64,000 nt of DNA from Chiloscyllium plagiosum (lineage: Eukaryota): contig NC_057733.1 in assembly GCF_004010195.1 (NCBI RefSeq), positions 39,312,668-39,376,667 of the forward strand, in the 5' to 3' direction. Of this stretch, positions 1 through 64,000 are shown piece after piece (position 1 is the first letter of the stretch; each line of letters starts with the position of its first letter). The position numbers and the translations under genes were made by a program. The notes beneath the pieces were generated by a model. The model saw nothing but the letters and a program-made list of their open reading frames with translations, did no database searches and was not told where the DNA came from.

Positions 1-457
1 CGCCCCATCCAATCTACTTGGTCTAAAGAGCTTCCAATCAATATTTGGGAAGTTGAAATCGCCCATGGCTACTACCCTGTGGCTTCTGCACCTTTCCAAA
101 ATCTGTTTCCCAATCTGTTTCTCCACATCTCTGCTGCTATTGGGGGGGCTATAGTAAACACCCAACAAGGTGATTGCACCTTTCCTATTTCTGACTTCAG
201 CCAAAACTACCTCTAAAGGCAGATCCCCTTGAACTGCCTTTCTGCAGCTGTTATACCATTTTAATTAGCAACGCCACCCCCCCTCCTTTTTTACCACCCT
301 CCCTAATCCTACTGAAACATCTGTAACCAGAAACCTCCAACAACCATTCCTGTCCCTCTTCTATCCACGTTTCCGTGATGGCCACAACATCGTAGTCCCA
401 GGTACCGATCCACGCCTTAAGTTCACCCACCTTATTTCTGATACTCCTTGCGTTGAA
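1..457 (-). mobile_element. CR1-clade LINE ORF2 fragment, APE endonuclease N-terminus (runs off the left edge)
   Basis: Minus-strand translation FNARSIRNKVGELKAWIGTWDYDVVAITETW...GGGVALLI and, after frameshift, VYYSPPN...VAMGDFNFPNIDW, which are APE endonuclease motifs. Confidence 0.9.
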
Positions 458-2378
458 AGGTGTAGGGAAAGCTGGATGACTAGAGAAATTGAGGTTTTGG
501 TTAAGGAAAAGAAAGAAGCAAATGTTAACTATAGACAGGATAGATTGAATGAATCCTTAAAAGAGTATAAAGGTAGTAGGAGTATACTTAGGAAGGAAAA
601 CGGGAGAGCAAAAAGGGGACATGAGATAGCTTTGGTGAACAAGGTTAAGAAGAATCCAAAGGGATTTTATAAACATATCAAGGACAAAAGGATAACGAGG
701 GAGAGAATAGGGCCCCTCAAAGATCAGCAAGGCAGCCTATGTGTGGAGCCACTGGAGATGGGGAAGATACTAAATGAGTATTTTGCATCGATGTTTGCTG
801 TGGAGAGGAAATGGAAGATATAGAACGTGAGGAAATAGATGGTGACATCTTGAAAAATGCCCATATTGCAGAGGAGGTGGTGCAGGATGTCTTGAAATGC
901 ATAAAAGTGGATAAATCCCCAGGACCTGATCAGGTGTATCATAGAACTCTGTGGGAAGCGAGAGGAGTGATTGCTGGGCCTTTTGCTGAGATCGATGTAT
1001 CATTGACAGTCATAGGTGAAGTGCTGGAAGACTGGAGGTTGGCTAACGTGGTGCCACTCTTTAAGAAAGGTGTTAAGGACAAGCCAGGAGACCATGGACT
1101 GGTGAGCCTGACATCGGTGGTGGGCAAGTTGTTGGAAGGAATCCTGAGGGACAGGATGTACATGTATTTGGAAAGGCAAGGACATTTTTTGAAAAGTAAC
1201 AGAGAGCATTAATGAGGGCAGAGTTGTAGATGTGATGTATATGGACTTTATGGACTTCAGTAAAATGTTCGACAAGGTTTCCCATAGGAGGCTGGTTAGC
1301 AAGGTTAGATCTCACGGAATACAGGGAGATCTAGCCATTTAGATACAGAACTGGCTCAAAGGTAGATGACAGAGGGTGGTGGTGGAGGGTTGGTTTTCAG
1401 ACTGGAGACCTGTGACCAGTGACATGCCAAAAGGATCAGTGCTGGATCTACTGCAATATGGGCATTAAATAAATGATTTGGATGTGAACATAGGAGGTGT
1501 AGTTAGTAAGTTTGCAGATGACACCAAAATTGGAGGTGCAGTGGACAGCGAAGAGGGTTACCTCAGATTACAACAGGATCTGGACCAGATGGGCCGATGG
1601 AGTTTAATTTAGATAAATGCGAGGTGCTGCATTTTGGGAAAGCAAATCTTAGCAGGACTTATACACTTAATGTATACACTAGGGAGTGTTGCTGACAAAG
1701 AGACCTTGGAGTGTAGGTAGATAAGATAGTGAAGAAGGCATTTGGTATGCTCTCCTTTATTGGTCAGAGTATTGAGTATAGGAGTTGGGAGGTCATGTTG
1801 TGGATGTCCAGGACATTGGTTAGGCCACTGTTGGAATATTGTGTGCAATTCTGGTCTCCTTCCTATTGGAAAGATGTTGTGAAACTTGAAAGGGTTCAGA
1901 AAAGATTTACAAGAATATTGCCAGGGTTGGATGATCTGAGCTACAGGGAGAGGCTGAACAAGCTGAGGCTGTTTTCCCTGGAGAGTCGGAGGCTGAGGGG
2001 GTGACCTCATAGAGGCTTACAAAATTATGAGGGGCATGGATAGGATAAATAGACAGAGTCTTTTCCCTGGGGTCGGGGAGTCCAGAACTAGAGGGCATAG
2101 GTTTAGGGTGAGAGGGGAAAGATATAAAAGAGACCTAAGGGGCAATGTTTTCACACAGAGGGTGGTACGTGTATGGAATGAGCTGCCAGAGGAAGTGGTG
2201 GAGGCTGGTACAATTGCAACATTTAAGAGGCATTTGGATGGGTATATGAACAGGAAGGGTTTGGAGGGATATGGGCTGGATCCTGGCAGGTGTGACTAGT
2301 TTGGGTTGGGTTATCTAGTCGGCACGGACGGGTTGGACCGAAGGGTCTGTTTCCATGCTGTTCATCTCTATGACTCTA
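458..2378 (+). mobile_element. 5'-truncated HER1-like CR1 LINE (ORF2 linker, RT, 3' UTR), decayed
   Basis: ORFs 476-823, 811-1212 (KSPGPD, WRLANVVPLFKKG), 1729-2004, 2027-2299; FADDTK at ~1510; 3' end ttggaccgaagggtctgtttcc...ctctatgactcta. Confidence 0.95.
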
Positions 2379-2935
2379 GATAAATGTGAGGTGCTGCATT
2401 TTGGAAAGGCAAATCAGAGCAGGACTTATACTCTTAATGGTAAGATCCCAGGGAGTGTTGCTGAACAAAGAGACCTTGGAATGAAGGGTTCACAGTTCCT
2501 TGAAAGTGGAGTTGCAGGTAGATAGGATAGTGAAGAAGGCGTTTGGTATGCTTTCATTTATTGGTCAGAGTATTGAGTACAGGAGTTGGGAGGTCATGTT
2601 GCTGCTGTACAGGACATTGGTTCGGCCACTTTTGGAATATTGTGTTCAGTTCTGGTCTCCTTCCTATCAGGAGGATATTGTGAAACTTGAAAAGGTTCAG
2701 AAAGGATTTACAAGGATGTTGCCATGGTTGGACAATTTGAGCTATAGGGAGAGGTTGAATAGGCTGGCCCTGTTTTCCCTGGAGCGTCGGAGGCTGAGGG
2801 GTGACTCTATAGAGGTTTATAAAATCATGAAGGGTATGGATAGGATAAATAGTCAAGCTCTTTTCCCTGTGGTGGGCGAGTCCAGAACTAGAGGGCATAG
2901 GTTTAGGGTGAGAGGGGAAAAATTTAAAAGGGACA
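2377..2935 (+). mobile_element. Second HER1-like CR1 fragment directly abutting the tail of the first, without its own 3' tail
   Basis: Restarts at DKCEVLHFGK; ORF 2500-2952 (LVRPLLEYCVQFWSP-type C-terminus); similarity stops near 2935. Confidence 0.92.
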
Positions 2936-3053
2936 TGGCCATATCCTGGTGATCCATGTTTCAAGAAGAAGCATAACTCTCATGATTCAGGAAACACATT
3001 TGCTTCCTCAGCCTCCACTACTGAAACTAGTAATCAGATTTTCTGCCAGTCTG

Positions 3054-3351
3054 GTCATAGAGTCATAATCATAGAGATGTACAGCATGGAAGTAGACCCT
3101 TCAGTCCAACTTGTCCATGCTGACCATATTACCTAACCTAATCTAGTCCCATTTGTCAGCACTTGGCCCATATCCCTCCAAAGCCTTCCTATTCATATAC
3201 CCATTCAGATGCCTTCTAAATGCTGTAATTGTACCAGCCTTCACCACTTCCTCTGGCAGCTCATTCCGTACATGCAATCACCACCCCCTGTCTTCTACCT
3301 TCTGCCAGTTCTGTATCTAAATGGCTATCATGAGATCTAACCTTCTTAATC
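3054..3351 (-). mobile_element. HER1-like CR1 3' end with a large internal deletion
   Basis: Reverse-complement tail tcatagagtcat...tagacccttcagtccaac joined at ~3280 to RT-region sequence. Confidence 0.9.
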
Positions 3352-4104
3352 GTATTGAATGAAAGGTTCAAATTCGACTTTTCTTGTAAAGGAACTTGTT
3401 GATTTTCTCTCACATTTTCTGCCATTCCTTGCCGTATTTTCACAAAATGTATATTGTGTTCCAAAATGAAAGAAAATCACTCTCATAAATAAATCTGAAA
3501 GGCATTCACAGAGTATCTCAATATGAGGCCTACCTCTAGGTCCAGCTGATTGCAAAACTGTCATTTGAAATAGGCTCATCAAAAGTGAAGCCTTTTGTCA
3601 AATCTATCCCACTATTTCACCTCAGGAACGGGAATTATCATTCTCAATTTGCCTGCCGGTAGCCAGCTGGGATAATGTATCAAACTTCCCTGGTAGCAAT
3701 AATTGTACATAGACTATTTTATTTGATCACAAACAAGGCAGTCATGCATGTCAGCCTAAAAAAAACAGAAGTTGACACAGCCCCCAAAAAGTTGGCAGCT
3801 CAAAAATAGCCCTGAATACAAACTTATGATGTGTGAAAACATGCGACTCGAGTGCAATGTGGGCTTTTAACTGAGCTGTGGCTGTTCTCAAAATACCTTC
3901 AATAGTATGCAAGAAACATAAGTATATGAAAGCCTGAGGGGGTTATAGGTGATGAAGGTGTAAGATTTATTTTCTAGTTGGAATCTGGAGCTCCAGTCCT
4001 CAAAGAAATTTAGACATTCGACACATTATTTGGTGCACTTTCTGTTACACTCCACACTGTATATGTCAGGTGAAATGAAATTTGCTGATTATACATTTTG
4101 ATTA

Positions 4105-4320
4105 GTTGGACAATGCAGCATTTCTTTGTCTGTAAAATGCTTTGGGATATCCTGCGATTGTGAAAGACATACATGATTTTCTTTTCATTCCGTCATAAGA
4201 TGTGAGCATTGCTGGCAATGCAAGCATTTGTTGCCCATTACTGACTGTCCTTGAGAAGATAGTAGTGAGTTGTCTTCTTAAACCGTTGTAGTCTATCTGG
4301 CATAGGTACCTTTTAGAACT
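4105..4320. mobile_element. Two old SINE/LINE 3'-end fragments, tail to tail
   Basis: tgtaaaatgctttgggatatcctgcgattgtgaaag resembles a Deu-SINE (SacSINE1-like) tail; ttcattccgtcataagatgtgagcattgctggc resembles the reverse tail of the SINE at 46685. Confidence 0.5.
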
Positions 4321-4324
4321 AGTC

Positions 4325-6060
4325 TTCAGGCGACAGTCCCAATTCATTAAGATTATGGAGGGGATGCAATCAAATAGCTGTACTCCTTGATGAGGAGAGT
4401 TGATCTGGTTCCCCTCTCTCAGTTGGTTGCAACAAGGTTAATTTACAAAACAAATCGCTTCCCCGAGATATGTTTTCCCAATCTAACTATGAAAATTGAA
4501 AATTAATTTTGAAAATTGATCGGCCTTTCTTGTGTTTAAAAAAACATAGCTTTATGAGCTGGGAAATGCAAGAGAAAAGGAATAAAGTGTGACAGATGAC
4601 ATTAAAACTGAGAATTGAGCAAAAAGATAAAAGATGTATAAATCAGTAACCTTAATCTTACAATCAAGCAATGGTGTTTCAAGTCTCTTTGAACTTCAGC
4701 CACTGTGTAATAGCAATGCTGCTGTTATTTCTATGCATACCTTAAAGCTCTGTCCATATGCAACTAAAACTAATGTGGTAGTCAGTACATCATTCCAGTT
4801 GTCAAGGGCACTCAAGTATTCTTTTGACCATTCAAGCTTCTTGCCTCTCTTTAACAAACTTGTAAACATATATTTGGAACTAACTTCCAATAAACTCCAC
4901 TCAGGCTGATTGATCGCGGCATTTTGTGTTTTATCGTAGGCTGAGTAAAATTCATGATGGTGCTTTTTTTTCCTTCTCCAGGTGATAATAGGTGTTGTCC
5001 CATAGTGTGACACAAAAAAGTCACTCTTGCTTTTACAATTTTGCTTTTAGTTAAATTTATAATCAAATTGGCTCTTTGTAACCAATTAAACTTATGTTAA
5101 GTGTTGTAAATGTGCCTCCCAGGTCTGGCTGATTAAATCTAGTTGCCAATGTGTACAACATTGTTGCATAATCCTTTGATTATCAAATTGATTTTTTAAA
5201 AAAAGTTGTTGGTGCATTTTTCATTTTAAGATGGCATGACTTTACATTGATAAAGTCAATTTGGGATTGCAAAAGCTGATATTGCTTTGATTGTGTCAGT
5301 CAATGGAATTTGCAAGATTCCTTTGACAAGCCAAGTTTTGGAACAAACTGCTTGTCCAATCCTCTGAACATAGTCCTCTGATCATGTATCGGATATGAAT
5401 CCACATTTGTTACTGTATTGCTTTTGTGATAATATATATATCAAATGATTTAGTTTTGGTACCATCATAATAGGTGAGCTCCACCTATTGAATCAGTTCA
5501 ATGTAGTCATTGTCCATCATAAGCTCCATCTCTTTCGTCATGTTGGCTAACTTCCCTGGGTTGAATTATCAAGACGTTTTATGGTCAATGCCATTCCCTA
5601 CATTAACACGTGATAATGTATGCTGTTTTAAGTCACTTCAGCAGTTTTCTGGGAGAAGGTATAATCTTCCATCTAACTTTTCAAAGATCTCTGTATTATC
5701 CAATCTAATATTGGAGGATCAACTTTAGCCTTTTCAATTTCTCATTAATTCTCATTATTTCTCTCCTTGTTTTGCCACTGTATATACACTTCTCATCTGA
5801 CTATTCTATCTGTCTTAGTCTAATCTTAACAAATGAACATGACATGCTCACTGATTACAGTCCCCTGTCTGGAGTAGACACTATGTAATTCACAGAACTG
5901 AGTTTCTTTTCCATTTGATGCAGACTGATGAATCTTGCTTTTCTCCACTGCCAGAGTCAGGTAACAGCTTGTTTCCACCGACCAAACCTTGAAACTCTTG
6001 TCTTTTTGTCTGCTTTAAGTTTCATTGTTTATTGAGCATTTTTCAAATGCGATTTGGCCA
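4325..6060 (-). mobile_element. Decayed Ty3/Gypsy pol (integrase C-terminus, RT, RNase H) with probable 3' LTR fragment
   Basis: Minus-strand peptides KARFISLHQMEKKLSSVNYIVSTPDR (~5865-5941), WSSPIMMVPK (~5455-5485), MKNAPTTF (~5200-5224), INLTKSKIVKARVTFLCHTMGQ, TSLLKRGKKLEWSKEYLSALDNWNDVLTTTLVL; many stops and frameshifts. Confidence 0.8.
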
Positions 6061-6061
6061 A

Positions 6062-6310
6062 CTCAGAGTCAGACAGTACAGAAAGGGTCCTTCGTCCCAT
6101 CGGGTCAGTACTGCTAAACACATACTACTATCTACACTGGTCCCTTAGCCTTGAATGTTGTGATACTTCAAGTGCCCATTCAAGTATCCGTGCTGTACAT
6201 CTCTATGACTCTATGATTCTAAGTACTATTTTAAGGTTGTGAGGTTTCCCATTTTCAACTACCCTCACAGGCAGTACTTTCCAGAACCCCACCACCCTCT
6301 GGATGAAAAT
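6062..6310 (-). mobile_element. Old CR1 3' end carrying a tiny nested insertion
   Basis: gtccttcgtcccatc...ccaccaccctctggatgaaaa match reverse CR1 3' UTR and FxQRVVxxW C-terminus. Confidence 0.75.
6187..6220 (+). mobile_element. 34-bp HER1-like CR1 extreme 3' end with 5-bp TSD
   Basis: tccgtgctgtacatctctatgactctatgattct flanked by AAGTA (6182-6186 and 6221-6225). Confidence 0.85.
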
Positions 6311-6360
6311 TGCATACCCTAAAATACAGACTACCCACAACAGGGGTATCAGCCACACTA

Positions 6361-6424
6361 TGTCAGGCAACTGAACCCCAGTCTCCCACATGACAGGCAA
6401 GGATACTAATCATGCACTAATGAG
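6361..6424 (-). pseudogene. tRNA-Asp(GTC)-derived pseudogene or SINE head
   Basis: Reverse complement ctcattagtgcatgattagtatccttgcctGTCatgtgggagactggggttcagttgcctgaca is colinear with vertebrate tRNA-Asp; CpG decay, damaged B box and acceptor stem. Confidence 0.75.
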
Positions 6425-7057
6425 TAGCTGCTTTAATTAGATTTCCCCAGAAACTTGACACAAAGGTCACAAGTATGGTGTCTAACTTGTGGTTTATAAT
6501 TTTTAAAATTCAGTTATTTAAGTGGTCCTTTCACCTTCTGCTTATATGACAGGTCAACAGGATTGAAACCTGTGGATTCAGTCAGGACATCGCTAATGGC
6601 AAACAATAACAAGAGAACTCCTTTATCCCAAACATTAGGCCAATCATGATGATAAACCTCAATCATGGTAATTAAATCTTTTCAATGACCTTCTGCAGGC
6701 TTCCCCCACTTTCTAAAAGAAACTGTTTCGGTCTCCATATCCTTACACCTTTTATTTCTTTTTGCGGCAATGACTCAATTTGCTCTCCTCTCTTCTATCC
6801 TTATTTTATAAAGCACTGAACTATTCATTTGAAGGACTTTTAAAGGCCTCATTTAAATGCATGTAAATGAATTTTCAGAGAACACGGCATTATGCACAGA
6901 ACTTAAAAATAAAACTAAATCTATGTCCTTCCTTCCTTAACACGTCAGTACAGAATGGCAAATCAAACCTAAAGCTGTACCTTGTCCTGGGCATTTCAGA
7001 ACACAAATCTTCAAATAATAGTGTGAAGCTTCATCACATTAGTTAGTTTCAAATCAA

Positions 7058-7159
7058 CCTGTTCGGAGATGTTTTTACACACCTATGGAGCCAGAATGAG
7101 GTTTGCACCTATGCTGTCTGGATTAGAGGTAGCGACACTAACTTGTGCCATAAGAGCCC
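7058..7159 (-). mobile_element. Short tRNA-derived SINE, decayed
   Basis: Reverse reads gggctcttatggcacaagttagtgtcgctacctct..., an A-box-like head with degenerate B box. Confidence 0.55.
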
Positions 7160-7469
7160 ACCTTTGTTGCATAATACAGAGCATAAGGGCCTAGCTAATT
7201 AACAATCGTATAAGATAAACCACAGTAGTACCTTCATAAAAAGTGGCACGTATCATGCACAACAAGATGAAGTTTATTGCACGATAGCAATTGGTACAAA
7301 TTGCATTAATGAGTTAGACATAACCATAAAGTCAGTGAGGAACCCAAGATGACTTGGCTGTCTCCATTGGCACTTCATGCTAGACTTCTTTTTCACCCAA
7401 GGACTGTGTGACATCTTCAGATTGGTACAGCTTACTGCAGTTTCACCATTACCTCATTCAAAGCCATTA

Positions 7470-8824
7470 TAGAGTCATAGAGATGCACAGCACGGAAACA
7501 GACCCTTCGGTCCAACTTGTCCATGCCGATCAGATTTCCCAACCCAATCTCGTCCCATATCCCTCCAAACCCTTCCTATTCATATTCCCATCCAAATGCC
7601 TCTTAAATGTTGCAATTGTACCAGTCTGCACCACTTCCTCTGACAGCTCATTCCATATACGTACCACCCTCTGTGTGAAAAGGTTGCCCCTCAGGTCCCT
7701 TTTATATCTTTCCCCTCTCACCCTAAACCTATGCCCTCTAGTTCTGGACTCCCCCACCCCAGGGAAAAGACTTTGTCTATTTACCCCATCCATGCCCCTA
7801 ATGATTTTACAAACCTCTATAATGTCACCGCTCAGCCTCCGACGCTCCAGGGAATACAGCCCTAGCCTATTCAACCTCTCCCTATAGCTCAAATCCTCCA
7901 ACCCTTGCAACATCCTTGTAAATCTCTTCTGAACTCTTTCAAGTTTCACAACCTCTTTCTGATATGAAGGAGACCAGAATTGCATGCAATATTCCAACAG
8001 TGGCCTAACCAATGTCCCGTACAGCTGCAACATGACCTCCCAACTCCTGTACTCAATACTCTGACCAATAAAGGAAAGCATACTAAATGCCTTCTTCACT
8101 GTCCTATCTACCTGCGACTCACTTTCAAGGAGCTAAGAATCTGCATTCCAAGGTCTCTTTGTTTAGCAACACTTCCTAGGACCTTACCGTTAAGTGTATA
8201 AGTCCTGCTAAAATTTGCTTTCCCAAAATGCAGCACCTCGCATTTATCTAAATTAAACTCCATCTGTGACATCTCAACCCATTGGCCCGTCTGATCAAGA
8301 TCCTGTTGTAATCTGAGGAACCTTCTTCACTGTCTCACTACACCTCCAAATTTGTTGCCATCTGCAAACTTATAACAGTACCTCTTATGCTCACATCCAA
8401 ATCATTTATATAAGTGACAAAAAGTAGAGGACCCAGCTCCGATCCTTGTGGCACTCCACTGGTCACAGTCCTCCAATCTGAAAAACAACCTTCCACCACC
8501 ACCCTCTGTCTTGTACCTTTGAGCCAGTTCTGTATCCAAATGGCTAGTTCTTCCTGTATTCCATGAGATCTAACCTTGCTAACTAATCTCCCATGGGGAA
8601 CCTTGTCGAATGCCTTACTGAAGTCTATATGGATCACGTCTACTGTTCTGCCCTCATCAATCCTCTTTGTTACTTCTTCAAAAAACTCAGTCAATTTATG
8701 AGACCTGATCTCCCATGCGCTAAGCCATGTTGAGTATCCTTAATCAGTCTTTGCCTTTATAAATACATGTACATCCAGTCCCTCAGGATATCCTCCAACA
8801 TCTTGCCTACCACCGACATCAGGC
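7470..8824 (-). mobile_element. 5'-truncated HER1-like CR1 LINE
   Basis: ORFs 8338-8694 (DFSKAFDKVPH, SGVPQGS) and 7530-8099; reverse tail tagagtcatagag. Confidence 0.95.
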
Positions 8825-9074
8825 ACAGCTTAGACAACAAGACTACCAAGAGTGCAGATATCTTGGAGAGTTGTCAGAATGGAGAATACTGTGATAGAGA
8901 GGAGTGAGGCCGTGAATAGAATTAGAAACGAATTAAAATTTTAAGTTTGGGTTATTGCTCAACCAAAGGTCAAGGGAACACAGGGATAACTAGTGAAAGG
9001 TTATTAGTGAATGTTCGGATACAGACACCACATGCAGCAATTTGATCACTAATCAATTTGTCTTTGTTTTTTAG

Positions 9075-9330
9075 GTGAGATTTGTGCAGGGAGAAATGCT
9101 GACCAACAGAGAAGTTCTGCTCCTCTTTAATACAATGCTGTGGGATTTTTCATATCCAAATGAACAAGCATTTCAGTCTAAGATTAACAACTTATCCAAA
9201 GGAATATTTGTTTTCCAATAAGATGGTGGTCCTTCAGTAGTGCACTGGGATGGTTTTCCTACATTATGCGGTCAAGTCCTAATTGTGAAAACCTTCTGAC
9301 CCAGAAGTGAGCGTCCAAGCAACTGAGCCG
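9075..9330 (-). mobile_element. Deu-domain SINE (SacSINE1-like), old
   Basis: Reverse head ggctcagttgcttggacgctcacttctgggtcagaagg, then cagtgcactactgaagg and aaaaatcccacagcattg...gagcagaact, similar to the Deu domain. Confidence 0.6.
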
Positions 9331-12300
9331 TAATGAAAGACCTCAAGGAGCGTGTGTGAAGATTGGTCATTAACAATATTACTGGGAATACTTGGCAATA
9401 TGAAGATGCATCTAACTTTCATGATAGGTGGGAAGAATGTTGGGGCTGTGTGAGGCCTGTATAATTTGCGTTTGACAAAGGGCATGGCAACAAAGGTTTC
9501 TAACCTGCCATCAACTTACCAGGCACTGTGACCACTTGGTATGTGAGTAATGCAAATCCCAATTATGGATAATATGAGAACATTTTGACCAGTTTCATAA
9601 CAGATAAACACTTGATGCAAACTTTAGGAAGGTCTCTGAAGAGTTAACTTCAAATAAGACTAGAGTATATAATGTGTGCAGAAATGTTGCGTTACATTTG
9701 AAAAGCTGATTAGAGCTGATGTTTTTGTGAAGTGCTGCTCACCACAGTAACGTCTGCAGGTTAAATCAGATTTAGTTTGGAGGAGTGGAGAACATGCTGG
9801 GGCACAGGTCGATATTATAATCTGATTTCAGTGGACGATGCTGGAGGAGAAATCTCTGCCTCACATGATGGGCTTAGCAGAGGCCTAGAGAAGCCCGTGC
9901 CAATGTCTTATAGCTTAGAATTTGCATCTACCATCAGATATCCTGAGCCGTGCGTGGGTGGCAGTTAGTGGGTGGTGAAATTAGAGAAGGATTCCTCTAC
10001 AGCTCAAGCCCTAGATTTAACCCTTTGATAAACTTTCACAAATTGTTTTGAGACATTCTTCAGAATAAAGTGACTTCTTAAAGAGACTAAAGTATCCCAT
10101 ATCTGTCCATTCATTTTAAGTCAGCAAATTTTATTTAAAGAATAAACGAGAGAATGGATTATTTTGATAGTTGCAGACTTGCTGCTGATTACATAAGGCC
10201 CCTTTGAAGTTCGTTATATAATTTTGTTTTTCAGTGAACAATCCACTGATTTGTAAATGCTTATCTGACTCTGACGTGAAGGGTTTACTTGCACAAATTA
10301 ATTCAGACCAACATTTTTCGGGAAAAGTGAGTTGGGAAAAATGTAACACCACCATTTCCAGAAAAAGATAGAGATAAGGGTTTCTTGTCCCTTAATAGTC
10401 TTTAGTTCTGAACATACAGATGTGGTCATATTGTCTCCAAACATGCAGACTTTATGTCTAGCATATAGTGGAAGATACAACGGTGTCTCTTTTCTTTGTT
10501 GGTAGTTTTACTCATTGTTCTTTCTAAAGATTTTGAATCCCTGGGCGCCCTCCACTTTACTAAACATTAATCATATATAAATCCAGGTCAGTCAGTGCTG
10601 TTGGGTCTTTTATGGGGCTGAGCCTCACAAATTGTCTATAAACATATGCTTTCAGCAGATTAAGTAGTGATCATGAACAGGAATTCTGACCATTTGATTA
10701 TGGATTCTAGCAAGACTTATAATAAGGCTCTTGGCTAACAAAGCAAAACAAGTTCCCTGAACAACCAACATTTCTCTTCTAAATATTTCTCTTTGGAAAC
10801 AAATATCAATGCAAATTAGAACTTTACTTAAAGTGGCCAATTACTTTATCTTTAGTATGACCTTCATGTCAGCTTCAGTTACAGCCTCATCAACTGTAAT
10901 GAAGGTTTGCTCTGTTAGCAACAACATTGAAAGCCTTTTCCCCAAAAACTAGTTTAATTACATGGAGCTAATAAAGGAAATCATCCTCTGTGCTAACCAG
11001 CCAACTCTTTCAGCTATATCAGTCACCAAGCATTCTGCATATAATTGGAGCATTGCAGGCTGCTCTGTCTCATTAAGATAGATGTTTCTGTTGAAAATGT
11101 AGTAATCAATTTAAATTAAGATGACCAAGAAATGCAATAAAATAATGGAAACATTTGTAGGATAAAAAGCAGGATTTGCAAATGGTTGATTTTTTTCTGT
11201 GCAAGCTTACTGCCCATTATAATCAGTGAGTGGCCAGATCTCCTCCCGTACTCACTCTACTCACGGGCCAACTGAAGGCCTAGGAGCTAAATAATTCTGG
11301 TTTTAGAGCAGAAAACGAATCATGACATCACAAATAGGCTGGACTGTGGGGATGGAGGGGGCAATTTAGATTAGGAAGCTTCCCGTAGCCTTCTGACCTA
11401 TCCGCTCCCTGTTGATGAGGTCAGAGAAAATTCATTTCCAAGACTCTAAATGGAAGAATGGAACAGAGAGATCTGGGAGAACAGATTCTGAAAGAGTGGA
11501 ACAAAGCTGATACAGGTTAACAAAGCCCCCAGCAAGTCCAAGAAAGCAAACAAGGCACTAGGGACTAGCATAGACATTCAGTTATACCCATATAGACATT
11601 AGGTTTGGTGACACTTTGACTGCCTTGGACAGTTTTGTTTTACTGTATGAGGTCCAGTGGGCAAGTGTGGGAGTTCCAAAGGAGAGTTACATAAGTTAAC
11701 TTTGTTTCTATCTCCAAGATGCAGTCAGATCTGCTATGTTTCTGTTTTCATTGCATTTAAGAGGAAGCTGAGGAAGAGGAGCATGAAAGAATATTCTGAT
11801 GGGATTTGATGAGGGAGGGGGAGAGGCTGGTGTAGAGAATGAACACGGGTATGTTGCAGTTTGGCACAATGCCCTGTCTCTGATCTGTATATTCAATGTA
11901 ATTCAATGTAAATATTAAAGTAATTGTACTTCCTTCATTTGAGTCCACTAGTATACTTGAGTATAGGTAAATTGAAACTGTGGATTTTGAAAGCTAGTAC
12001 TGGTGCATCCTGGAGGCACACAGTGGTATGCAAACAGTAGGTCAAAAACCAATTAATTTAAATGGGAAATTCTAAACGGATGTGGATAAAAATGATGAGG
12101 TCAGATTATGCCAGTAATAGGATGTTTTCTATAAAAGAAATCTGGTTTCCAGAAATTGAGTTTCCTGATTCTTAGAGAGTCTTATTCTTGTAACATCCGT
12201 ACCACAACAAATAATCAAAAACATCTTTCTTGCTCCGTCCTTTCATTGGATTCATGTCGATTCAATTCTTACACTGACAAGCAGCCTCCTGTAAAATGGA

Positions 12301-12477
12301 ACTTGCATTTTGTTTGACTTAATTCAAGGCAGAATTTTTAAAAAAAACTTTCACAATCCTTGGCTATAAATCTGAAACTTGTTAAAATTAATTTTGTAGG
12401 GATGAAAACTTGTTTCTGAAAAGACCTATCGTATTAAATATAACATAAAATCTAATTGAAAAAATAAAATATATAAA

Positions 12478-12665
12478 ATGGTGGAGACACGTTCAATTCG
12501 GGCATTCAAGAGGGTATTAGATAATCATTTGCATAGAAGTGATGTGCAGGATTATGGGAAAGGGTGGGTAAATAGCACAATGCCATGAAGTTCATTTGGA
12601 GAGCTGGTGTAGCCAAGATGGGCTGAATGGCCTCCTTCTGCGCTCGAACAATTTTGTGATGCATA
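12478..12665 (+). mobile_element. Old CR1 3' end
   Basis: gatgggctgaatggcctccttctg terminal hairpin motif. Confidence 0.7.
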
Positions 12666-12676
12666 AATGAATAATT

Positions 12677-14180
12677 AGACCATAGGACATAAGAGCAAAA
12701 GTTGGCCAATTTTCCTTTTGAGTCTGCTTCACCTTTTAATGAAATCATGGCGGATCTGATAATCCTCAACTCAGCATTCCTGCTTTTCCACCACACCCCT
12801 TGATTCTTTTCCCGATTAAAGATCTGTCTATCTCAGCTTTGAATATATTTAAACAACCTTACAGTTAAGAATTCCTCAGATTCACAACCTTCTGAGAGAA
12901 GAAATTTCTTTTCACCTTTGTCTTAAATATGTGACTCCTTATTCTGTGACGGTGCCCTCTTGTCGTAGAATCTCCAACAGAATTTACCCTGTCAAAACTC
13001 CTAAGACTCATATATGGTCTCCTCTCATTCTTCTAAACTCTAATCTGTTCAATTCCTCCTCATAAGAAATCCCTTCATACCCAGTATCAAACCAATGAAC
13101 CTTCTCTGGACTGCTTCCTATGGAAATATATTTTCATTAGATAGGGAGATCAAAAGTGTTCACAGTATTCTAAGTGTGATCTGACTAGTATCTTAATGGT
13201 TCTAACAAAACTCTCCTATTTTTATACACCATTCCCTTTAAAAGAAAGGCCAACAGCCCTCTCTATTACTTACTGAACTTATATGCCAGCATTTTGTGAT
13301 TCATGCATGACGATCCCCAAGTTCCTCGATGCTACAGTACTCCATAGTCTCTCTCCATTTAAATGATATTTAGCTTATATTCTTCTCACCAAAGCACAAA
13401 ACTTACATTTTCCTAGATTAAATTCTACATGCTAAGATTTTGCCCACTCATTTAACTATTTGTGTTATCCTACCACTTGAATACATTTTTGTGTCATCTG
13501 TGAACTTGGCAATATTACATTCAATTTCCTCACCCAAGTCTTTAATTTATGTTATAAACAATTGTGGCCCCAGCCCTGATAATTGTGGCACTCTCCTAGT
13601 TGCATGTTGCCATCCTGAAAATGCTATCTTTATCTCAACTCTTTGTCTTCTCTTGGTGAGCCAAACCTCTATCCATGCTAACATACGACGTCATAGGATT
13701 GCTTATCTTATTAAGTAGCCTTCCATGTGGTACCTTATCGAAGGCCTTTTGAAAATCCAAATATATTGCAACTACTGGTTCCTCTTTATGTATCCTGATA
13801 GTTGCCTCCTCAAATAGTTCAAATCAGGCATCATTTCCCCTTCATAAAGCCATGTTGACTGTACTTGATTATATTATGTATTTCTAAATGCTCTGCTATT
13901 TCATCTTTTTAATATAATCTAATATTTCCCAATGAATCTAACTGACCTATTCTTACTTGTATTTTGTCTCCCTCCCTTTTTGAGCAAGAGTGTTATGTTG
14001 GGAGTTATTTACTGGAAAACCTTTACCACAATGCATATTTTTCTTGCAATTTAATAATGTACTTAACTTTCCTGGTTAACCATGGTCAGTTTAACTCCTT
14101 CCTGAAATCCTTCTTCCTCTTTGCTATGAGTTATGAACCAATTTCTATGGTTCACCCACCACCTTTTCTGGTAAATTCCT
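12677..14180 (-). mobile_element. Old decayed CR1 LINE with deletions
   Basis: Reverse tail accataggacataagagc; gtgtcatctgtgaactt (KFxDD-like), ggtaccttatcgaaggcc (AFDKVP) and ttcccttcataaagccatg (HGFMKG). Confidence 0.8.
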
Positions 14181-14182
14181 TT

Positions 14183-14991
14183 TGTGATGATGTTTAATAA
14201 TGTTTTTTGACCTTGGCTTTTTTCAAAAGTGGTTATAAAGACAGAGGTACTGAAATGTCTGGGTGAGAGCCTAATTTAACAATGGCAGGGGAGTGAGTGT
14301 GGTGCTGGAAAAGCACAGCCAGTCAGGCAGCATCCGAGGAGCAGGAGAATCGACATTTTGGGCACAAGCCCTTCTTCAGGAATTGATTCATTAGGAAACA
14401 TTGATTCTCCTGCTCCTTGGATGCTGCCTGATCAGTTGTGCTTTTCCAGCACCATGCTCTCGATTCTGATCTCCAGCATCTGCAGTCCTCGCTTTGTCCC
14501 TTTGGCAGGGAAGTGGCCAGTTCTCCCAGTTCAGGGTTTTTTTTTTCTAGTTTCTTTTAGTTGTAACAGTGAGAAGTTGCTGCAGACCAAAGAAAGGTTC
14601 CAAGCTTCAGCAGATGGTTCCTGAATGGCTTTCTCTCTGAAATCTCTTTAGAAGTTGCTTCCTCCTGCCTGTAAAAATCTGTGTTTGAATTTACTTTTTA
14701 CCAAGGGGAGTATTATAAAATGTTACTGAAATTGGAACAGCTCCTTAGTGAAGTTGCTGTATTGAGTCAGTTGGGTTTTCAAATATTTAGCTTATTCTAA
14801 ATTCTGTTTTCTTTTGTTCATGTTTCAACTGTAGTGTTTAAATAAATTCTGTTTTGCTTAAAGCCGAGTGGTTTGACTAGCTGCAGCATGCCTGGAATAT
14901 CCACTTAACATCTGCCTTTAAAATAAGAAAAACTTAGGGTCTGGGGTACCTTCTTAAAATATTTTGAGGGGGTCTGGCCTGGTCCGTAACA
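14183..14991 (+). mobile_element. Probable LTR followed by a primer-binding-site-like motif
   Basis: TG...CA termini (tgtgatg / cgtaaca), internal AATAAA ~14841, then attgggggctc at 14993-15003 resembling a tRNA-Pro PBS; internal part cut by a CR1 at ~15097. Confidence 0.55.
14296..14502. mobile_element. Short fold-back PLE-derived element with degenerate hammerhead motif, 13-bp TSD
   Basis: Inverted arms ggtgctggaaaagcacagc...gagaatcgac / ttgattctcctgctcc...ttttccagcacc; TSD tggcagggRagtg at 14283-14295 and 14503-14515. Confidence 0.8.
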
Positions 14992-15096
14992 GATTGGGGG
15001 CTCTTGTTAAAATTTATTCTTTAGTTCCAATTTGGGATTAAGGTTGTTGGACTCAAAGGCAGCAAGTGGTAGGTGTTTGTGTCTTTTGTTCCAAGT

Positions 15097-15617
15097 ATCT
15101 GAAGGATGTTGTGAAACTTGAAAGGGTTCAGAAAAGACTTACAAGGATGTTGCCAGGGTTGGAGGATTTGAGCTATAGGGAGAGGCTGAATAGGCTGGGG
15201 CTGTTTTCTCTGGAGCGTTGGAGGCTGAGGAGTGACCTTCTAGAAGTCTACAAAATGATGAGGGGCATGGATCAGGTAAATAGACAAGGTCATTTCCCTG
15301 GGATGGGAGAGTCCAAAACTAGAGCGCATAGGTTTAGTGTGAGAGGGGAAAGATATAAAAGAGACCTAAGGGGCAATTTTTTCACGCAGAGGGTGGTGCG
15401 TGTATGGAATGAGCTGCCAGAGGATGTGGTGGAGGCTAGTACAATCACAACATTTAAAAGGCATCTGGATGGGTATATGAATAGGAAGGGTTTAAAGGGA
15501 TATGGGCCGGGTGCTGGCAAATGGGACTAGATTGGGTTGGGATATCTGGTTGGCATGGACGAGTTGGACCGAAGGGTCTGTTTCCGTGCTGTACATCTCT
15601 ATGATTCTGTGACTCTA
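15097..15617 (+). mobile_element. 5'-truncated HER1-like CR1 3' end
   Basis: ORF 15066-15530 (LERVQKRLTRMLPGL...FFTQRVVRVWNELP); tail ctctatgattctgtgactcta. Confidence 0.95.
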
Positions 15618-15729
15618 AATGTTCTAAAACTTATTTGAAGACTGGGTTAAATATACAAATCTCACATTTATTCTAATTGAACTTGACATGAGAAACGTTT
15701 GTTACAAACCTGCTGCATGACAATAGATA

Positions 15730-15818
15730 ACACTTGAAATACTCAGCAGGTCTGGCAGCATCTGTGGAGAGAAAAGCAGTGTTAAAACTTTGAGTTGAAT
15801 ATGACTTTTCCTTCGGAA
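15730..15818 (-). mobile_element. Single PLE-derived arm, decayed
   Basis: ctcagcaggtctggcagcatctgtggagaga motif shared with 28285, 38833 and 46772 copies. Confidence 0.7.
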
Positions 15819-18289
15819 TATGCATTACCTTGCCTACATTAACTGACGATCTCTTATCTGACTGGGAGCAAATACTTTTGGTTCAAGAGATTGATTGAAT
15901 CAAACTTGTAATCTTTCTGCATGAGGCAGGTAAAGCTTAGAATTTTGCATTTCACCAACAGTATATGTTCGTATAATTTAGTCCCTGTTGTGGTATCAAT
16001 TAAGAATAAGAAACTGTTCAGCCTGTCTTGTTTGAAAACTTGCTTTGCCTAAATAAGTTATACTTGCTGTGGCAGAAGGCATGCTCAATAAGCTATTGGC
16101 AAAGCCATACTGAATGTTTCAAAGATGGCAAAATGGTGACGTTTAACTCCCAAAATACATCAACTTCCATTTAAGAGTAACAGCCAAACTTTCATACTGT
16201 ACTGATTTGAAATGTTTCCCTTTGCTTCATGTTTAACACGGTGAACTTCAGATTTGTTGATAGTAGGCATTCTTGGGTTGATGGTCCACTGGTTGACAAA
16301 AATCTCCATTGCTGTTGGTCCTGGTTTTGTTTTTGATTGTCCATGCCAGAAAAAGGAAAACATAATTCTTCACAGAGTGATTCTGACATTGCTTTATCAG
16401 AAGCCCACAGTTACAATTATAAGCTCATTGCCTGCACTGCCAAGAAATGAGCTCTGCACTTTACTGCAGGCAGCTGTGGATGTGATTGATTCACATCTCA
16501 TAGCTCCAAATATGTTAACAGTGCCTGAAGTAAAGCGTTGAATGTTTTATCAAAGTGCAGTAAAGGAGAAGAGTATAATGTGCGTTTTATTATGTGAGAC
16601 AGGGATATAAGCTGGTATTTTAATTTGGGAACTGGTATGTGAGTGGGATAAGTCATTGAGGTACACGGACATTGACAAAAGGGAAAACTTAATCCACAAT
16701 GTTCCAACCAGGGTCATTTCATGGAGCTCTGCTTTAATCACCTGACAATGTACTTCACTCTCCATTCTTAATAACTGTCGTATGTTTTGCTATCGGAATT
16801 GTTGAATTTTCATAATGTTTAATCATCCAGCATTTGTGGGTGGGTGTGCAAAATTAGAGGGCATGTTCTTGTAATGGATTCACGCCTACTAAATGCTGGA
16901 ATGAGCTGCCCAAACCTTTCCCACTTGGGATCCTGAACAGCTGCAAGAGAGAGTTCAGTCCGTTTGGGTTGCATTCAAATCAAGCTGCAGGGGTGAAAGG
17001 ACAGTGTGATTGCTTAGTGCACCAGCCACTCTACACGAAAGCTGTAAAAAGCTGAAAACGAATCTGCATAAGTAAGAGGCGGCCAACACCAGAAAACATA
17101 AGATATGAAAAGAACCATACTCAGGCCTACACAGCTTCTACGTCGCACAATCAGGCTCAGAATTTGACCTTTTTGAAATGTTTGTTACAGACTTTAAATG
17201 GATACCACGTGCCTCTGTTTCGGGGTATAAAGTTCTGTGCCACAAGAGAGGATGAAAACGTCTAAAGTGCAATTAATTGATTTCTCAGCCTCTTTGAACA
17301 TCAAGCTAAGATAAGCATCAGCCCTTGCAGATGCTAAAGTGGTGCCTGACAACTGCTTTAAGTCTTGCTCTTTCAAGTTGGAAATTCAGTTACCTTGAGC
17401 AGGGCAGGCAGCAGATATGTTCAATCTTTTCAGGTGTGGATGCCATCAGTGACTCCAGCAAAGAGGCAGTTACTTTTGATTTAGAAATAATAATTTAGCA
17501 GGAGCAGGAGTCCTTCAATAGCTTTTTCCTGCATTCAATGGCCTCTCCCTATTCCTCCGCCTCCACCCCACCTGGTACTTACTTCCCTAAGGATGACGAC
17601 CAATAAGGCATGTTGTCTCTCTCACACCAATAGTTCTTGTTACTAGTCATCCCTCATACAACTTGGAAAGAAGTCTAGACAATTGCTCCAGCCCATTCGA
17701 TCCATATAATATACTGTTCACCCATTTCAGTGGAGCCAAATATGCTGTCCTTTGAATGTGTCATTCTTATATGAGTGCTTACATCCTGTTAAAATGATTT
17801 CTTGAAAAATAAATTGAACTTCCCAATGATCTGTAGTACTGTGATATCATTGCTTTATGAAACATGTCTCCTCATCAAAATATGATGTTGTGTTGGAAGG
17901 GAATTTAAAATTAGTACAACTCCAAGTTGTTTGCATCATAGTTGTTCACGTCAAAGCTTTTTGCTGCTCTTGTTGCAAAGAAGCTGCTATTGTGTTTTCT
18001 GACAAGCTTTTCAACTAAAACTCCAATCAGAAAGAATCCCTTTCATCCTTAGATATTTCATACATCACATAATATAGCAGGGAAATTACAATTGGACATT
18101 TGAGAGCCACATGGCATTTGGTTGTACTGCCTGTCTCTGTTATTCTACTAAATGTTTCTAAATCATTCAAAATGATCAATATTTCTAAAATAGTGGAAAG
18201 AAGCATTTGAGACTATTGTGTTAAAGTTAGTCCATCAGTATTGTGGCAAAAAGAAGTGTAAGACTGATTAGGGACTAAAAGGAGTCTTT

Positions 18290-19938
18290 GTACACCAAAA
18301 CAGGAAGCATAGCATGGGGTGTTCAATGAAAACTTTGCCTTTACCAAAGAGGCAGATGCTACCCAGGCCATGACAACAGAACAAATCTCTGTCAATACAA
18401 GTGTTCAAAATTGATAAGGAAGAATGTTGGATATCAGTACTTAAATTTGACAAGGCACCAGGACCGAATGAGACATATCCAAGGATACTGAAGAAAGTGA
18501 GATTGAAATTGTTGGCCACTAGCCAACTTTCAGTCTTCCCTAGATTCAGGGAAAGTTCCAGAGGATTGCAGCATTGCAAACATCATGCCTTTGTTAAAAA
18601 AAAACGTTTGTAAGGATAATCCCCGCAATTACAAACTAGCCATTTTAGTTCCAGAGATAGGGAATCTTCTAGAAACAATTATTCAAGGTAGGAAATGAAA
18701 AATGGTGGGTTGACTAAGAAGAGCCAGCGTGGATTTCTTGAAGGAAAATCATGTTTCACCAACTTGCTGGATTTTTCTGAAGAAATAACAGACGGTGGAT
18801 GAAGGTAATGCTGTTGATGTGGTGTACATAGAATTCAAAAGACATTCATGACATAACAAACTTGTAAGCAAAGTTATATGTCATGGAATGCGTGGGACAG
18901 TAGCAACATGGATACATAATTGGCTGAGGGAAAGAAAATAGAAAGTAATGGTCAGTACTTTTCAGACTGAAGAAAGGTTTGTAATGGAGTTTTGCAGCAA
19001 TTGACATTAGGACCTTTGCTTTTCCTGATATTTTTAATGATGTCAATTTTAATGTGCAGGGGACAGTTGCAAAGTTTGTGAATAATACAAACCTTAGAAG
19101 ACTGTAAACTGTCAAGAGGATGGTGTCCAATATTATAAAGACTTGGAAAGGTTGGTGGAGTGAGTAGTTGAGTGGCAGGTGAAGTTCAATGAGGAGGTGT
19201 GTGAGGTGATTCATTTTGGTTGGAAGAACATGGAGAGACATTAAAAAAATAAGGGTTTCATTCTAATGTGGGTGCAGGAACAGAGGGACTTTAGTGTACC
19301 TAAGTCATTAATGGTGTTGGGTCAGACACAGAGAGCAGTTACTGAAGCATAGTTCTTGGCTTTCTTAATAGAGGTATTAGAGTACAAGAGCAAGGAGGTC
19401 ATGCTGAAATTGTGTAAATCACTAATTAGACCTCAGATGTAGTACTGTGAATGGGTCTGGCAGCTCACTACAGGAAGAAAGTGAATACATTGGAATGAGA
19501 GCAGAACAGGTTTACGAGAATGATTCTAGGGATACAAAATTCAGTTATGAAGATAGATGGGAGAAACACGAGGATGTTTCCCTTTGGACAGCAAAAGGCT
19601 GAGGAGATTTGATTCAGGTTTTCAAAACCATGCCTGAGCTGGACAGAGCAGGTAGTGAGAATTTGTTCCTGCTCATAAAAGGATCAAGAGCAATACTGCA
19701 CAGATTAAAGCATTTTCACGCAACATGTGCTCCTAGAATACATTACCCGGAAGCATTGTGGAGGCAAGTTTAATTGAGACATTCAAGAAGAAATTAGATC
19801 ATTTTTGGCGTAGAAATTGAATTACAGGAATATAGAAGAAAGATTGGCAGTAAGTCATAATACTCATTCAGACAGCCTGTATGAATACAATGGGCTGAAT
19901 GGCCTCTTTCAGTGCTGTAACTATTCTCTGGTTCTGTG
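18290..19938 (+). mobile_element. Old CR1 LINE (RT to 3' end), heavily decayed
   Basis: ORF 18401-18613 LKFDKAPGPNETYPRILK; ggaaaatcatgtttcaccaacttgctgga; tail tgggctgaatggcctc; colinear with the copy at 56030-58400. Confidence 0.85.
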
Positions 19939-22139
19939 TTCAAAGGCACATTTTGAACAGTATTATTAATAAAGATATTTGGCACAATGATACCAATATA
20001 CTGCAGCAGCAATCATGCTGAAGACAGTGCACTGAATCTTATTGTACTATTACAGTTTTGGGCTGGTACTCCAAATCAATCGCTCAAAAATTGATAAATA
20101 TCAATGAGAGATCTCTACTCACTAGCACTTCACACAAATGTTAGGTAGAGGTAATTTGATTTAGAGTTTAAAAGGACAAAATTTACAATCGCACAGTATT
20201 ATTCAGAGTGCAAATGGGCAGTGTTTGAAAGCAGAAATCCCTAAGCACACACTGCAATAGTCAAAGACTGCACCATTGACATTTCCAAAATTACCTTTAT
20301 TGAGGTTAATTCACATTTCAAACTAGAAGCTGGCAATGTCCTTTTTAATAAAATGTTCACTTGGATTTAAAAGAAAAAGAGTTTGTTATAGTCAGTTTGA
20401 ACTATGCAATACTCAGCGCAATGAAAAGAATTCACAAGATGCAGCACTGTAAAAGTGCTCCACACATGAATGAGTGGAAACTCAATACAAATATTAGCAA
20501 AATTCTGCTAAAGTTACAATGAGCCTGATTACCACTGAAAATGAAATTCAAGCGCTAATCCATATTTACGAAAATCTAGGGCCACAATTGTCTGAGAATA
20601 TGTAAGGAATGTTCTTGCGAAGGGTTTCTTGCATTCCAGCCTTCATTATGGTTCCCTGTGGTTTCCTGAAGCATGCAGCTGAAATGCTCCATTTGGGATG
20701 AGGTGTAAACTATGTTTCACATTGGGATCAATCTGAATGGGCCGAATTTACCTTCCTTTGCAAAGTACAAACTTTAGCTTAACTCTCAATTTGGGTTTGG
20801 CTGTTTTTGTCCCTTTCTGGGAAAAATGAGAATGGGAAGTGGCATCATTTTGGGACTGCTGTTGCATCAGGAGTGTGATTTCTGAGTCACAAAAGTACTT
20901 TACAATCAGAGCCTTTATTTTTGTGTGGTACCGCATTAGCAACAATATATTTCTGTTCCCATTTTCACTGGTAGATGGAGAAAGTGACTCGCACACTTCT
21001 TTGTAAACAAATACCAATTCCTCTTTAATTAAAGTGCCTCTATACACCCATTCATTCTTCTGTTTAGAAGTCAGTAAGTCTATATGGATCCAAATTCTCA
21101 CTCCTCTTCCTGTGGCAAAAAGATGAAAGTTATAAGAAGATTGAAGATATTTTTGAGGTAAACATTTGAATGTATCAAATATCATTGTGAGCAATGCATA
21201 AGGTTTCTAATCTCTATGAAAATGCATATTTTATATGATAAATATTTTTCCGAAGCAGCAAGTAAGGACATTTTTTCCTGGATATTGAGTTGTATGCTGT
21301 TTTTGATAGTCAATTTTCTCAATTCCTATTTTCTGGACAGTGCTTTGACTCTTGCTGGGATTTTGTTTTGCCAGTGCTGTTGACTTCCAATATGTTGCCA
21401 CTCCTTATGTGTGAGATTTAACCGTGTTGACACTTTCTGTAACTGCAGAGAATATCAGAACCAAGTTCTGATCATTAACATGACTGAGTTGACAATACAA
21501 AATCAAACAGATTTGGTCATGGTGAAACTAAAACTTCCAATTCTGAACAAAAGTCTTGTGGATGGTGAAAATGCCAGTTCCTGAACAGACTTGCAGGACA
21601 AAATGATGCACAAACATGCAACAATATCACTTGCCCTCCCAGCTGGTTGGTCGTAATCAGGAGCAAGATTTTCCCTTTCACAACTTTGTCCAACAGCACA
21701 AATTCTCTCTTTATTTGAACACAGTTGAGAAAATTCACTACATACTGGCATCTCTCTGATCTATGTAATTCAGTTAATTTCTTTAGTTTCACAAACCCAA
21801 CCCTTCAAAGGCAGTTTAAAAGAAGCACACTTTCTATTATTGGCTGTAGTTGAATTAATTATTCGTTTAGGTAAAAAAATAAGCACAGCAGTTGCAATAT
21901 TGCATTGTCAAGTATTACAGGGCTAATGTCTTAATTTTGGCTTGCCAATACAAAAAAAAATCTCTTCCTCTACTAATTGAGCTGACGCACAACAGGGCTG
22001 GGTGCTAAAGATAAGCTTCCCTTACTTTCTCAAATAGCATTCTTTTAATATGAGTCTTAACATTAAGTTTTGGCTGGTTTTCCAACAATAATGGATAGAA
22101 GAGTTAACCTCAATTCTATTCTGTGCCAATTTTCACACC

Positions 22140-22360
22140 CATCAGTACTTTGCAGCAGAAGACTCAGAATAATAATCAAGAGCAGGAACTCTTGCTTGTT
22201 TTGCTCCACTCTTCAAAGTCGGGGGCACTGATGTTTACTGTAGATTTCTTACTGCGCCATGAATGGAATTAATATACTCAGCATTCAGCAGGGATTTAGT
22301 TTGAAAACTTCATTATCTACATCACACCAATGCATCCAGTCATTGAACCAATAAAGATGC
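22140..22360 (-). mobile_element. Ancient SINE-like relic (similar to 35150-35335)
   Basis: Loose shared blocks atcaagagcaggaac / gggcactga / actcagca. Confidence 0.35.
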
Positions 22361-22864
22361 TCTGAGTATCAACTATAAGACAAGTATTATTCTTCTACTC
22401 AAAATTATGATGGCTCAACATCAACACTTTTCTGTTGTAAATTGTTGTTTATATATTTCTGTTTGCTGCCCCTGAAAAGCTGTTGCCATATTGCAAATGA
22501 GTCCTACCATGTTCTCTGTAGCTGACATCATGCAGCATGTTTGCAAAATTTACTTTACAATTATTGCTTGGATGATAGAGTCTTCTTCGCAACATCTGAA
22601 AATTTTAATTGTCAAGGTAATCTTAAGTTTGACTTTCTGTAATTTTCTAATGGTGTCAAATTGAATCTGAGAAAGAAAGGAAATGTCAGTCAACAGTGTA
22701 TCTGCTCCCGGGTCAGAGTTTTGGTGTTGGAGCTGTGCATCAGGAGGCTGTGTTCATCACATCATTTCTTATTCCAGGTATAACATTCTAACACCTTTAG
22801 ATGTAGCATCCTTTGGATGGTTAAAACAATGTTCTGCCTAACTAAAGATGTTGAAGAAGGTTAA

Positions 22865-23100
22865 AGAGTTCTCCCAAAATTCTGGTCAACATTGCTTCTC
22901 AGCTATTAAACCATCCTAGTTATGAATTGGCCATTCATTACATATATATCATTGTCATAGCTGTTTTTTGCCACTTCAAAATAATCAACAGTATGAGTTG
23001 CCTTCAGATGGTTTGGTATGATAAGCGACCATAACTTGCATTAACACATAGCGCCCTGCATGCAGAAAAGTGTCACAAAGCAATTCACAGAACAAAATTT
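22865..23100. mobile_element. Deu-SINE 3' fragments in both orientations
   Basis: gagttctcccaaaattctggtcaacatt and reverse tail aacttgcattaacacatagcgccc...caaagcaattcacag. Confidence 0.45.
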
Positions 23101-24095
23101 AATTCTGAATGCTGAAACCACGGGTTAAAGTTTACCAGAAATCGACAAAGTGTAAATTTTGGTGAATTACATGGAGGGTTTCTCTCTGTAGTACCTGGTG
23201 AGGTTTCTTATGCTGTCATCCCAAACTCACTTTATTAACTATATACCACACCTCTGTGGAACTCCCCACAATTCTTGTTCTCCCACTCACTTTCACAGAA
23301 GGTTTTGCCACGTCTGGCCTATCCTAATATTTCTGGCATTGGTGCCATCTTTGAACCTCAAGTGTTCTTAGTCCAGAGTGGCCCTTCACCAAGCATGCAG
23401 TGGGACTGCAACCACAAATCAGCACTTCTTATGAAACGTAGTCAGCACAGCTAACTCTTCATTGTACACATGATTGTACACTCCTACATCTATTGGTGCT
23501 TATGTACCAAGACAAACAGCTTACTTATCCTTACACAAATGGGGTAAAGAAAACAGACAGAAACTGAATTTGCGTCTTTGAACAGAAACAGCTTGCCCAT
23601 GAAGCACTATCAAATTTACAGTCAATGAATGATGAATGCACTTAGCTATCATCTACTGAAACTGTGTGTCAGTTAGGTCCTGTCTGGCTTGTGGTGCCCC
23701 AGGATGCTGTACTCTATCATCCATATGCTAATGCTCTTTCTGATCATTGTTCCCGTCCTCCTCCCCTGCAGAAGACTACTCCTGCTTGTCAGCTTCCATC
23801 CCAAAGCCTTTTTGCCAGCTTCAGTTTGATTAAGTCCAGTGTGCATTTTGTCTGGAGTGTATTACCAGATTCCCCGAGATTGATGCAGGCCACAGATCCT
23901 TATCTTCAGCAGCCTTATTTCTGCTCCACTACAGCTCTGGTTGAAGAATTGGCTCCCTCTCAGTCAGGTGGTCGAGCAGCAGAGTTATTTGCCATAGTCT
24001 TTAAAAGTAGCCTTTGTCCTCCAGTAACCATACTTGTAAGGTTTCTAGCTCCTCAAATGCAGCAGAAACATGAGAACTGTCAAGGATATAGGCAT

Positions 24096-24575
24096 TGGAG
24101 TTGGGGATTGGGTTGGCCTATGAGGAGAGACTGAGTAGATTGGGATTATATTCATTGGAATTTAGAAGAATGGAGGGGGATCTTATAGAAACATGTAAAA
24201 TTATGAAGAGAATAGATAAGATAGAAGTAGAGAGGATGTTTCCTCTGGCAGGTGAAACTAGGACAAGAGGGCATAGCCTCAAAATTAGGGGGAGCAGATT
24301 TAGGACTGAATTGAGAAGGAATTTCTTCACTCAAGAGGTCTGTGAATCTATGGAATTCCCTGCCCAGCAAAGTGGTTGAGGCTTTCACAGTAAATGTTTT
24401 TAAAGCTAAGATAGATAATTTTTTGAACAGGAAAGGAATTAAGGGTAATGGTGAGAAGGCGGGTGACTGGAGCTGAGGCGATGAAAACATCAGCTATGAT
24501 CTTATTGAATGGCGGAGCAGGCTCGAAGGGGCAAATAGCCTACTCTTGCTCCCAGTTCTTATGTTCTTCTTATGT
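24096..24575 (+). mobile_element. 5'-truncated CR1 3' end (ttcttatg-tail subfamily)
   Basis: ORF 24095-24379 YEERLSRLGLYSLEFRRMEGDLIE; tail ctactcttgctcccagttcttatgttctt. Confidence 0.92.
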
Positions 24576-24853
24576 ATTATGGTAGCTCCCAGAGTACCTG
24601 GGGCAGCCTTTTAAGATGTGGTTCTGATAATCAAAGATGACTCGCACATTGATGGAACGGAATCCTTTTCTATTGATGAACTCAGCTGTGTCATGATATA
24701 ACCCATTCACTGTGACTTGTGGCCAGTGTATTGTACTCTGCAGCTGGGGAAAATCAGCTTCATTCGGCAAAGTCTACAGCCTGGGCTGTAGCACTGACTC
24801 GGTCATGGGGGATTGAGAAGGGGTGTGATCTGACACAAACAACATCGGTGACA

Positions 24854-25016
24854 TTGGATGTAGATTTGCTCGCTGAGCTGGAAGGTTCATTTCCAGATGT
24901 TTCGTTACCCTACTAGGTAACATCTTCAGCCTGAGGCCCACTAAAGATGTCACCCAGTAGGATAACGAAACGTCTGGAAATGAACCTTCCAGCTCAGCGA
25001 GCAAACCTACATCCAA
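24854..25016. mobile_element. Palindromic PLE-derived element with a hammerhead-like motif on each strand
   Basis: ~76-bp inverted arms; plus: ccaCTAAAGA tgtcaccc..ggataac GAAACGTC tgg; minus: CTGAAGA tgttacc tagta gggtaac GAAACATC tgg. Confidence 0.85.
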
Positions 25017-26558
25017 AAGCTTCAGTGACAGCTTGATGCATATGTGGATGTATGACTGAAGCATCCAACACAGGTCCTCAGTAGCTCCTTGGAAGGAATC
25101 ACGTGCGTAAATGTCATCTTGACAGCCACGTGGATAAGATGCCCATTCACTCCTTTATTATTGACCCTGTAGTCTGTCCCGGCACAGTCCTGAGACATCC
25201 TCAACCTGCAGTGGCACTATGCCTCACTGATTTGGAGGAAATAGCATTGAGGATTAAAGACTCTGGGTCTTCTACATATCCTGTCCATCCTGAGGGGGAC
25301 TTCAGCTTGCATCTCTTCGTGTGGAGGCTGTTCAGCAGCCACTGGAGGTTGTTACTCCTCCTGGACTTGCTGGAAGAGTATGTTGGAGAATACTTATGGT
25401 TGAGGGTGAGGGGATCGCATCTTACGTCTATGCTCCTGTGCAGTGTATTAGATTTTTTATTAGCTTTGCACTTTGAGATGACTATCTTCAATCAACTATG
25501 ATGAATGACATGGTCAAGATGTTGGGACAAAAAGAAACCACTGACTCCATCTACTCTGGATGCGGTTGCAGTCATTTTCCATTTGTAATTCGCATTTAGG
25601 AATCACATGAATATGGGAGGCAATGCAAATTGTCCTGGGCACCATGAGTCTTCAGGTCAGCCTGGTAAACAAGGGAACCCTGACCTTCCACCTCCTTTTC
25701 TTCCTAGCAAACGCATTATGACTGATCCCCTACATGTTCCCACACACCACCTTGAATTACAACTACCACTCTCATCCTTACCTGGAAACTCTGTCCCTAC
25801 AGTGTCATTCTGCTCACTATCATGTCCCACCCTCATACCCTCGAGGCCATTGTGTCAATCACCTCTGTTAAAATCCCCCCACACAATATCTCAGGGCTTC
25901 CCATGCACTGTCTCCCCCCTTATATGTATAATTTACCTCCTTCATCTTCCTTGTTCCCTCTGCATCCCAATATGCTGCCTCCAAACCCCAGCTTTGAGTA
26001 CATCTACTTCCTGACCACAGCAGTTTCCTCTTATAATCCCCATTTGACTTTCATTCCACTGACTCTCAGCTTCTGTCTTTGGCCCACCCTCTGACTGACT
26101 TGAATGGTCAGTGTTGACTGCGGATTAACTTGACAGCAGGAGATGCCATTGACTGACTGCGCTTGGATCTCCTGACTGACAGTAGCTTCCCTTGACTAGA
26201 CTAAGGATTAACCCCCTTCAACATGGAGTCATGGCCTTTTGGTTGATGCATATGTAGTGTGGTTGCGGTACAAGATGCTGACAGACTGTGGGTGTGACAT
26301 TAATGTAACACAGTGCATTTGGCAACAATGACATCCTGTTGACAACCATGATGACGTGTCTGGTTTTGTGACTGTGTTCAACAACAAAGCAAGACAGAAG
26401 TAATGTGAGCCTTTAAGGTGTGGCTGAGGAGCTAAAATAGCAGTCTGCAAGGCAAGGCAGGGAAGCTGTGAACATTGAAGTGGACACAAAGTTGGTGACC
26501 TTAAAGAGAGTGAGTGAGCAACCCTGAGGTGCTGCCTGGTCCAATCCATGAAGTGGTT

Positions 26559-27796
26559 GTCATAGAGTCATAGACATGTACAGCACAGAAGCAGATACTT
26601 TGGTCCAACTTGTCCATGCCGACCAGATATCCCAACCTAAACCAGTCCCATTTGCCAACACTTGGCCCATATCCCTCTAAATCTTTCCTATTCACATATC
26701 CAGATGCCTCTTAAATGTTGCAATTGTACTAGCCTCTACCACTTCCTCTGGCAGCTCATTCCATACATGTACCACCCTCTGTGTGAAAAAGTTGCCCCTT
26801 AGTTCTCTTTTATATCTTTCCCCTCTCACCCTAAACTTATGCCCTCCAGTTCTGAACTCCCCAACCCCAGGGAAAAGATTTTGTCTATTTATCCTATCCA
26901 TGCCCCTCATGATTTTATCACCCTCAGCCTTTGACACTCCAGGGAAAACAGCCCCGGCCTATTCAGGTCTCCCTATAGCTCAAATCCTTCAACCCTGGCA
27001 AAATTGAGGCACGGTGGCACAATGGTTAGCACTGCTGCCTCACAGCGCCAGAGACCCGAGTTCAATTCCCGCCTCAGGCGACTTTCTGTGTGGAGCTTGC
27101 ACATTTTCCCTGTGCTCCGGTTTCCTCCCACAATCCAAAAATGTGCAGGTTAGGTGAATTGGCCATGTTAGATAAATGTAGGGGGAATGGGTCTGGGTGG
27201 GTTATGCTTCGGAAGGTCGGTGTGGACTTGTTGGGCCGAAGGGCCTGTTTCCACACTGTAAGTAAGCTAATCTAAATCCTTGTAAGTCTTTTCTGAACCC
27301 TTTCAAGTTTCACAACATCCTTCCGATAGGAAGGAGATTAGAACTGCACACAATATTCCAACAGCGGACTAATCAATGTCCTGAAAACCAGCAACATTAT
27401 CTCCCAATTCCTATACTCGATGCTGACCAATAAAGGAAAGCATACCAAATGCCTTCTTCACTATCCTTTCTGTCTGTGACTCTCCTTTCAAGGTACTATG
27501 AACCTGCACTCCAAGGTCTCTTTGTTCAGCAACACTCCCCAGGACCTTACCATTAAGTGTATCAGTCCTGCCCTGGTTTGCTTTCCCAAAATGCAGCACC
27601 TCACATTTATCAAAATGAAACTCATCTGCCATTTCTCAGCCCATTGACCCATCTGATCAAGAACCCAATTGTAATCCAAGGTAACCTTCTTCGCTGTCCA
27701 CTACACCTCCAATTTTGGTGTCATCTAAAAACTTACTAACTATACCTTCTATGTGCATATCCAAATCATTTATATAAATGATGAAAAGTAGTGGAC
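26559..27796 (-). mobile_element. HER1-like CR1 LINE interrupted by a SINE
   Basis: ORFs 26692-26937 and 27411-27632 (DKCEVLHFGKAN); reverse tail gtcatagagtcatag. Confidence 0.93.
27007..27275 (+). mobile_element. HE1-like tRNA-derived SINE
   Basis: A box tggcacaatgg, B box gagttcaattcc, tail gggccgaagggcctgtttccacactgt...ctaatctaa. Confidence 0.92.
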
Positions 27797-28159
27797 TGTC
27801 TGTCCCTACATTCAAAGAGTCCTAACAGCAGCATTCCAATGAGAGGAGCCTAACAGTCTGAAGTGCACTACTGAAGTGCAGAAGCCTATTCTAAGTGGAC
27901 TGGAGATGTGCCATACTGATGTAGTGAGGCTGGTACATGTTAAATGCCAATGTGTATGGATGGAGGTTGTGTGAAGTCACTACCTATGGCCTGAAATGTT
28001 GGTGCTGGGTGCAAGAGGTCCCAACGAGCAAATAAGTGACCGAGAGTCACTAGGTAACCAAATTTTATGTCTGGAATTGTTGCCATCTGGTTTCAATTGA
28101 GCAGATGGGAGAACGGAAAATTGTCTAATAATGAGACAAGATTAACTAATAAGACCTAA

Positions 28160-29015
28160 CACCATAAGAAGTAGGAACAGGAAGAGGTTGTTTGGCTCTT
28201 TGAACCGACTCTGCCATTCAATAGGATCATGGCTGATCTGATACTCCTCAGGTCCAATTTCTTGCCCTTTCCCCATAATACTTGCAAAAATAGAGATTGT
28301 TGGAAAAGCTCAGCAGGTCCGGCAGCATCTGGGGAGAGAAATGAGAGTTAATGTTTCGGTTTAAAGGAGCCTGCCTCAGAATCCCATAATAGTTGATTCT
28401 CTTACAGGTCAAGAACCTATCTCACTGTTAAATTTACACAAGGAGTCAGCCCCCTTAGATCTCAGTGTGTAAAGACTCAAAATTCCTGCTCATCTCAGTG
28501 TTAAATGTATACCCCTTAATTCTGAGATGATGCCCTCTGATTTAAGACTGTTCCACGAGGAGAAATATTCTCTCAAGTCCCCGAACAATCCACTTTGTAT
28601 CAATGAGATCAACTCCCATTTTTCTAAACTCAGTGAATAGAGTCCCAACCTGTTTAGCTTTTGCTCATAATAAAATTCTTCCATACCAAGGATCATCTGA
28701 GTGAACCTTCTCTGAACTGCTTCCAATTAAATAATATATTTCCTTAAGTAAGGGATCAAAACAGCTCACAGTACTCCAGACGTCACCTCACCAGCAGCAG
28801 TTGCAGTAAGACTTCCCCACTCTTATGCTTGAAATAAGGACCAACATTCCATTAGCTTCCTGACTATCTGCTGCCCCTATGGGCTGGCTTTCTGTTTTGT
28901 GCGCAAGGACCCTCAAGCTCCTTTGTGTTGCAGCTTTCTGGAGTTTTTCTCCATGCAAGAAACACTCTGTTCTGTTGTCCTCCCTTCTAAAATCAACAAG
29001 TTCATATATTTTCAT
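28160..29015 (-). mobile_element. Old CR1 3' portion
   Basis: ORF 28490-28726 EAVQRRFTQMILGM; reverse tail accataagaagtaggaacagga. Confidence 0.85.
28285..28382 (-). mobile_element. Single PLE-derived arm with 13-bp TSD
   Basis: ggaaaagctcagcaggtccggcagcatct...gttaatgtttcgg; TSD cccataataSttg at 28272-28284 and 28383-28395. Confidence 0.8.
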
Positions 29016-29020
29016 TCATA

Positions 29021-29338
29021 ATTAGATTAGATTAGATTACTTACAGTGTGGAAACAGGCCCTTCGGCCCAACAAGTCCACACCGCCCCGCCTAAGCGCAG
29101 CCCACCCATACCCCTACATTTACCCCTTACCTAACACTACGGGCAATTTAGCATGGCCAATTCAACTGACTTGCACATCTTTGGACGGTAGGAGGAAACC
29201 GGAGCACCCAGAGGAAACCCATGCAGACACGGGGAGAATGGGCAAACTCCACACAGTCAGTTGCCTGAGGCAGGAATTGAACCCGGGTCTCTGGCGCTGT
29301 GAGGCAGCAGTGCTAACCACTGTGCCACCGTGCCACCC
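29021..29338 (-). mobile_element. HE1-like SINE, full length
   Basis: (attag)n reverse tail, gaattgaacccggg B box, head tgtgccaccgtgccaccc. Confidence 0.95.
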
Positions 29339-29625
29339 ATGAGCATAATATGATGCTGATCCATGCAAATAAGACTTTCATTGCTCATGAACGGGAATCT
29401 CATCTTGCTTTTCAATACTTGGCTGGAAAATGAGATTTTATTTTGCTCCTGATGTTGAGAAGCTCCTCATTGGCCACTGACATGGCTTTATCTGTTTCCT
29501 TGCCATGGCCCTTATCATTCAGGGACGGCAAGATTCTGCTTCATGTGTTCTAACTGATAATGTACATTTTCACTATTATGAAAAGAATAGAACTATAAAA
29601 TCCATTAAAAGGTTGCGCAGAAATG

Positions 29626-29947
29626 CGGCACGGTGGCACTGATGGGTGGCACAGTGGTTAGCACTGCTGCGTCACAGCTCCAGAGACCCGGGTTCAATTC
29701 CCACCTCAGGCAACTCTCTGTGTGGAGTTTGCATATTCTCCCCGTGTCTGCATGGGTTTCCTCCGGGCGCTCCGATTTCCTCCCACAATCCAAAAAAATG
29801 TGCAGGTTAGGTGAATTGGCCATGCTAAATTGCCCGTAGTATTAGGTGAAGGGGTAAATGTAGGGAAATGGGTCTGGGTGGATTGCGGTTTGGTGTGGAC
29901 TTGTTGGGCCAAAGGGCCTGTTTCCACACTGTAAGTAGTCTAATCTA
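29626..29947 (+). mobile_element. HE1-like SINE with partly duplicated head
   Basis: ggcacggtggcactgatgggtggcacagtggttagc; tail ctaatcta; possible TSD aaatgc (29621-29626, 29948-29953). Confidence 0.95.
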
Positions 29948-29999
29948 AAATGCAATTTTAAAGCATTGTGGGAGCTTGTCACGGTCTAATGATATAGAG

Positions 30000-30675
30000 T
30001 CAGCCATTTTGGTCAGAGATAAGGAGAAATGTTTTCACCCAGAATGTGTGAAATTCCATGTCACATAAAGCAAATGAAGCCAAAACACTATGATTTCAAG
30101 GAGTTGGATACAGCACTTGGAACTAAAGGTATTAAAGGATAGGAGGAAAAGTAGGAAAAGTTTGTAGAGTTGGGTGATCAGCCATGAGCATAAAGAATGG
30201 CTGAGCAGGCTTGAATGGACTAATCCTGCTTCTATTTTCTATGTTGTGTGCAATTGACTGCTGTGGTTTCTACTTAACATGTACAAATAAAGGAACAGAA
30301 GTAGGCCATTCAGCCCCTTGAGCTGTTCAGTGAGATTCATTCAATGAGATCATAGCTCATTTGTGGCTTAACTGCATATACCAGCCTTTGGCCCATGTCT
30401 CTTAATACCTTTGCTTGACAGAAATTTATCTCAGGTTTAAAATTAACAACTGATTCTGGATCCACTGCCATTTGTGGAAGAGTTCCAAACATCTGCTAAG
30501 CTTTATGTGCAGAATTGCTTCCTAACATCTCTCCTGGACCGTCTGGCACTAATTCTCAGACTATGTCCCTATTTCTAGAATCTTCAATCAACAAATAGTT
30601 CATCCACCATGTCTTTTCCTGTTAATGTCTTGAACGCTTTGATTAAATCACTCCTTAGCCTTCTAAATTCTTGTG
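30000..30675. mobile_element. Two old CR1 3' ends tail to tail (plus ~30000-30245, minus ~30285-30675)
   Basis: gatcagccatga...cctgcttctattttctatgt, and reverse ggaacagaagtaggccattcagcccc. Confidence 0.7.
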
Positions 30676-30721
30676 ACAATACTTCAAAAGCTGCTTCAGT
30701 GGCTGTAAACTGCTTTTCCTT

Positions 30722-31045
30722 TAATTCATTCATGGAAGTCACTGGCCAGGCCAGCATTGATTGTTCATCTCTAATTACCCAGAGGACAGTCAAGAATCAA
30801 TTACGCTGCTGTGGGGCTAAAGTCACAAATAGGCAAGACCAGGTCAGGCAGATTTCCTTTCCCAAAGGATATTCATGAACCAGATAGACTTTTGCAACAA
30901 ATGGCAATGGTTACATGGTCACTATTAGGTTAATGTTTTGTTTCAGATTTTTATTGAATTCAAATTTCAGCATAGTGGGGTTCAAACCCATGTCCTGAGA
31001 ATATTAGCCTGAGGTTCTGGGTTACTAGCCTCGTGACATTACTGC
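30722..31045 (-). mobile_element. tRNA-derived SINE of a second family (also 43996, 46685, 48230, 58420)
   Basis: Shared blocks gcagatttcctt / ttattgaattcaaattt / gggttcaaacccatgtc. Confidence 0.75.
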
Positions 31046-31687
31046 TTTCCCTTTGGGACATCTTAATGTTGTGAAAATTGCTCAGTATAAGTTGTTCTTT
31101 TCAAAGTTGTAAAGAGATAATTATATAACTGAGAAGAACGAGAACACCAGACGGTTCTCTACCTCTTCCTCCCCACTCTTCAACAAGGTTACATGAGCTG
31201 ACTTCGCTTTAAAAATAGTACAACCACAAGATACTAATGTCTGAGTAAATATTTTACTTTGCCACTGTGGAATTTCATCAGCATCATTACAGTGTAGGGA
31301 GGTGAATGTTTTCAGCATTTCATCTTGCGTTGGAAGATTTTTCTATTTCACTGAGAAATTCTTTAAATATTTTATATCTATGTATTGTAAGACAAGGTGA
31401 CAAGGGGGAACTAGCTCCTCTCTTTTTAAACCCATCTTGATGGATAACAGCAGTCCTTTCATTTACTTTCGCATGAAGCTATTTCACATGTCAATTAGGT
31501 TTGTAGTTAACTAGATCAAAATGAATTACAAGGTGTTTTTGAGTGAAAGGAAGAGGAATTTTGTTACTTACTAACTCTTAGATAAATAATAAAAGCATGA
31601 CTTTAAACACATCCATGACATAGGTTATGAGTTGTAAAGCTTGACTATCTTACAGATAGGAAGAATAAAGGCTACACAGTTTAAAAG

Positions 31688-31929
31688 AAAACTAAAATAA
31701 AACAAAGAACTGTGAACACTGCAAATCTGAACCAAAATCAGAGATTGTTGGCAAAACTCAACAGGATTGGCAGTTGGTCACTGGAGTCGAAACATTAAAT
31801 CTGCTTTCTTCCCTCAGATGCTGTCAGACCTGTTGAGCTTCACGAGGGAAGAAAACAGATTTAGTGTTTCGACTCTGGTGACCAGCTGCCAATCCTGCTG
31901 AGTTTTGCCAACAATTTCTGATTTTGTTG
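31688..31929. mobile_element. PLE-derived element refolded into an 83-bp inverted repeat, 14-bp TSD
   Basis: Arms 31733-31815 and 31844-31926 (7 mismatches); TSD acacagtttaaaag at 31674-31687 and 31930-31943. Confidence 0.88.
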
Positions 31930-32081
31930 ACACAGTTTAAAAGTCTTTAGTCGATATTAGTCTTTAGTCTTTAGCCTTAGACTATAGTTATTTATTTGTT
32001 GATTGGTATCCTCAGCAATGGTGAAGCTAATAGATATCTCTGAATTTTCACTGAATGGTTATTTCCCCAATATCATCAAGT

Positions 32082-33323
32082 GGTTGGCAAACATGGTGCC
32101 ACTGTTTAAGAAGGGTGGTAAGGACAAGCCAGGGAACTATAGACCAGTGAGCCTGATCTTGGTGGTGAGCACGTTGTTGGAGGGAATCCTGAGGGACAGG
32201 ATGTACATGTATTTGGAAAGGCAAGGACTGATTAGGGAAAGTCAACATGGCTTTGTGCTTGGGATATCATGTCTCACAAACTTGATTGAGTTTTTTGATG
32301 AAGTAACAAAGAAGATTGATGAGGGCAGAGCAGTAGATGTGATCTATATTGACTTCAGTAAGGCATTCGACAAGGTTCCCCATGGAAGACTGATTAGCAA
32401 GGTTAGATCTCATGGAATACAGGGAGAACTAGCCATTTGGATACAGAACTGGCTCAAAGGTAGAAGACAGAGGGTGGTGGTGGAGGGTTGTTTTTCAGAC
32501 TGGNNNNNNNNNNNNNNNNNNNNNNNNNNNNNNNNNNNNNNNNNNNNNNNNNNNNNNNNNNNNNNNNNNNNNNNNNNNNNNNNNNNNNNNNNNNNNNNNN
32601 NNNNNNNNNNNNNNNNNNNNNNNNNNNNNNNNNNNNNNNNNNNNNNNNNNNNNNNNNNNNNNNNNNNNNNNNNNNNNNNNNNNNNNNNNNNNNNNNNNNN
32701 NNNNNNNNNNNNNNNNNNNNNNNNNNNNNNNNNNNNNNNNNNNNNNNNNNNNNNNNNNNNNNNNNNNNNNNNNNNNNNNNNNNNNNNNNNNNNNNNNNNN
32801 NNNNNNNNNNNNNNNNNNNNNNNNNNNNNNNNNNNNNNNNNNNNNNNNNNNNNNNNNNNNNNNNNNNNNNNNNNNNNNNNNNNNNNNNGATCTGAGCTAC
32901 AGGGAGAGGCTGAACAGTCTGGGGCTGTTTTCTCTGGAGTGTCGGAGGCTGAGGGGTGATCTTATAGAGGTTTACAAAATTATGAGGGGCATGGATAGGA
33001 TAAATAGGCAAAGTCTTTCCAGAACTAGAGGGCATAGGTTTAGGGTGAGAGGGGAAAGATATAAAAGAGACCTAGGGGGCAACGTTTTCACGCAGAGGGT
33101 GGTACGTGTATGGAATGAGCTGCCAGAGGATGTAGTGGAAGCTGGTACAATTGCAACACTTAAGAGGCATTTGGATGGGTATATGAATAGGAAGGGTTTG
33201 GAGGGATATGGGCCAGGTGCTGGCAGGTGGGACTAGATTGGGTTGGGATATCTGTTCGGCATGGACGAGTTGGACTGAAGGGTCTGTTTCCATGCTGTAC
33301 ATCTCTATGACTCTATGACTCTA
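32082..33323 (+). mobile_element. 5'-truncated HER1-like CR1 spanning an assembly gap
   Basis: NYRPVSL, QHGF, DFSKAFDKVPH before the gap; C-terminus and ctctatgactctatgactcta after it; possible TSD aagtg. Confidence 0.93.
32504..32888. other. Assembly gap (385 N)
   Basis: Run of n characters. Confidence 1.
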
Positions 33324-34440
33324 AGTGCTTTTTCAAAGATTAAGACAGACACAGAGATGGATATTCTTTCATTCCTTTCTGCTGCCCATGCATGTTCATT
33401 CTCTCTGCCCTGTTGCTCAAAAGCAGCTGTTGAAATATAATTCACTATTTGTTCCTTGGTCTAGCTTCATGGTCTTTGCAAGCTGGTTAAGCAGCAGATA
33501 AGACTTTCATCTCCCAACATGTGAAATTATCGTGTAAGACTGAATTAAAATAGGAAATCCAGTTTCAAGTTTCTTGACACATCCTGTCTGGCTTCAATGT
33601 CTTCAGATAATTTGAGAATGGTTTTTTATATTCCAAATTGGACTCCTGGTTCAATCTTAATTTGTGTTCAAGTAATCAACAGCCATTTTAGTTTATTAAT
33701 TGTTCTTTTTAAAACTATTTTAGTCCATGAAAAGTCTTGGGAATGACAATCAGATACTGGACATTAAAATTTGATTGTCCATATTGACGACTTTCATAAC
33801 AGTATGCATCTGCAATGGACATTGGTGTTGATCACACCCGGTAATACATTTCACCTAGGATTATTTTTAATGGGGAAATCTGTTTCACAGTGAAATCATT
33901 GGAGGTTGGAAATGTTTGCATTTGTGCTGAGAACTGTTCAAAATCCTGAAAGTGGATTTCTCTTCACTGAAGATCAGGGGCTATTATTTGTTATTCGTGC
34001 TGATTGAGACTCACCTCTTTGCTACTGTCTCATTCAGCCTTCCCCATTCTGAAGTCCTTTTTCTCTGTAATCAAGAGATTACTGAATGAATTTAACCTTG
34101 ACTCAGATCAGACGCTTGCTGAGTAGAGGAGCATGCAGGGCTCAGGACAAATCCTGAAGAGCAACATATCAGGATTGTGCCTCCAGCCTGCTGAAAATGT
34201 AGCCCTTGTTTAAAACATGGCCACATTCCTTTAAGCTGTTGACAGAAACATCTGTAATATCCACCTATTCTGGGAAGTGTGAAAGCCATTAATCATTGTA
34301 AGGGTTAAAAATATTAGAAAGCTTTGCTTTTTGCCCTCATGGGGTTCATTTTTTTTGTTTCATAACTCAAGCAAAAGCTTCTACAATTGTTGATCTCACT
34401 TTTTTAAAGCATAGCTCTTTTGCTTGGCACTGCTGTATTT

Positions 34441-34454
34441 GTTGCCATAGCAAC
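34441..34454. promoter_or_regulatory. RFX X-box motif in unique sequence (function untested)
   Basis: GTTGCCATAGCAAC fits GTNRCC-N2-RGYAAC. Confidence 0.45.
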
Positions 34455-35499
34455 ATTTATATTGCAGTGAAACTCAGTAAAGTAAATCACACCTACAAGG
34501 ATTGAGATGTAAATTTTTGCTGTCAGGAGTTCTGCATTACAGATGCCAGCGGCTTATTGCCTCTCGGACCTTTTCCATGAGGCAGTGGCTTTACGTTTCT
34601 TGGTTTAGTTACACTAAGTGTTACACCCAGTATCAGCTGATGTTGGACAACACAAACATCTTATCCTCATGAGTAAAATATTTACAGATGAAATGGAACA
34701 AACCTGTCCTTCACTGTTTTTCCTTCTTGCATCATATATCCCTTTGTGGTTAGTGTGCAGGCCACCCATGCATTTGAACCAGATGGCACAGATCTTATGG
34801 ACTGAATGCCAATCAACACTTTTGCAAATTGGGCACGGATCAAAGTGGAAAATTTTCTTTTGCAATGCAAGTTATGTGAGTTACCTGCCCAATAATATCA
34901 TGAAGTTGAGGTCTGATTTGTCCAGCTGTCTGATGAAGCATCAGAAACCATAAACCACTGCAGTATAGTTGTTTTATGAAACACAGTTGAGCTGCTGGGT
35001 GTCTTTGTTTTGCTCATCGACCCTCTTCTGAACATGTTTATTTCTCTGATAAACTGGGGTTCATTTCTGGAGAGCCATTTTCCATCTGGTGTCCCCCTAA
35101 GAGGGCTGTTCTTCATGTATGAGCTAAGACTAATCAACTTCAGGGTATTGCAGCCAAGTATGATCTTGAGTCGAACCACTGGCTGATTTATCTCTCCCTA
35201 ACCCAAATTGCGAGGGCCACATTGTAGCTTCTGCTCATTATAGTGGCTGGCATCAGTCGACTTAGCATGGATCCTACATGAGTGTGAGATCTTCCTGCTC
35301 TTTAAATTTATAATCAGCTGAACCGTTCGGTAGCTCAAGTCTTTTTATTTAGAAAATGTAAAGGAACTTGATTTTATTTTTCTACTGATTTGGACAGATT
35401 TGGCATTGTGCATTTAGTGAAAGCTGTTGTTGTGAGATAGGTGAACATAAGAAATAGAACCAGGAGTAATACATACAACCGTCTGAGTGTATTCTATTA

Positions 35500-36099
35500 A
35501 CATAGAACATAGAACATAGAACAATACAGCACAGAACAGGCCCTTCGGCCCACGATGTTGTGCCGAACTTCTAACCTAGATTAAGTACCCATCCATGTAC
35601 CTATCCAAATGCCGCTTAAAGGTCGCCAATGATTCCGACTCTACCACTCCCACGGGCAGCGCATTCCATGCCCCCACCACTCTCTGGGTAAAGAACCCAC
35701 CCCTGACATCTCCCCTATACCTTCCACCCTTCACCTTAAATTTATGTCCCCTTGTAACACTCTGTTCTACCCGGGGAAAAAGTTTCTGACTGTCTACTCT
35801 ATCTATTCCTCTGATCATCTTATAAACCTCTATCAAGTCACCCCTCATCCTTCGCCGTTCCAACGAGAAAAGGCCGAGAACTCTCAACTTATCCTCGTAC
35901 GACTTCCTCTCCATTCCAGGCAACATCCTGGTAAATCTTCTCTGCACCCTCTCCAAAGCTTCCACATCTTTCCTAAAGTGAGGCGACCAGAACTGCACAC
36001 AGTACTCCAACTGTGGCCTAACCAAAGTCCTGTACAGCTGCAACATCACTTCACGACTCTTGAATTCAATCCCTCTGCTAATGAACGATAATACTCCAT
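35500..36099 (-). mobile_element. Young CR1 3' fragment, (acataga)n-tail subfamily, nested in an older CR1 tail
   Basis: Open ORF 35576-36115 (LYRTLVRPQLEYCVQFWSP...FFTQRVVGAWNALP); CpGs retained; host tail at 35443-35495 resumes ~36096-36120. Confidence 0.93.
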
Positions 36100-36769
36100 T
36101 GTTGACCAAGATCATGGCTTTTCTTCTATTTCACCTGCACTTTCATGGCCTTGGACAGTATGTAGTCTGATACGTAATTTCTGCAGGAATGATGAGCTTG
36201 AAAAGTACAAAAATATGATTATAACATTAGAAATTGACAGACTATGGCAACTGGTGTAATATCAGTGCTCAAAATGTTAAATAAATGAGTTACAATCTAC
36301 TAAAAAAATGCAAATTATCCATCAAGAATCTAATATTTCTCCTGGCAAATGTCTTGGTGACAGGATCCAGACCTAAGCATTCTCAGGAATCGAATGCCAC
36401 AGGCAGCACCTACCTGATTGAAGTAACCCATAAAATGATTCCCATTTTATTTTCAAAGTCTTGATCCATCTTGAAGAGCAATTTTGAGGGCAAGAATTTT
36501 GGTGCAAGTGCAACAACTTGATAAGTGGCAGTACAATAGTGATTTCATTGAGATAGACATTGCATGACTATGAGATAATATTGTTAAACATATGGTAAGG
36601 ATTGGGGCTAACTTTCTTTTCGTCTCCATCATGCAGACCACGTGAGCCAATTATAGACAGCCCACCGTTGTATTGCTTGATGTCAGCTCATTGGACCAGG
36701 AAGTAAACCTTGACTTCATTGCTTTGAAGAGTCCTGTGCCACATTGTTTATCTTCTGAGCCCCCAGAAA

Positions 36770-37232
36770 GAGGCTCAATATTAAATCTTAATCGGAAAGG
36801 GTACTGTGGAGAATTATACATGAATTGAAAGACTTTGAAAATGCAGAGGCTAGAGAAGCTAGCTTTCCTTCAAACTGAGAAAATTAAAAAGAGAGTACTT
36901 CAGAGTTATGAAGGGTTTTGAGAAAGAATGAGGAGAAACTGCTTCCACAGCAAGCACAGTTATTAACTAGAGTTTGCAGAATTAAGATACTTGGCAAGAG
37001 AATGACAGGCAAGAAGAAAAGTTTACTTTTACACAGCGAGTTGTTACGATCTGGAATGCACAGCCTGAAAGGGTGGTAGAAACAAATTGAATGGCAACTC
37101 TTTAAAGGGAATTAGATGCCCACTTGAAAATGAAAAGTGTGCAGGGCCATCTGGAAAAAGAACAGGGAGCTAATTGTAAATGACACAGGCACGATGGGCT
37201 GAATGGTCTCCATCTGTGCTGTATGATTCAGT
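36770..37232 (+). mobile_element. Old CR1 3' portion
   Basis: ttttacacagcgagttgttacgatctggaatgcac (FTQRVVxIWNA); gatgggctgaatggtctcc tail. Confidence 0.75.
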
Positions 37233-37889
37233 GAAAAATATAAAAGGACAGACATCAATAATGCACATTACTTTGAACAATAATTCAGGAAATAACACCA
37301 TGGAACGAGGGAGGGGTGAGGTGAAATGGGCTAATTTTTTTCTGCTGTGGCTTCCTTTCTTTACTTTGAAGTCAACAGAAATTAAATTTATCGGCAAATC
37401 AGAAAATGCGATATGTCATGGGTAATGAATTCACTCATTTGTTTCAAGACACTTGCACAAACCAATTTCACTCTGTAAACATATAAATACATCAAGCTCA
37501 CATCATAATGTCTTGGTGATCTGATTGTAAATTTCGTGGAGGTTACAGGAAAGAAGAAGAGCATTCAGTGATTTGAAGACTACAAATATTCCAACTTGTT
37601 CAACAAGGGATTATTTGAAGTGAACTGCCTGGATGAATCAGCATTTAATTGAAATGTGACATATGCCTAAATATTCATGAAAGCAGCTACATTGAATACC
37701 TATGGGTATATTTCCATTGCAAATTTCCTGATTGTCCTTTGACATATTGATGAGTGAGGCAGCTTTGGAGTGTAATGATGCTGTAGTCACATGCTGACAT
37801 AGTTTCACAGAGGCATGACGATTGAGCTCCACTCTCCTGTAGACTGTGAGGGTGACCGATTGAGGTCAGACAGCAAATAATACAGTAAA

Positions 37890-38015
37890 ATCCAAAGGTG
37901 TGCAGGCTAGGTGGATTAGCCATGGTCAAATGAGAGATGTGGGATGCTCTTCAGAGGGTCAGTGCAGACTCGATGGACCAAATGGCTTCTATCTGCACCG
38001 TAGGGATACTGTGAT
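37890..38015 (+). mobile_element. Older HE1-related SINE 3' half
   Basis: gtgcaggctaggtggattagccatg block and gatggaccaaatggcttct tail. Confidence 0.65.
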
Positions 38016-38832
38016 ACAGCAAATCTGCTGCAAAATTATTTTTCAAATAAGGAAACGGTAATGTCCGTGCTTTGGGAGACCAAACAAAATTAGAAGTAAT
38101 GATTTTCACCTCTTTCTCACATGTCCTGTACAGAGGAACATCCATAAAAATGAGCCCTTAGATTGTTTCATGCTATGATGCAAAGTGGTGGATTCAAAGT
38201 AGCTGATTTATACATCAAACAACTTCCCCACACTAATAATTACTTCCTAAAAGACGAATTCTACAATTAAAGTTAAACTGTTGATATTGAAAATTTTAAC
38301 ATCAACTTGCTGAGATTGAAATGTGTGGTATGAATCTACTTTCACTATTTAGCATAAGGCACATATCATGGTTTCACCATACAGCTTTGTCATAGAACCA
38401 GGGGACTGAATCGCTTTTCTAAACGCATGCAAGCTACTTAGGAAATTCTAGTGAGGATAGAGGTGGAATAACAATGGAGCCATTCCCAGGGGAACAATCA
38501 AGACATTGCCCAATATCCCAAGTTGATAGCTCCACATGCACAAGCATAAGTATGGACCAACAGGGCTCTTTGGACTGATCCAGTGCTGAACGTTCAAATG
38601 TAATTCAATGTAAATTTGGATGGGGTGTAAAACCAGAGTTTACCTGGGGAGGTGAGGACTCCATCCCAAAGGGTAAAATCCAGTCTATGGTTAATGTAAT
38701 GAATATGTTTAATGTTTTCAAAGTAAACCCTAGAAGGGGACTGTCAAATTCTCCGTGGCTCTGAATTCTCTTAGAATCATCAGGATATTCTATCAATGTG
38801 CTAAATAAGATCAAGGAAATTTATTGAAAGGC

Positions 38833-39312
38833 CAGATACTGTGGATGCTGAAAAGATCTGAAACAAAAATAGAAAATGCTAGAGAAAGTCTGCCAGCAGG
38901 TCTGGCAGCTTCAGTTGAGAGAGAATCAGAACTAGTAATTTGAATCCAGGCTTACACATCCTATGGCTACCATGGCAGACTCATCATTTCAACTTGTTCC
39001 TGCTCTGCTGGATGTATTTCTACCTATCTTGACTCCATGTTATCCACCTTTGTTGAGTCTGTTCCCTCTTACATTCGTGATTCTTCTGATGGTTTACATT
39101 GGTGAAGAGGAGGTGGCAAGTACCAAAAACTGGATATTATGAAACCATAGATGTGCAATCTCTCCACTCTGCAGGCACCCTGCCTCTATTCCTGATGAAG
39201 GGCTTTTGCCCGAAACATCGATTTTCCTGCTCCTCGGATGCTGCTTGACCTGCTGTGCTTTTCCACTCTAATCTAGACTCTGGTTTCCAGCATCTGCAGT
39301 CCTTGTTTTTAC
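38833..39312. mobile_element. Composite Penelope-like remnant (minus arm ~38833-38950, plus piece ending in pLTR ~39180-39312)
   Basis: cagcaggtctggcagc arm; ctcctcggatgctgcttgacctgctgtgcttttcc...ccagcatctgcagtcc end shared with 14296 and 57791 copies. Confidence 0.7.
39188..39223 (+). ncRNA. Minimal type I hammerhead ribozyme motif (helix III mutated)
   Basis: attc CTGATGA a gggc tttt gccc GAAAC ATC gatt: conserved boxes and a 4-bp helix II. Confidence 0.65.
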
Positions 39313-39485
39313 CCCAATCCCTCTACACAGCCAATCCCCAGCAAGATAGTCTTATGGCTTTCTGTTTCTTCCTTGAAAAAAGGCTTGCACAGTCTCCATC
39401 ACCAAGACCACTCTCCTTCACCTGGCTGAGCTCGTTTGCACTTTGAAGAGCTTCTCCTTTAACTCATCCAATTAGAAAAAGGAGA

Positions 39486-39582
39486 CAGTTCTGATGAAGA
39501 GTCCTGCCAGACTCAAAATGTGAACTTTGCTTCTCTCTCCACAGATGCTGTCAGCCCTGCTGAGTTTCTCCAGCATTCTCTG
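39486..39582 (+). mobile_element. PLE-derived arm starting at a degenerate hammerhead
   Basis: gttCTGATGA a gagtc ctgcca gactc aaaatgtg aac, then acagatgctgtcagccctgctgagtttctccagca. Confidence 0.75.
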
Positions 39583-41469
39583 TGTGTGTTTCAAGGAAAT
39601 CGATGTTTGGCACAAAATGTTGTTCACATACGAGGTATCAACATCTTTGAACTTTTGACCATCTGTATGCATGGACCCTATTTGCATAGGAGCATCAGTC
39701 ACCAAGGAAAGATGTACTGGGGAAACTCCTGCTATTGTGCACCCAAACTTGGCTTTCTGATTTAATGCAAGCTGCTTTTATTACAATCCTGCTGACCAAA
39801 ATGTTCACCTGACACTCCAGCCTCACTGCCTTTATTCTTCCACATTCTCAAAGGATGTGGCCTGACATTTCTCAGGAACATACCTCTCCAAGTTGTTCTT
39901 ATGCAGGAGGAGAAGCACCAGTATGCAGCTAAGAGATTAAGACAAGTAACAGAAGGCAATAGCAGTGAGCATGAAGGTAGCTGATATAATTCCATTCCTC
40001 CTGCCTTTCCACTTTGATGGACTTCCAGTTTTCATGTGGGCATTGATGACCTCTGAATGCACATGGAACTGAGGTTAAAAGATGCCTGGACTGATACCAT
40101 GTGAAACAGCCAAAGTAAAAATCTCTGCAGCCTCCACTTGTTGTCCTCAAACACTGCAGTGCCATCTTTAGGGAGGTTATGCCACTTCTGCCCTGAAACT
40201 TCATGACTCCGAACCATCTGGATGTACTTTTGGAAAGTAATGACATTAGATGTACGCTGCTTAAATGCAAGCTTAATTACCCAGGGAAATTTGCATACAA
40301 CTCCTCCATCGGGTAAACGTTGCAACATTCTGGTATGACAAAATACAATGGACAACAAGCAAGTTCAGGGTAAACTCAGCGTTTTATTTAAGCTTATCCA
40401 TAACATTATGTCAGTTAATATTGCCCCACTTAAAACCTCAACTCGAAGACATCCATGTATTAACTTACTGAGGAATTTTGAGCACAGGCTAAATATCCTT
40501 ATGCCCACCCTATCCTATTGTGTGAAGCATTACCCTGCCCTATGGATCCAGGAAGATATCTCATGCTGATTTGTCTGAGTTTTCTTCCAGGGCTTTGCAT
40601 ATTTCCAATGGGTTGTTAGACTAGTTTTGATCTGTTTTTTCTCAGAACGAATGTTTCAGTTCTTGCAATGTTTTTGAACCATGACTTCAGATCTATGGTG
40701 CTTATATTACAAGGTGAAAAAAAAAGGATTTAGATTGCTCAGTCATTAATTGCAAATCCTCTTTGCTACAGTCGGTTTATAAAAGCTGCACTTTACAATG
40801 ATGACATGCGTGTGAAAAGATTTGAGATGAAATTTCAGATAAAGACCAGAGATAAATAGATCGATGCCTTTGGCATTAACTGAGACACATAATCTGAGAT
40901 TACATGAAGGAGGAGAGGCAAAGGCAAGGGGAAAGAGGAACATGATATGGCTTGGGTTTGCAGCAACGAATAACAAACAAGGAGGAGTATCTGTTATGTT
41001 TTTCAAAACAATTTAAATGATCCATTTTTGTATTTCACAGTGATTATAATTTATGTGTGATATCTTGCAAAAGCACCAACCACAATGAAAGCTGATTATT
41101 CAATAATTATGCCATTTATTTCCTTTTCCCTCAATAATAATTTATTCCTTTCTTTCACTTGCAAAACAATTTCTCAAAACATTTAGTCAGGCTACCTCAT
41201 GTGTTTGATCTATCTAACTATGCTGTACCAGAGAGAAGACATCACTCTATTCCATTATTGAAAGTTTCTGTAAGATTCTATTAGGTTTCAATAAGTGTAG
41301 TTAAATATAATCAGGATTTCCAACACACTATCTTTAAACTTATTTGGATTTGTTGCACAAATTCTTGAAAGGACTCTATCATCTGAGAGCATGATATTGC
41401 GATATATTTAATGAAGAGATGTAATTTCCATAAATTGTGCTTGGATTAATAAATAAATGTATTATAAAA

Positions 41470-42211
41470 TCATAGTCATGGGGATGTACAGAACGGAAAC
41501 AGACCCTTCGATCCAACTCGTCCATGCCAACCAGGTATCCTAAATTAATCCAGGCCCATTTGCCAGCACTTGGCCCATATCCCTCTAAATCCTTTATATT
41601 CATGTACTCATCCAGATGCCTTTTAAATGTTATAATTGTACCAGCCTCCACCACTTCCTCTGACAGCTCATTCCATACATGCAATAACCTTTGCATGAAA
41701 AAGTTGCCCCTTAGGTCCCTTATAAGTCTTTCCCCTCTCAACCTAAACCTATGCCCTTGAATTCTGGATCCTCCAAGGAAAAGACCTTGTCTATTTACCC
41801 TATCCATGCCCCTCATGATTTTATAAACCTCTATAAAGGTCACCCCTCAGCGTCTGATGCTTCAGGGAAAACAATCCCAGCTTATTCACTCTCTCCCTAT
41901 AGTTCAAACATGCCAACCCTGGCAACATCCTTGTAAATTTTTTCTATACCCTTTCAAGTTTCACAATATATTTTCTACAGGAGGGAGACCAGAATTGCAC
42001 ACAATATTCCAAAAGTGGCCTAACCAATATCCTGTACAGATGCAACATGACTTCCCAACTCCTGTACTCAATACTCTGGCCAATAAAGGAAAGCATACCA
42101 AACGCCTTCCTCACGATCCCATGTACCTGACACTTCATTTTTCAAGGAACTATGAACCTGCACTCTAAGGACTCTTTGTTCAACAACACTCTCCAGAACG
42201 TTACCATTAAG
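41470..42211 (-). mobile_element. 5'-truncated HER1-like CR1
   Basis: ORFs 41944-42138 and 41379-41843; reverse tail aaacagacccttcgatccaac. Confidence 0.93.
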
Positions 42212-42263
42212 GTATTAATGCTCATCATTCTGACAGCAGTTAGGACAGAGAATAAAATATGTT

Positions 42264-42470
42264 ATAGAAACATAGAAACATAGAAAAATATAGTGCAGTA
42301 CAGGCCCTTTGGCCCTTGATGTTGCGCCGATCCCAGCCCACCTAACCTACACTAGCCCACTATCCTCCATATGCCTATCCAATGCCCATTTAAATGCCCA
42401 TAAAGAGGGAGAGTCCACCATTGCTACTGGCAGGGCATTCCATGAACTCATGACTCGCTGAGTAAAGAAT
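42264..42470 (-). mobile_element. CR1 3' end, (catagaaa)n-tail subfamily
   Basis: tagaaacatagaaacatagaaa, caggccctttggccc and reverse FTQRVMSSWNALP. Confidence 0.85.
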
Positions 42471-42602
42471 GTTGGAAGGTGCGAGAGTGGCCTAGTGTCA
42501 ACCATGTGAGAAGCAACTAATAAGAATTTTAAAAAGCAGACAGTTTTTCCCAGTTAAAAATCACACAACACCAGGTTATAATCCACCAGGTTTAATTGGA
42601 AG

Positions 42603-42637
42603 CACTAGCTTTCAGAGTGCTGCTCCTTCATCAGGTG
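42603..42637 (-). ncRNA. Minimal hammerhead ribozyme motif in the inverted pLTR
   Basis: Reverse: cac CTGATGA a ggag cagca ctct GAAAG CTA gtg; helix I CAC/GTG; palindromic helix III AGCT. Confidence 0.7.
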
Positions 42638-42925
42638 GTTGTGGAATACACAATTGTAAGACACAGAATCTATAGCAGAAGTCTACAGCGTGATGTAACT
42701 GAAATTATGCATTCAAAAATACCTTTATTGTTTGTTAAGTCTCTCATTTGTTAGAATGACCATGTTAGTTTCACTTCTTTCATATGTAAATCGCAAAATT
42801 TTTTGTGTGTGTGCGCGCGCACGCGCCCAAGGTCTCGATTGAGACCATGCCTATGGGTTCCGAACTTAGCTATCTGAATTAAACTGCCCAACTTTCATGA
42901 CAATTCCTTATAACCCTGTCACGGT

Positions 42926-43335
42926 TTGTGTTGCAAGACGTGTCAGAGTGTGGACATGGATACCACCATTACGCATGGGGACACCTCCCACCTTGTACGT
43001 GGCTGGTACTCATGCGACTCAGCCAACGTTGTCTATCTCATACACTGCAGGAAAGGATGCCCTGAGGCATGGTACATTGGTGAAACCGAGCAGAGGCTAT
43101 GGCAATGGATGAATGGGCACCGTACAACAATCAACAGACAGGAGTGTCCCCTCCCAGTTGGAGAACACTTCAACTGTCCAGGACATTCAACCTTGGACCT
43201 TCGGGTGACCATCCTCCAAGACGGACTTTGGTCAGGCAGCAGTGAAAAGTGACCGAGCAGAAGCTGATAGCTAGGTTTGGTACCCATAGGGATGGCCTCA
43301 GCCGGGACCTTGGGTTCATGTCACACTACAGGTGA
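42926..43335 (+). pseudogene. Penelope-type GIY-YIG endonuclease domain, frameshifted
   Basis: CKTC...YSCDSANVVYLIHCRKGCPEAWYIGET...MNGHR...VGEHF, then EQKLIARFGTHRDGLSRDLGFMSHYR-stop in another frame. Confidence 0.9.
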
Positions 43336-43735
43336 CCCCATTACTCACACACTCACACATATGTTTGTGGGGTGATTTTGTACTTGCAGAGTTACATTGT
43401 ACTTTGCTCAAAAACTGCATGAATCCATGTAAGATTCTGTTAATTCATTTTTTAGATTAGAATCAGTCTAAACATTATGGCACAGATAGCAGCACACAGG
43501 GGGCTAACACCTTCAACACTATCTGGGCTGACACCAATTGTTAAAGTTCACCTGAGAATGTAACTTTTTAAAAAAAGGTTTTGTGATTTACACATGAAAG
43601 AAGTGAAACTGACATGGTCATTCTAACAAATGAGAGACTTAACAAACAATCAAGATATTTTTCAATGTATAATTTCAGTTACATCACACTGTAAACATTT
43701 GCTATAATTTTTTTTGCAACTGTGTACTCCACAAC

Positions 43736-43770
43736 CACCTGATGAAGGAGCAGTGCTCCGAAAACTAGTG
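43736..43770 (+). ncRNA. Minimal hammerhead ribozyme motif in the sense pLTR
   Basis: cac CTGATGA a ggagc agt gctcc GAAAA CTA gtg; perfect 5-bp helix II; one helix III substitution. Confidence 0.7.
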
Positions 43771-43995
43771 CTTCCAAATAAACCCATTGGACCATAACCT
43801 AGTGTTGTGTGATTTTTAACTTTGTATACCCCAATCCAACACCAGCATCTCCTAATCTTTTTTTTCCCAGAATTTAAAAAATAAAAGCTTAAAAGGTTCA
43901 ATCATTCTTTAAAATTCTGTCCGATTCCATCGAAAAGGAAACTCAAGGTTAGTCTCTGGACTGCACATGGTTTCTACAAAGACAAATTCACACTG

Positions 43996-44295
43996 CAGAG
44001 ACCCAGGTAATGTTCTGGGGACCCAGGTTTGAATCCTGCCATGGCAGATGGTGGAATTTGAATTCAGTAAAAACCTGGAATCAAGAGCCTATGATGACCA
44101 GGAATCCATTGTTGATTGTTGTAAAAATCCATTTGGTTCACTAATGTCCTTTAGGGAAGGAAACTGCTGTCCTTACCTGATTTGGCTTACATGTGACTGC
44201 AGATCCACAGCAATATGGTTGACTCTTAACTGCCTTCTGGGATGGGCAATAAATGCTGGTTACCCAGCGACACCCTCATCCCGTGAATGTGTAAA
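43996..44295 (+). mobile_element. tRNA-derived SINE, second family
   Basis: ggtttgaatcc B box; gtcctttagggaaggaaactgc; ggttgactcttaactgcc; ggcaataaatgctgg tail. Confidence 0.85.
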
Positions 44296-44784
44296 GAAAA
44301 AGTTTTTAAAAAAGCATGAATCAGTATTTCGTCCTTGAGTAGAACTACTGTTTATTACAAATATGTAGATTCTAGCTACAGGTAAACAATGATGAACTGT
44401 TGACATATAACTCCACTAGGTATAACTTTAATCCGCTTATAACTTCCCCTACACACACATTACAGACAAAAAAAAAAATGGTGTTGTGGCTGGAGGGAAA
44501 ATTTGAGAAAGCGGTTCATTGGTCCCAATGCAAAAGGTTTGCTGGGATGATCATTTTGACTTGTCAGGACATGCTGTTCATTGATCTCTCTCTTTTCCAT
44601 TTACTTTCATTTGCTTGCAGAGGGCACAAGGTAATTGATTCACTATTTATAAAGTTTCTGTGTTTAGCAAAAAGCAACAACTTACAACAACTGGTAAGGA
44701 AATTTCTTTTTTCAGGCTATGGGTGCTTTTTTAGTACAGAGAAAAGGACACCACCTACTTTTCCAGAGAATCAATATTTTCTGG

Positions 44785-44890
44785 GCAAAGTTAAAAATTG
44801 CACAACACCAGGTTATAATCCAACTGGTTTATTTGGAGGTGAATCTTTACCTTTTTACCTTTGTCCACCCCAATCCAACACCTCCAAATC
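44785..44890. mobile_element. Very short PLE pLTR remnant with a 16-bp flanking duplication
   Basis: aagttaaaaattgcacaacaccaggttataatcc matches the 42553 end; ccccaatccaacacc matches ~43830; aatcaatattttctgg at 44769-44784 and 44887-44902. Confidence 0.8.
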
Positions 44891-46684
44891 AATATTTTCT
44901 GGCTATCTCATTCACCCCCCAAGGAGTCAATCACATTATTGTTGACTGAGAGAAGGCCTTTGTCATTTTCATCAGGTCATCGATTCCCTCAGCCAATCAT
45001 TTATTTGCTGCTGATGGAATCTCATTTTGTACACACTCCCTGATGCCAATTCATCTGCAACTAAACATCCCTCATTGGTTGAAAGAAGACAGTGTAGACA
45101 ACACTTACAGTAATTTGCTTTTGACAGTGTAGCAATTCCTTCAAGTATCCTTGGTTTTCAAATAGTCCTTTTTCTATTTCAGTTCACAATCAAAAAGAGA
45201 GAAAAATGAAAAGATATGCTCTTTATAAGTGCCACCATCAAGGAAGCTGCATTGAAGAGTTTAGAAGTCTTTCCATTCTTTGATAGAGTTGGCTTGCCAA
45301 TCCCTACCATACAGCACGGATTCATCATACAGAGAATGCTTTAGTCATGCCGTTATTTCTATCGCAAACAGAATTCAATGGTTTATATTGGTGAGCTAGC
45401 CTTAATAATAGTCTTAGCTGAATACATTTTATATTGTTGCTTCTGAAGTGCATTAATGTTGTGTATGCATGTTATGAGTTTGAAATCTTGTGTGCCAATT
45501 CACTTTTCCTTGCCTTTCCTAAGATGGTCTATTTTAAATATTTATTGCTTATAGTTTATTTACAAAGCTGGGGTTACATAGAGAGGTTAAAATTTGCCCT
45601 TCCTTTAGTTCAAATGTCTAGCATATTTATTTTCCTACTGCAACTGGCAACAAATCTCAGGAGGAAGACAGTAGAATCAAAAATGTGAATACAGCATAAG
45701 CATTATTAAGGAAATAGTCTATAAATAGACTTTCAGAAGACACACTGCATTGTTGAAGCATCAAATTGAGCAATGCTAAATCAACAATTAGAACAATAAA
45801 AGAAAGAAGTCCAGAAGTTTGAAGCCATAAGAAATAGACTTGTATAATCTCCCCCTAGTTACTATACATTGGAGGAATTGTGTGCTGTAGTAATATTCCT
45901 ACCTCTAAATCAGAAACTTCAGAACATGATACTCATAAAGCTGTATTCATGAGCATAGGTGGCCAAAAAGATAGAGTATCAAGTTTATTGTGATCCAAGC
46001 TGATGATAATACTGGACAAATCAGATCCCAGAATGAAACCTTACAAGATACATCACATGTTTAATTTTTGCAATTGGTAACCATAACAGTTAGTCCTGAA
46101 ACATATTCACATGTGTTGCAAAAGAACATCAGCAGCCACATCATAACACTATGACAAAAGTAAGAAAAAAGACATAATACATAGATGTATAATAGTTAGA
46201 AAGACCTTATCACAAAGAGCAAAATTTCAACCTGTTTCCTAACACTATTCCTTTCCAGATGCTGAGTTCCAGAAAAATAATCATTCCTACCTCAGTTCTT
46301 CATATTTTGACTTTCTCCAGTCTCCTGTCTTGGACTATAGACATTATTTTGCAATCCCTTTTTGAGTCAGGAAGCATGAATCTTTCATAAATCTGATGGC
46401 CAAAACTTTTGTCACTTCTAATACCTTAAAGGTTTCTATCCAAACTCTTCATAAACTAGATACCACTTCTGTTAAGGTGACTTCTTCTGAACTGAACAAA
46501 AAAGCTTTGTTCTCCTGTTGCTGGGAGAAATAAAAACTGTTCTCTTCTGAACTAAACTCTGGTTTCTTCTGAACTGCAACTTTGAATTTCTGATCTAAAG
46601 CTGAAAAACTAAACTAATTGCCTTGATATATTTACACTACGAGTCGTAAATTCAACATTTTATCCCACACACATCTTTTTATAT

Positions 46685-47285
46685 TCATTCATTGGATGTG
46701 GGCATCACTAGCTTGGCTGGCATTTATTGCCCATCCCTAACAGCCCAAAGCATAATTAAGAGTCAACCACAGGAATTGCTGAAGAAACTCAGCAGGTCTG
46801 ACAGTATCAGTGGAGGGGGTGGAAAACCCTTCCCCAAATCCTATCTTCAGCATTTATGGCTTCATTACCTGGCTACTATCAGTTTTGAAGAAGGGTCATT
46901 AGACTGACGATATTAACTCTGCTTTCTCCCCAAAAATGCTGTCAGACCTCTTAAGTTTCTCCAGCAATTTCTATTTTTGTTTCATTTTTCCAACAACCGC
47001 AGTTTGTTTTATTTCACTATAAGAGTCAACCACATTGCTGTGGATCTGGAGTCACATGTAGACCAGACAGGTAAGGATAGAAGATGACCTTCCTAAAAGA
47101 CATTAGTGAACTACATGGGTTTTTACAGCAATCGGCAATTATTACACAGTTGTCCAGCTCTTTATTCCAAATTTTATTGAATTCAAATGTTACCACCTGC
47201 CTTGGTGGGATTTGAACTCATGTCTCCAGATCATCTGTTTGGTGTTCTAGACTACTAACCCAGTGACATTTCCAATACATCACTA
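46685..47285 (-). mobile_element. tRNA-derived SINE (second family) interrupted by a PLE element
   Basis: gcatttattgcccatccctaa tail, taagagtcaaccacattgctgtgg core, ggatttgaactcatgtc B box. Confidence 0.85.
46772..47019. mobile_element. Fold-back PLE-derived element with perfect 15-bp TSD
   Basis: TSD taagagtcaaccaca at 46757-46771 and 47020-47034; inverted arms gaaactcagcaggtctgacag / ctgtcagacctcttaagtttc. Confidence 0.85.
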
Positions 47286-48229
47286 ACATCACTGTTAGGT
47301 TGTCTGTATTCACATAATTTCTCAGAATTGATGTGTCTGGGCCATCAATTGATCCAAATGACTTTCTAACCTGCTTAAAAAAAAAACTTTACAGAACTGA
47401 TCCACATCCATCCACCTCCATTTTGAAATTCAAATCCTAAAACAAAATATGCATACAGCTTTCATTACAACATGTGTCAATGGCAGGCAACAGGAATGAG
47501 AGAGACTCCTATTCAGTCATATGTGAAAAGCAATGGCAAACCACTGCAGGATGTTGCCAAGAATAACCATAGACCAACACGGAAGTCCATGATTGTCAAT
47601 GCACTTTCAGCACACGGTGCCTGAAGAGACAGATAGAGGTAAGGCACAATCAGACTAGATAGCTACATGAATCTCAGGGAAAAATTGTGTATGCATTTAT
47701 TGGATTAATTCAAGTTAACTATATTCTTCAGAAACCTTTCAGGCAAATGCAGTTGACACCTACATTTGTTCTGGACATCCAAAAATAGCAATGTGATGTA
47801 ATTAACATTCATACCAATATCATGCAATGTGTAGCAATCATAAGCATTGTTCACTTTCAAATTGGATTTCAAATCATTTGCCCTTTACATATATCCAGTT
47901 AGTAAGCCACATCATATCCATTCTTTGCCTCCCATATCAGCTAGATTATGTATTTATTTGTGGATTGCTTTTCCAACTAAATCTTTATTGACATTTTTCC
48001 TCATGCTATCTATAAAACTGGGTGAACCTATTGACTGAAAGGTACTTTGTAATGTTTTCCCTCTATAATCAACATTCCAAATGATTTCTCACTTGTCATA
48101 AGAAGAGATTAACAGTAGCAGGTGTGCTAGACACACAGTACTCACAATCTAACTTACAATCCTCCATCTAAATAAATGTTGTTAATCATAGCCTAAGTTT
48201 GCACACTGAGCTGACCCAATTTTAGGGGG

Positions 48230-48590
48230 GATGCAGTGGCCTTGTAGTATTATCAATAGTCTATTACTTCAGACACCCAGATAATGTTCTGGAGACCTGG
48301 ATTCAAATTCCGCCATGGCAGACAGTGGAATTTGAATTCAATAAATAAATGGAAAAAGCTCTGGGATTAAGAGCCCAATGATGATCATGAAACGGTTACC
48401 AATTGTCAGAAAAATCCTTCTAGTTCATGAATGTCCTTTAGGGAAGGAAATCTGCCAAAGCTGGCCTGGCCTACATGCAACTCCAGACCCACAGCAATGC
48501 GGTTGACTCTTAACTGCCCCCGGAGCAATGAGGGATAGGTAAGGAATACTGACCTAGGCAGTGACATCCACATCCATGAACGAATTTTTT
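48230..48590 (+). mobile_element. tRNA-derived SINE, second family, near full length
   Basis: gcagtggccttgtagta head, ggattcaaattcc B box, gtcctttagggaaggaaatctgcc core. Confidence 0.85.
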
Positions 48591-51180
48591 AAAAATACCT
48601 CCAATTTCTGGTAGCTTGAATAGAAGCACATGATTAATTCAATTTAAATTGAAAATGCTGAAATTAAAAAAACATGCAGGCAGCATCTGTGCAGAGAGAG
48701 TTTTGGATGCATGGACTTCCTACCTGTTCAAACAAAATAAAGGCAATATAAAAATTTGAAGATTTATAAGAAAATCTTTAAGAGTCAAATGACCAAAATG
48801 GGACAGGTGTGTTGAAGTGAACCTGTCAGCTGTGGGTGGGTGGGCCTTTTCAATGCATTTCATTCCCACACTTGTGTGACAAAACCTCATTTGCATTTGC
48901 AATCCATTCTCCAGAAGTAAGGATAGGTAAGGAGTGGGAGGCAGTGAGGGAGGGTTAACGACACTGTCGTTACTAGTAATTGCAAAAGTCATTGCACGAT
49001 GATGCACCCAACTTGAACCAGTCAATAAAACCTATGAGGACTGTTAGGGTTAGAGTTCAGGGATAGTTCACTTCCATATGTATTAGTGAAAAAGACTGAC
49101 TAATTTAGTGCATATGGTTTGCTTAATAGGCTTGGTTCTGCCTTCATTGCTCGTTGAATGTTTCAAACAGTATTGCCAAATCTTTGAACTCTATTACTTT
49201 GTTAGGTTGACATTTAATTCAAGTCAAACAAAACCAATTATTTTCACAAAGGCACAAGCTTTTGAAAATGTGCTTAGTATATTGGAAATTCTTTTTGAAA
49301 ATAAGTGAAATGAAATGAAATAACAAAATACTTTCCTCAAATGCTTATAGAAATATATGGCAGGGTATTTGGCCAGAAGTCTCAACTACAAATAGAAATA
49401 ATTTCCTCTGTTGGATTATATTCAAGTTTGGAAAAGATATGAATATTCTTATAGAATTTATTGGTTGTACTGTTGGATAATATGCTGTTGTTTAAGACAA
49501 AGGATTATCTTGCAGTTGTTATGGTTTATTGAAAATGTTGTGTCCAAAAAAATATTAAGTCACGCCGCAAAACAGTTTGTTAAGAAAGAATTGTTTTCTT
49601 CCAAATCAAGGAAGCTGTTAAGAAACCTTTTGCTGCATTGGTTTAGGAGTTTTGATGTGACCTTTGCAGGATTGTACCGAGCAGTGTGCTAGATTCATGT
49701 GCCAGCAGCACGTACTGTTTCATGTAATGAATAGACTTAGCTGTTGTGACCAGAAGTAGGGCTTTTGTCATTGAAATGCAATTAGCATATCCCAAGTTCA
49801 GAATTTTGAAAATAACCTGCTTTATCCAATTTTTCAAAACGTTTTTGGACTGCAAACATTCTTAGTTCTTATTTTGGTGCACACCTCCTTTAAATAAAGA
49901 CACTTCATGTGGTATACAAAACATTATCATTGGGCATTTATGCTTCTGTTGTTTACTGGCAAATGTCAGGCTTGCAAGCAACCTGAAGCTAAGAATGAAA
50001 CTTATAGGTGACTAGGCTACCCACTGCCACAATTTTATGTACTTATAGATCTTCTGATACAGCTCTGCTCAAAGTTTGAGACCAGAAACATTCAAACTGT
50101 TCAAGTTAACAAAATCTAACAGTAATACCTTGCATAGTTTCTCCATGCTAATGTATGTTGTATGATACTGTTACTTCATTACAAGGAAGCTACATTGACA
50201 AGACATTTCCTCTTGTCCAGCGCATGTTGTGTTGCATGACCAACTCTGCACACAAAAAGGAATCTTGCAAGATGGAAACTTATGAAAGGTCAGAGAGTTT
50301 GAACAGTTTGAGAGAATTGAGCCTGACCAACCCCCCCATCCCTCCATTTTTGCAGATCCTGATTTAGAAGATTTATTCTTTCTGAGAATAATGCACAGCC
50401 TATAGTCCGAGCTTTTCAGTGCCAGTAATTACATCTACTTACCAGCCAATTACTTTTGATGAAAGTTCTTGTTACAGAACTGCAACTTGGCTGCAGAGAA
50501 GTTAACTCATGATTTTTATTTGACTGATTTTTTTTTAAAAAACAATTTTCTTAATGTGTTTATTGAACTGCACCCATTTCATGTGTACTTCATTTACAGA
50601 ATGCAAACCAGATGTGGATTTGATGTAATTGGGCTCTGAACAGAATGATAGTGTAAATCTACTGTAGTTCTATGCCATCTAATTCTGTTTATTAGTTCAC
50701 TGAAGCAAAAGTAATACTTTTCTGATCTTTTTGAGCTATTAATGTGAGGTGCTTGTGACTGAAGTTATAATTTACTGAAAGAGATTATAACACAACTTGT
50801 GGCAGTGATCAATTATTTTATGATGTGATATTGGGTACATCCAATGAAAGAAAACAAGGGATTCAATCAACTTTTCATTTATCCAGCCAACCAAAAGACA
50901 CTACTACACAGAAATATTGAATTCAAACTCAGGTCTGATCTGAACCTGATTGATTTTTGGTCATTCACAAGCCCATAGATTTTATCTACCAGTAATGTTA
51001 ATATTCTAACCTACAACTCATCCTCTGGAATAATATCACACAATTGGAGAAGAAAACAAAAATGGACTTGACACAAATAAGATCATGTGAAGTACAAACA
51101 ACAAGTTTTGATGTCAGAAACTGAATGAAACTCTGAATTTTCAACATTTTGTCAATATTAGGTTTAGGAGTATTTGTTTC

Positions 51181-51485
51181 GATTAGATTAGATTCCTTGC
51201 AGTGTGGAAACAGGCCCTTCGGCCCAACAAGTCCACACCGATCCTCTGACGAGCAACCCAACCAGACCCATTCCCCTGCACCTAATACTATGGGCAATTT
51301 AGCATGGCCAATTCACCTAATCTGCACATCTTTGGACTGTGGGAGGAAACCAGAGCACCCGGAGGAAACCCACACAGACACGGGGAGAATGTGCAAACTC
51401 CACACAGACAGTTGCCTGAGGCGGGAATTGAACCCGGGTCCCTGGCACTGTGAGGCAGCAATGCTAACCACTGTGCCATCGTGCT
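51181..51485 (-). mobile_element. HE1-like SINE
   Basis: (gatta)n reverse tail, gtggaaacaggcccttcggcccaac, gggaattgaacccggg. Confidence 0.95.
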
Positions 51486-51554
51486 GTCGTTTCCTGAAGT
51501 TGTAAGTGCTAAGTAAGATACCTGTATGAGTTTGGTAACATTGTGTAGATAAGT

Positions 51555-51740
51555 ATTTAAGTTAGTTTGCTGAGCTGGAAGATTTATTTTCAGATGTTTT
51601 GTCACCATACTTAGGTAATATGATCAATGAGAGTCTCCAGTGAAGCGCTGGTGGTGAGTCCCGTCTCTCTATTTATAGGTCTTGGGTTTCTTAAGGTGGA
51701 TGATGTCATTTCCAGTTTTTTTTTCAAGGGAAGGGAGATA
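51555..51740 (-). mobile_element. PLE pLTR fragment related to the 24854 element
   Basis: gctgagctggaagatttattttcagatgttttgtcaccatacttaggtaa aligns with 24872-24920. Confidence 0.75.
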
Positions 51741-53463
51741 TTTTGTAGATAACAGTAAGAGGATTCTTATCATCTGAGAGCCCTTCATCCTTATGATTTA
51801 GTGAATCAAACAATAGTTTAAAATTCAACCAAAGTACAAAGTACTTGTGTAGTTTAAAATATACCTTCTACAATTTTGAAGCAAATCAAGATTCTGGGGT
51901 TCCAACAAAAGGATGATTTTTGAGGTGAAATACTTCATTTCACTGTACATCTATTTTAATTTTATTCAGAGGTTCCTCATGAACAATGACAGTCAGCACA
52001 GTAGCAGCAACAGACTAACCTGTTACCACAGCAATGGTATTGGCTCAGTAATAAACAAGATGGCAGCAAGTTGATTTTTCTCAATTTCTTTTGATACATT
52101 TCAAGTGGTGCAATCGGCTTTCAGCTGCACTTTCAAAGCACTTTGAAAAAAAATTGCAAGGATTCCAGCTGACAAGCATTTTTTTGATATTGACCTTCTT
52201 TGGAAGTAGAGTTCTTTTGTTTGCAATTATACCACATTATTTTAATTGTGTGTTTTAACCTTGCAGTATTGATCAGGAGGCTATTTTGATTCTTTCCCCA
52301 TCAGTTTTGTCAGTGTTCCCCTCAAGGCATTTGATACTTGTTAGAAATAGTTACATGGATGATAATTATCTTCTGTTGGCTTACTCTGGAGGCCAGTATA
52401 AGAAATGCTGGTAAGCATTTACAGGCTAATTTGACAACAATAACTTTGGAATTTATCCTGATCACTGCTTCATTAAACATTCCCACAAATGTACTTTTAA
52501 ATGAACAGGGTTGCTGGTTCCAACCAACAGTGGGAACCTTGGTCACTTTTATTCTTGCTGACCCAGGATTACTAAGGCTAATTGGACCATTCCAATCACT
52601 GCACTGTGGTGGTTAGCTGGGGATCATAGACTGAAACATTTCTGGGCGTTATATCTCAACAACTCTCTGAATAAATCCACATAGCCATCTGGTAAGCTGA
52701 TTTTCCAGATGTAATCTGTTCCTGAATGGATTTAGTACACAATATTTGCGATAAGAGTTGTATGGTTGCAATGGCCAGTACATTTGATTTGCTTTTCTAA
52801 CAATTGTGTCAGCTACTTCACCAGTGTAATATCCTGACAAGAAAGCTCAGATAATTAGACTCCGGCTGCTGTGAACCTCTGTTTGAAGTTTGTTCATGTT
52901 TATTGTTGGGCTGAATATTTAAAATAAATCATGTTGATGCTTTATTGAACTGCATCTGTTACATGTGTTCTTCATTCAAAGAATGCAATACAGCTGTGAA
53001 ATGACATTGATTACACAAAGAAGCAAAAAAAGGTCGAGTAAACGTAAATACCATGTTAGGTTAATACCATCCTGTAGTCATTTTGTTCAAACCTGTGGAG
53101 TTTAATGTTAGTGAAAGGGTTAATCTGACAGAATCTGTCTTAAATGGTTGATTAGACTAAGCTGAGGGCTTCAGAATCCATGGTACACCAGTTTAAATCT
53201 CCTCTGTATCAGGATTATAGGGGTACAGATGAGAGCATGCTTATTCTATTCATCGCGCCAATGACCGCACGTAGTTTTGAAAGGACCAAGAACGCTTACT
53301 GAATTTAGAATTTCACTTACTCTAAAGTCTCTTATAGCATGAGTGAGCCTAAGATATTTCTCATTATATTTCATGATCTAAATGCTTTAACTTCAGATGT
53401 CACTGTTGCAAAATTCTGATCACAGCACTACAATTCAAGTAAGAAACCCCACTAGTTATTTTC

Positions 53464-55366
53464 AGACAATAGACAATAGACAATAGACAATAGGTGCAGG
53501 AGTAGGCCATTCTGCCCTTCGAGCCTGCAGCACCATTCAATATGATCATGGCTGATCATCCTTAATCAGTATCCTGTTCCTGCCTTATCTCCATAACCCT
53601 TGATTCCACTATCCTTGAGAGCTCTATCCAACTATTTCTTAAATTAATCCAGAGACTTGGCCTCCACAGCCCTCTGGGGAAGAGCATTCCACACAGCCAC
53701 CACTCTCTGGGTGAAGAAGTTTCTCCTCATCTCTGTCCTAAATGGTCTACTCTGTACTTTTAAGCTGTGACCTCTGGTTCGGCACTCACTCATCAGCGGA
53801 AACATATTTCCTGCCTCCAGAGTGTCCAAACCTTTAATAATCTTATATGTCTCAATCAAATCCCCTCTCAGTCTTCCAAACTCAAGGGTATACAAGCCCC
53901 GTCGCTCCAGTCTTTTAGTGTAAGGTAATCCCGCCATTCCAGGAATTGACCTCGTGTATCTACGCTGCACTCCCTCAATAGCCAGAATGTCTTTCCTCAA
54001 ATTTGGAGACCAGAACTGCACACAGTACTCCAGGTGCGGTCTCACCAGGGCCCTGTACAGCTGCAGAAGCACCTCTTTGCTTCTATACTCAATCCCTCTT
54101 GTTATGAAGGCCAGCATGCTATTAGCCTTCTTCACTACCTGCTGTACCCACATGCCTACCTTCATTGACTGGTGTACAAGAACACCCAGATCTCTCTGTA
54201 CTGCCCCTTTGCCTAAATTGATTCAATTTAGGTAGTAATCTGCCTTCCTGTTCTTGCCACCAAAGTGGATAACCACACATTTATCCACATTAAACTGCAT
54301 CTGCCATGCACTCACCTAACCTGTCCAGGTCACCCTGTAATCTCCTAACATCCTCATCACATTTCACCCTGCCACCCAGCTTTGTATCATAAGCAAATTT
54401 GACCTCCTATGTCGGACTTTATCAAAAGCTTTCTGAATGTCCAGGTACACTACATCTACTGGATCTCCCTCGTCCATCTTCAGAGTTACATCCTCAAAAA
54501 ATTCCAGAAGATTAGTCAAGCATGATTTCCCCTTCATAAATCCATGCTGACTCTGACCTATCCTGTTACTACTATCCAGATGTGTCATACTTTCATCCTT
54601 TATAATAGACTCCAGCATCTTTCCCACCACTGAGATCAGACTAACTGGTCTATAATTTCCTGCTCTCTCTCTCCCACCTTCTTAAAAAGTGGCATAACAT
54701 TAGCCACCCTCCAATCCACAGGAACTGATCCCGAATCTATTAAACTCTGGAAAATAATCACCAACATATCCACGATTTCTCGAGCCACCTCCTTCAGAAC
54801 CCTGGGATGTAGACCATCAGGCCCCGGGGACTTATCAACCTTCAGACCTAACAGTCTCTCCAACACCAATTCCTGGCAATTATAAATTCCCTTAAATTCA
54901 GGTCCTTCAGGCACTGTTACCTCAGGGAGATTGCTTGTGTCTTCCCCAGTGAACACAGATCTGAAGTACCAATTCAATTCTTCTGCCATTTTTTTGTTCC
55001 CCGTAATATATTCCCCTGTTTCTGTCTTCAAGGGCCCAATTTTAGTCTTCACCATTTTTTTGCTTTTCACATACCTAAAAAAGCTTTTACTATCCTCCTT
55101 TATATTATTGGCCAGTTTACCTTTGTACCTCATTTTTTCTCTGTGTATTTCCTTCTTAGTAATCCTCTGTTGTTCTTTAAAAGCTTCCCAGTTCTTCGTT
55201 TTCCCACTTACCTTTGCTATGTTATACTTTTTCTCTTTTAACTTTATATGTTTCTTAACTTTCCTCGTCAGCCATGGCCACCCCTGCCTCCTCCTAGGAT
55301 CTTTCTTCCTTTTTGGAATGAACTGATCCTGCAACTTTTGCATTATACACAGAAATATCCGCCATT
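53464..55366 (-). mobile_element. CR1 LINE, (agacaat)n-tail subfamily, with internal RT deletion
   Basis: ORFs 54636-55343 (KSPGPDGLHPRVLKE), 54364-54630 (QHGFMKGKSCLTNLLEFFE, KAFDKV), 53644-54165; KAFDKV region jumps straight to KFAYDTK at ~54402. Confidence 0.95.
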
Positions 55367-56548
55367 GTTCAAAATGGAAAATTGCTTTTTCATAGGAAAG
55401 CAGTTAATCATTTTACAGTTTGTGTGTTTAAGAAGGAAGATCATTGTGGTATCGCAAAGTATAATATTGGATACATTGTTTTTAAATAAAACTGATATCA
55501 TTCTGACTCACATTTGTCCAGTGCTTATAAAAATAAACCACTGGTTGTGTCCGATCAGAAATAATTGGTTTGGGTGTATGTCGCTCTGTAATTCTACTAC
55601 TTTCCACACCTGTTATGTAAAAGAGAACAACACCACATTCATTTTTTCCTTCTTGCTTCAGAGTAAGATATTTCACCCATCTCACATATTTCACACTGAC
55701 ATCAAAAGATGCATATCTTGCCACAACCAAACCAACCCGCGAAATAGAATGGTTATATTTTAAAACATACAGAACACTTTTTGATCACACATGTGTCATT
55801 GCTAAAGCTCTGATTCCTGTAAACACACAAAGTCATGTATGAGTATTGTGTATACACCTCAAAAGTCTTTTTCTCCCCCTTGAAATAAAAACAGTTTATA
55901 TCTTGTCCTCTCCCCAAAAATATTAAAACCATACTGGTAAAAGGGTAAAATCGGATCACTTTGATCAACCAGTTTGGCATTGCACGACAGCAAATCATTA
56001 AAGTAGGACCACTGTTGTTTTGAGTGAGGCATGCAGCCATGATGCCAAACAAAGAGAAGCAAAGAGGAGTTATAAGCATAGACTGGAGACAATATAAAGA
56101 GGTGTCCTAAAGTCTTCTGTGACCACATAAAAAGCAAAAGCATAGTAAAAAGAAGAATAGGGCCAATTAGAGACCAAAATGAGAATTTACATCTGGAGGC
56201 AAGGCTGACGTTTAAAGGAATATTTTTCATCTTTCTCTAAGGAAGAAAGATATGCGATCCAGGATTTTGTGACAGAGGAAGGAACTCAATCAGTAGAATG
56301 GTTCAACAATGGCAGGCAGAAGAGTTGGGTAGACAGTTAGTACCTAAACATGATAAGGCACCAGTAACAGATGAGATACACCCAAGAAGGTGAAAGTGGA
56401 GATTGTAAAGGCACTGGCCACAATCTTTCAGTCTTCCCAAGACTTAGTTGAGGTGCAAGTAGGTTAGAAAACTGCAAACATTAAAGCTTTATTCAAGAAA
56501 TATTGTAAGGATAAGCTTGACAATTACAGGCCATTCAGTTTAACTTCA

Positions 56549-56780
56549 ATAAAACCAAAAGAAGTGTGGATGTTGTAAATCAGAAACGAAAATAGAAATT
56601 GCTGGAAAAGTTTAACAGTAGCTGTGAAGAGAAATCAGTTATCATTTTGGGTCCAATGACCCTTCCTCAGAAGCATGAGGAACTCTGAGAAAGGGTCACT
56701 GAACCCAAAATGCTAACTCTGATTTCTCTTCACAAGTGCTGCCGGACATGCTGAGCTTTTCCAGCAATTTCTGTTTTTGC
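56549..56780. mobile_element. Fold-back PLE-derived element with two degenerate hammerheads and perfect 15-bp TSD
   Basis: TSD ttcagtttaacttca at 56534-56548 and 56781-56795; ttttgggtccaatgacccttcctcag / ctgagaaagggtcactgaacccaaaa inverted. Confidence 0.85.
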
Positions 56781-57789
56781 TTCAGTTTAACTTCAGTGTT
56801 GGGGAAGCCCCAGGGATAATTATTCAGGAGAGAATTAGTAGCTAAAACAGAAAAAACTGTGGATTGATTAGGAAGTGACAGTGTGGGCATCTAAATGGGT
56901 TATCATGTTTGGCTAACTTGCTGGAGTTCTTTGAAGAAGTAACAAAAAGGCTTGGCGAGGGTAACAATGATCTGATGCACATGAACGTCCAAAGGTCTTT
57001 GATACACTGTCACACAACAGACTTGTGAGGCAAGTTATAAGTCATGGAATAAAAAGGTCAGTACCAACATGGATTCAAATTATCTGACTGATAGGAAACA
57101 GACTGTGATGGTCAATGGACATTTTTTTGTGTTGGAGGTACAGTTGTAATGGAGTTTCCCTGTGTTTGGTACTGGGGCCCTCACTTTTCCTGATGTATGT
57201 TAATGATCCAGATTTTGGTCTGCAGGGGTTATAATGAATATTTGTAGAAGACACAAAATTCAGAAGCATTGTAATCTAATCAGAGGACAGCATACAGCTG
57301 CAGAAAGTCATCGACATGTTGGTGGAGTGGGCAGACTGATGACGGATGAGTATCAATGCAGAGAAGTGTGTGGTGATGAGGTAGGAAAGACATTATAAAA
57401 TAGGTGGTACAATTCTAAGGTGGGGGGGGGGTGTGTAGGAGCAGGCAGGTCTAGATGTAGTTCATTTGAAAGTGATTGGGCAGGTACAGAAAGCAGTGAC
57501 TAAAGTATACAGTATCCTCAACATTATCAATAGGAGCAGAGAATATAAGAGCATGGAAATAATGTTGAACTTGTAAAAGGCATTTACTAGACCTCAGTTG
57601 GAGCATTATGTGCACGCACCACATTATATGAAAAAATGTAAATGTATCGGTGAGAGAGCAGAAGCAGTTCACAAGAATGGTTCCATGAGTAAGAAACTTC
57701 AGTTATGAAGATAAATCAAAGAAGTTGCGATGGTTCTCCTTAGAGTGAAGAAGGCTAAGAAGAGATCTGATATACATGTTCAAAATTAT

Positions 57790-58035
57790 AGTTGAAAAAT
57801 ATGGTGCTGGAAATGCCTCTTGAATGCCTCAGTTGAATCTGCCCTCACTAGTTCAGGTAGCATTTGAGGAGCAGTAGAGTTGTCATTTTGGGCATAAACT
57901 CTTCATCAGGAATGGCTTATGCCTGAAACATTGATTCTCCTGCTCCTAAAATGCTGCCTGACCTGCTGTCCTTTTCCAGCACCACAGTCTCGACTCGGAC
58001 TCTCTGGCGTCTGCAGTCCCCACTTTCTCCCAGTT
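57790..58035. mobile_element. Fold-back PLE-derived element with ~11-bp TSD and an internal foreign patch
   Basis: TSD ttcaaaatYat at 57779-57789 and 58036-58046; same family as the 14296 element. Confidence 0.8.
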
Positions 58036-58419
58036 TTCAAAATCATGACTGAGCTGGATAGAGTAAATAGGAAGAAACTGTTCCCATTCGTTAAAGGAAC
58101 AGGAATAGGAGGGCATTGTGATCTGCAAAAGAAGCAAGGATAAAATGGGGAAAAACATTTTCACTCAGCAAGTAGCGTCTCCAATACACAGTCCAGAAAT
58201 TTAGTGAGGGCAGATTCAACTGAGGCTTTCAAGAGGGTATTGGGTGCTTATCGGAATAAAAATAATTTGCAAGGTTATGGGGGAAATACAAGAGATTGCT
58301 ACCAAAAGATGGTGCTCATTTAACAAGACGAAGTAGGTATGATGGGCCAAATGGCCTCCTTCGGCACCATAACAATTCTATGACACTGTGACTCTGTGAA
58401 AGTGACTTTCCAGTTCAGG

Positions 58420-58685
58420 GGAGTTAATGGTGTCGTAATTATGTCACTGGATTAGTAATCCAGAACCTCAAGGATGATGTTCTGAGGACATGAGTTCAAA
58501 TTCCCACATGGTAAATTGTGAAACTTGAATTCAATAAAATTCAGGACACGAAGCTAGTCTACCAGTGAAAATACAACTGTGGTTGTAAAAATCCATCTGG
58601 TTCACTAATGTCTTTTAAGAAATCTGCTAAACTTACCCAGTCTTTGACTCCAGATTCACAACAATGTGATTGATTCCTAACTCAA
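58420..58685 (+). mobile_element. tRNA-derived SINE, second family
   Basis: gtcactggattagtaatccaga head, gagttcaaattcc B box, catctggttcactaatgtc core. Confidence 0.8.
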
Positions 58686-61600
58686 CTCCATGCTATTTGA
58701 GCGGACACTCATACCCACAATAAAAAAAGACATCATAACGTGAAGTAGTTGGCTAACTATTATTGCACTTTTGCCAATAGAAGAACAAAGCTTGGCTAAT
58801 GTCCTTGCAGATGATGGTAGGGTCTCTTGAACACTTGGATAAGAGATTGTAAAGGTAAAAATGTGCATCTATGAATAATGCTAACTGAAAAAAAATTGCA
58901 GAGATATGTGATACTCAAAGCTGATCACGTGATACTTATTATCAGGCCTGAGTGAAGGATTCTGCTAGGCCAACTCTCCCAAGTCTAATTTCAGTTAAGC
59001 GGTATGAATCTATTCACCAATGATAAGCTCCTTACAAGTAGTCATTGAATCTGAAAAAATAATTTGATGGTCTGATTGTGTTGAAGGCTGTGTGAACAGC
59101 CAGCACTCATTTCAGTTTCCCTGCTATCCAACTGCAGTCGATTATAGACAGTTAGAAGCAGGCATTGTGCATCTATAAAGTGGTCGCTTATTTCTAAACC
59201 TGACAAGTGTCACTCATTAGGAATGCCATTTAATCAGTTTGGTTTTGTGGAAATTAATATGAATTCACACATTTAAATTAGTTTGCGTTCTGTGTTGTGC
59301 TGATTGATTTTAAATAATGCAGTTAGAATATTCCCAATAGCAAAAGCTCTGTATTTGCATCGGTCATAAGCACTTTTTTTTGGAAATGGGGTGATTGGTG
59401 GCAGTGGATATCCTTGTAAGATTTATTGTATTAACAATGATATCTTGATTCATTTTCCAGATTTGCAAAGGCAACCTTTATTTTCCTCAAAACAAAACAT
59501 TCATCTTTTCAAAGTCATGGAAGCAGTGATATCAGCAGACACCTTTAATCAGGATTACTAGATATAACATTTCTGTGCTACTTGAGACTTCAGATGTTGA
59601 TTGAGAGGTAGTTACACAAATTATAGTCAAACTGTCTTTTTCTAATGTCAAACATAAAATATTTTGTGAAGTTTATTTGCTTTTTGGCTTGTTTTACTGC
59701 TACCATTTCTTCCAAAGGGTCTGTTGGACTGTAATGTAATGTTCTATACCAGCATGGAATAGTCTTGGCCAAATTATGCAGTTAAACAGCTGTAAAACCC
59801 TCCCTCCCTCTCCTAACGCTACTGATTTCTGTCAGTGAGTGGCCATAGTTGACCATGCTTGCAGCTCAAGGGACTATCAGTATGGCTTCATGTTTTGGTA
59901 TTCTAGACTGAGAATAATACTTGTGTCTGTTGTGCTATTTTATTCTCTCTGTAAAAGTACTGCATGCTTTGCAATTTGTGAGGCCCTGTACTTAACTGTA
60001 AAATGGATTTGAGTGATAAGCAGGCATTAGTGCTCAAAAATTAATCAATGGGTTGGAAAGCAGATGCTTCACTTCCTTTTGCACTCGGCAGTGATTGGTG
60101 GTTTGGTGTGCAAGGACTGTATTCTGTTTAAGTTTTGTGAGCAACCTTCTCGTCAGTGTTCCCTTTTTAGTGTCTCACCTCGGGGTATCTTCCATCTGGA
60201 ATGCAGATGTCATGGTTCAAGACTTTTAAATCAAATTGGTGTTTATTAGTGCAGTCTTATAATTAAGCCTATTTATGATGGACCAAAACATTGCCTCTGG
60301 AATACAGGAGTCTGTCAGTGGTCGTCCAGAATGGGTGTCTGGTCTTACAGCACACAGCAGATTTGTGAGGCCATAAAGATAATACTGGGTCAGGAAAAAG
60401 CTGTTGCAAATATCGACAACAAGTTTGAGCCTGTTGCTGATTTATAATGTCACAAGCATTAAAGCAGTCTGACAATCTAATGCTCAGTCCAACAATATGG
60501 ACACTTTGTTGTTTGTAGACTTTCTTAGCTTTTCCCATCCACAAGAACGATGAGTTCTACTGTATCAACAAAACTTTCCCCTACATCCATCAGCTTACGT
60601 TAAGAAGCAGTTTCCTGGCCACATTCCTTACTTCAGCAATGATGCTGAAGTGCGAAAATTAACCCACTTGTACAAGATGTTATCTGACAACTCACTATTA
60701 TCGTTACATTGGGCCAGTTATAGTTGTGGGGTACTTAAGGATATGACCATTAATTCACAGTCTTTCTGGCAGAGGGAGGAGTAATGCGGCCATACTTCTG
60801 TTACGGATTTCAGTTGTATGTGTATTCTGATGTATTTCTGTTCTGGAAAGTACACAACTTTGATTGCTCAACAATGGCTCCTGCAGTGGAATAGTTTGCC
60901 ATAGCATTCATCGCCAAGGAGTGAATATCTGGTCCATGTGGCATTGAACGCCAGCAGAATTCAGCACTAATAAGAAAGCAAAAGAGAAAAGTTGGGTTGA
61001 TGGGAATGGAGGGGTGGGGGGAGGGGTGTGGAGTTTTGGGGTGCAGGTGATGTTAAAGAACACCTCAAGTTGTTGCAAATACTTTCCTGTTCTGACGGAG
61101 TGAATAAATCCAAAGCAAGTGAGACACTGGCTTTTTATGCATGTCTTTCAGATACATTACTGTTGCCCTCCAACCCCCACTACCACGTAACAGCTACCAC
61201 TCCCCACCCACCATGCAGGGACTGTTTGTTTCCCACATGCAGTAAAAAAAAAGTGAGAGGAAGCAACATTGTCACATCCTTTACAAACTAATTCTGCAGA
61301 TTCATCAGTGTCAAGAAGGCTTGGCACAATGTTGTGGCACTTTGTACAAAATATGATGCTGGCAGGAGGCTTTGTCTTCCTCTGTGACTGGGAAATAATA
61401 GGGACCAAACAGCATACTGGTAACGTAGCTACTGCATTGCACTGTGCTGGGCTTTTGTGAGGGTAGCTTTTTGACATTTCATTCAGAAATTTGGAAGGAT
61501 TAAATATAAATCTGCCCAAAAGAAGTCATTGTATTGTAAACAGGGGGCCGGAGTGGTGGGATGTTGCGGGGGAGGAGGATGCTGGGCAAGTTGCTGACAA

Positions 61601-62657
61601 CTTTATGGGGTTGCCTCCGGTCACAACTATTAGCATGTGATCAATGCAGCTAAGATTTCACACACAGAACTAAGTGACCTCTCCACCACTTGAATTCAGT
61701 ACATTTCTATAGCTGTGAATGCCCAAGCTCCGCATATGGTGACATCATTTTCCCTGTGGCTGATTGGCTCCCCCATCCATGGGATGACATCATCCCTGCC
61801 CCCCTGTACTACCCTTCCCATAGGATGCTGGTTGCTGTGCAGACAGCTAGTGCCCAAACTCACATCCATGGCAAGCCAGCTTATTCTTGTCATTTTATTT
61901 CCCACAGCAAATAAAGCAAAGTACAGCTGAATTCACAAAGGTGAAGTATGTTGTCAAACCTCATTCTAAACTCTTTGAGACAGTAAGGCAAGTCAGCAGG
62001 TGCCAAACAATCCTCACAGTCCTATATCCTTTAAAATATACTTCAGTAAGTCTCATCTTAGCTTCATTCCATTTAAAATACTTTTGTCATGTTTGTTTCC
62101 ATATAACAAACTATGGTTCTTTCACTTCCATTGTGCCATCCACAAATAATTTGAAGTATTTGCTTACAAAAGGGTAAGGTTTATTACAGGGGCATTGGAA
62201 AAATGGCAATCTTAGAAAATACTAGATTAAATATATCCACCTCTGGCCAACTAAAATACAACTGGAGGCAATAAATGATAAACATATTATTAATGAGAAA
62301 AAACATTTCAAATTGTTTATAATTATTCAATAGTTGTAACACTCTAAGCACTTCAAGAATGTAGTATAAATTGATGTTTTTGCTGTCACATATTAATTAG
62401 GGCTGCTAGACTCGTCATTCCAAGTGGAATTTTCCTTAACGTGCTAATCTCTGGAATTCTATCCTGAAAGCTTTCTGCTATTACTTCTCTTATTTTTCCG
62501 CCTCCGTAACATATTCGGTAATTGTCTTTTGTAAAGCCTCAGTTTCCACTTGGCATCCATGAAATATGTATGGATACTTTTCCACGTTGTCAGTACTTTA
62601 AGGATACAAGCCATCAAATGTAGCCTTTTTCTCAGAAGTGCGAAGCTGTGCACTTAC

Positions 62658-62730
62658 CTCGGCATGGTTTGAGGAGTTTGGTCTGGTCAGGTGATGAATT
62701 TAGATGACGAATGACTCTGAATTCAGAAAG
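62658..62730 (-). other. Candidate 73-nt host exon, gene not identified
   Basis: Minus strand: acceptor actccaatcctcAG, donor GAG|GTAAGT; one open frame LSEFRVIRHLNSSPDQTKLLKPCR, or a 5' UTR exon ending aaaccATGCCGAG. Confidence 0.35.
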
Positions 62731-64000
62731 CTGAGGATTGGAGTAATCAATTTAATGCTTAATTGTGCCTTGAGTGTTTTAACTTTGAAATTGCACAAAT
62801 GACCTTGCCACAACTTTGCAGAGCACAATTCCCTACAAGTTAACAATATATGCGCTTAACTGATATATACTGAGGTGTGCATGTATAAGTTTATAAAATG
62901 TAAATGTAAAGATGTAGGAGACTTTCTGAATGCATAGCTTCTCTGAATATGAAAATACTAAGAAGATTGACTTCATGCATGTGGAAATGGGATCTGAGTC
63001 TCTAAATGTGGGAATAAGCCGCATGGATTTGCTAAATTAGCACCTCCTTCTCCAATTAGCTGGTGATATTCCACTTAGAACACCTTTAAAATATATGCTG
63101 AAACACAACATTATTTGGCAGAATATTAGTCAATACTTTTGTCACCATGATCACCAAAGAAACATATACATCCCCACCTAGAATGGGTTAGATTGCATTT
63201 CAATGCACTCAATAACTAATGACTGTATTCCAGAGCACTTTAGTGATAATAACAACGTGGGAATCAAAACAATTGAAATTAAGACTTGCCTCCTTCTTGG
63301 AAACAATCCAAGGTGTTTCAAGATCTAAGTGCAAAAGTAAACAGGTAAGATGAGTATTAGAAAGCCATAAAATATGATGAGAAATTTATTTCAGATGAAC
63401 AGTAGCCTCAATGTATTATAACTTTTGTGAAAGATCACTGTTGGAATGAACAAATGTTTTTACCTCTGTGGGTTTGAAAATATAAAAGATTATTTGTTCT
63501 TGAGGTTTTAAGTATGAGATCACAGTTCCAGTATCTCTCTAGCTTTTAAAGAAACACATTATGTAATAGCAATCCCATTTGGCCAAATAAACTGTTTTAT
63601 TCAACAATGCCGATAAAATAATATACATTTATCAATTAAAAGAAACAAAACTTGAAACATCCTGAAAATTGCGCTGGTGAGTGCACTGAGGAGAGGTTTC
63701 TGAGATGGAAGCGAGGATCAGGACGCCAGCCGAGGGAAGATCAGCTTGGAAGTAGTTGGTAATGCTTGACGGAAACTTTGAATTATTGTGACTTGATCCC
63801 TGTGGAATGAATGTACAACATATAAAAGGAAATTTCTTAAACGTACTCTTCCAAGCATGCTTGCTCCATGCAGATATCCTGGATTGCAAATTGGATGCAT
63901 GAAGCTCCAGACACAGAGCTATCTTCAGTTCTAAATCCCACAACTCAAAACTGTTGTTTTGCCATGGGGAGCGTTTGTTGAAATATTTTACTGGTGAAGC

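Follow-up and report, generated by a model that had tools for sequence, protein, structure and literature searches.

The accessible portions of the relevant papers describe several systems close to the elements reported here. Complex insertions of EN+ Penelope-like elements (PLEs), known from Penelope/Poseidon and Neptune, comprise a pseudo-LTR (pLTR), an adjacent inverted and 5'-truncated copy, a 30-40-bp tail at one end and a TSD (PMC8557442, PMC3846280). The minimal hammerheads (min-HHRs) of metazoan PLEs occur as dispersed single and dual motifs, the dual ones on opposite strands and 100-700 bp apart, and were ascribed to truncated PLEs (Cervera and De la Pena 2014, PMC4209133). For Poseidon of Anolis carolinensis (PAc), Frangieh et al. 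(2024, PMC11167929) describe cutting and extension of both strands, a predicted dimer, and a pair of RT start sites that lie 3' of the hammerhead and delimit the tail. Animal non-LTR retrozymes are head-to-tail tandem repeats with canonical hammerheads and circular RNAs (PMC7229834).

We analyzed a window of 64,000 nucleotides of the Chiloscyllium plagiosum genome over which short stubs are scattered, each unit reproducing the published layout of a PLE insertion in miniature. With EN+ PLE insertions the stubs share the inverted head-to-head copy, the one-sided tail, the TSD and the 5' truncation, and their long copies share an RT followed by a C-terminal GIY-YIG. They differ in that most units are just two ends, in their very large copy number and in a sharp stop zone at the 5' edge of the hammerhead, a feature of which our literature search found no description. 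Core boxes, an extra nucleotide before stem II, a palindromic two-base helix III and a short helix I are common to the stubs and the metazoan PLE min-HHRs, whereas the host lineage and the numbers differ and the hammerhead is here known from sequence. Like animal non-LTR retrozymes, the stubs are short, non-coding and pLTR-related and have a type I hammerhead; unlike them, they occur inverted or singly, have hammerheads of the minimal type and grade into coding PLEs. As to PAc, the derivation of head-to-head units from two-strand priming is our own inference and does not appear in the accessible text of PMC11167929. A supposed link between Eulor5/6 and Penelope proved wrong: Eulor5/6 are Cryptons, and UCON13 alone is classed as Penelope (PMC5753468).

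We interpret these elements as the 5'-truncated ends of four EN+ Penelope-like families, whose hairpins were likely each assembled once, at insertion, when the reverse transcriptase of the element extended both cut strands of the target and the resulting pair of short cDNAs was joined; we give this reading a probability of about 0.6. The identification is based on long copies that code for GIY-YIG, head-to-head geometry, a one-sided tail, a TSD enclosing the whole unit, copy-specific junctions and a pile-up of 5' ends.

The preliminary description had placed about ten short elements of at least four sequence families in the window, most of them head-to-head. All ten were found where stated and sort by sequence into four families, A to D; seven are head-to-head (14296, 24854, 31688, 44785, 46772, 56549 and 57790), and 15730, 28285 and 39486 are single arms. 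Direct repeats of 8-17 bp, with 0-1 mismatch, flank nine of the ten, 39486 being the exception. Below, composite units are given without a strand and arm ends are numbered from the C of CUGA. Lone family A arms without a tail occupy 15717-15820(-) (core strongly decayed, candidate 8-bp TSD), 28272-28395(-) (beginning at about -3, core decayed, TSD of 13 bp with 1 mismatch) and 39484-39595(+) (beginning at about -5, core decayed, flanking repeat of just 7 bp). The family A unit at 31674-31943 has four parts, no CUGA box, an exact 14-bp TSD and an internal +8|+53 inversion junction common to both arms. In the head-to-head A unit at 46755-47028, with an exact TSD of at least 9 bp, a short tail-less arm starts at +41 and the tailed arm extends upstream of the core; both arms of the A unit at 56534-56797 (TSD 17 bp, 1 mismatch) begin at about -2, and one has a tail.

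Family B is represented by the head-to-head units at 14283-14515 and 57779-58046. The former, first noted as 14296, combines a tail-less inverted arm with a decayed core (14295-14384, beginning at about -4) and a tailed arm (14395-14511, beginning at about +20) between TSD copies at 14283-14295 and 14503-14515 (13 bp, 1 mismatch); the latter has a TSD of 11 bp with 1 mismatch, and within its left arm lie 35 nt of nearby DNA copied in inverted orientation (57816-57850). The family C head-to-head unit at 24845-25030 has arms complementary at 92%, a TSD of 9 bp with 1 mismatch, and a hammerhead core on both strands with one break in each. Family D contributes a head-to-head unit at 44769-44902, with arm starts at about +34 and +74, no hammerhead at all and an exact 16-bp TSD, and a 1.3-kb PLE relic at 42551-43862. 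In the relic, a tail-less inverted arm at 42551-42804(-), which holds a hammerhead at 42634(-), is followed by GIY-YIG-type coding at 42914-43252(+) and then by a tailed arm up to 43862. Further arms had been overlooked: an old tailed A arm at 38836-38962(-), a tailed B arm at 39158-39316(+) that begins at about -34 and has one change in helix III, a lone C arm at 51555-51736(-) within 51540-51752(-) that extends to about -112 (TSD 13 bp, 1 mismatch), and a weak one at 11672-11743. As for the host-gene context of the window, Pfam gave no significant match for six long frames, one of which also lacked a PDB match.

Most of the elements had been said to carry an intact or decayed hammerhead motif. 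Decayed cores are indeed present in eight of the ten, the exceptions being 31688, without the CUGA box, and 44785, without the entire motif; by a strict descriptor of the minimal type I hammerhead none of the ten is intact. This descriptor gave 20 matches in 836 kb and none in each of five dinucleotide shuffles, and its sole match in the window is 42634(-), in the inverted arm of the relic. Several of the decayed window copies are broken at CpG positions. Of the checks proposed at the outset, the Rfam search was negative, with no hammerhead match up to E = 5 within the window and microRNA-type hairpin models, below their cut-offs, as the best matches. The search for stem covariation was positive: in 13 family C copies chosen by core pattern, the outer helix I pair is GC in 5, UA in 4, CG in 3 and unpaired in 1, and 93% of cells are paired. 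Helix I thus covaries among family C subfamilies; family B varies little internally. All min-HHR features (CUGANGA, GAAA, NUH, stem II, helix I and the palindromic minimal helix III) are found in the majority sequences of all four families. The hammerhead may be a passenger that is under selection in the source elements and decays in the stub copies; within fold-backs, the long hairpin is predicted to mask it.

The proposal that the elements are ultra-truncated PLE insertions is supported: the arms form a length continuum that, in long copies of each family, extends into that family's own coding sequence. Upstream extension reaches GIY-YIG-type coding in all four families, and RT was seen in B, C and D. 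In Pfam searches, a family D copy matches RVT_1 above the cut-off (E = 5e-9), and a family B copy matches GIY-YIG (E = 0.001) and RVT_1 (E = 0.014), both below it; the B and D proteins are 27% identical over 315 aa (E = 7e-30). Family C yields a GIY-YIG match at E = 0.03 and, in one copy, an RT catalytic-type motif. Family A offers just a decayed GIY-YIG-like C-terminus in two copies, recognized by eye, and the 112-aa GIY-YIG-type piece in the window's 42.9-kb relic had no Pfam match. The long copies, L104 among them, share the stub layout. The 3' ends are fixed, with two end classes in A, B and D and one in C, and the 5' ends vary from about +60 to beyond -500. One locus (L156) fits a partial-tandem pLTR-ORF-pLTR arrangement, its tailed 5' repeat running from -12 and continuing into coding; the remaining candidates for this arrangement are independent insertions or gap-broken. 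The Cys-rich linker between RT and EN serves as a clade criterion (PMC8557442, accessible portion). Cys residues are present in this linker in B and D and were not seen in the C piece, so that B, D and probably A are candidate members of Neptune and C of Penelope/Poseidon, as named from the linker motif.

In a random genome sample of 155 loci (1.50 Mb) we counted 538 arms, which extrapolates to about 1.3 million genome-wide; PLE pieces account for about 7% of the DNA sampled. Neighboring arms are paired head-to-head in 110 cases, in tandem in 11, some of which are overlapping model hits, and tail-to-tail in 4. Of 103 pairs in families A, B and D, 91 have a tail on one arm and none on the other (p ~1e-16 against 0.5); no tail class was resolved in family C. 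Exact flanking repeats of at least 8 nt enclose 58 of 114 units, compared with 2.6 in shuffled pairings, and those of at least 10 nt enclose 36 of 114, compared with 0.16; the TSD varies in length, from about 7 to 18 bp. Junctions are distinct in 97 of 101 units (16/16, 59/62 and 22/23). In most cases a unit measures 85-383 bp and is reduced to two ends. A concealed short second arm lies beside only 6 of 128 apparently single arms; therefore, most singles are truly single.

The 5' ends of the arms are concentrated about 5- to 9-fold at the front edge of the hammerhead. Among family B arms that reach +7, 122 of 177 end between -8 and +7, a rate of 0.073 per nt compared with 0.0085 and 0.0083 in the flanking zones. 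The corresponding figures for family D are 35 of 59 arms, and 0.056 compared with 0.0125 and 0.0085. Family C has a weak peak (6 of 35) that lies off the predicted start, and family A has just two long references for this panel method, its figures being drawn from fold-back units and per-arm ends. Fold-back units require no upstream model; there the 5' end of the longer arm falls between -12 and +7 in 51 of 62 units of family B, 17 of 23 of family D and 12 of 16 of family A. The possibility had been raised that the elements are ordinary PLE ends of random lengths: PLE ends they are, but the distribution of 5' ends makes their lengths non-random. An initiator consensus with A at -4 is found in A and B, and TATA-like boxes lie at -34 (A), -40 (D) and -53 (C), that of B being weak; from such motifs, the RNA start is predicted to lie, likely, near the front edge of the hammerhead. 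In one RNA run, 78 reads support a 5' loose end at -4, more than for any other such end. This run, a single-cell, fragmented poly(A) library, has reads on both strands with no pile-up of starts or ends; no wrap-around joint occurs among the matches listed, in a library type unable to show small circles. A cap-type G is not in excess before ends at -4, with counts of 6 of 32 (B), 8 of 22 (A) and 2 of 4 (D). We rejected a splice acceptor at this zone, such as occurs in D. virilis: the B and D majorities have no AG in common, and there is no shared upstream exon.

Insertion by two-strand extension and joining could proceed as follows. A staggered cut by GIY-YIG would produce the TSDs of about 7-18 bp. 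Each 3'-OH would then serve as primer for a cDNA begun at either of two RT start sites, which lie about 30-45 nt from each other, leaving one arm tailed and the other tail-less, as for the Anolis PLE in vitro. Copying would mostly cover 90-140 nt and stop at the RNA 5' end, which likely lies 4-10 nt ahead of CUGA, giving a strong-stop-like product; longer arms would result from priming in the 3' repeat. Finally, the two cDNA ends would be trimmed and joined via short microhomology or a few extra bases. We suggest tentatively, at a little under even odds, that the stubs record a step of the PLE cycle not yet described: a dimeric protein primes each cut strand from two starts in the 5' pseudo-LTR, runs off at the transcript 5' end, which is the first base of helix I, and the strong-stop-like cDNAs are end-joined with no jump to the 3' repeat. 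In that case the mRNA would open with the hammerhead as its first structure, and RNA cut by it may have been the source of a small class of units.

We may also consider that these are truncated PLE ends whose second arm arose by self-priming, the cDNA folding at a short palindrome and copying itself, and that the pile-up reflects RT stalling at a folded or protein-bound hammerhead. We hold this to be unlikely. Self-priming has been proposed for head-to-head Penelope junctions of Adineta (PMC3846280, accessible portion); microhomology junctions recur genome-wide and, among the matches listed, the arms of a unit mostly have the same subfamily letters. However, if a cDNA made on a sense template folded and copied itself, the tailed arm should be the longer in every pair. 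Among 89 one-tail pairs it is longer in just 28, shorter in 50 (several family B values here are probably alignment artefacts) and equal in 11; therefore, the tailed strand was not simply copied back on itself. Against our main reading, the 28:50 asymmetry (p = 0.017) departs from the even split predicted by full independence of the arms. Many junctions, moreover, leave a loop of 0-1 nt or contain extra bases. The stop zone falls on the 5' strand of helix I, which favors stalling, but stalling is expected on entry from the 3' side of the structure, where the stop rate equals background.

It is improbable that a minority of units were copied from hammerhead-cut RNA, with both arms beginning at or just past the cleavage site. 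In its favor, none of the longer arms of B and D fold-backs has its 5' end between +8 and +28, and 6 of 62 and 3 of 23 end beyond, although two of these six B cases are on inspection internal-deletion artefacts. Genome-wide, 107 family B junctions end at the cleavage position, +28, compared with 15 at +25 (7:1), and in family D, where counts are small, 6 compared with 2. This pile-up did not survive a control matched for microhomology: position +20 gave 83 B junctions, reducing the excess to 1.3:1 (p = 0.09), and the +28 junctions are themselves ambiguous across +28 to +30. The random sample shows no clear peak at the cleavage site (6 of 262, at least one being an internal deletion), and in the accessible text of PMC11167929 cleavage is dispensable in vitro and no RNA ends are reported at the site.

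A non-autonomous, retrozyme-like class, in which short hammerhead elements are transcribed, self-cleave or circularize and are duplicated whole by a PLE protein acting in trans, had been offered as the alternative and is now largely refuted; we regard it as highly improbable. The copy number of about 1.3 million arms, the modal arm size and the helix I covariation in family C would suit it, as would the reported derivation of animal retrozymes from pLTRs (bioRxiv 10.64898/2026.07.22.740005) and the inversion junction shared by the two arms of 31688, as if from an older fold-back. However, only 11 of 125 pairs are tandem, against 110 head-to-head, with no array of more than two among those listed; nearly all junctions are copy-specific, and the recurrent ones span several subfamilies and track microhomology. 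Each family grades into a coding parent of its own, and no window stub has an intact core. The 31688 junction is found nowhere else, matches across it being its own two arms alone. Nor does the 42.9-kb relic qualify as the proposed mover: it belongs to none of the families but D and has the layout of the stubs at greater length, so it is not a shared driver. A MITE-like fold-back DNA element is rejected by the unequal ends, with their one-sided tail, and by a TSD of about 7-18 bp rather than of fixed length.

As a class, the stubs are ordinary PLE ends and not a new self-spreading ribozyme element. PLE pieces being so large a share of the sampled DNA, repeat libraries with short consensus sequences may wrongly class them as SINEs, MITEs or hairpins of microRNA type. 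The stubs are a large fossil data set on how PLEs form inverted repeats, tails and pseudo-LTRs, and they also bear on the role of the weak PLE hammerheads. Predictions that can be tested with the PAc in vitro system and with CAGE data follow from the stop zone, from the rule of one tail per pair and from the statistics of arm length.

All ten short elements of the preliminary description (at 14296, 15730, 24854, 28285, 31688, 39486, 44785, 46772, 56549 and 57790) are present in the window, and iterative profiles seeded from it recovered four sequence families, A to D, in line with the minimum of four proposed there. In each family the majority sequence contains one complete minimal type I hammerhead, with a helix I of 2-4 bp, the CUGANGA box followed by a single additional base, a stem II of 4-6 bp, GAAA, a helix III consisting of a two-base palindrome, and NUH. 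We number positions from the C of CUGANGA, taken as 0. Across the window and 80 random loci, 836 kb in all, a strict descriptor detected 20 minimal hammerheads, versus none in five shuffles. Its sole match in the window, 42634(-), lies inside a long family D relic (42551..43862), and no Rfam hammerhead match was found in the window. Most stubs had been said to carry an intact or decayed motif; decayed motifs are confirmed, but none of the ten passes the strict descriptor and some lack the motif. Among 13 family C copies, a sample biased by being chosen on the core pattern, the outer base pair of helix I is G-C in five, U-A in four, C-G in three and unpaired in one; this variation suggests that the fold was under selection in the source elements.

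The window is also dense in LINEs and SINEs, a repeat content suggestive of a cartilaginous fish. Many decayed LINE fragments, presumably CR1/HER1-like, occupy 1200-8700, 15040-15610, 32000-33320, 35570-36130 and 53640-55400, and an assembly gap of 385 N lies at 32504-32888. An inverted SINE-like pair at 29180-29794 (150-nt arms, 91% complementary), akin to 51271-51484, bears no relation to the stubs.

From the 3.56-Gb genome we drew 155 loci of 10 kb at even spacing, 1.50 Mb once N is excluded, and found 538 arms, which are 5'-truncated ends of Penelope-like elements (PLEs): 133 in A, 278 in B, 40 in C and 87 in D. Extrapolated from this sample, the density of about 360 arms per Mb corresponds to some 1.3 million genome-wide; matches to the four family models cover 7% of sampled bases. 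Same-family neighbours at most 100 nt apart comprise 110 head-to-head, 11 tandem and 4 tail-to-tail pairs. Families A, B and D show two 3'-end classes, about 25-45 nt apart, and the 3' extension, or tail, is found on exactly one arm in 91 of their 103 pairs. Of 114 units, 58 (six of them in the window) are flanked by an exact direct repeat 8 nt or longer, compared with 2.6 in shuffled pairings; since the repeats flank whole units, one hairpin is one insertion. Units measure 85-383 bp, and junctions are distinct in 16/16 A, 59/62 B and 22/23 D units. Pattern counts over two overlapping gap ranges gave 1143 and 3657 B fold-backs (reversed-pattern control, 0), which thus number thousands across the genome. 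Near 7186-7288 of locus L140, a 13-bp duplication encloses a tail-less B arm and, before it, a very short inverted tail-end piece: a fold-back whose second arm is minimal.

In all four families, sequence upstream of some arms is common to other copies and leads into GIY-YIG-type coding. Protein searches with D, B and C each gave at least 150 matches, out of 45,487, 129,045 and 93,772 candidates, respectively; EN-like coding in family A amounts to two decayed stretches. Long D copies contain RT, and a 3.4-kb element (L104) has the layout of the mini-units, its RT-EN frame lying between an inverted arm without a tail and an arm that carries one. B frames are 27% identical to D across 315 aa and match RVT_1 and GIY-YIG weakly. 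One B element close to full length (L156:2418-5892) carries direct repeats, of which the 5' one begins at -12 and passes through the tail into coding. The relic at 42.9 kb, suggested earlier as mover of the stubs, is a 1.3-kb family D unit of the same build and not the driver of the other families.

Arm lengths are non-random. We placed 262 of 278 B, 84 of 87 D and 35 of 40 C arms for 5'-end analysis. Of 177 B arms reaching +7, 122 stop at -8 to +7; the per-nt rate there is 0.073, versus 0.0085 upstream and 0.0083 downstream. The zone holds 35 of the 59 D arms counted in the same way (0.056 per nt versus 0.0125 and 0.0085 on either side), family C shows only a weak peak (6/35), and 28 of 48 A arms from the first 95 loci stop at -10 to -1. 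In fold-backs, the longer arm begins within -12..+7 in 51/62 B, 17/23 D and 12/16 A units. The A and B majorities match an initiator with A at -4, and TATA-type boxes occur as ATAAAA at -34 (A), a weak TATA-like sequence at -37 (B) and TATAAA at -40 (D), the last agreeing with a D peak that begins at -9; TATAAA at -53 in C is without a corresponding peak. In one RNA run (1196 reads on a young B copy), depth rises threefold at -4, where the top-supported 5' loose end lies (78 reads); however, both strands are represented, so that genomic copies within read-through RNA were most likely sampled. A cap-G signal was sought at the 5' ends and none was found.

The absence of longer-arm 5' ends from +8 to +28 prompted a test for ends at the predicted cleavage site. 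There, 107 B junctions end, versus 15 at +25; however, +20, with similar microhomology, has 83 (p 0.09), indicating that the excess is mostly microhomology. In two B copies (L086:4200 and L170:3182), upstream element sequence is fused straight to the predicted cleavage position by internal deletions ending at +28.

How might the hairpins form? Self-priming from a sense template demands that the tailed arm be the longer, which holds in 28 pairs versus 50 with it shorter and 11 equal; this makes it the less likely route. Stop-zone presence is nearly independent between arms (both in the zone in 18 of 55 B pairs; 16.3 expected). For the Poseidon element of Anolis carolinensis, in vitro work describes cutting and extension of both strands, reverse transcription starting at two sites that bound the tail, and a predicted dimer (PMC11167929). 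From these findings and the arm-length counts, the best model is one in which cDNA would be primed on both target strands, copying would reach run-off or an early stop, and the cDNAs would then be united by end-joining. Once transcribed, a fold-back is predicted to adopt a long hairpin (raw energies of -77 to -145 kcal/mol, without shuffle control), which would bury the hammerhead.

Two units in the window have unusual arms. Both arms of 31674-31943 share a single internal inversion junction, +8|+53, with no other occurrence in a genome search; the unit looks as though it was copied from an earlier fold-back or arose when the template was switched repeatedly. In the 57790 unit, the left arm includes 35 nt (57816-57850) that match nearby LINE-like DNA (58202-58236) in inverted orientation at 97%, and this looks like a templated insertion.

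A non-autonomous, retrozyme-like class, one of the two origins first entertained, is unsupported: tandem units define animal retrozymes (PMC7229834; bioRxiv 10.64898/2026.07.22.740005), unlike the stubs here. The other origin, ultra-truncated PLE insertion, is borne out by arms running upstream into GIY-YIG-type coding and by a layout already published for PLEs. Earlier reports describe an inverted truncated copy with the tail on one side (PMC8557442), palindromic head-to-head junctions with target-site duplications (PMC3846280), large inverted repeats of variable size with promoter and intron within the pseudo-LTR (PMC2377424), and minimal hammerheads, dispersed and on opposite strands, from truncated PLEs (PMC4209133). 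In the literature searched (main texts, with few subscription journals), neither the stop zone nor priming on both strands was found described for PLEs. The stubs are real, PLE-derived and of a known kind; their value lies in the mechanistic clues they offer.
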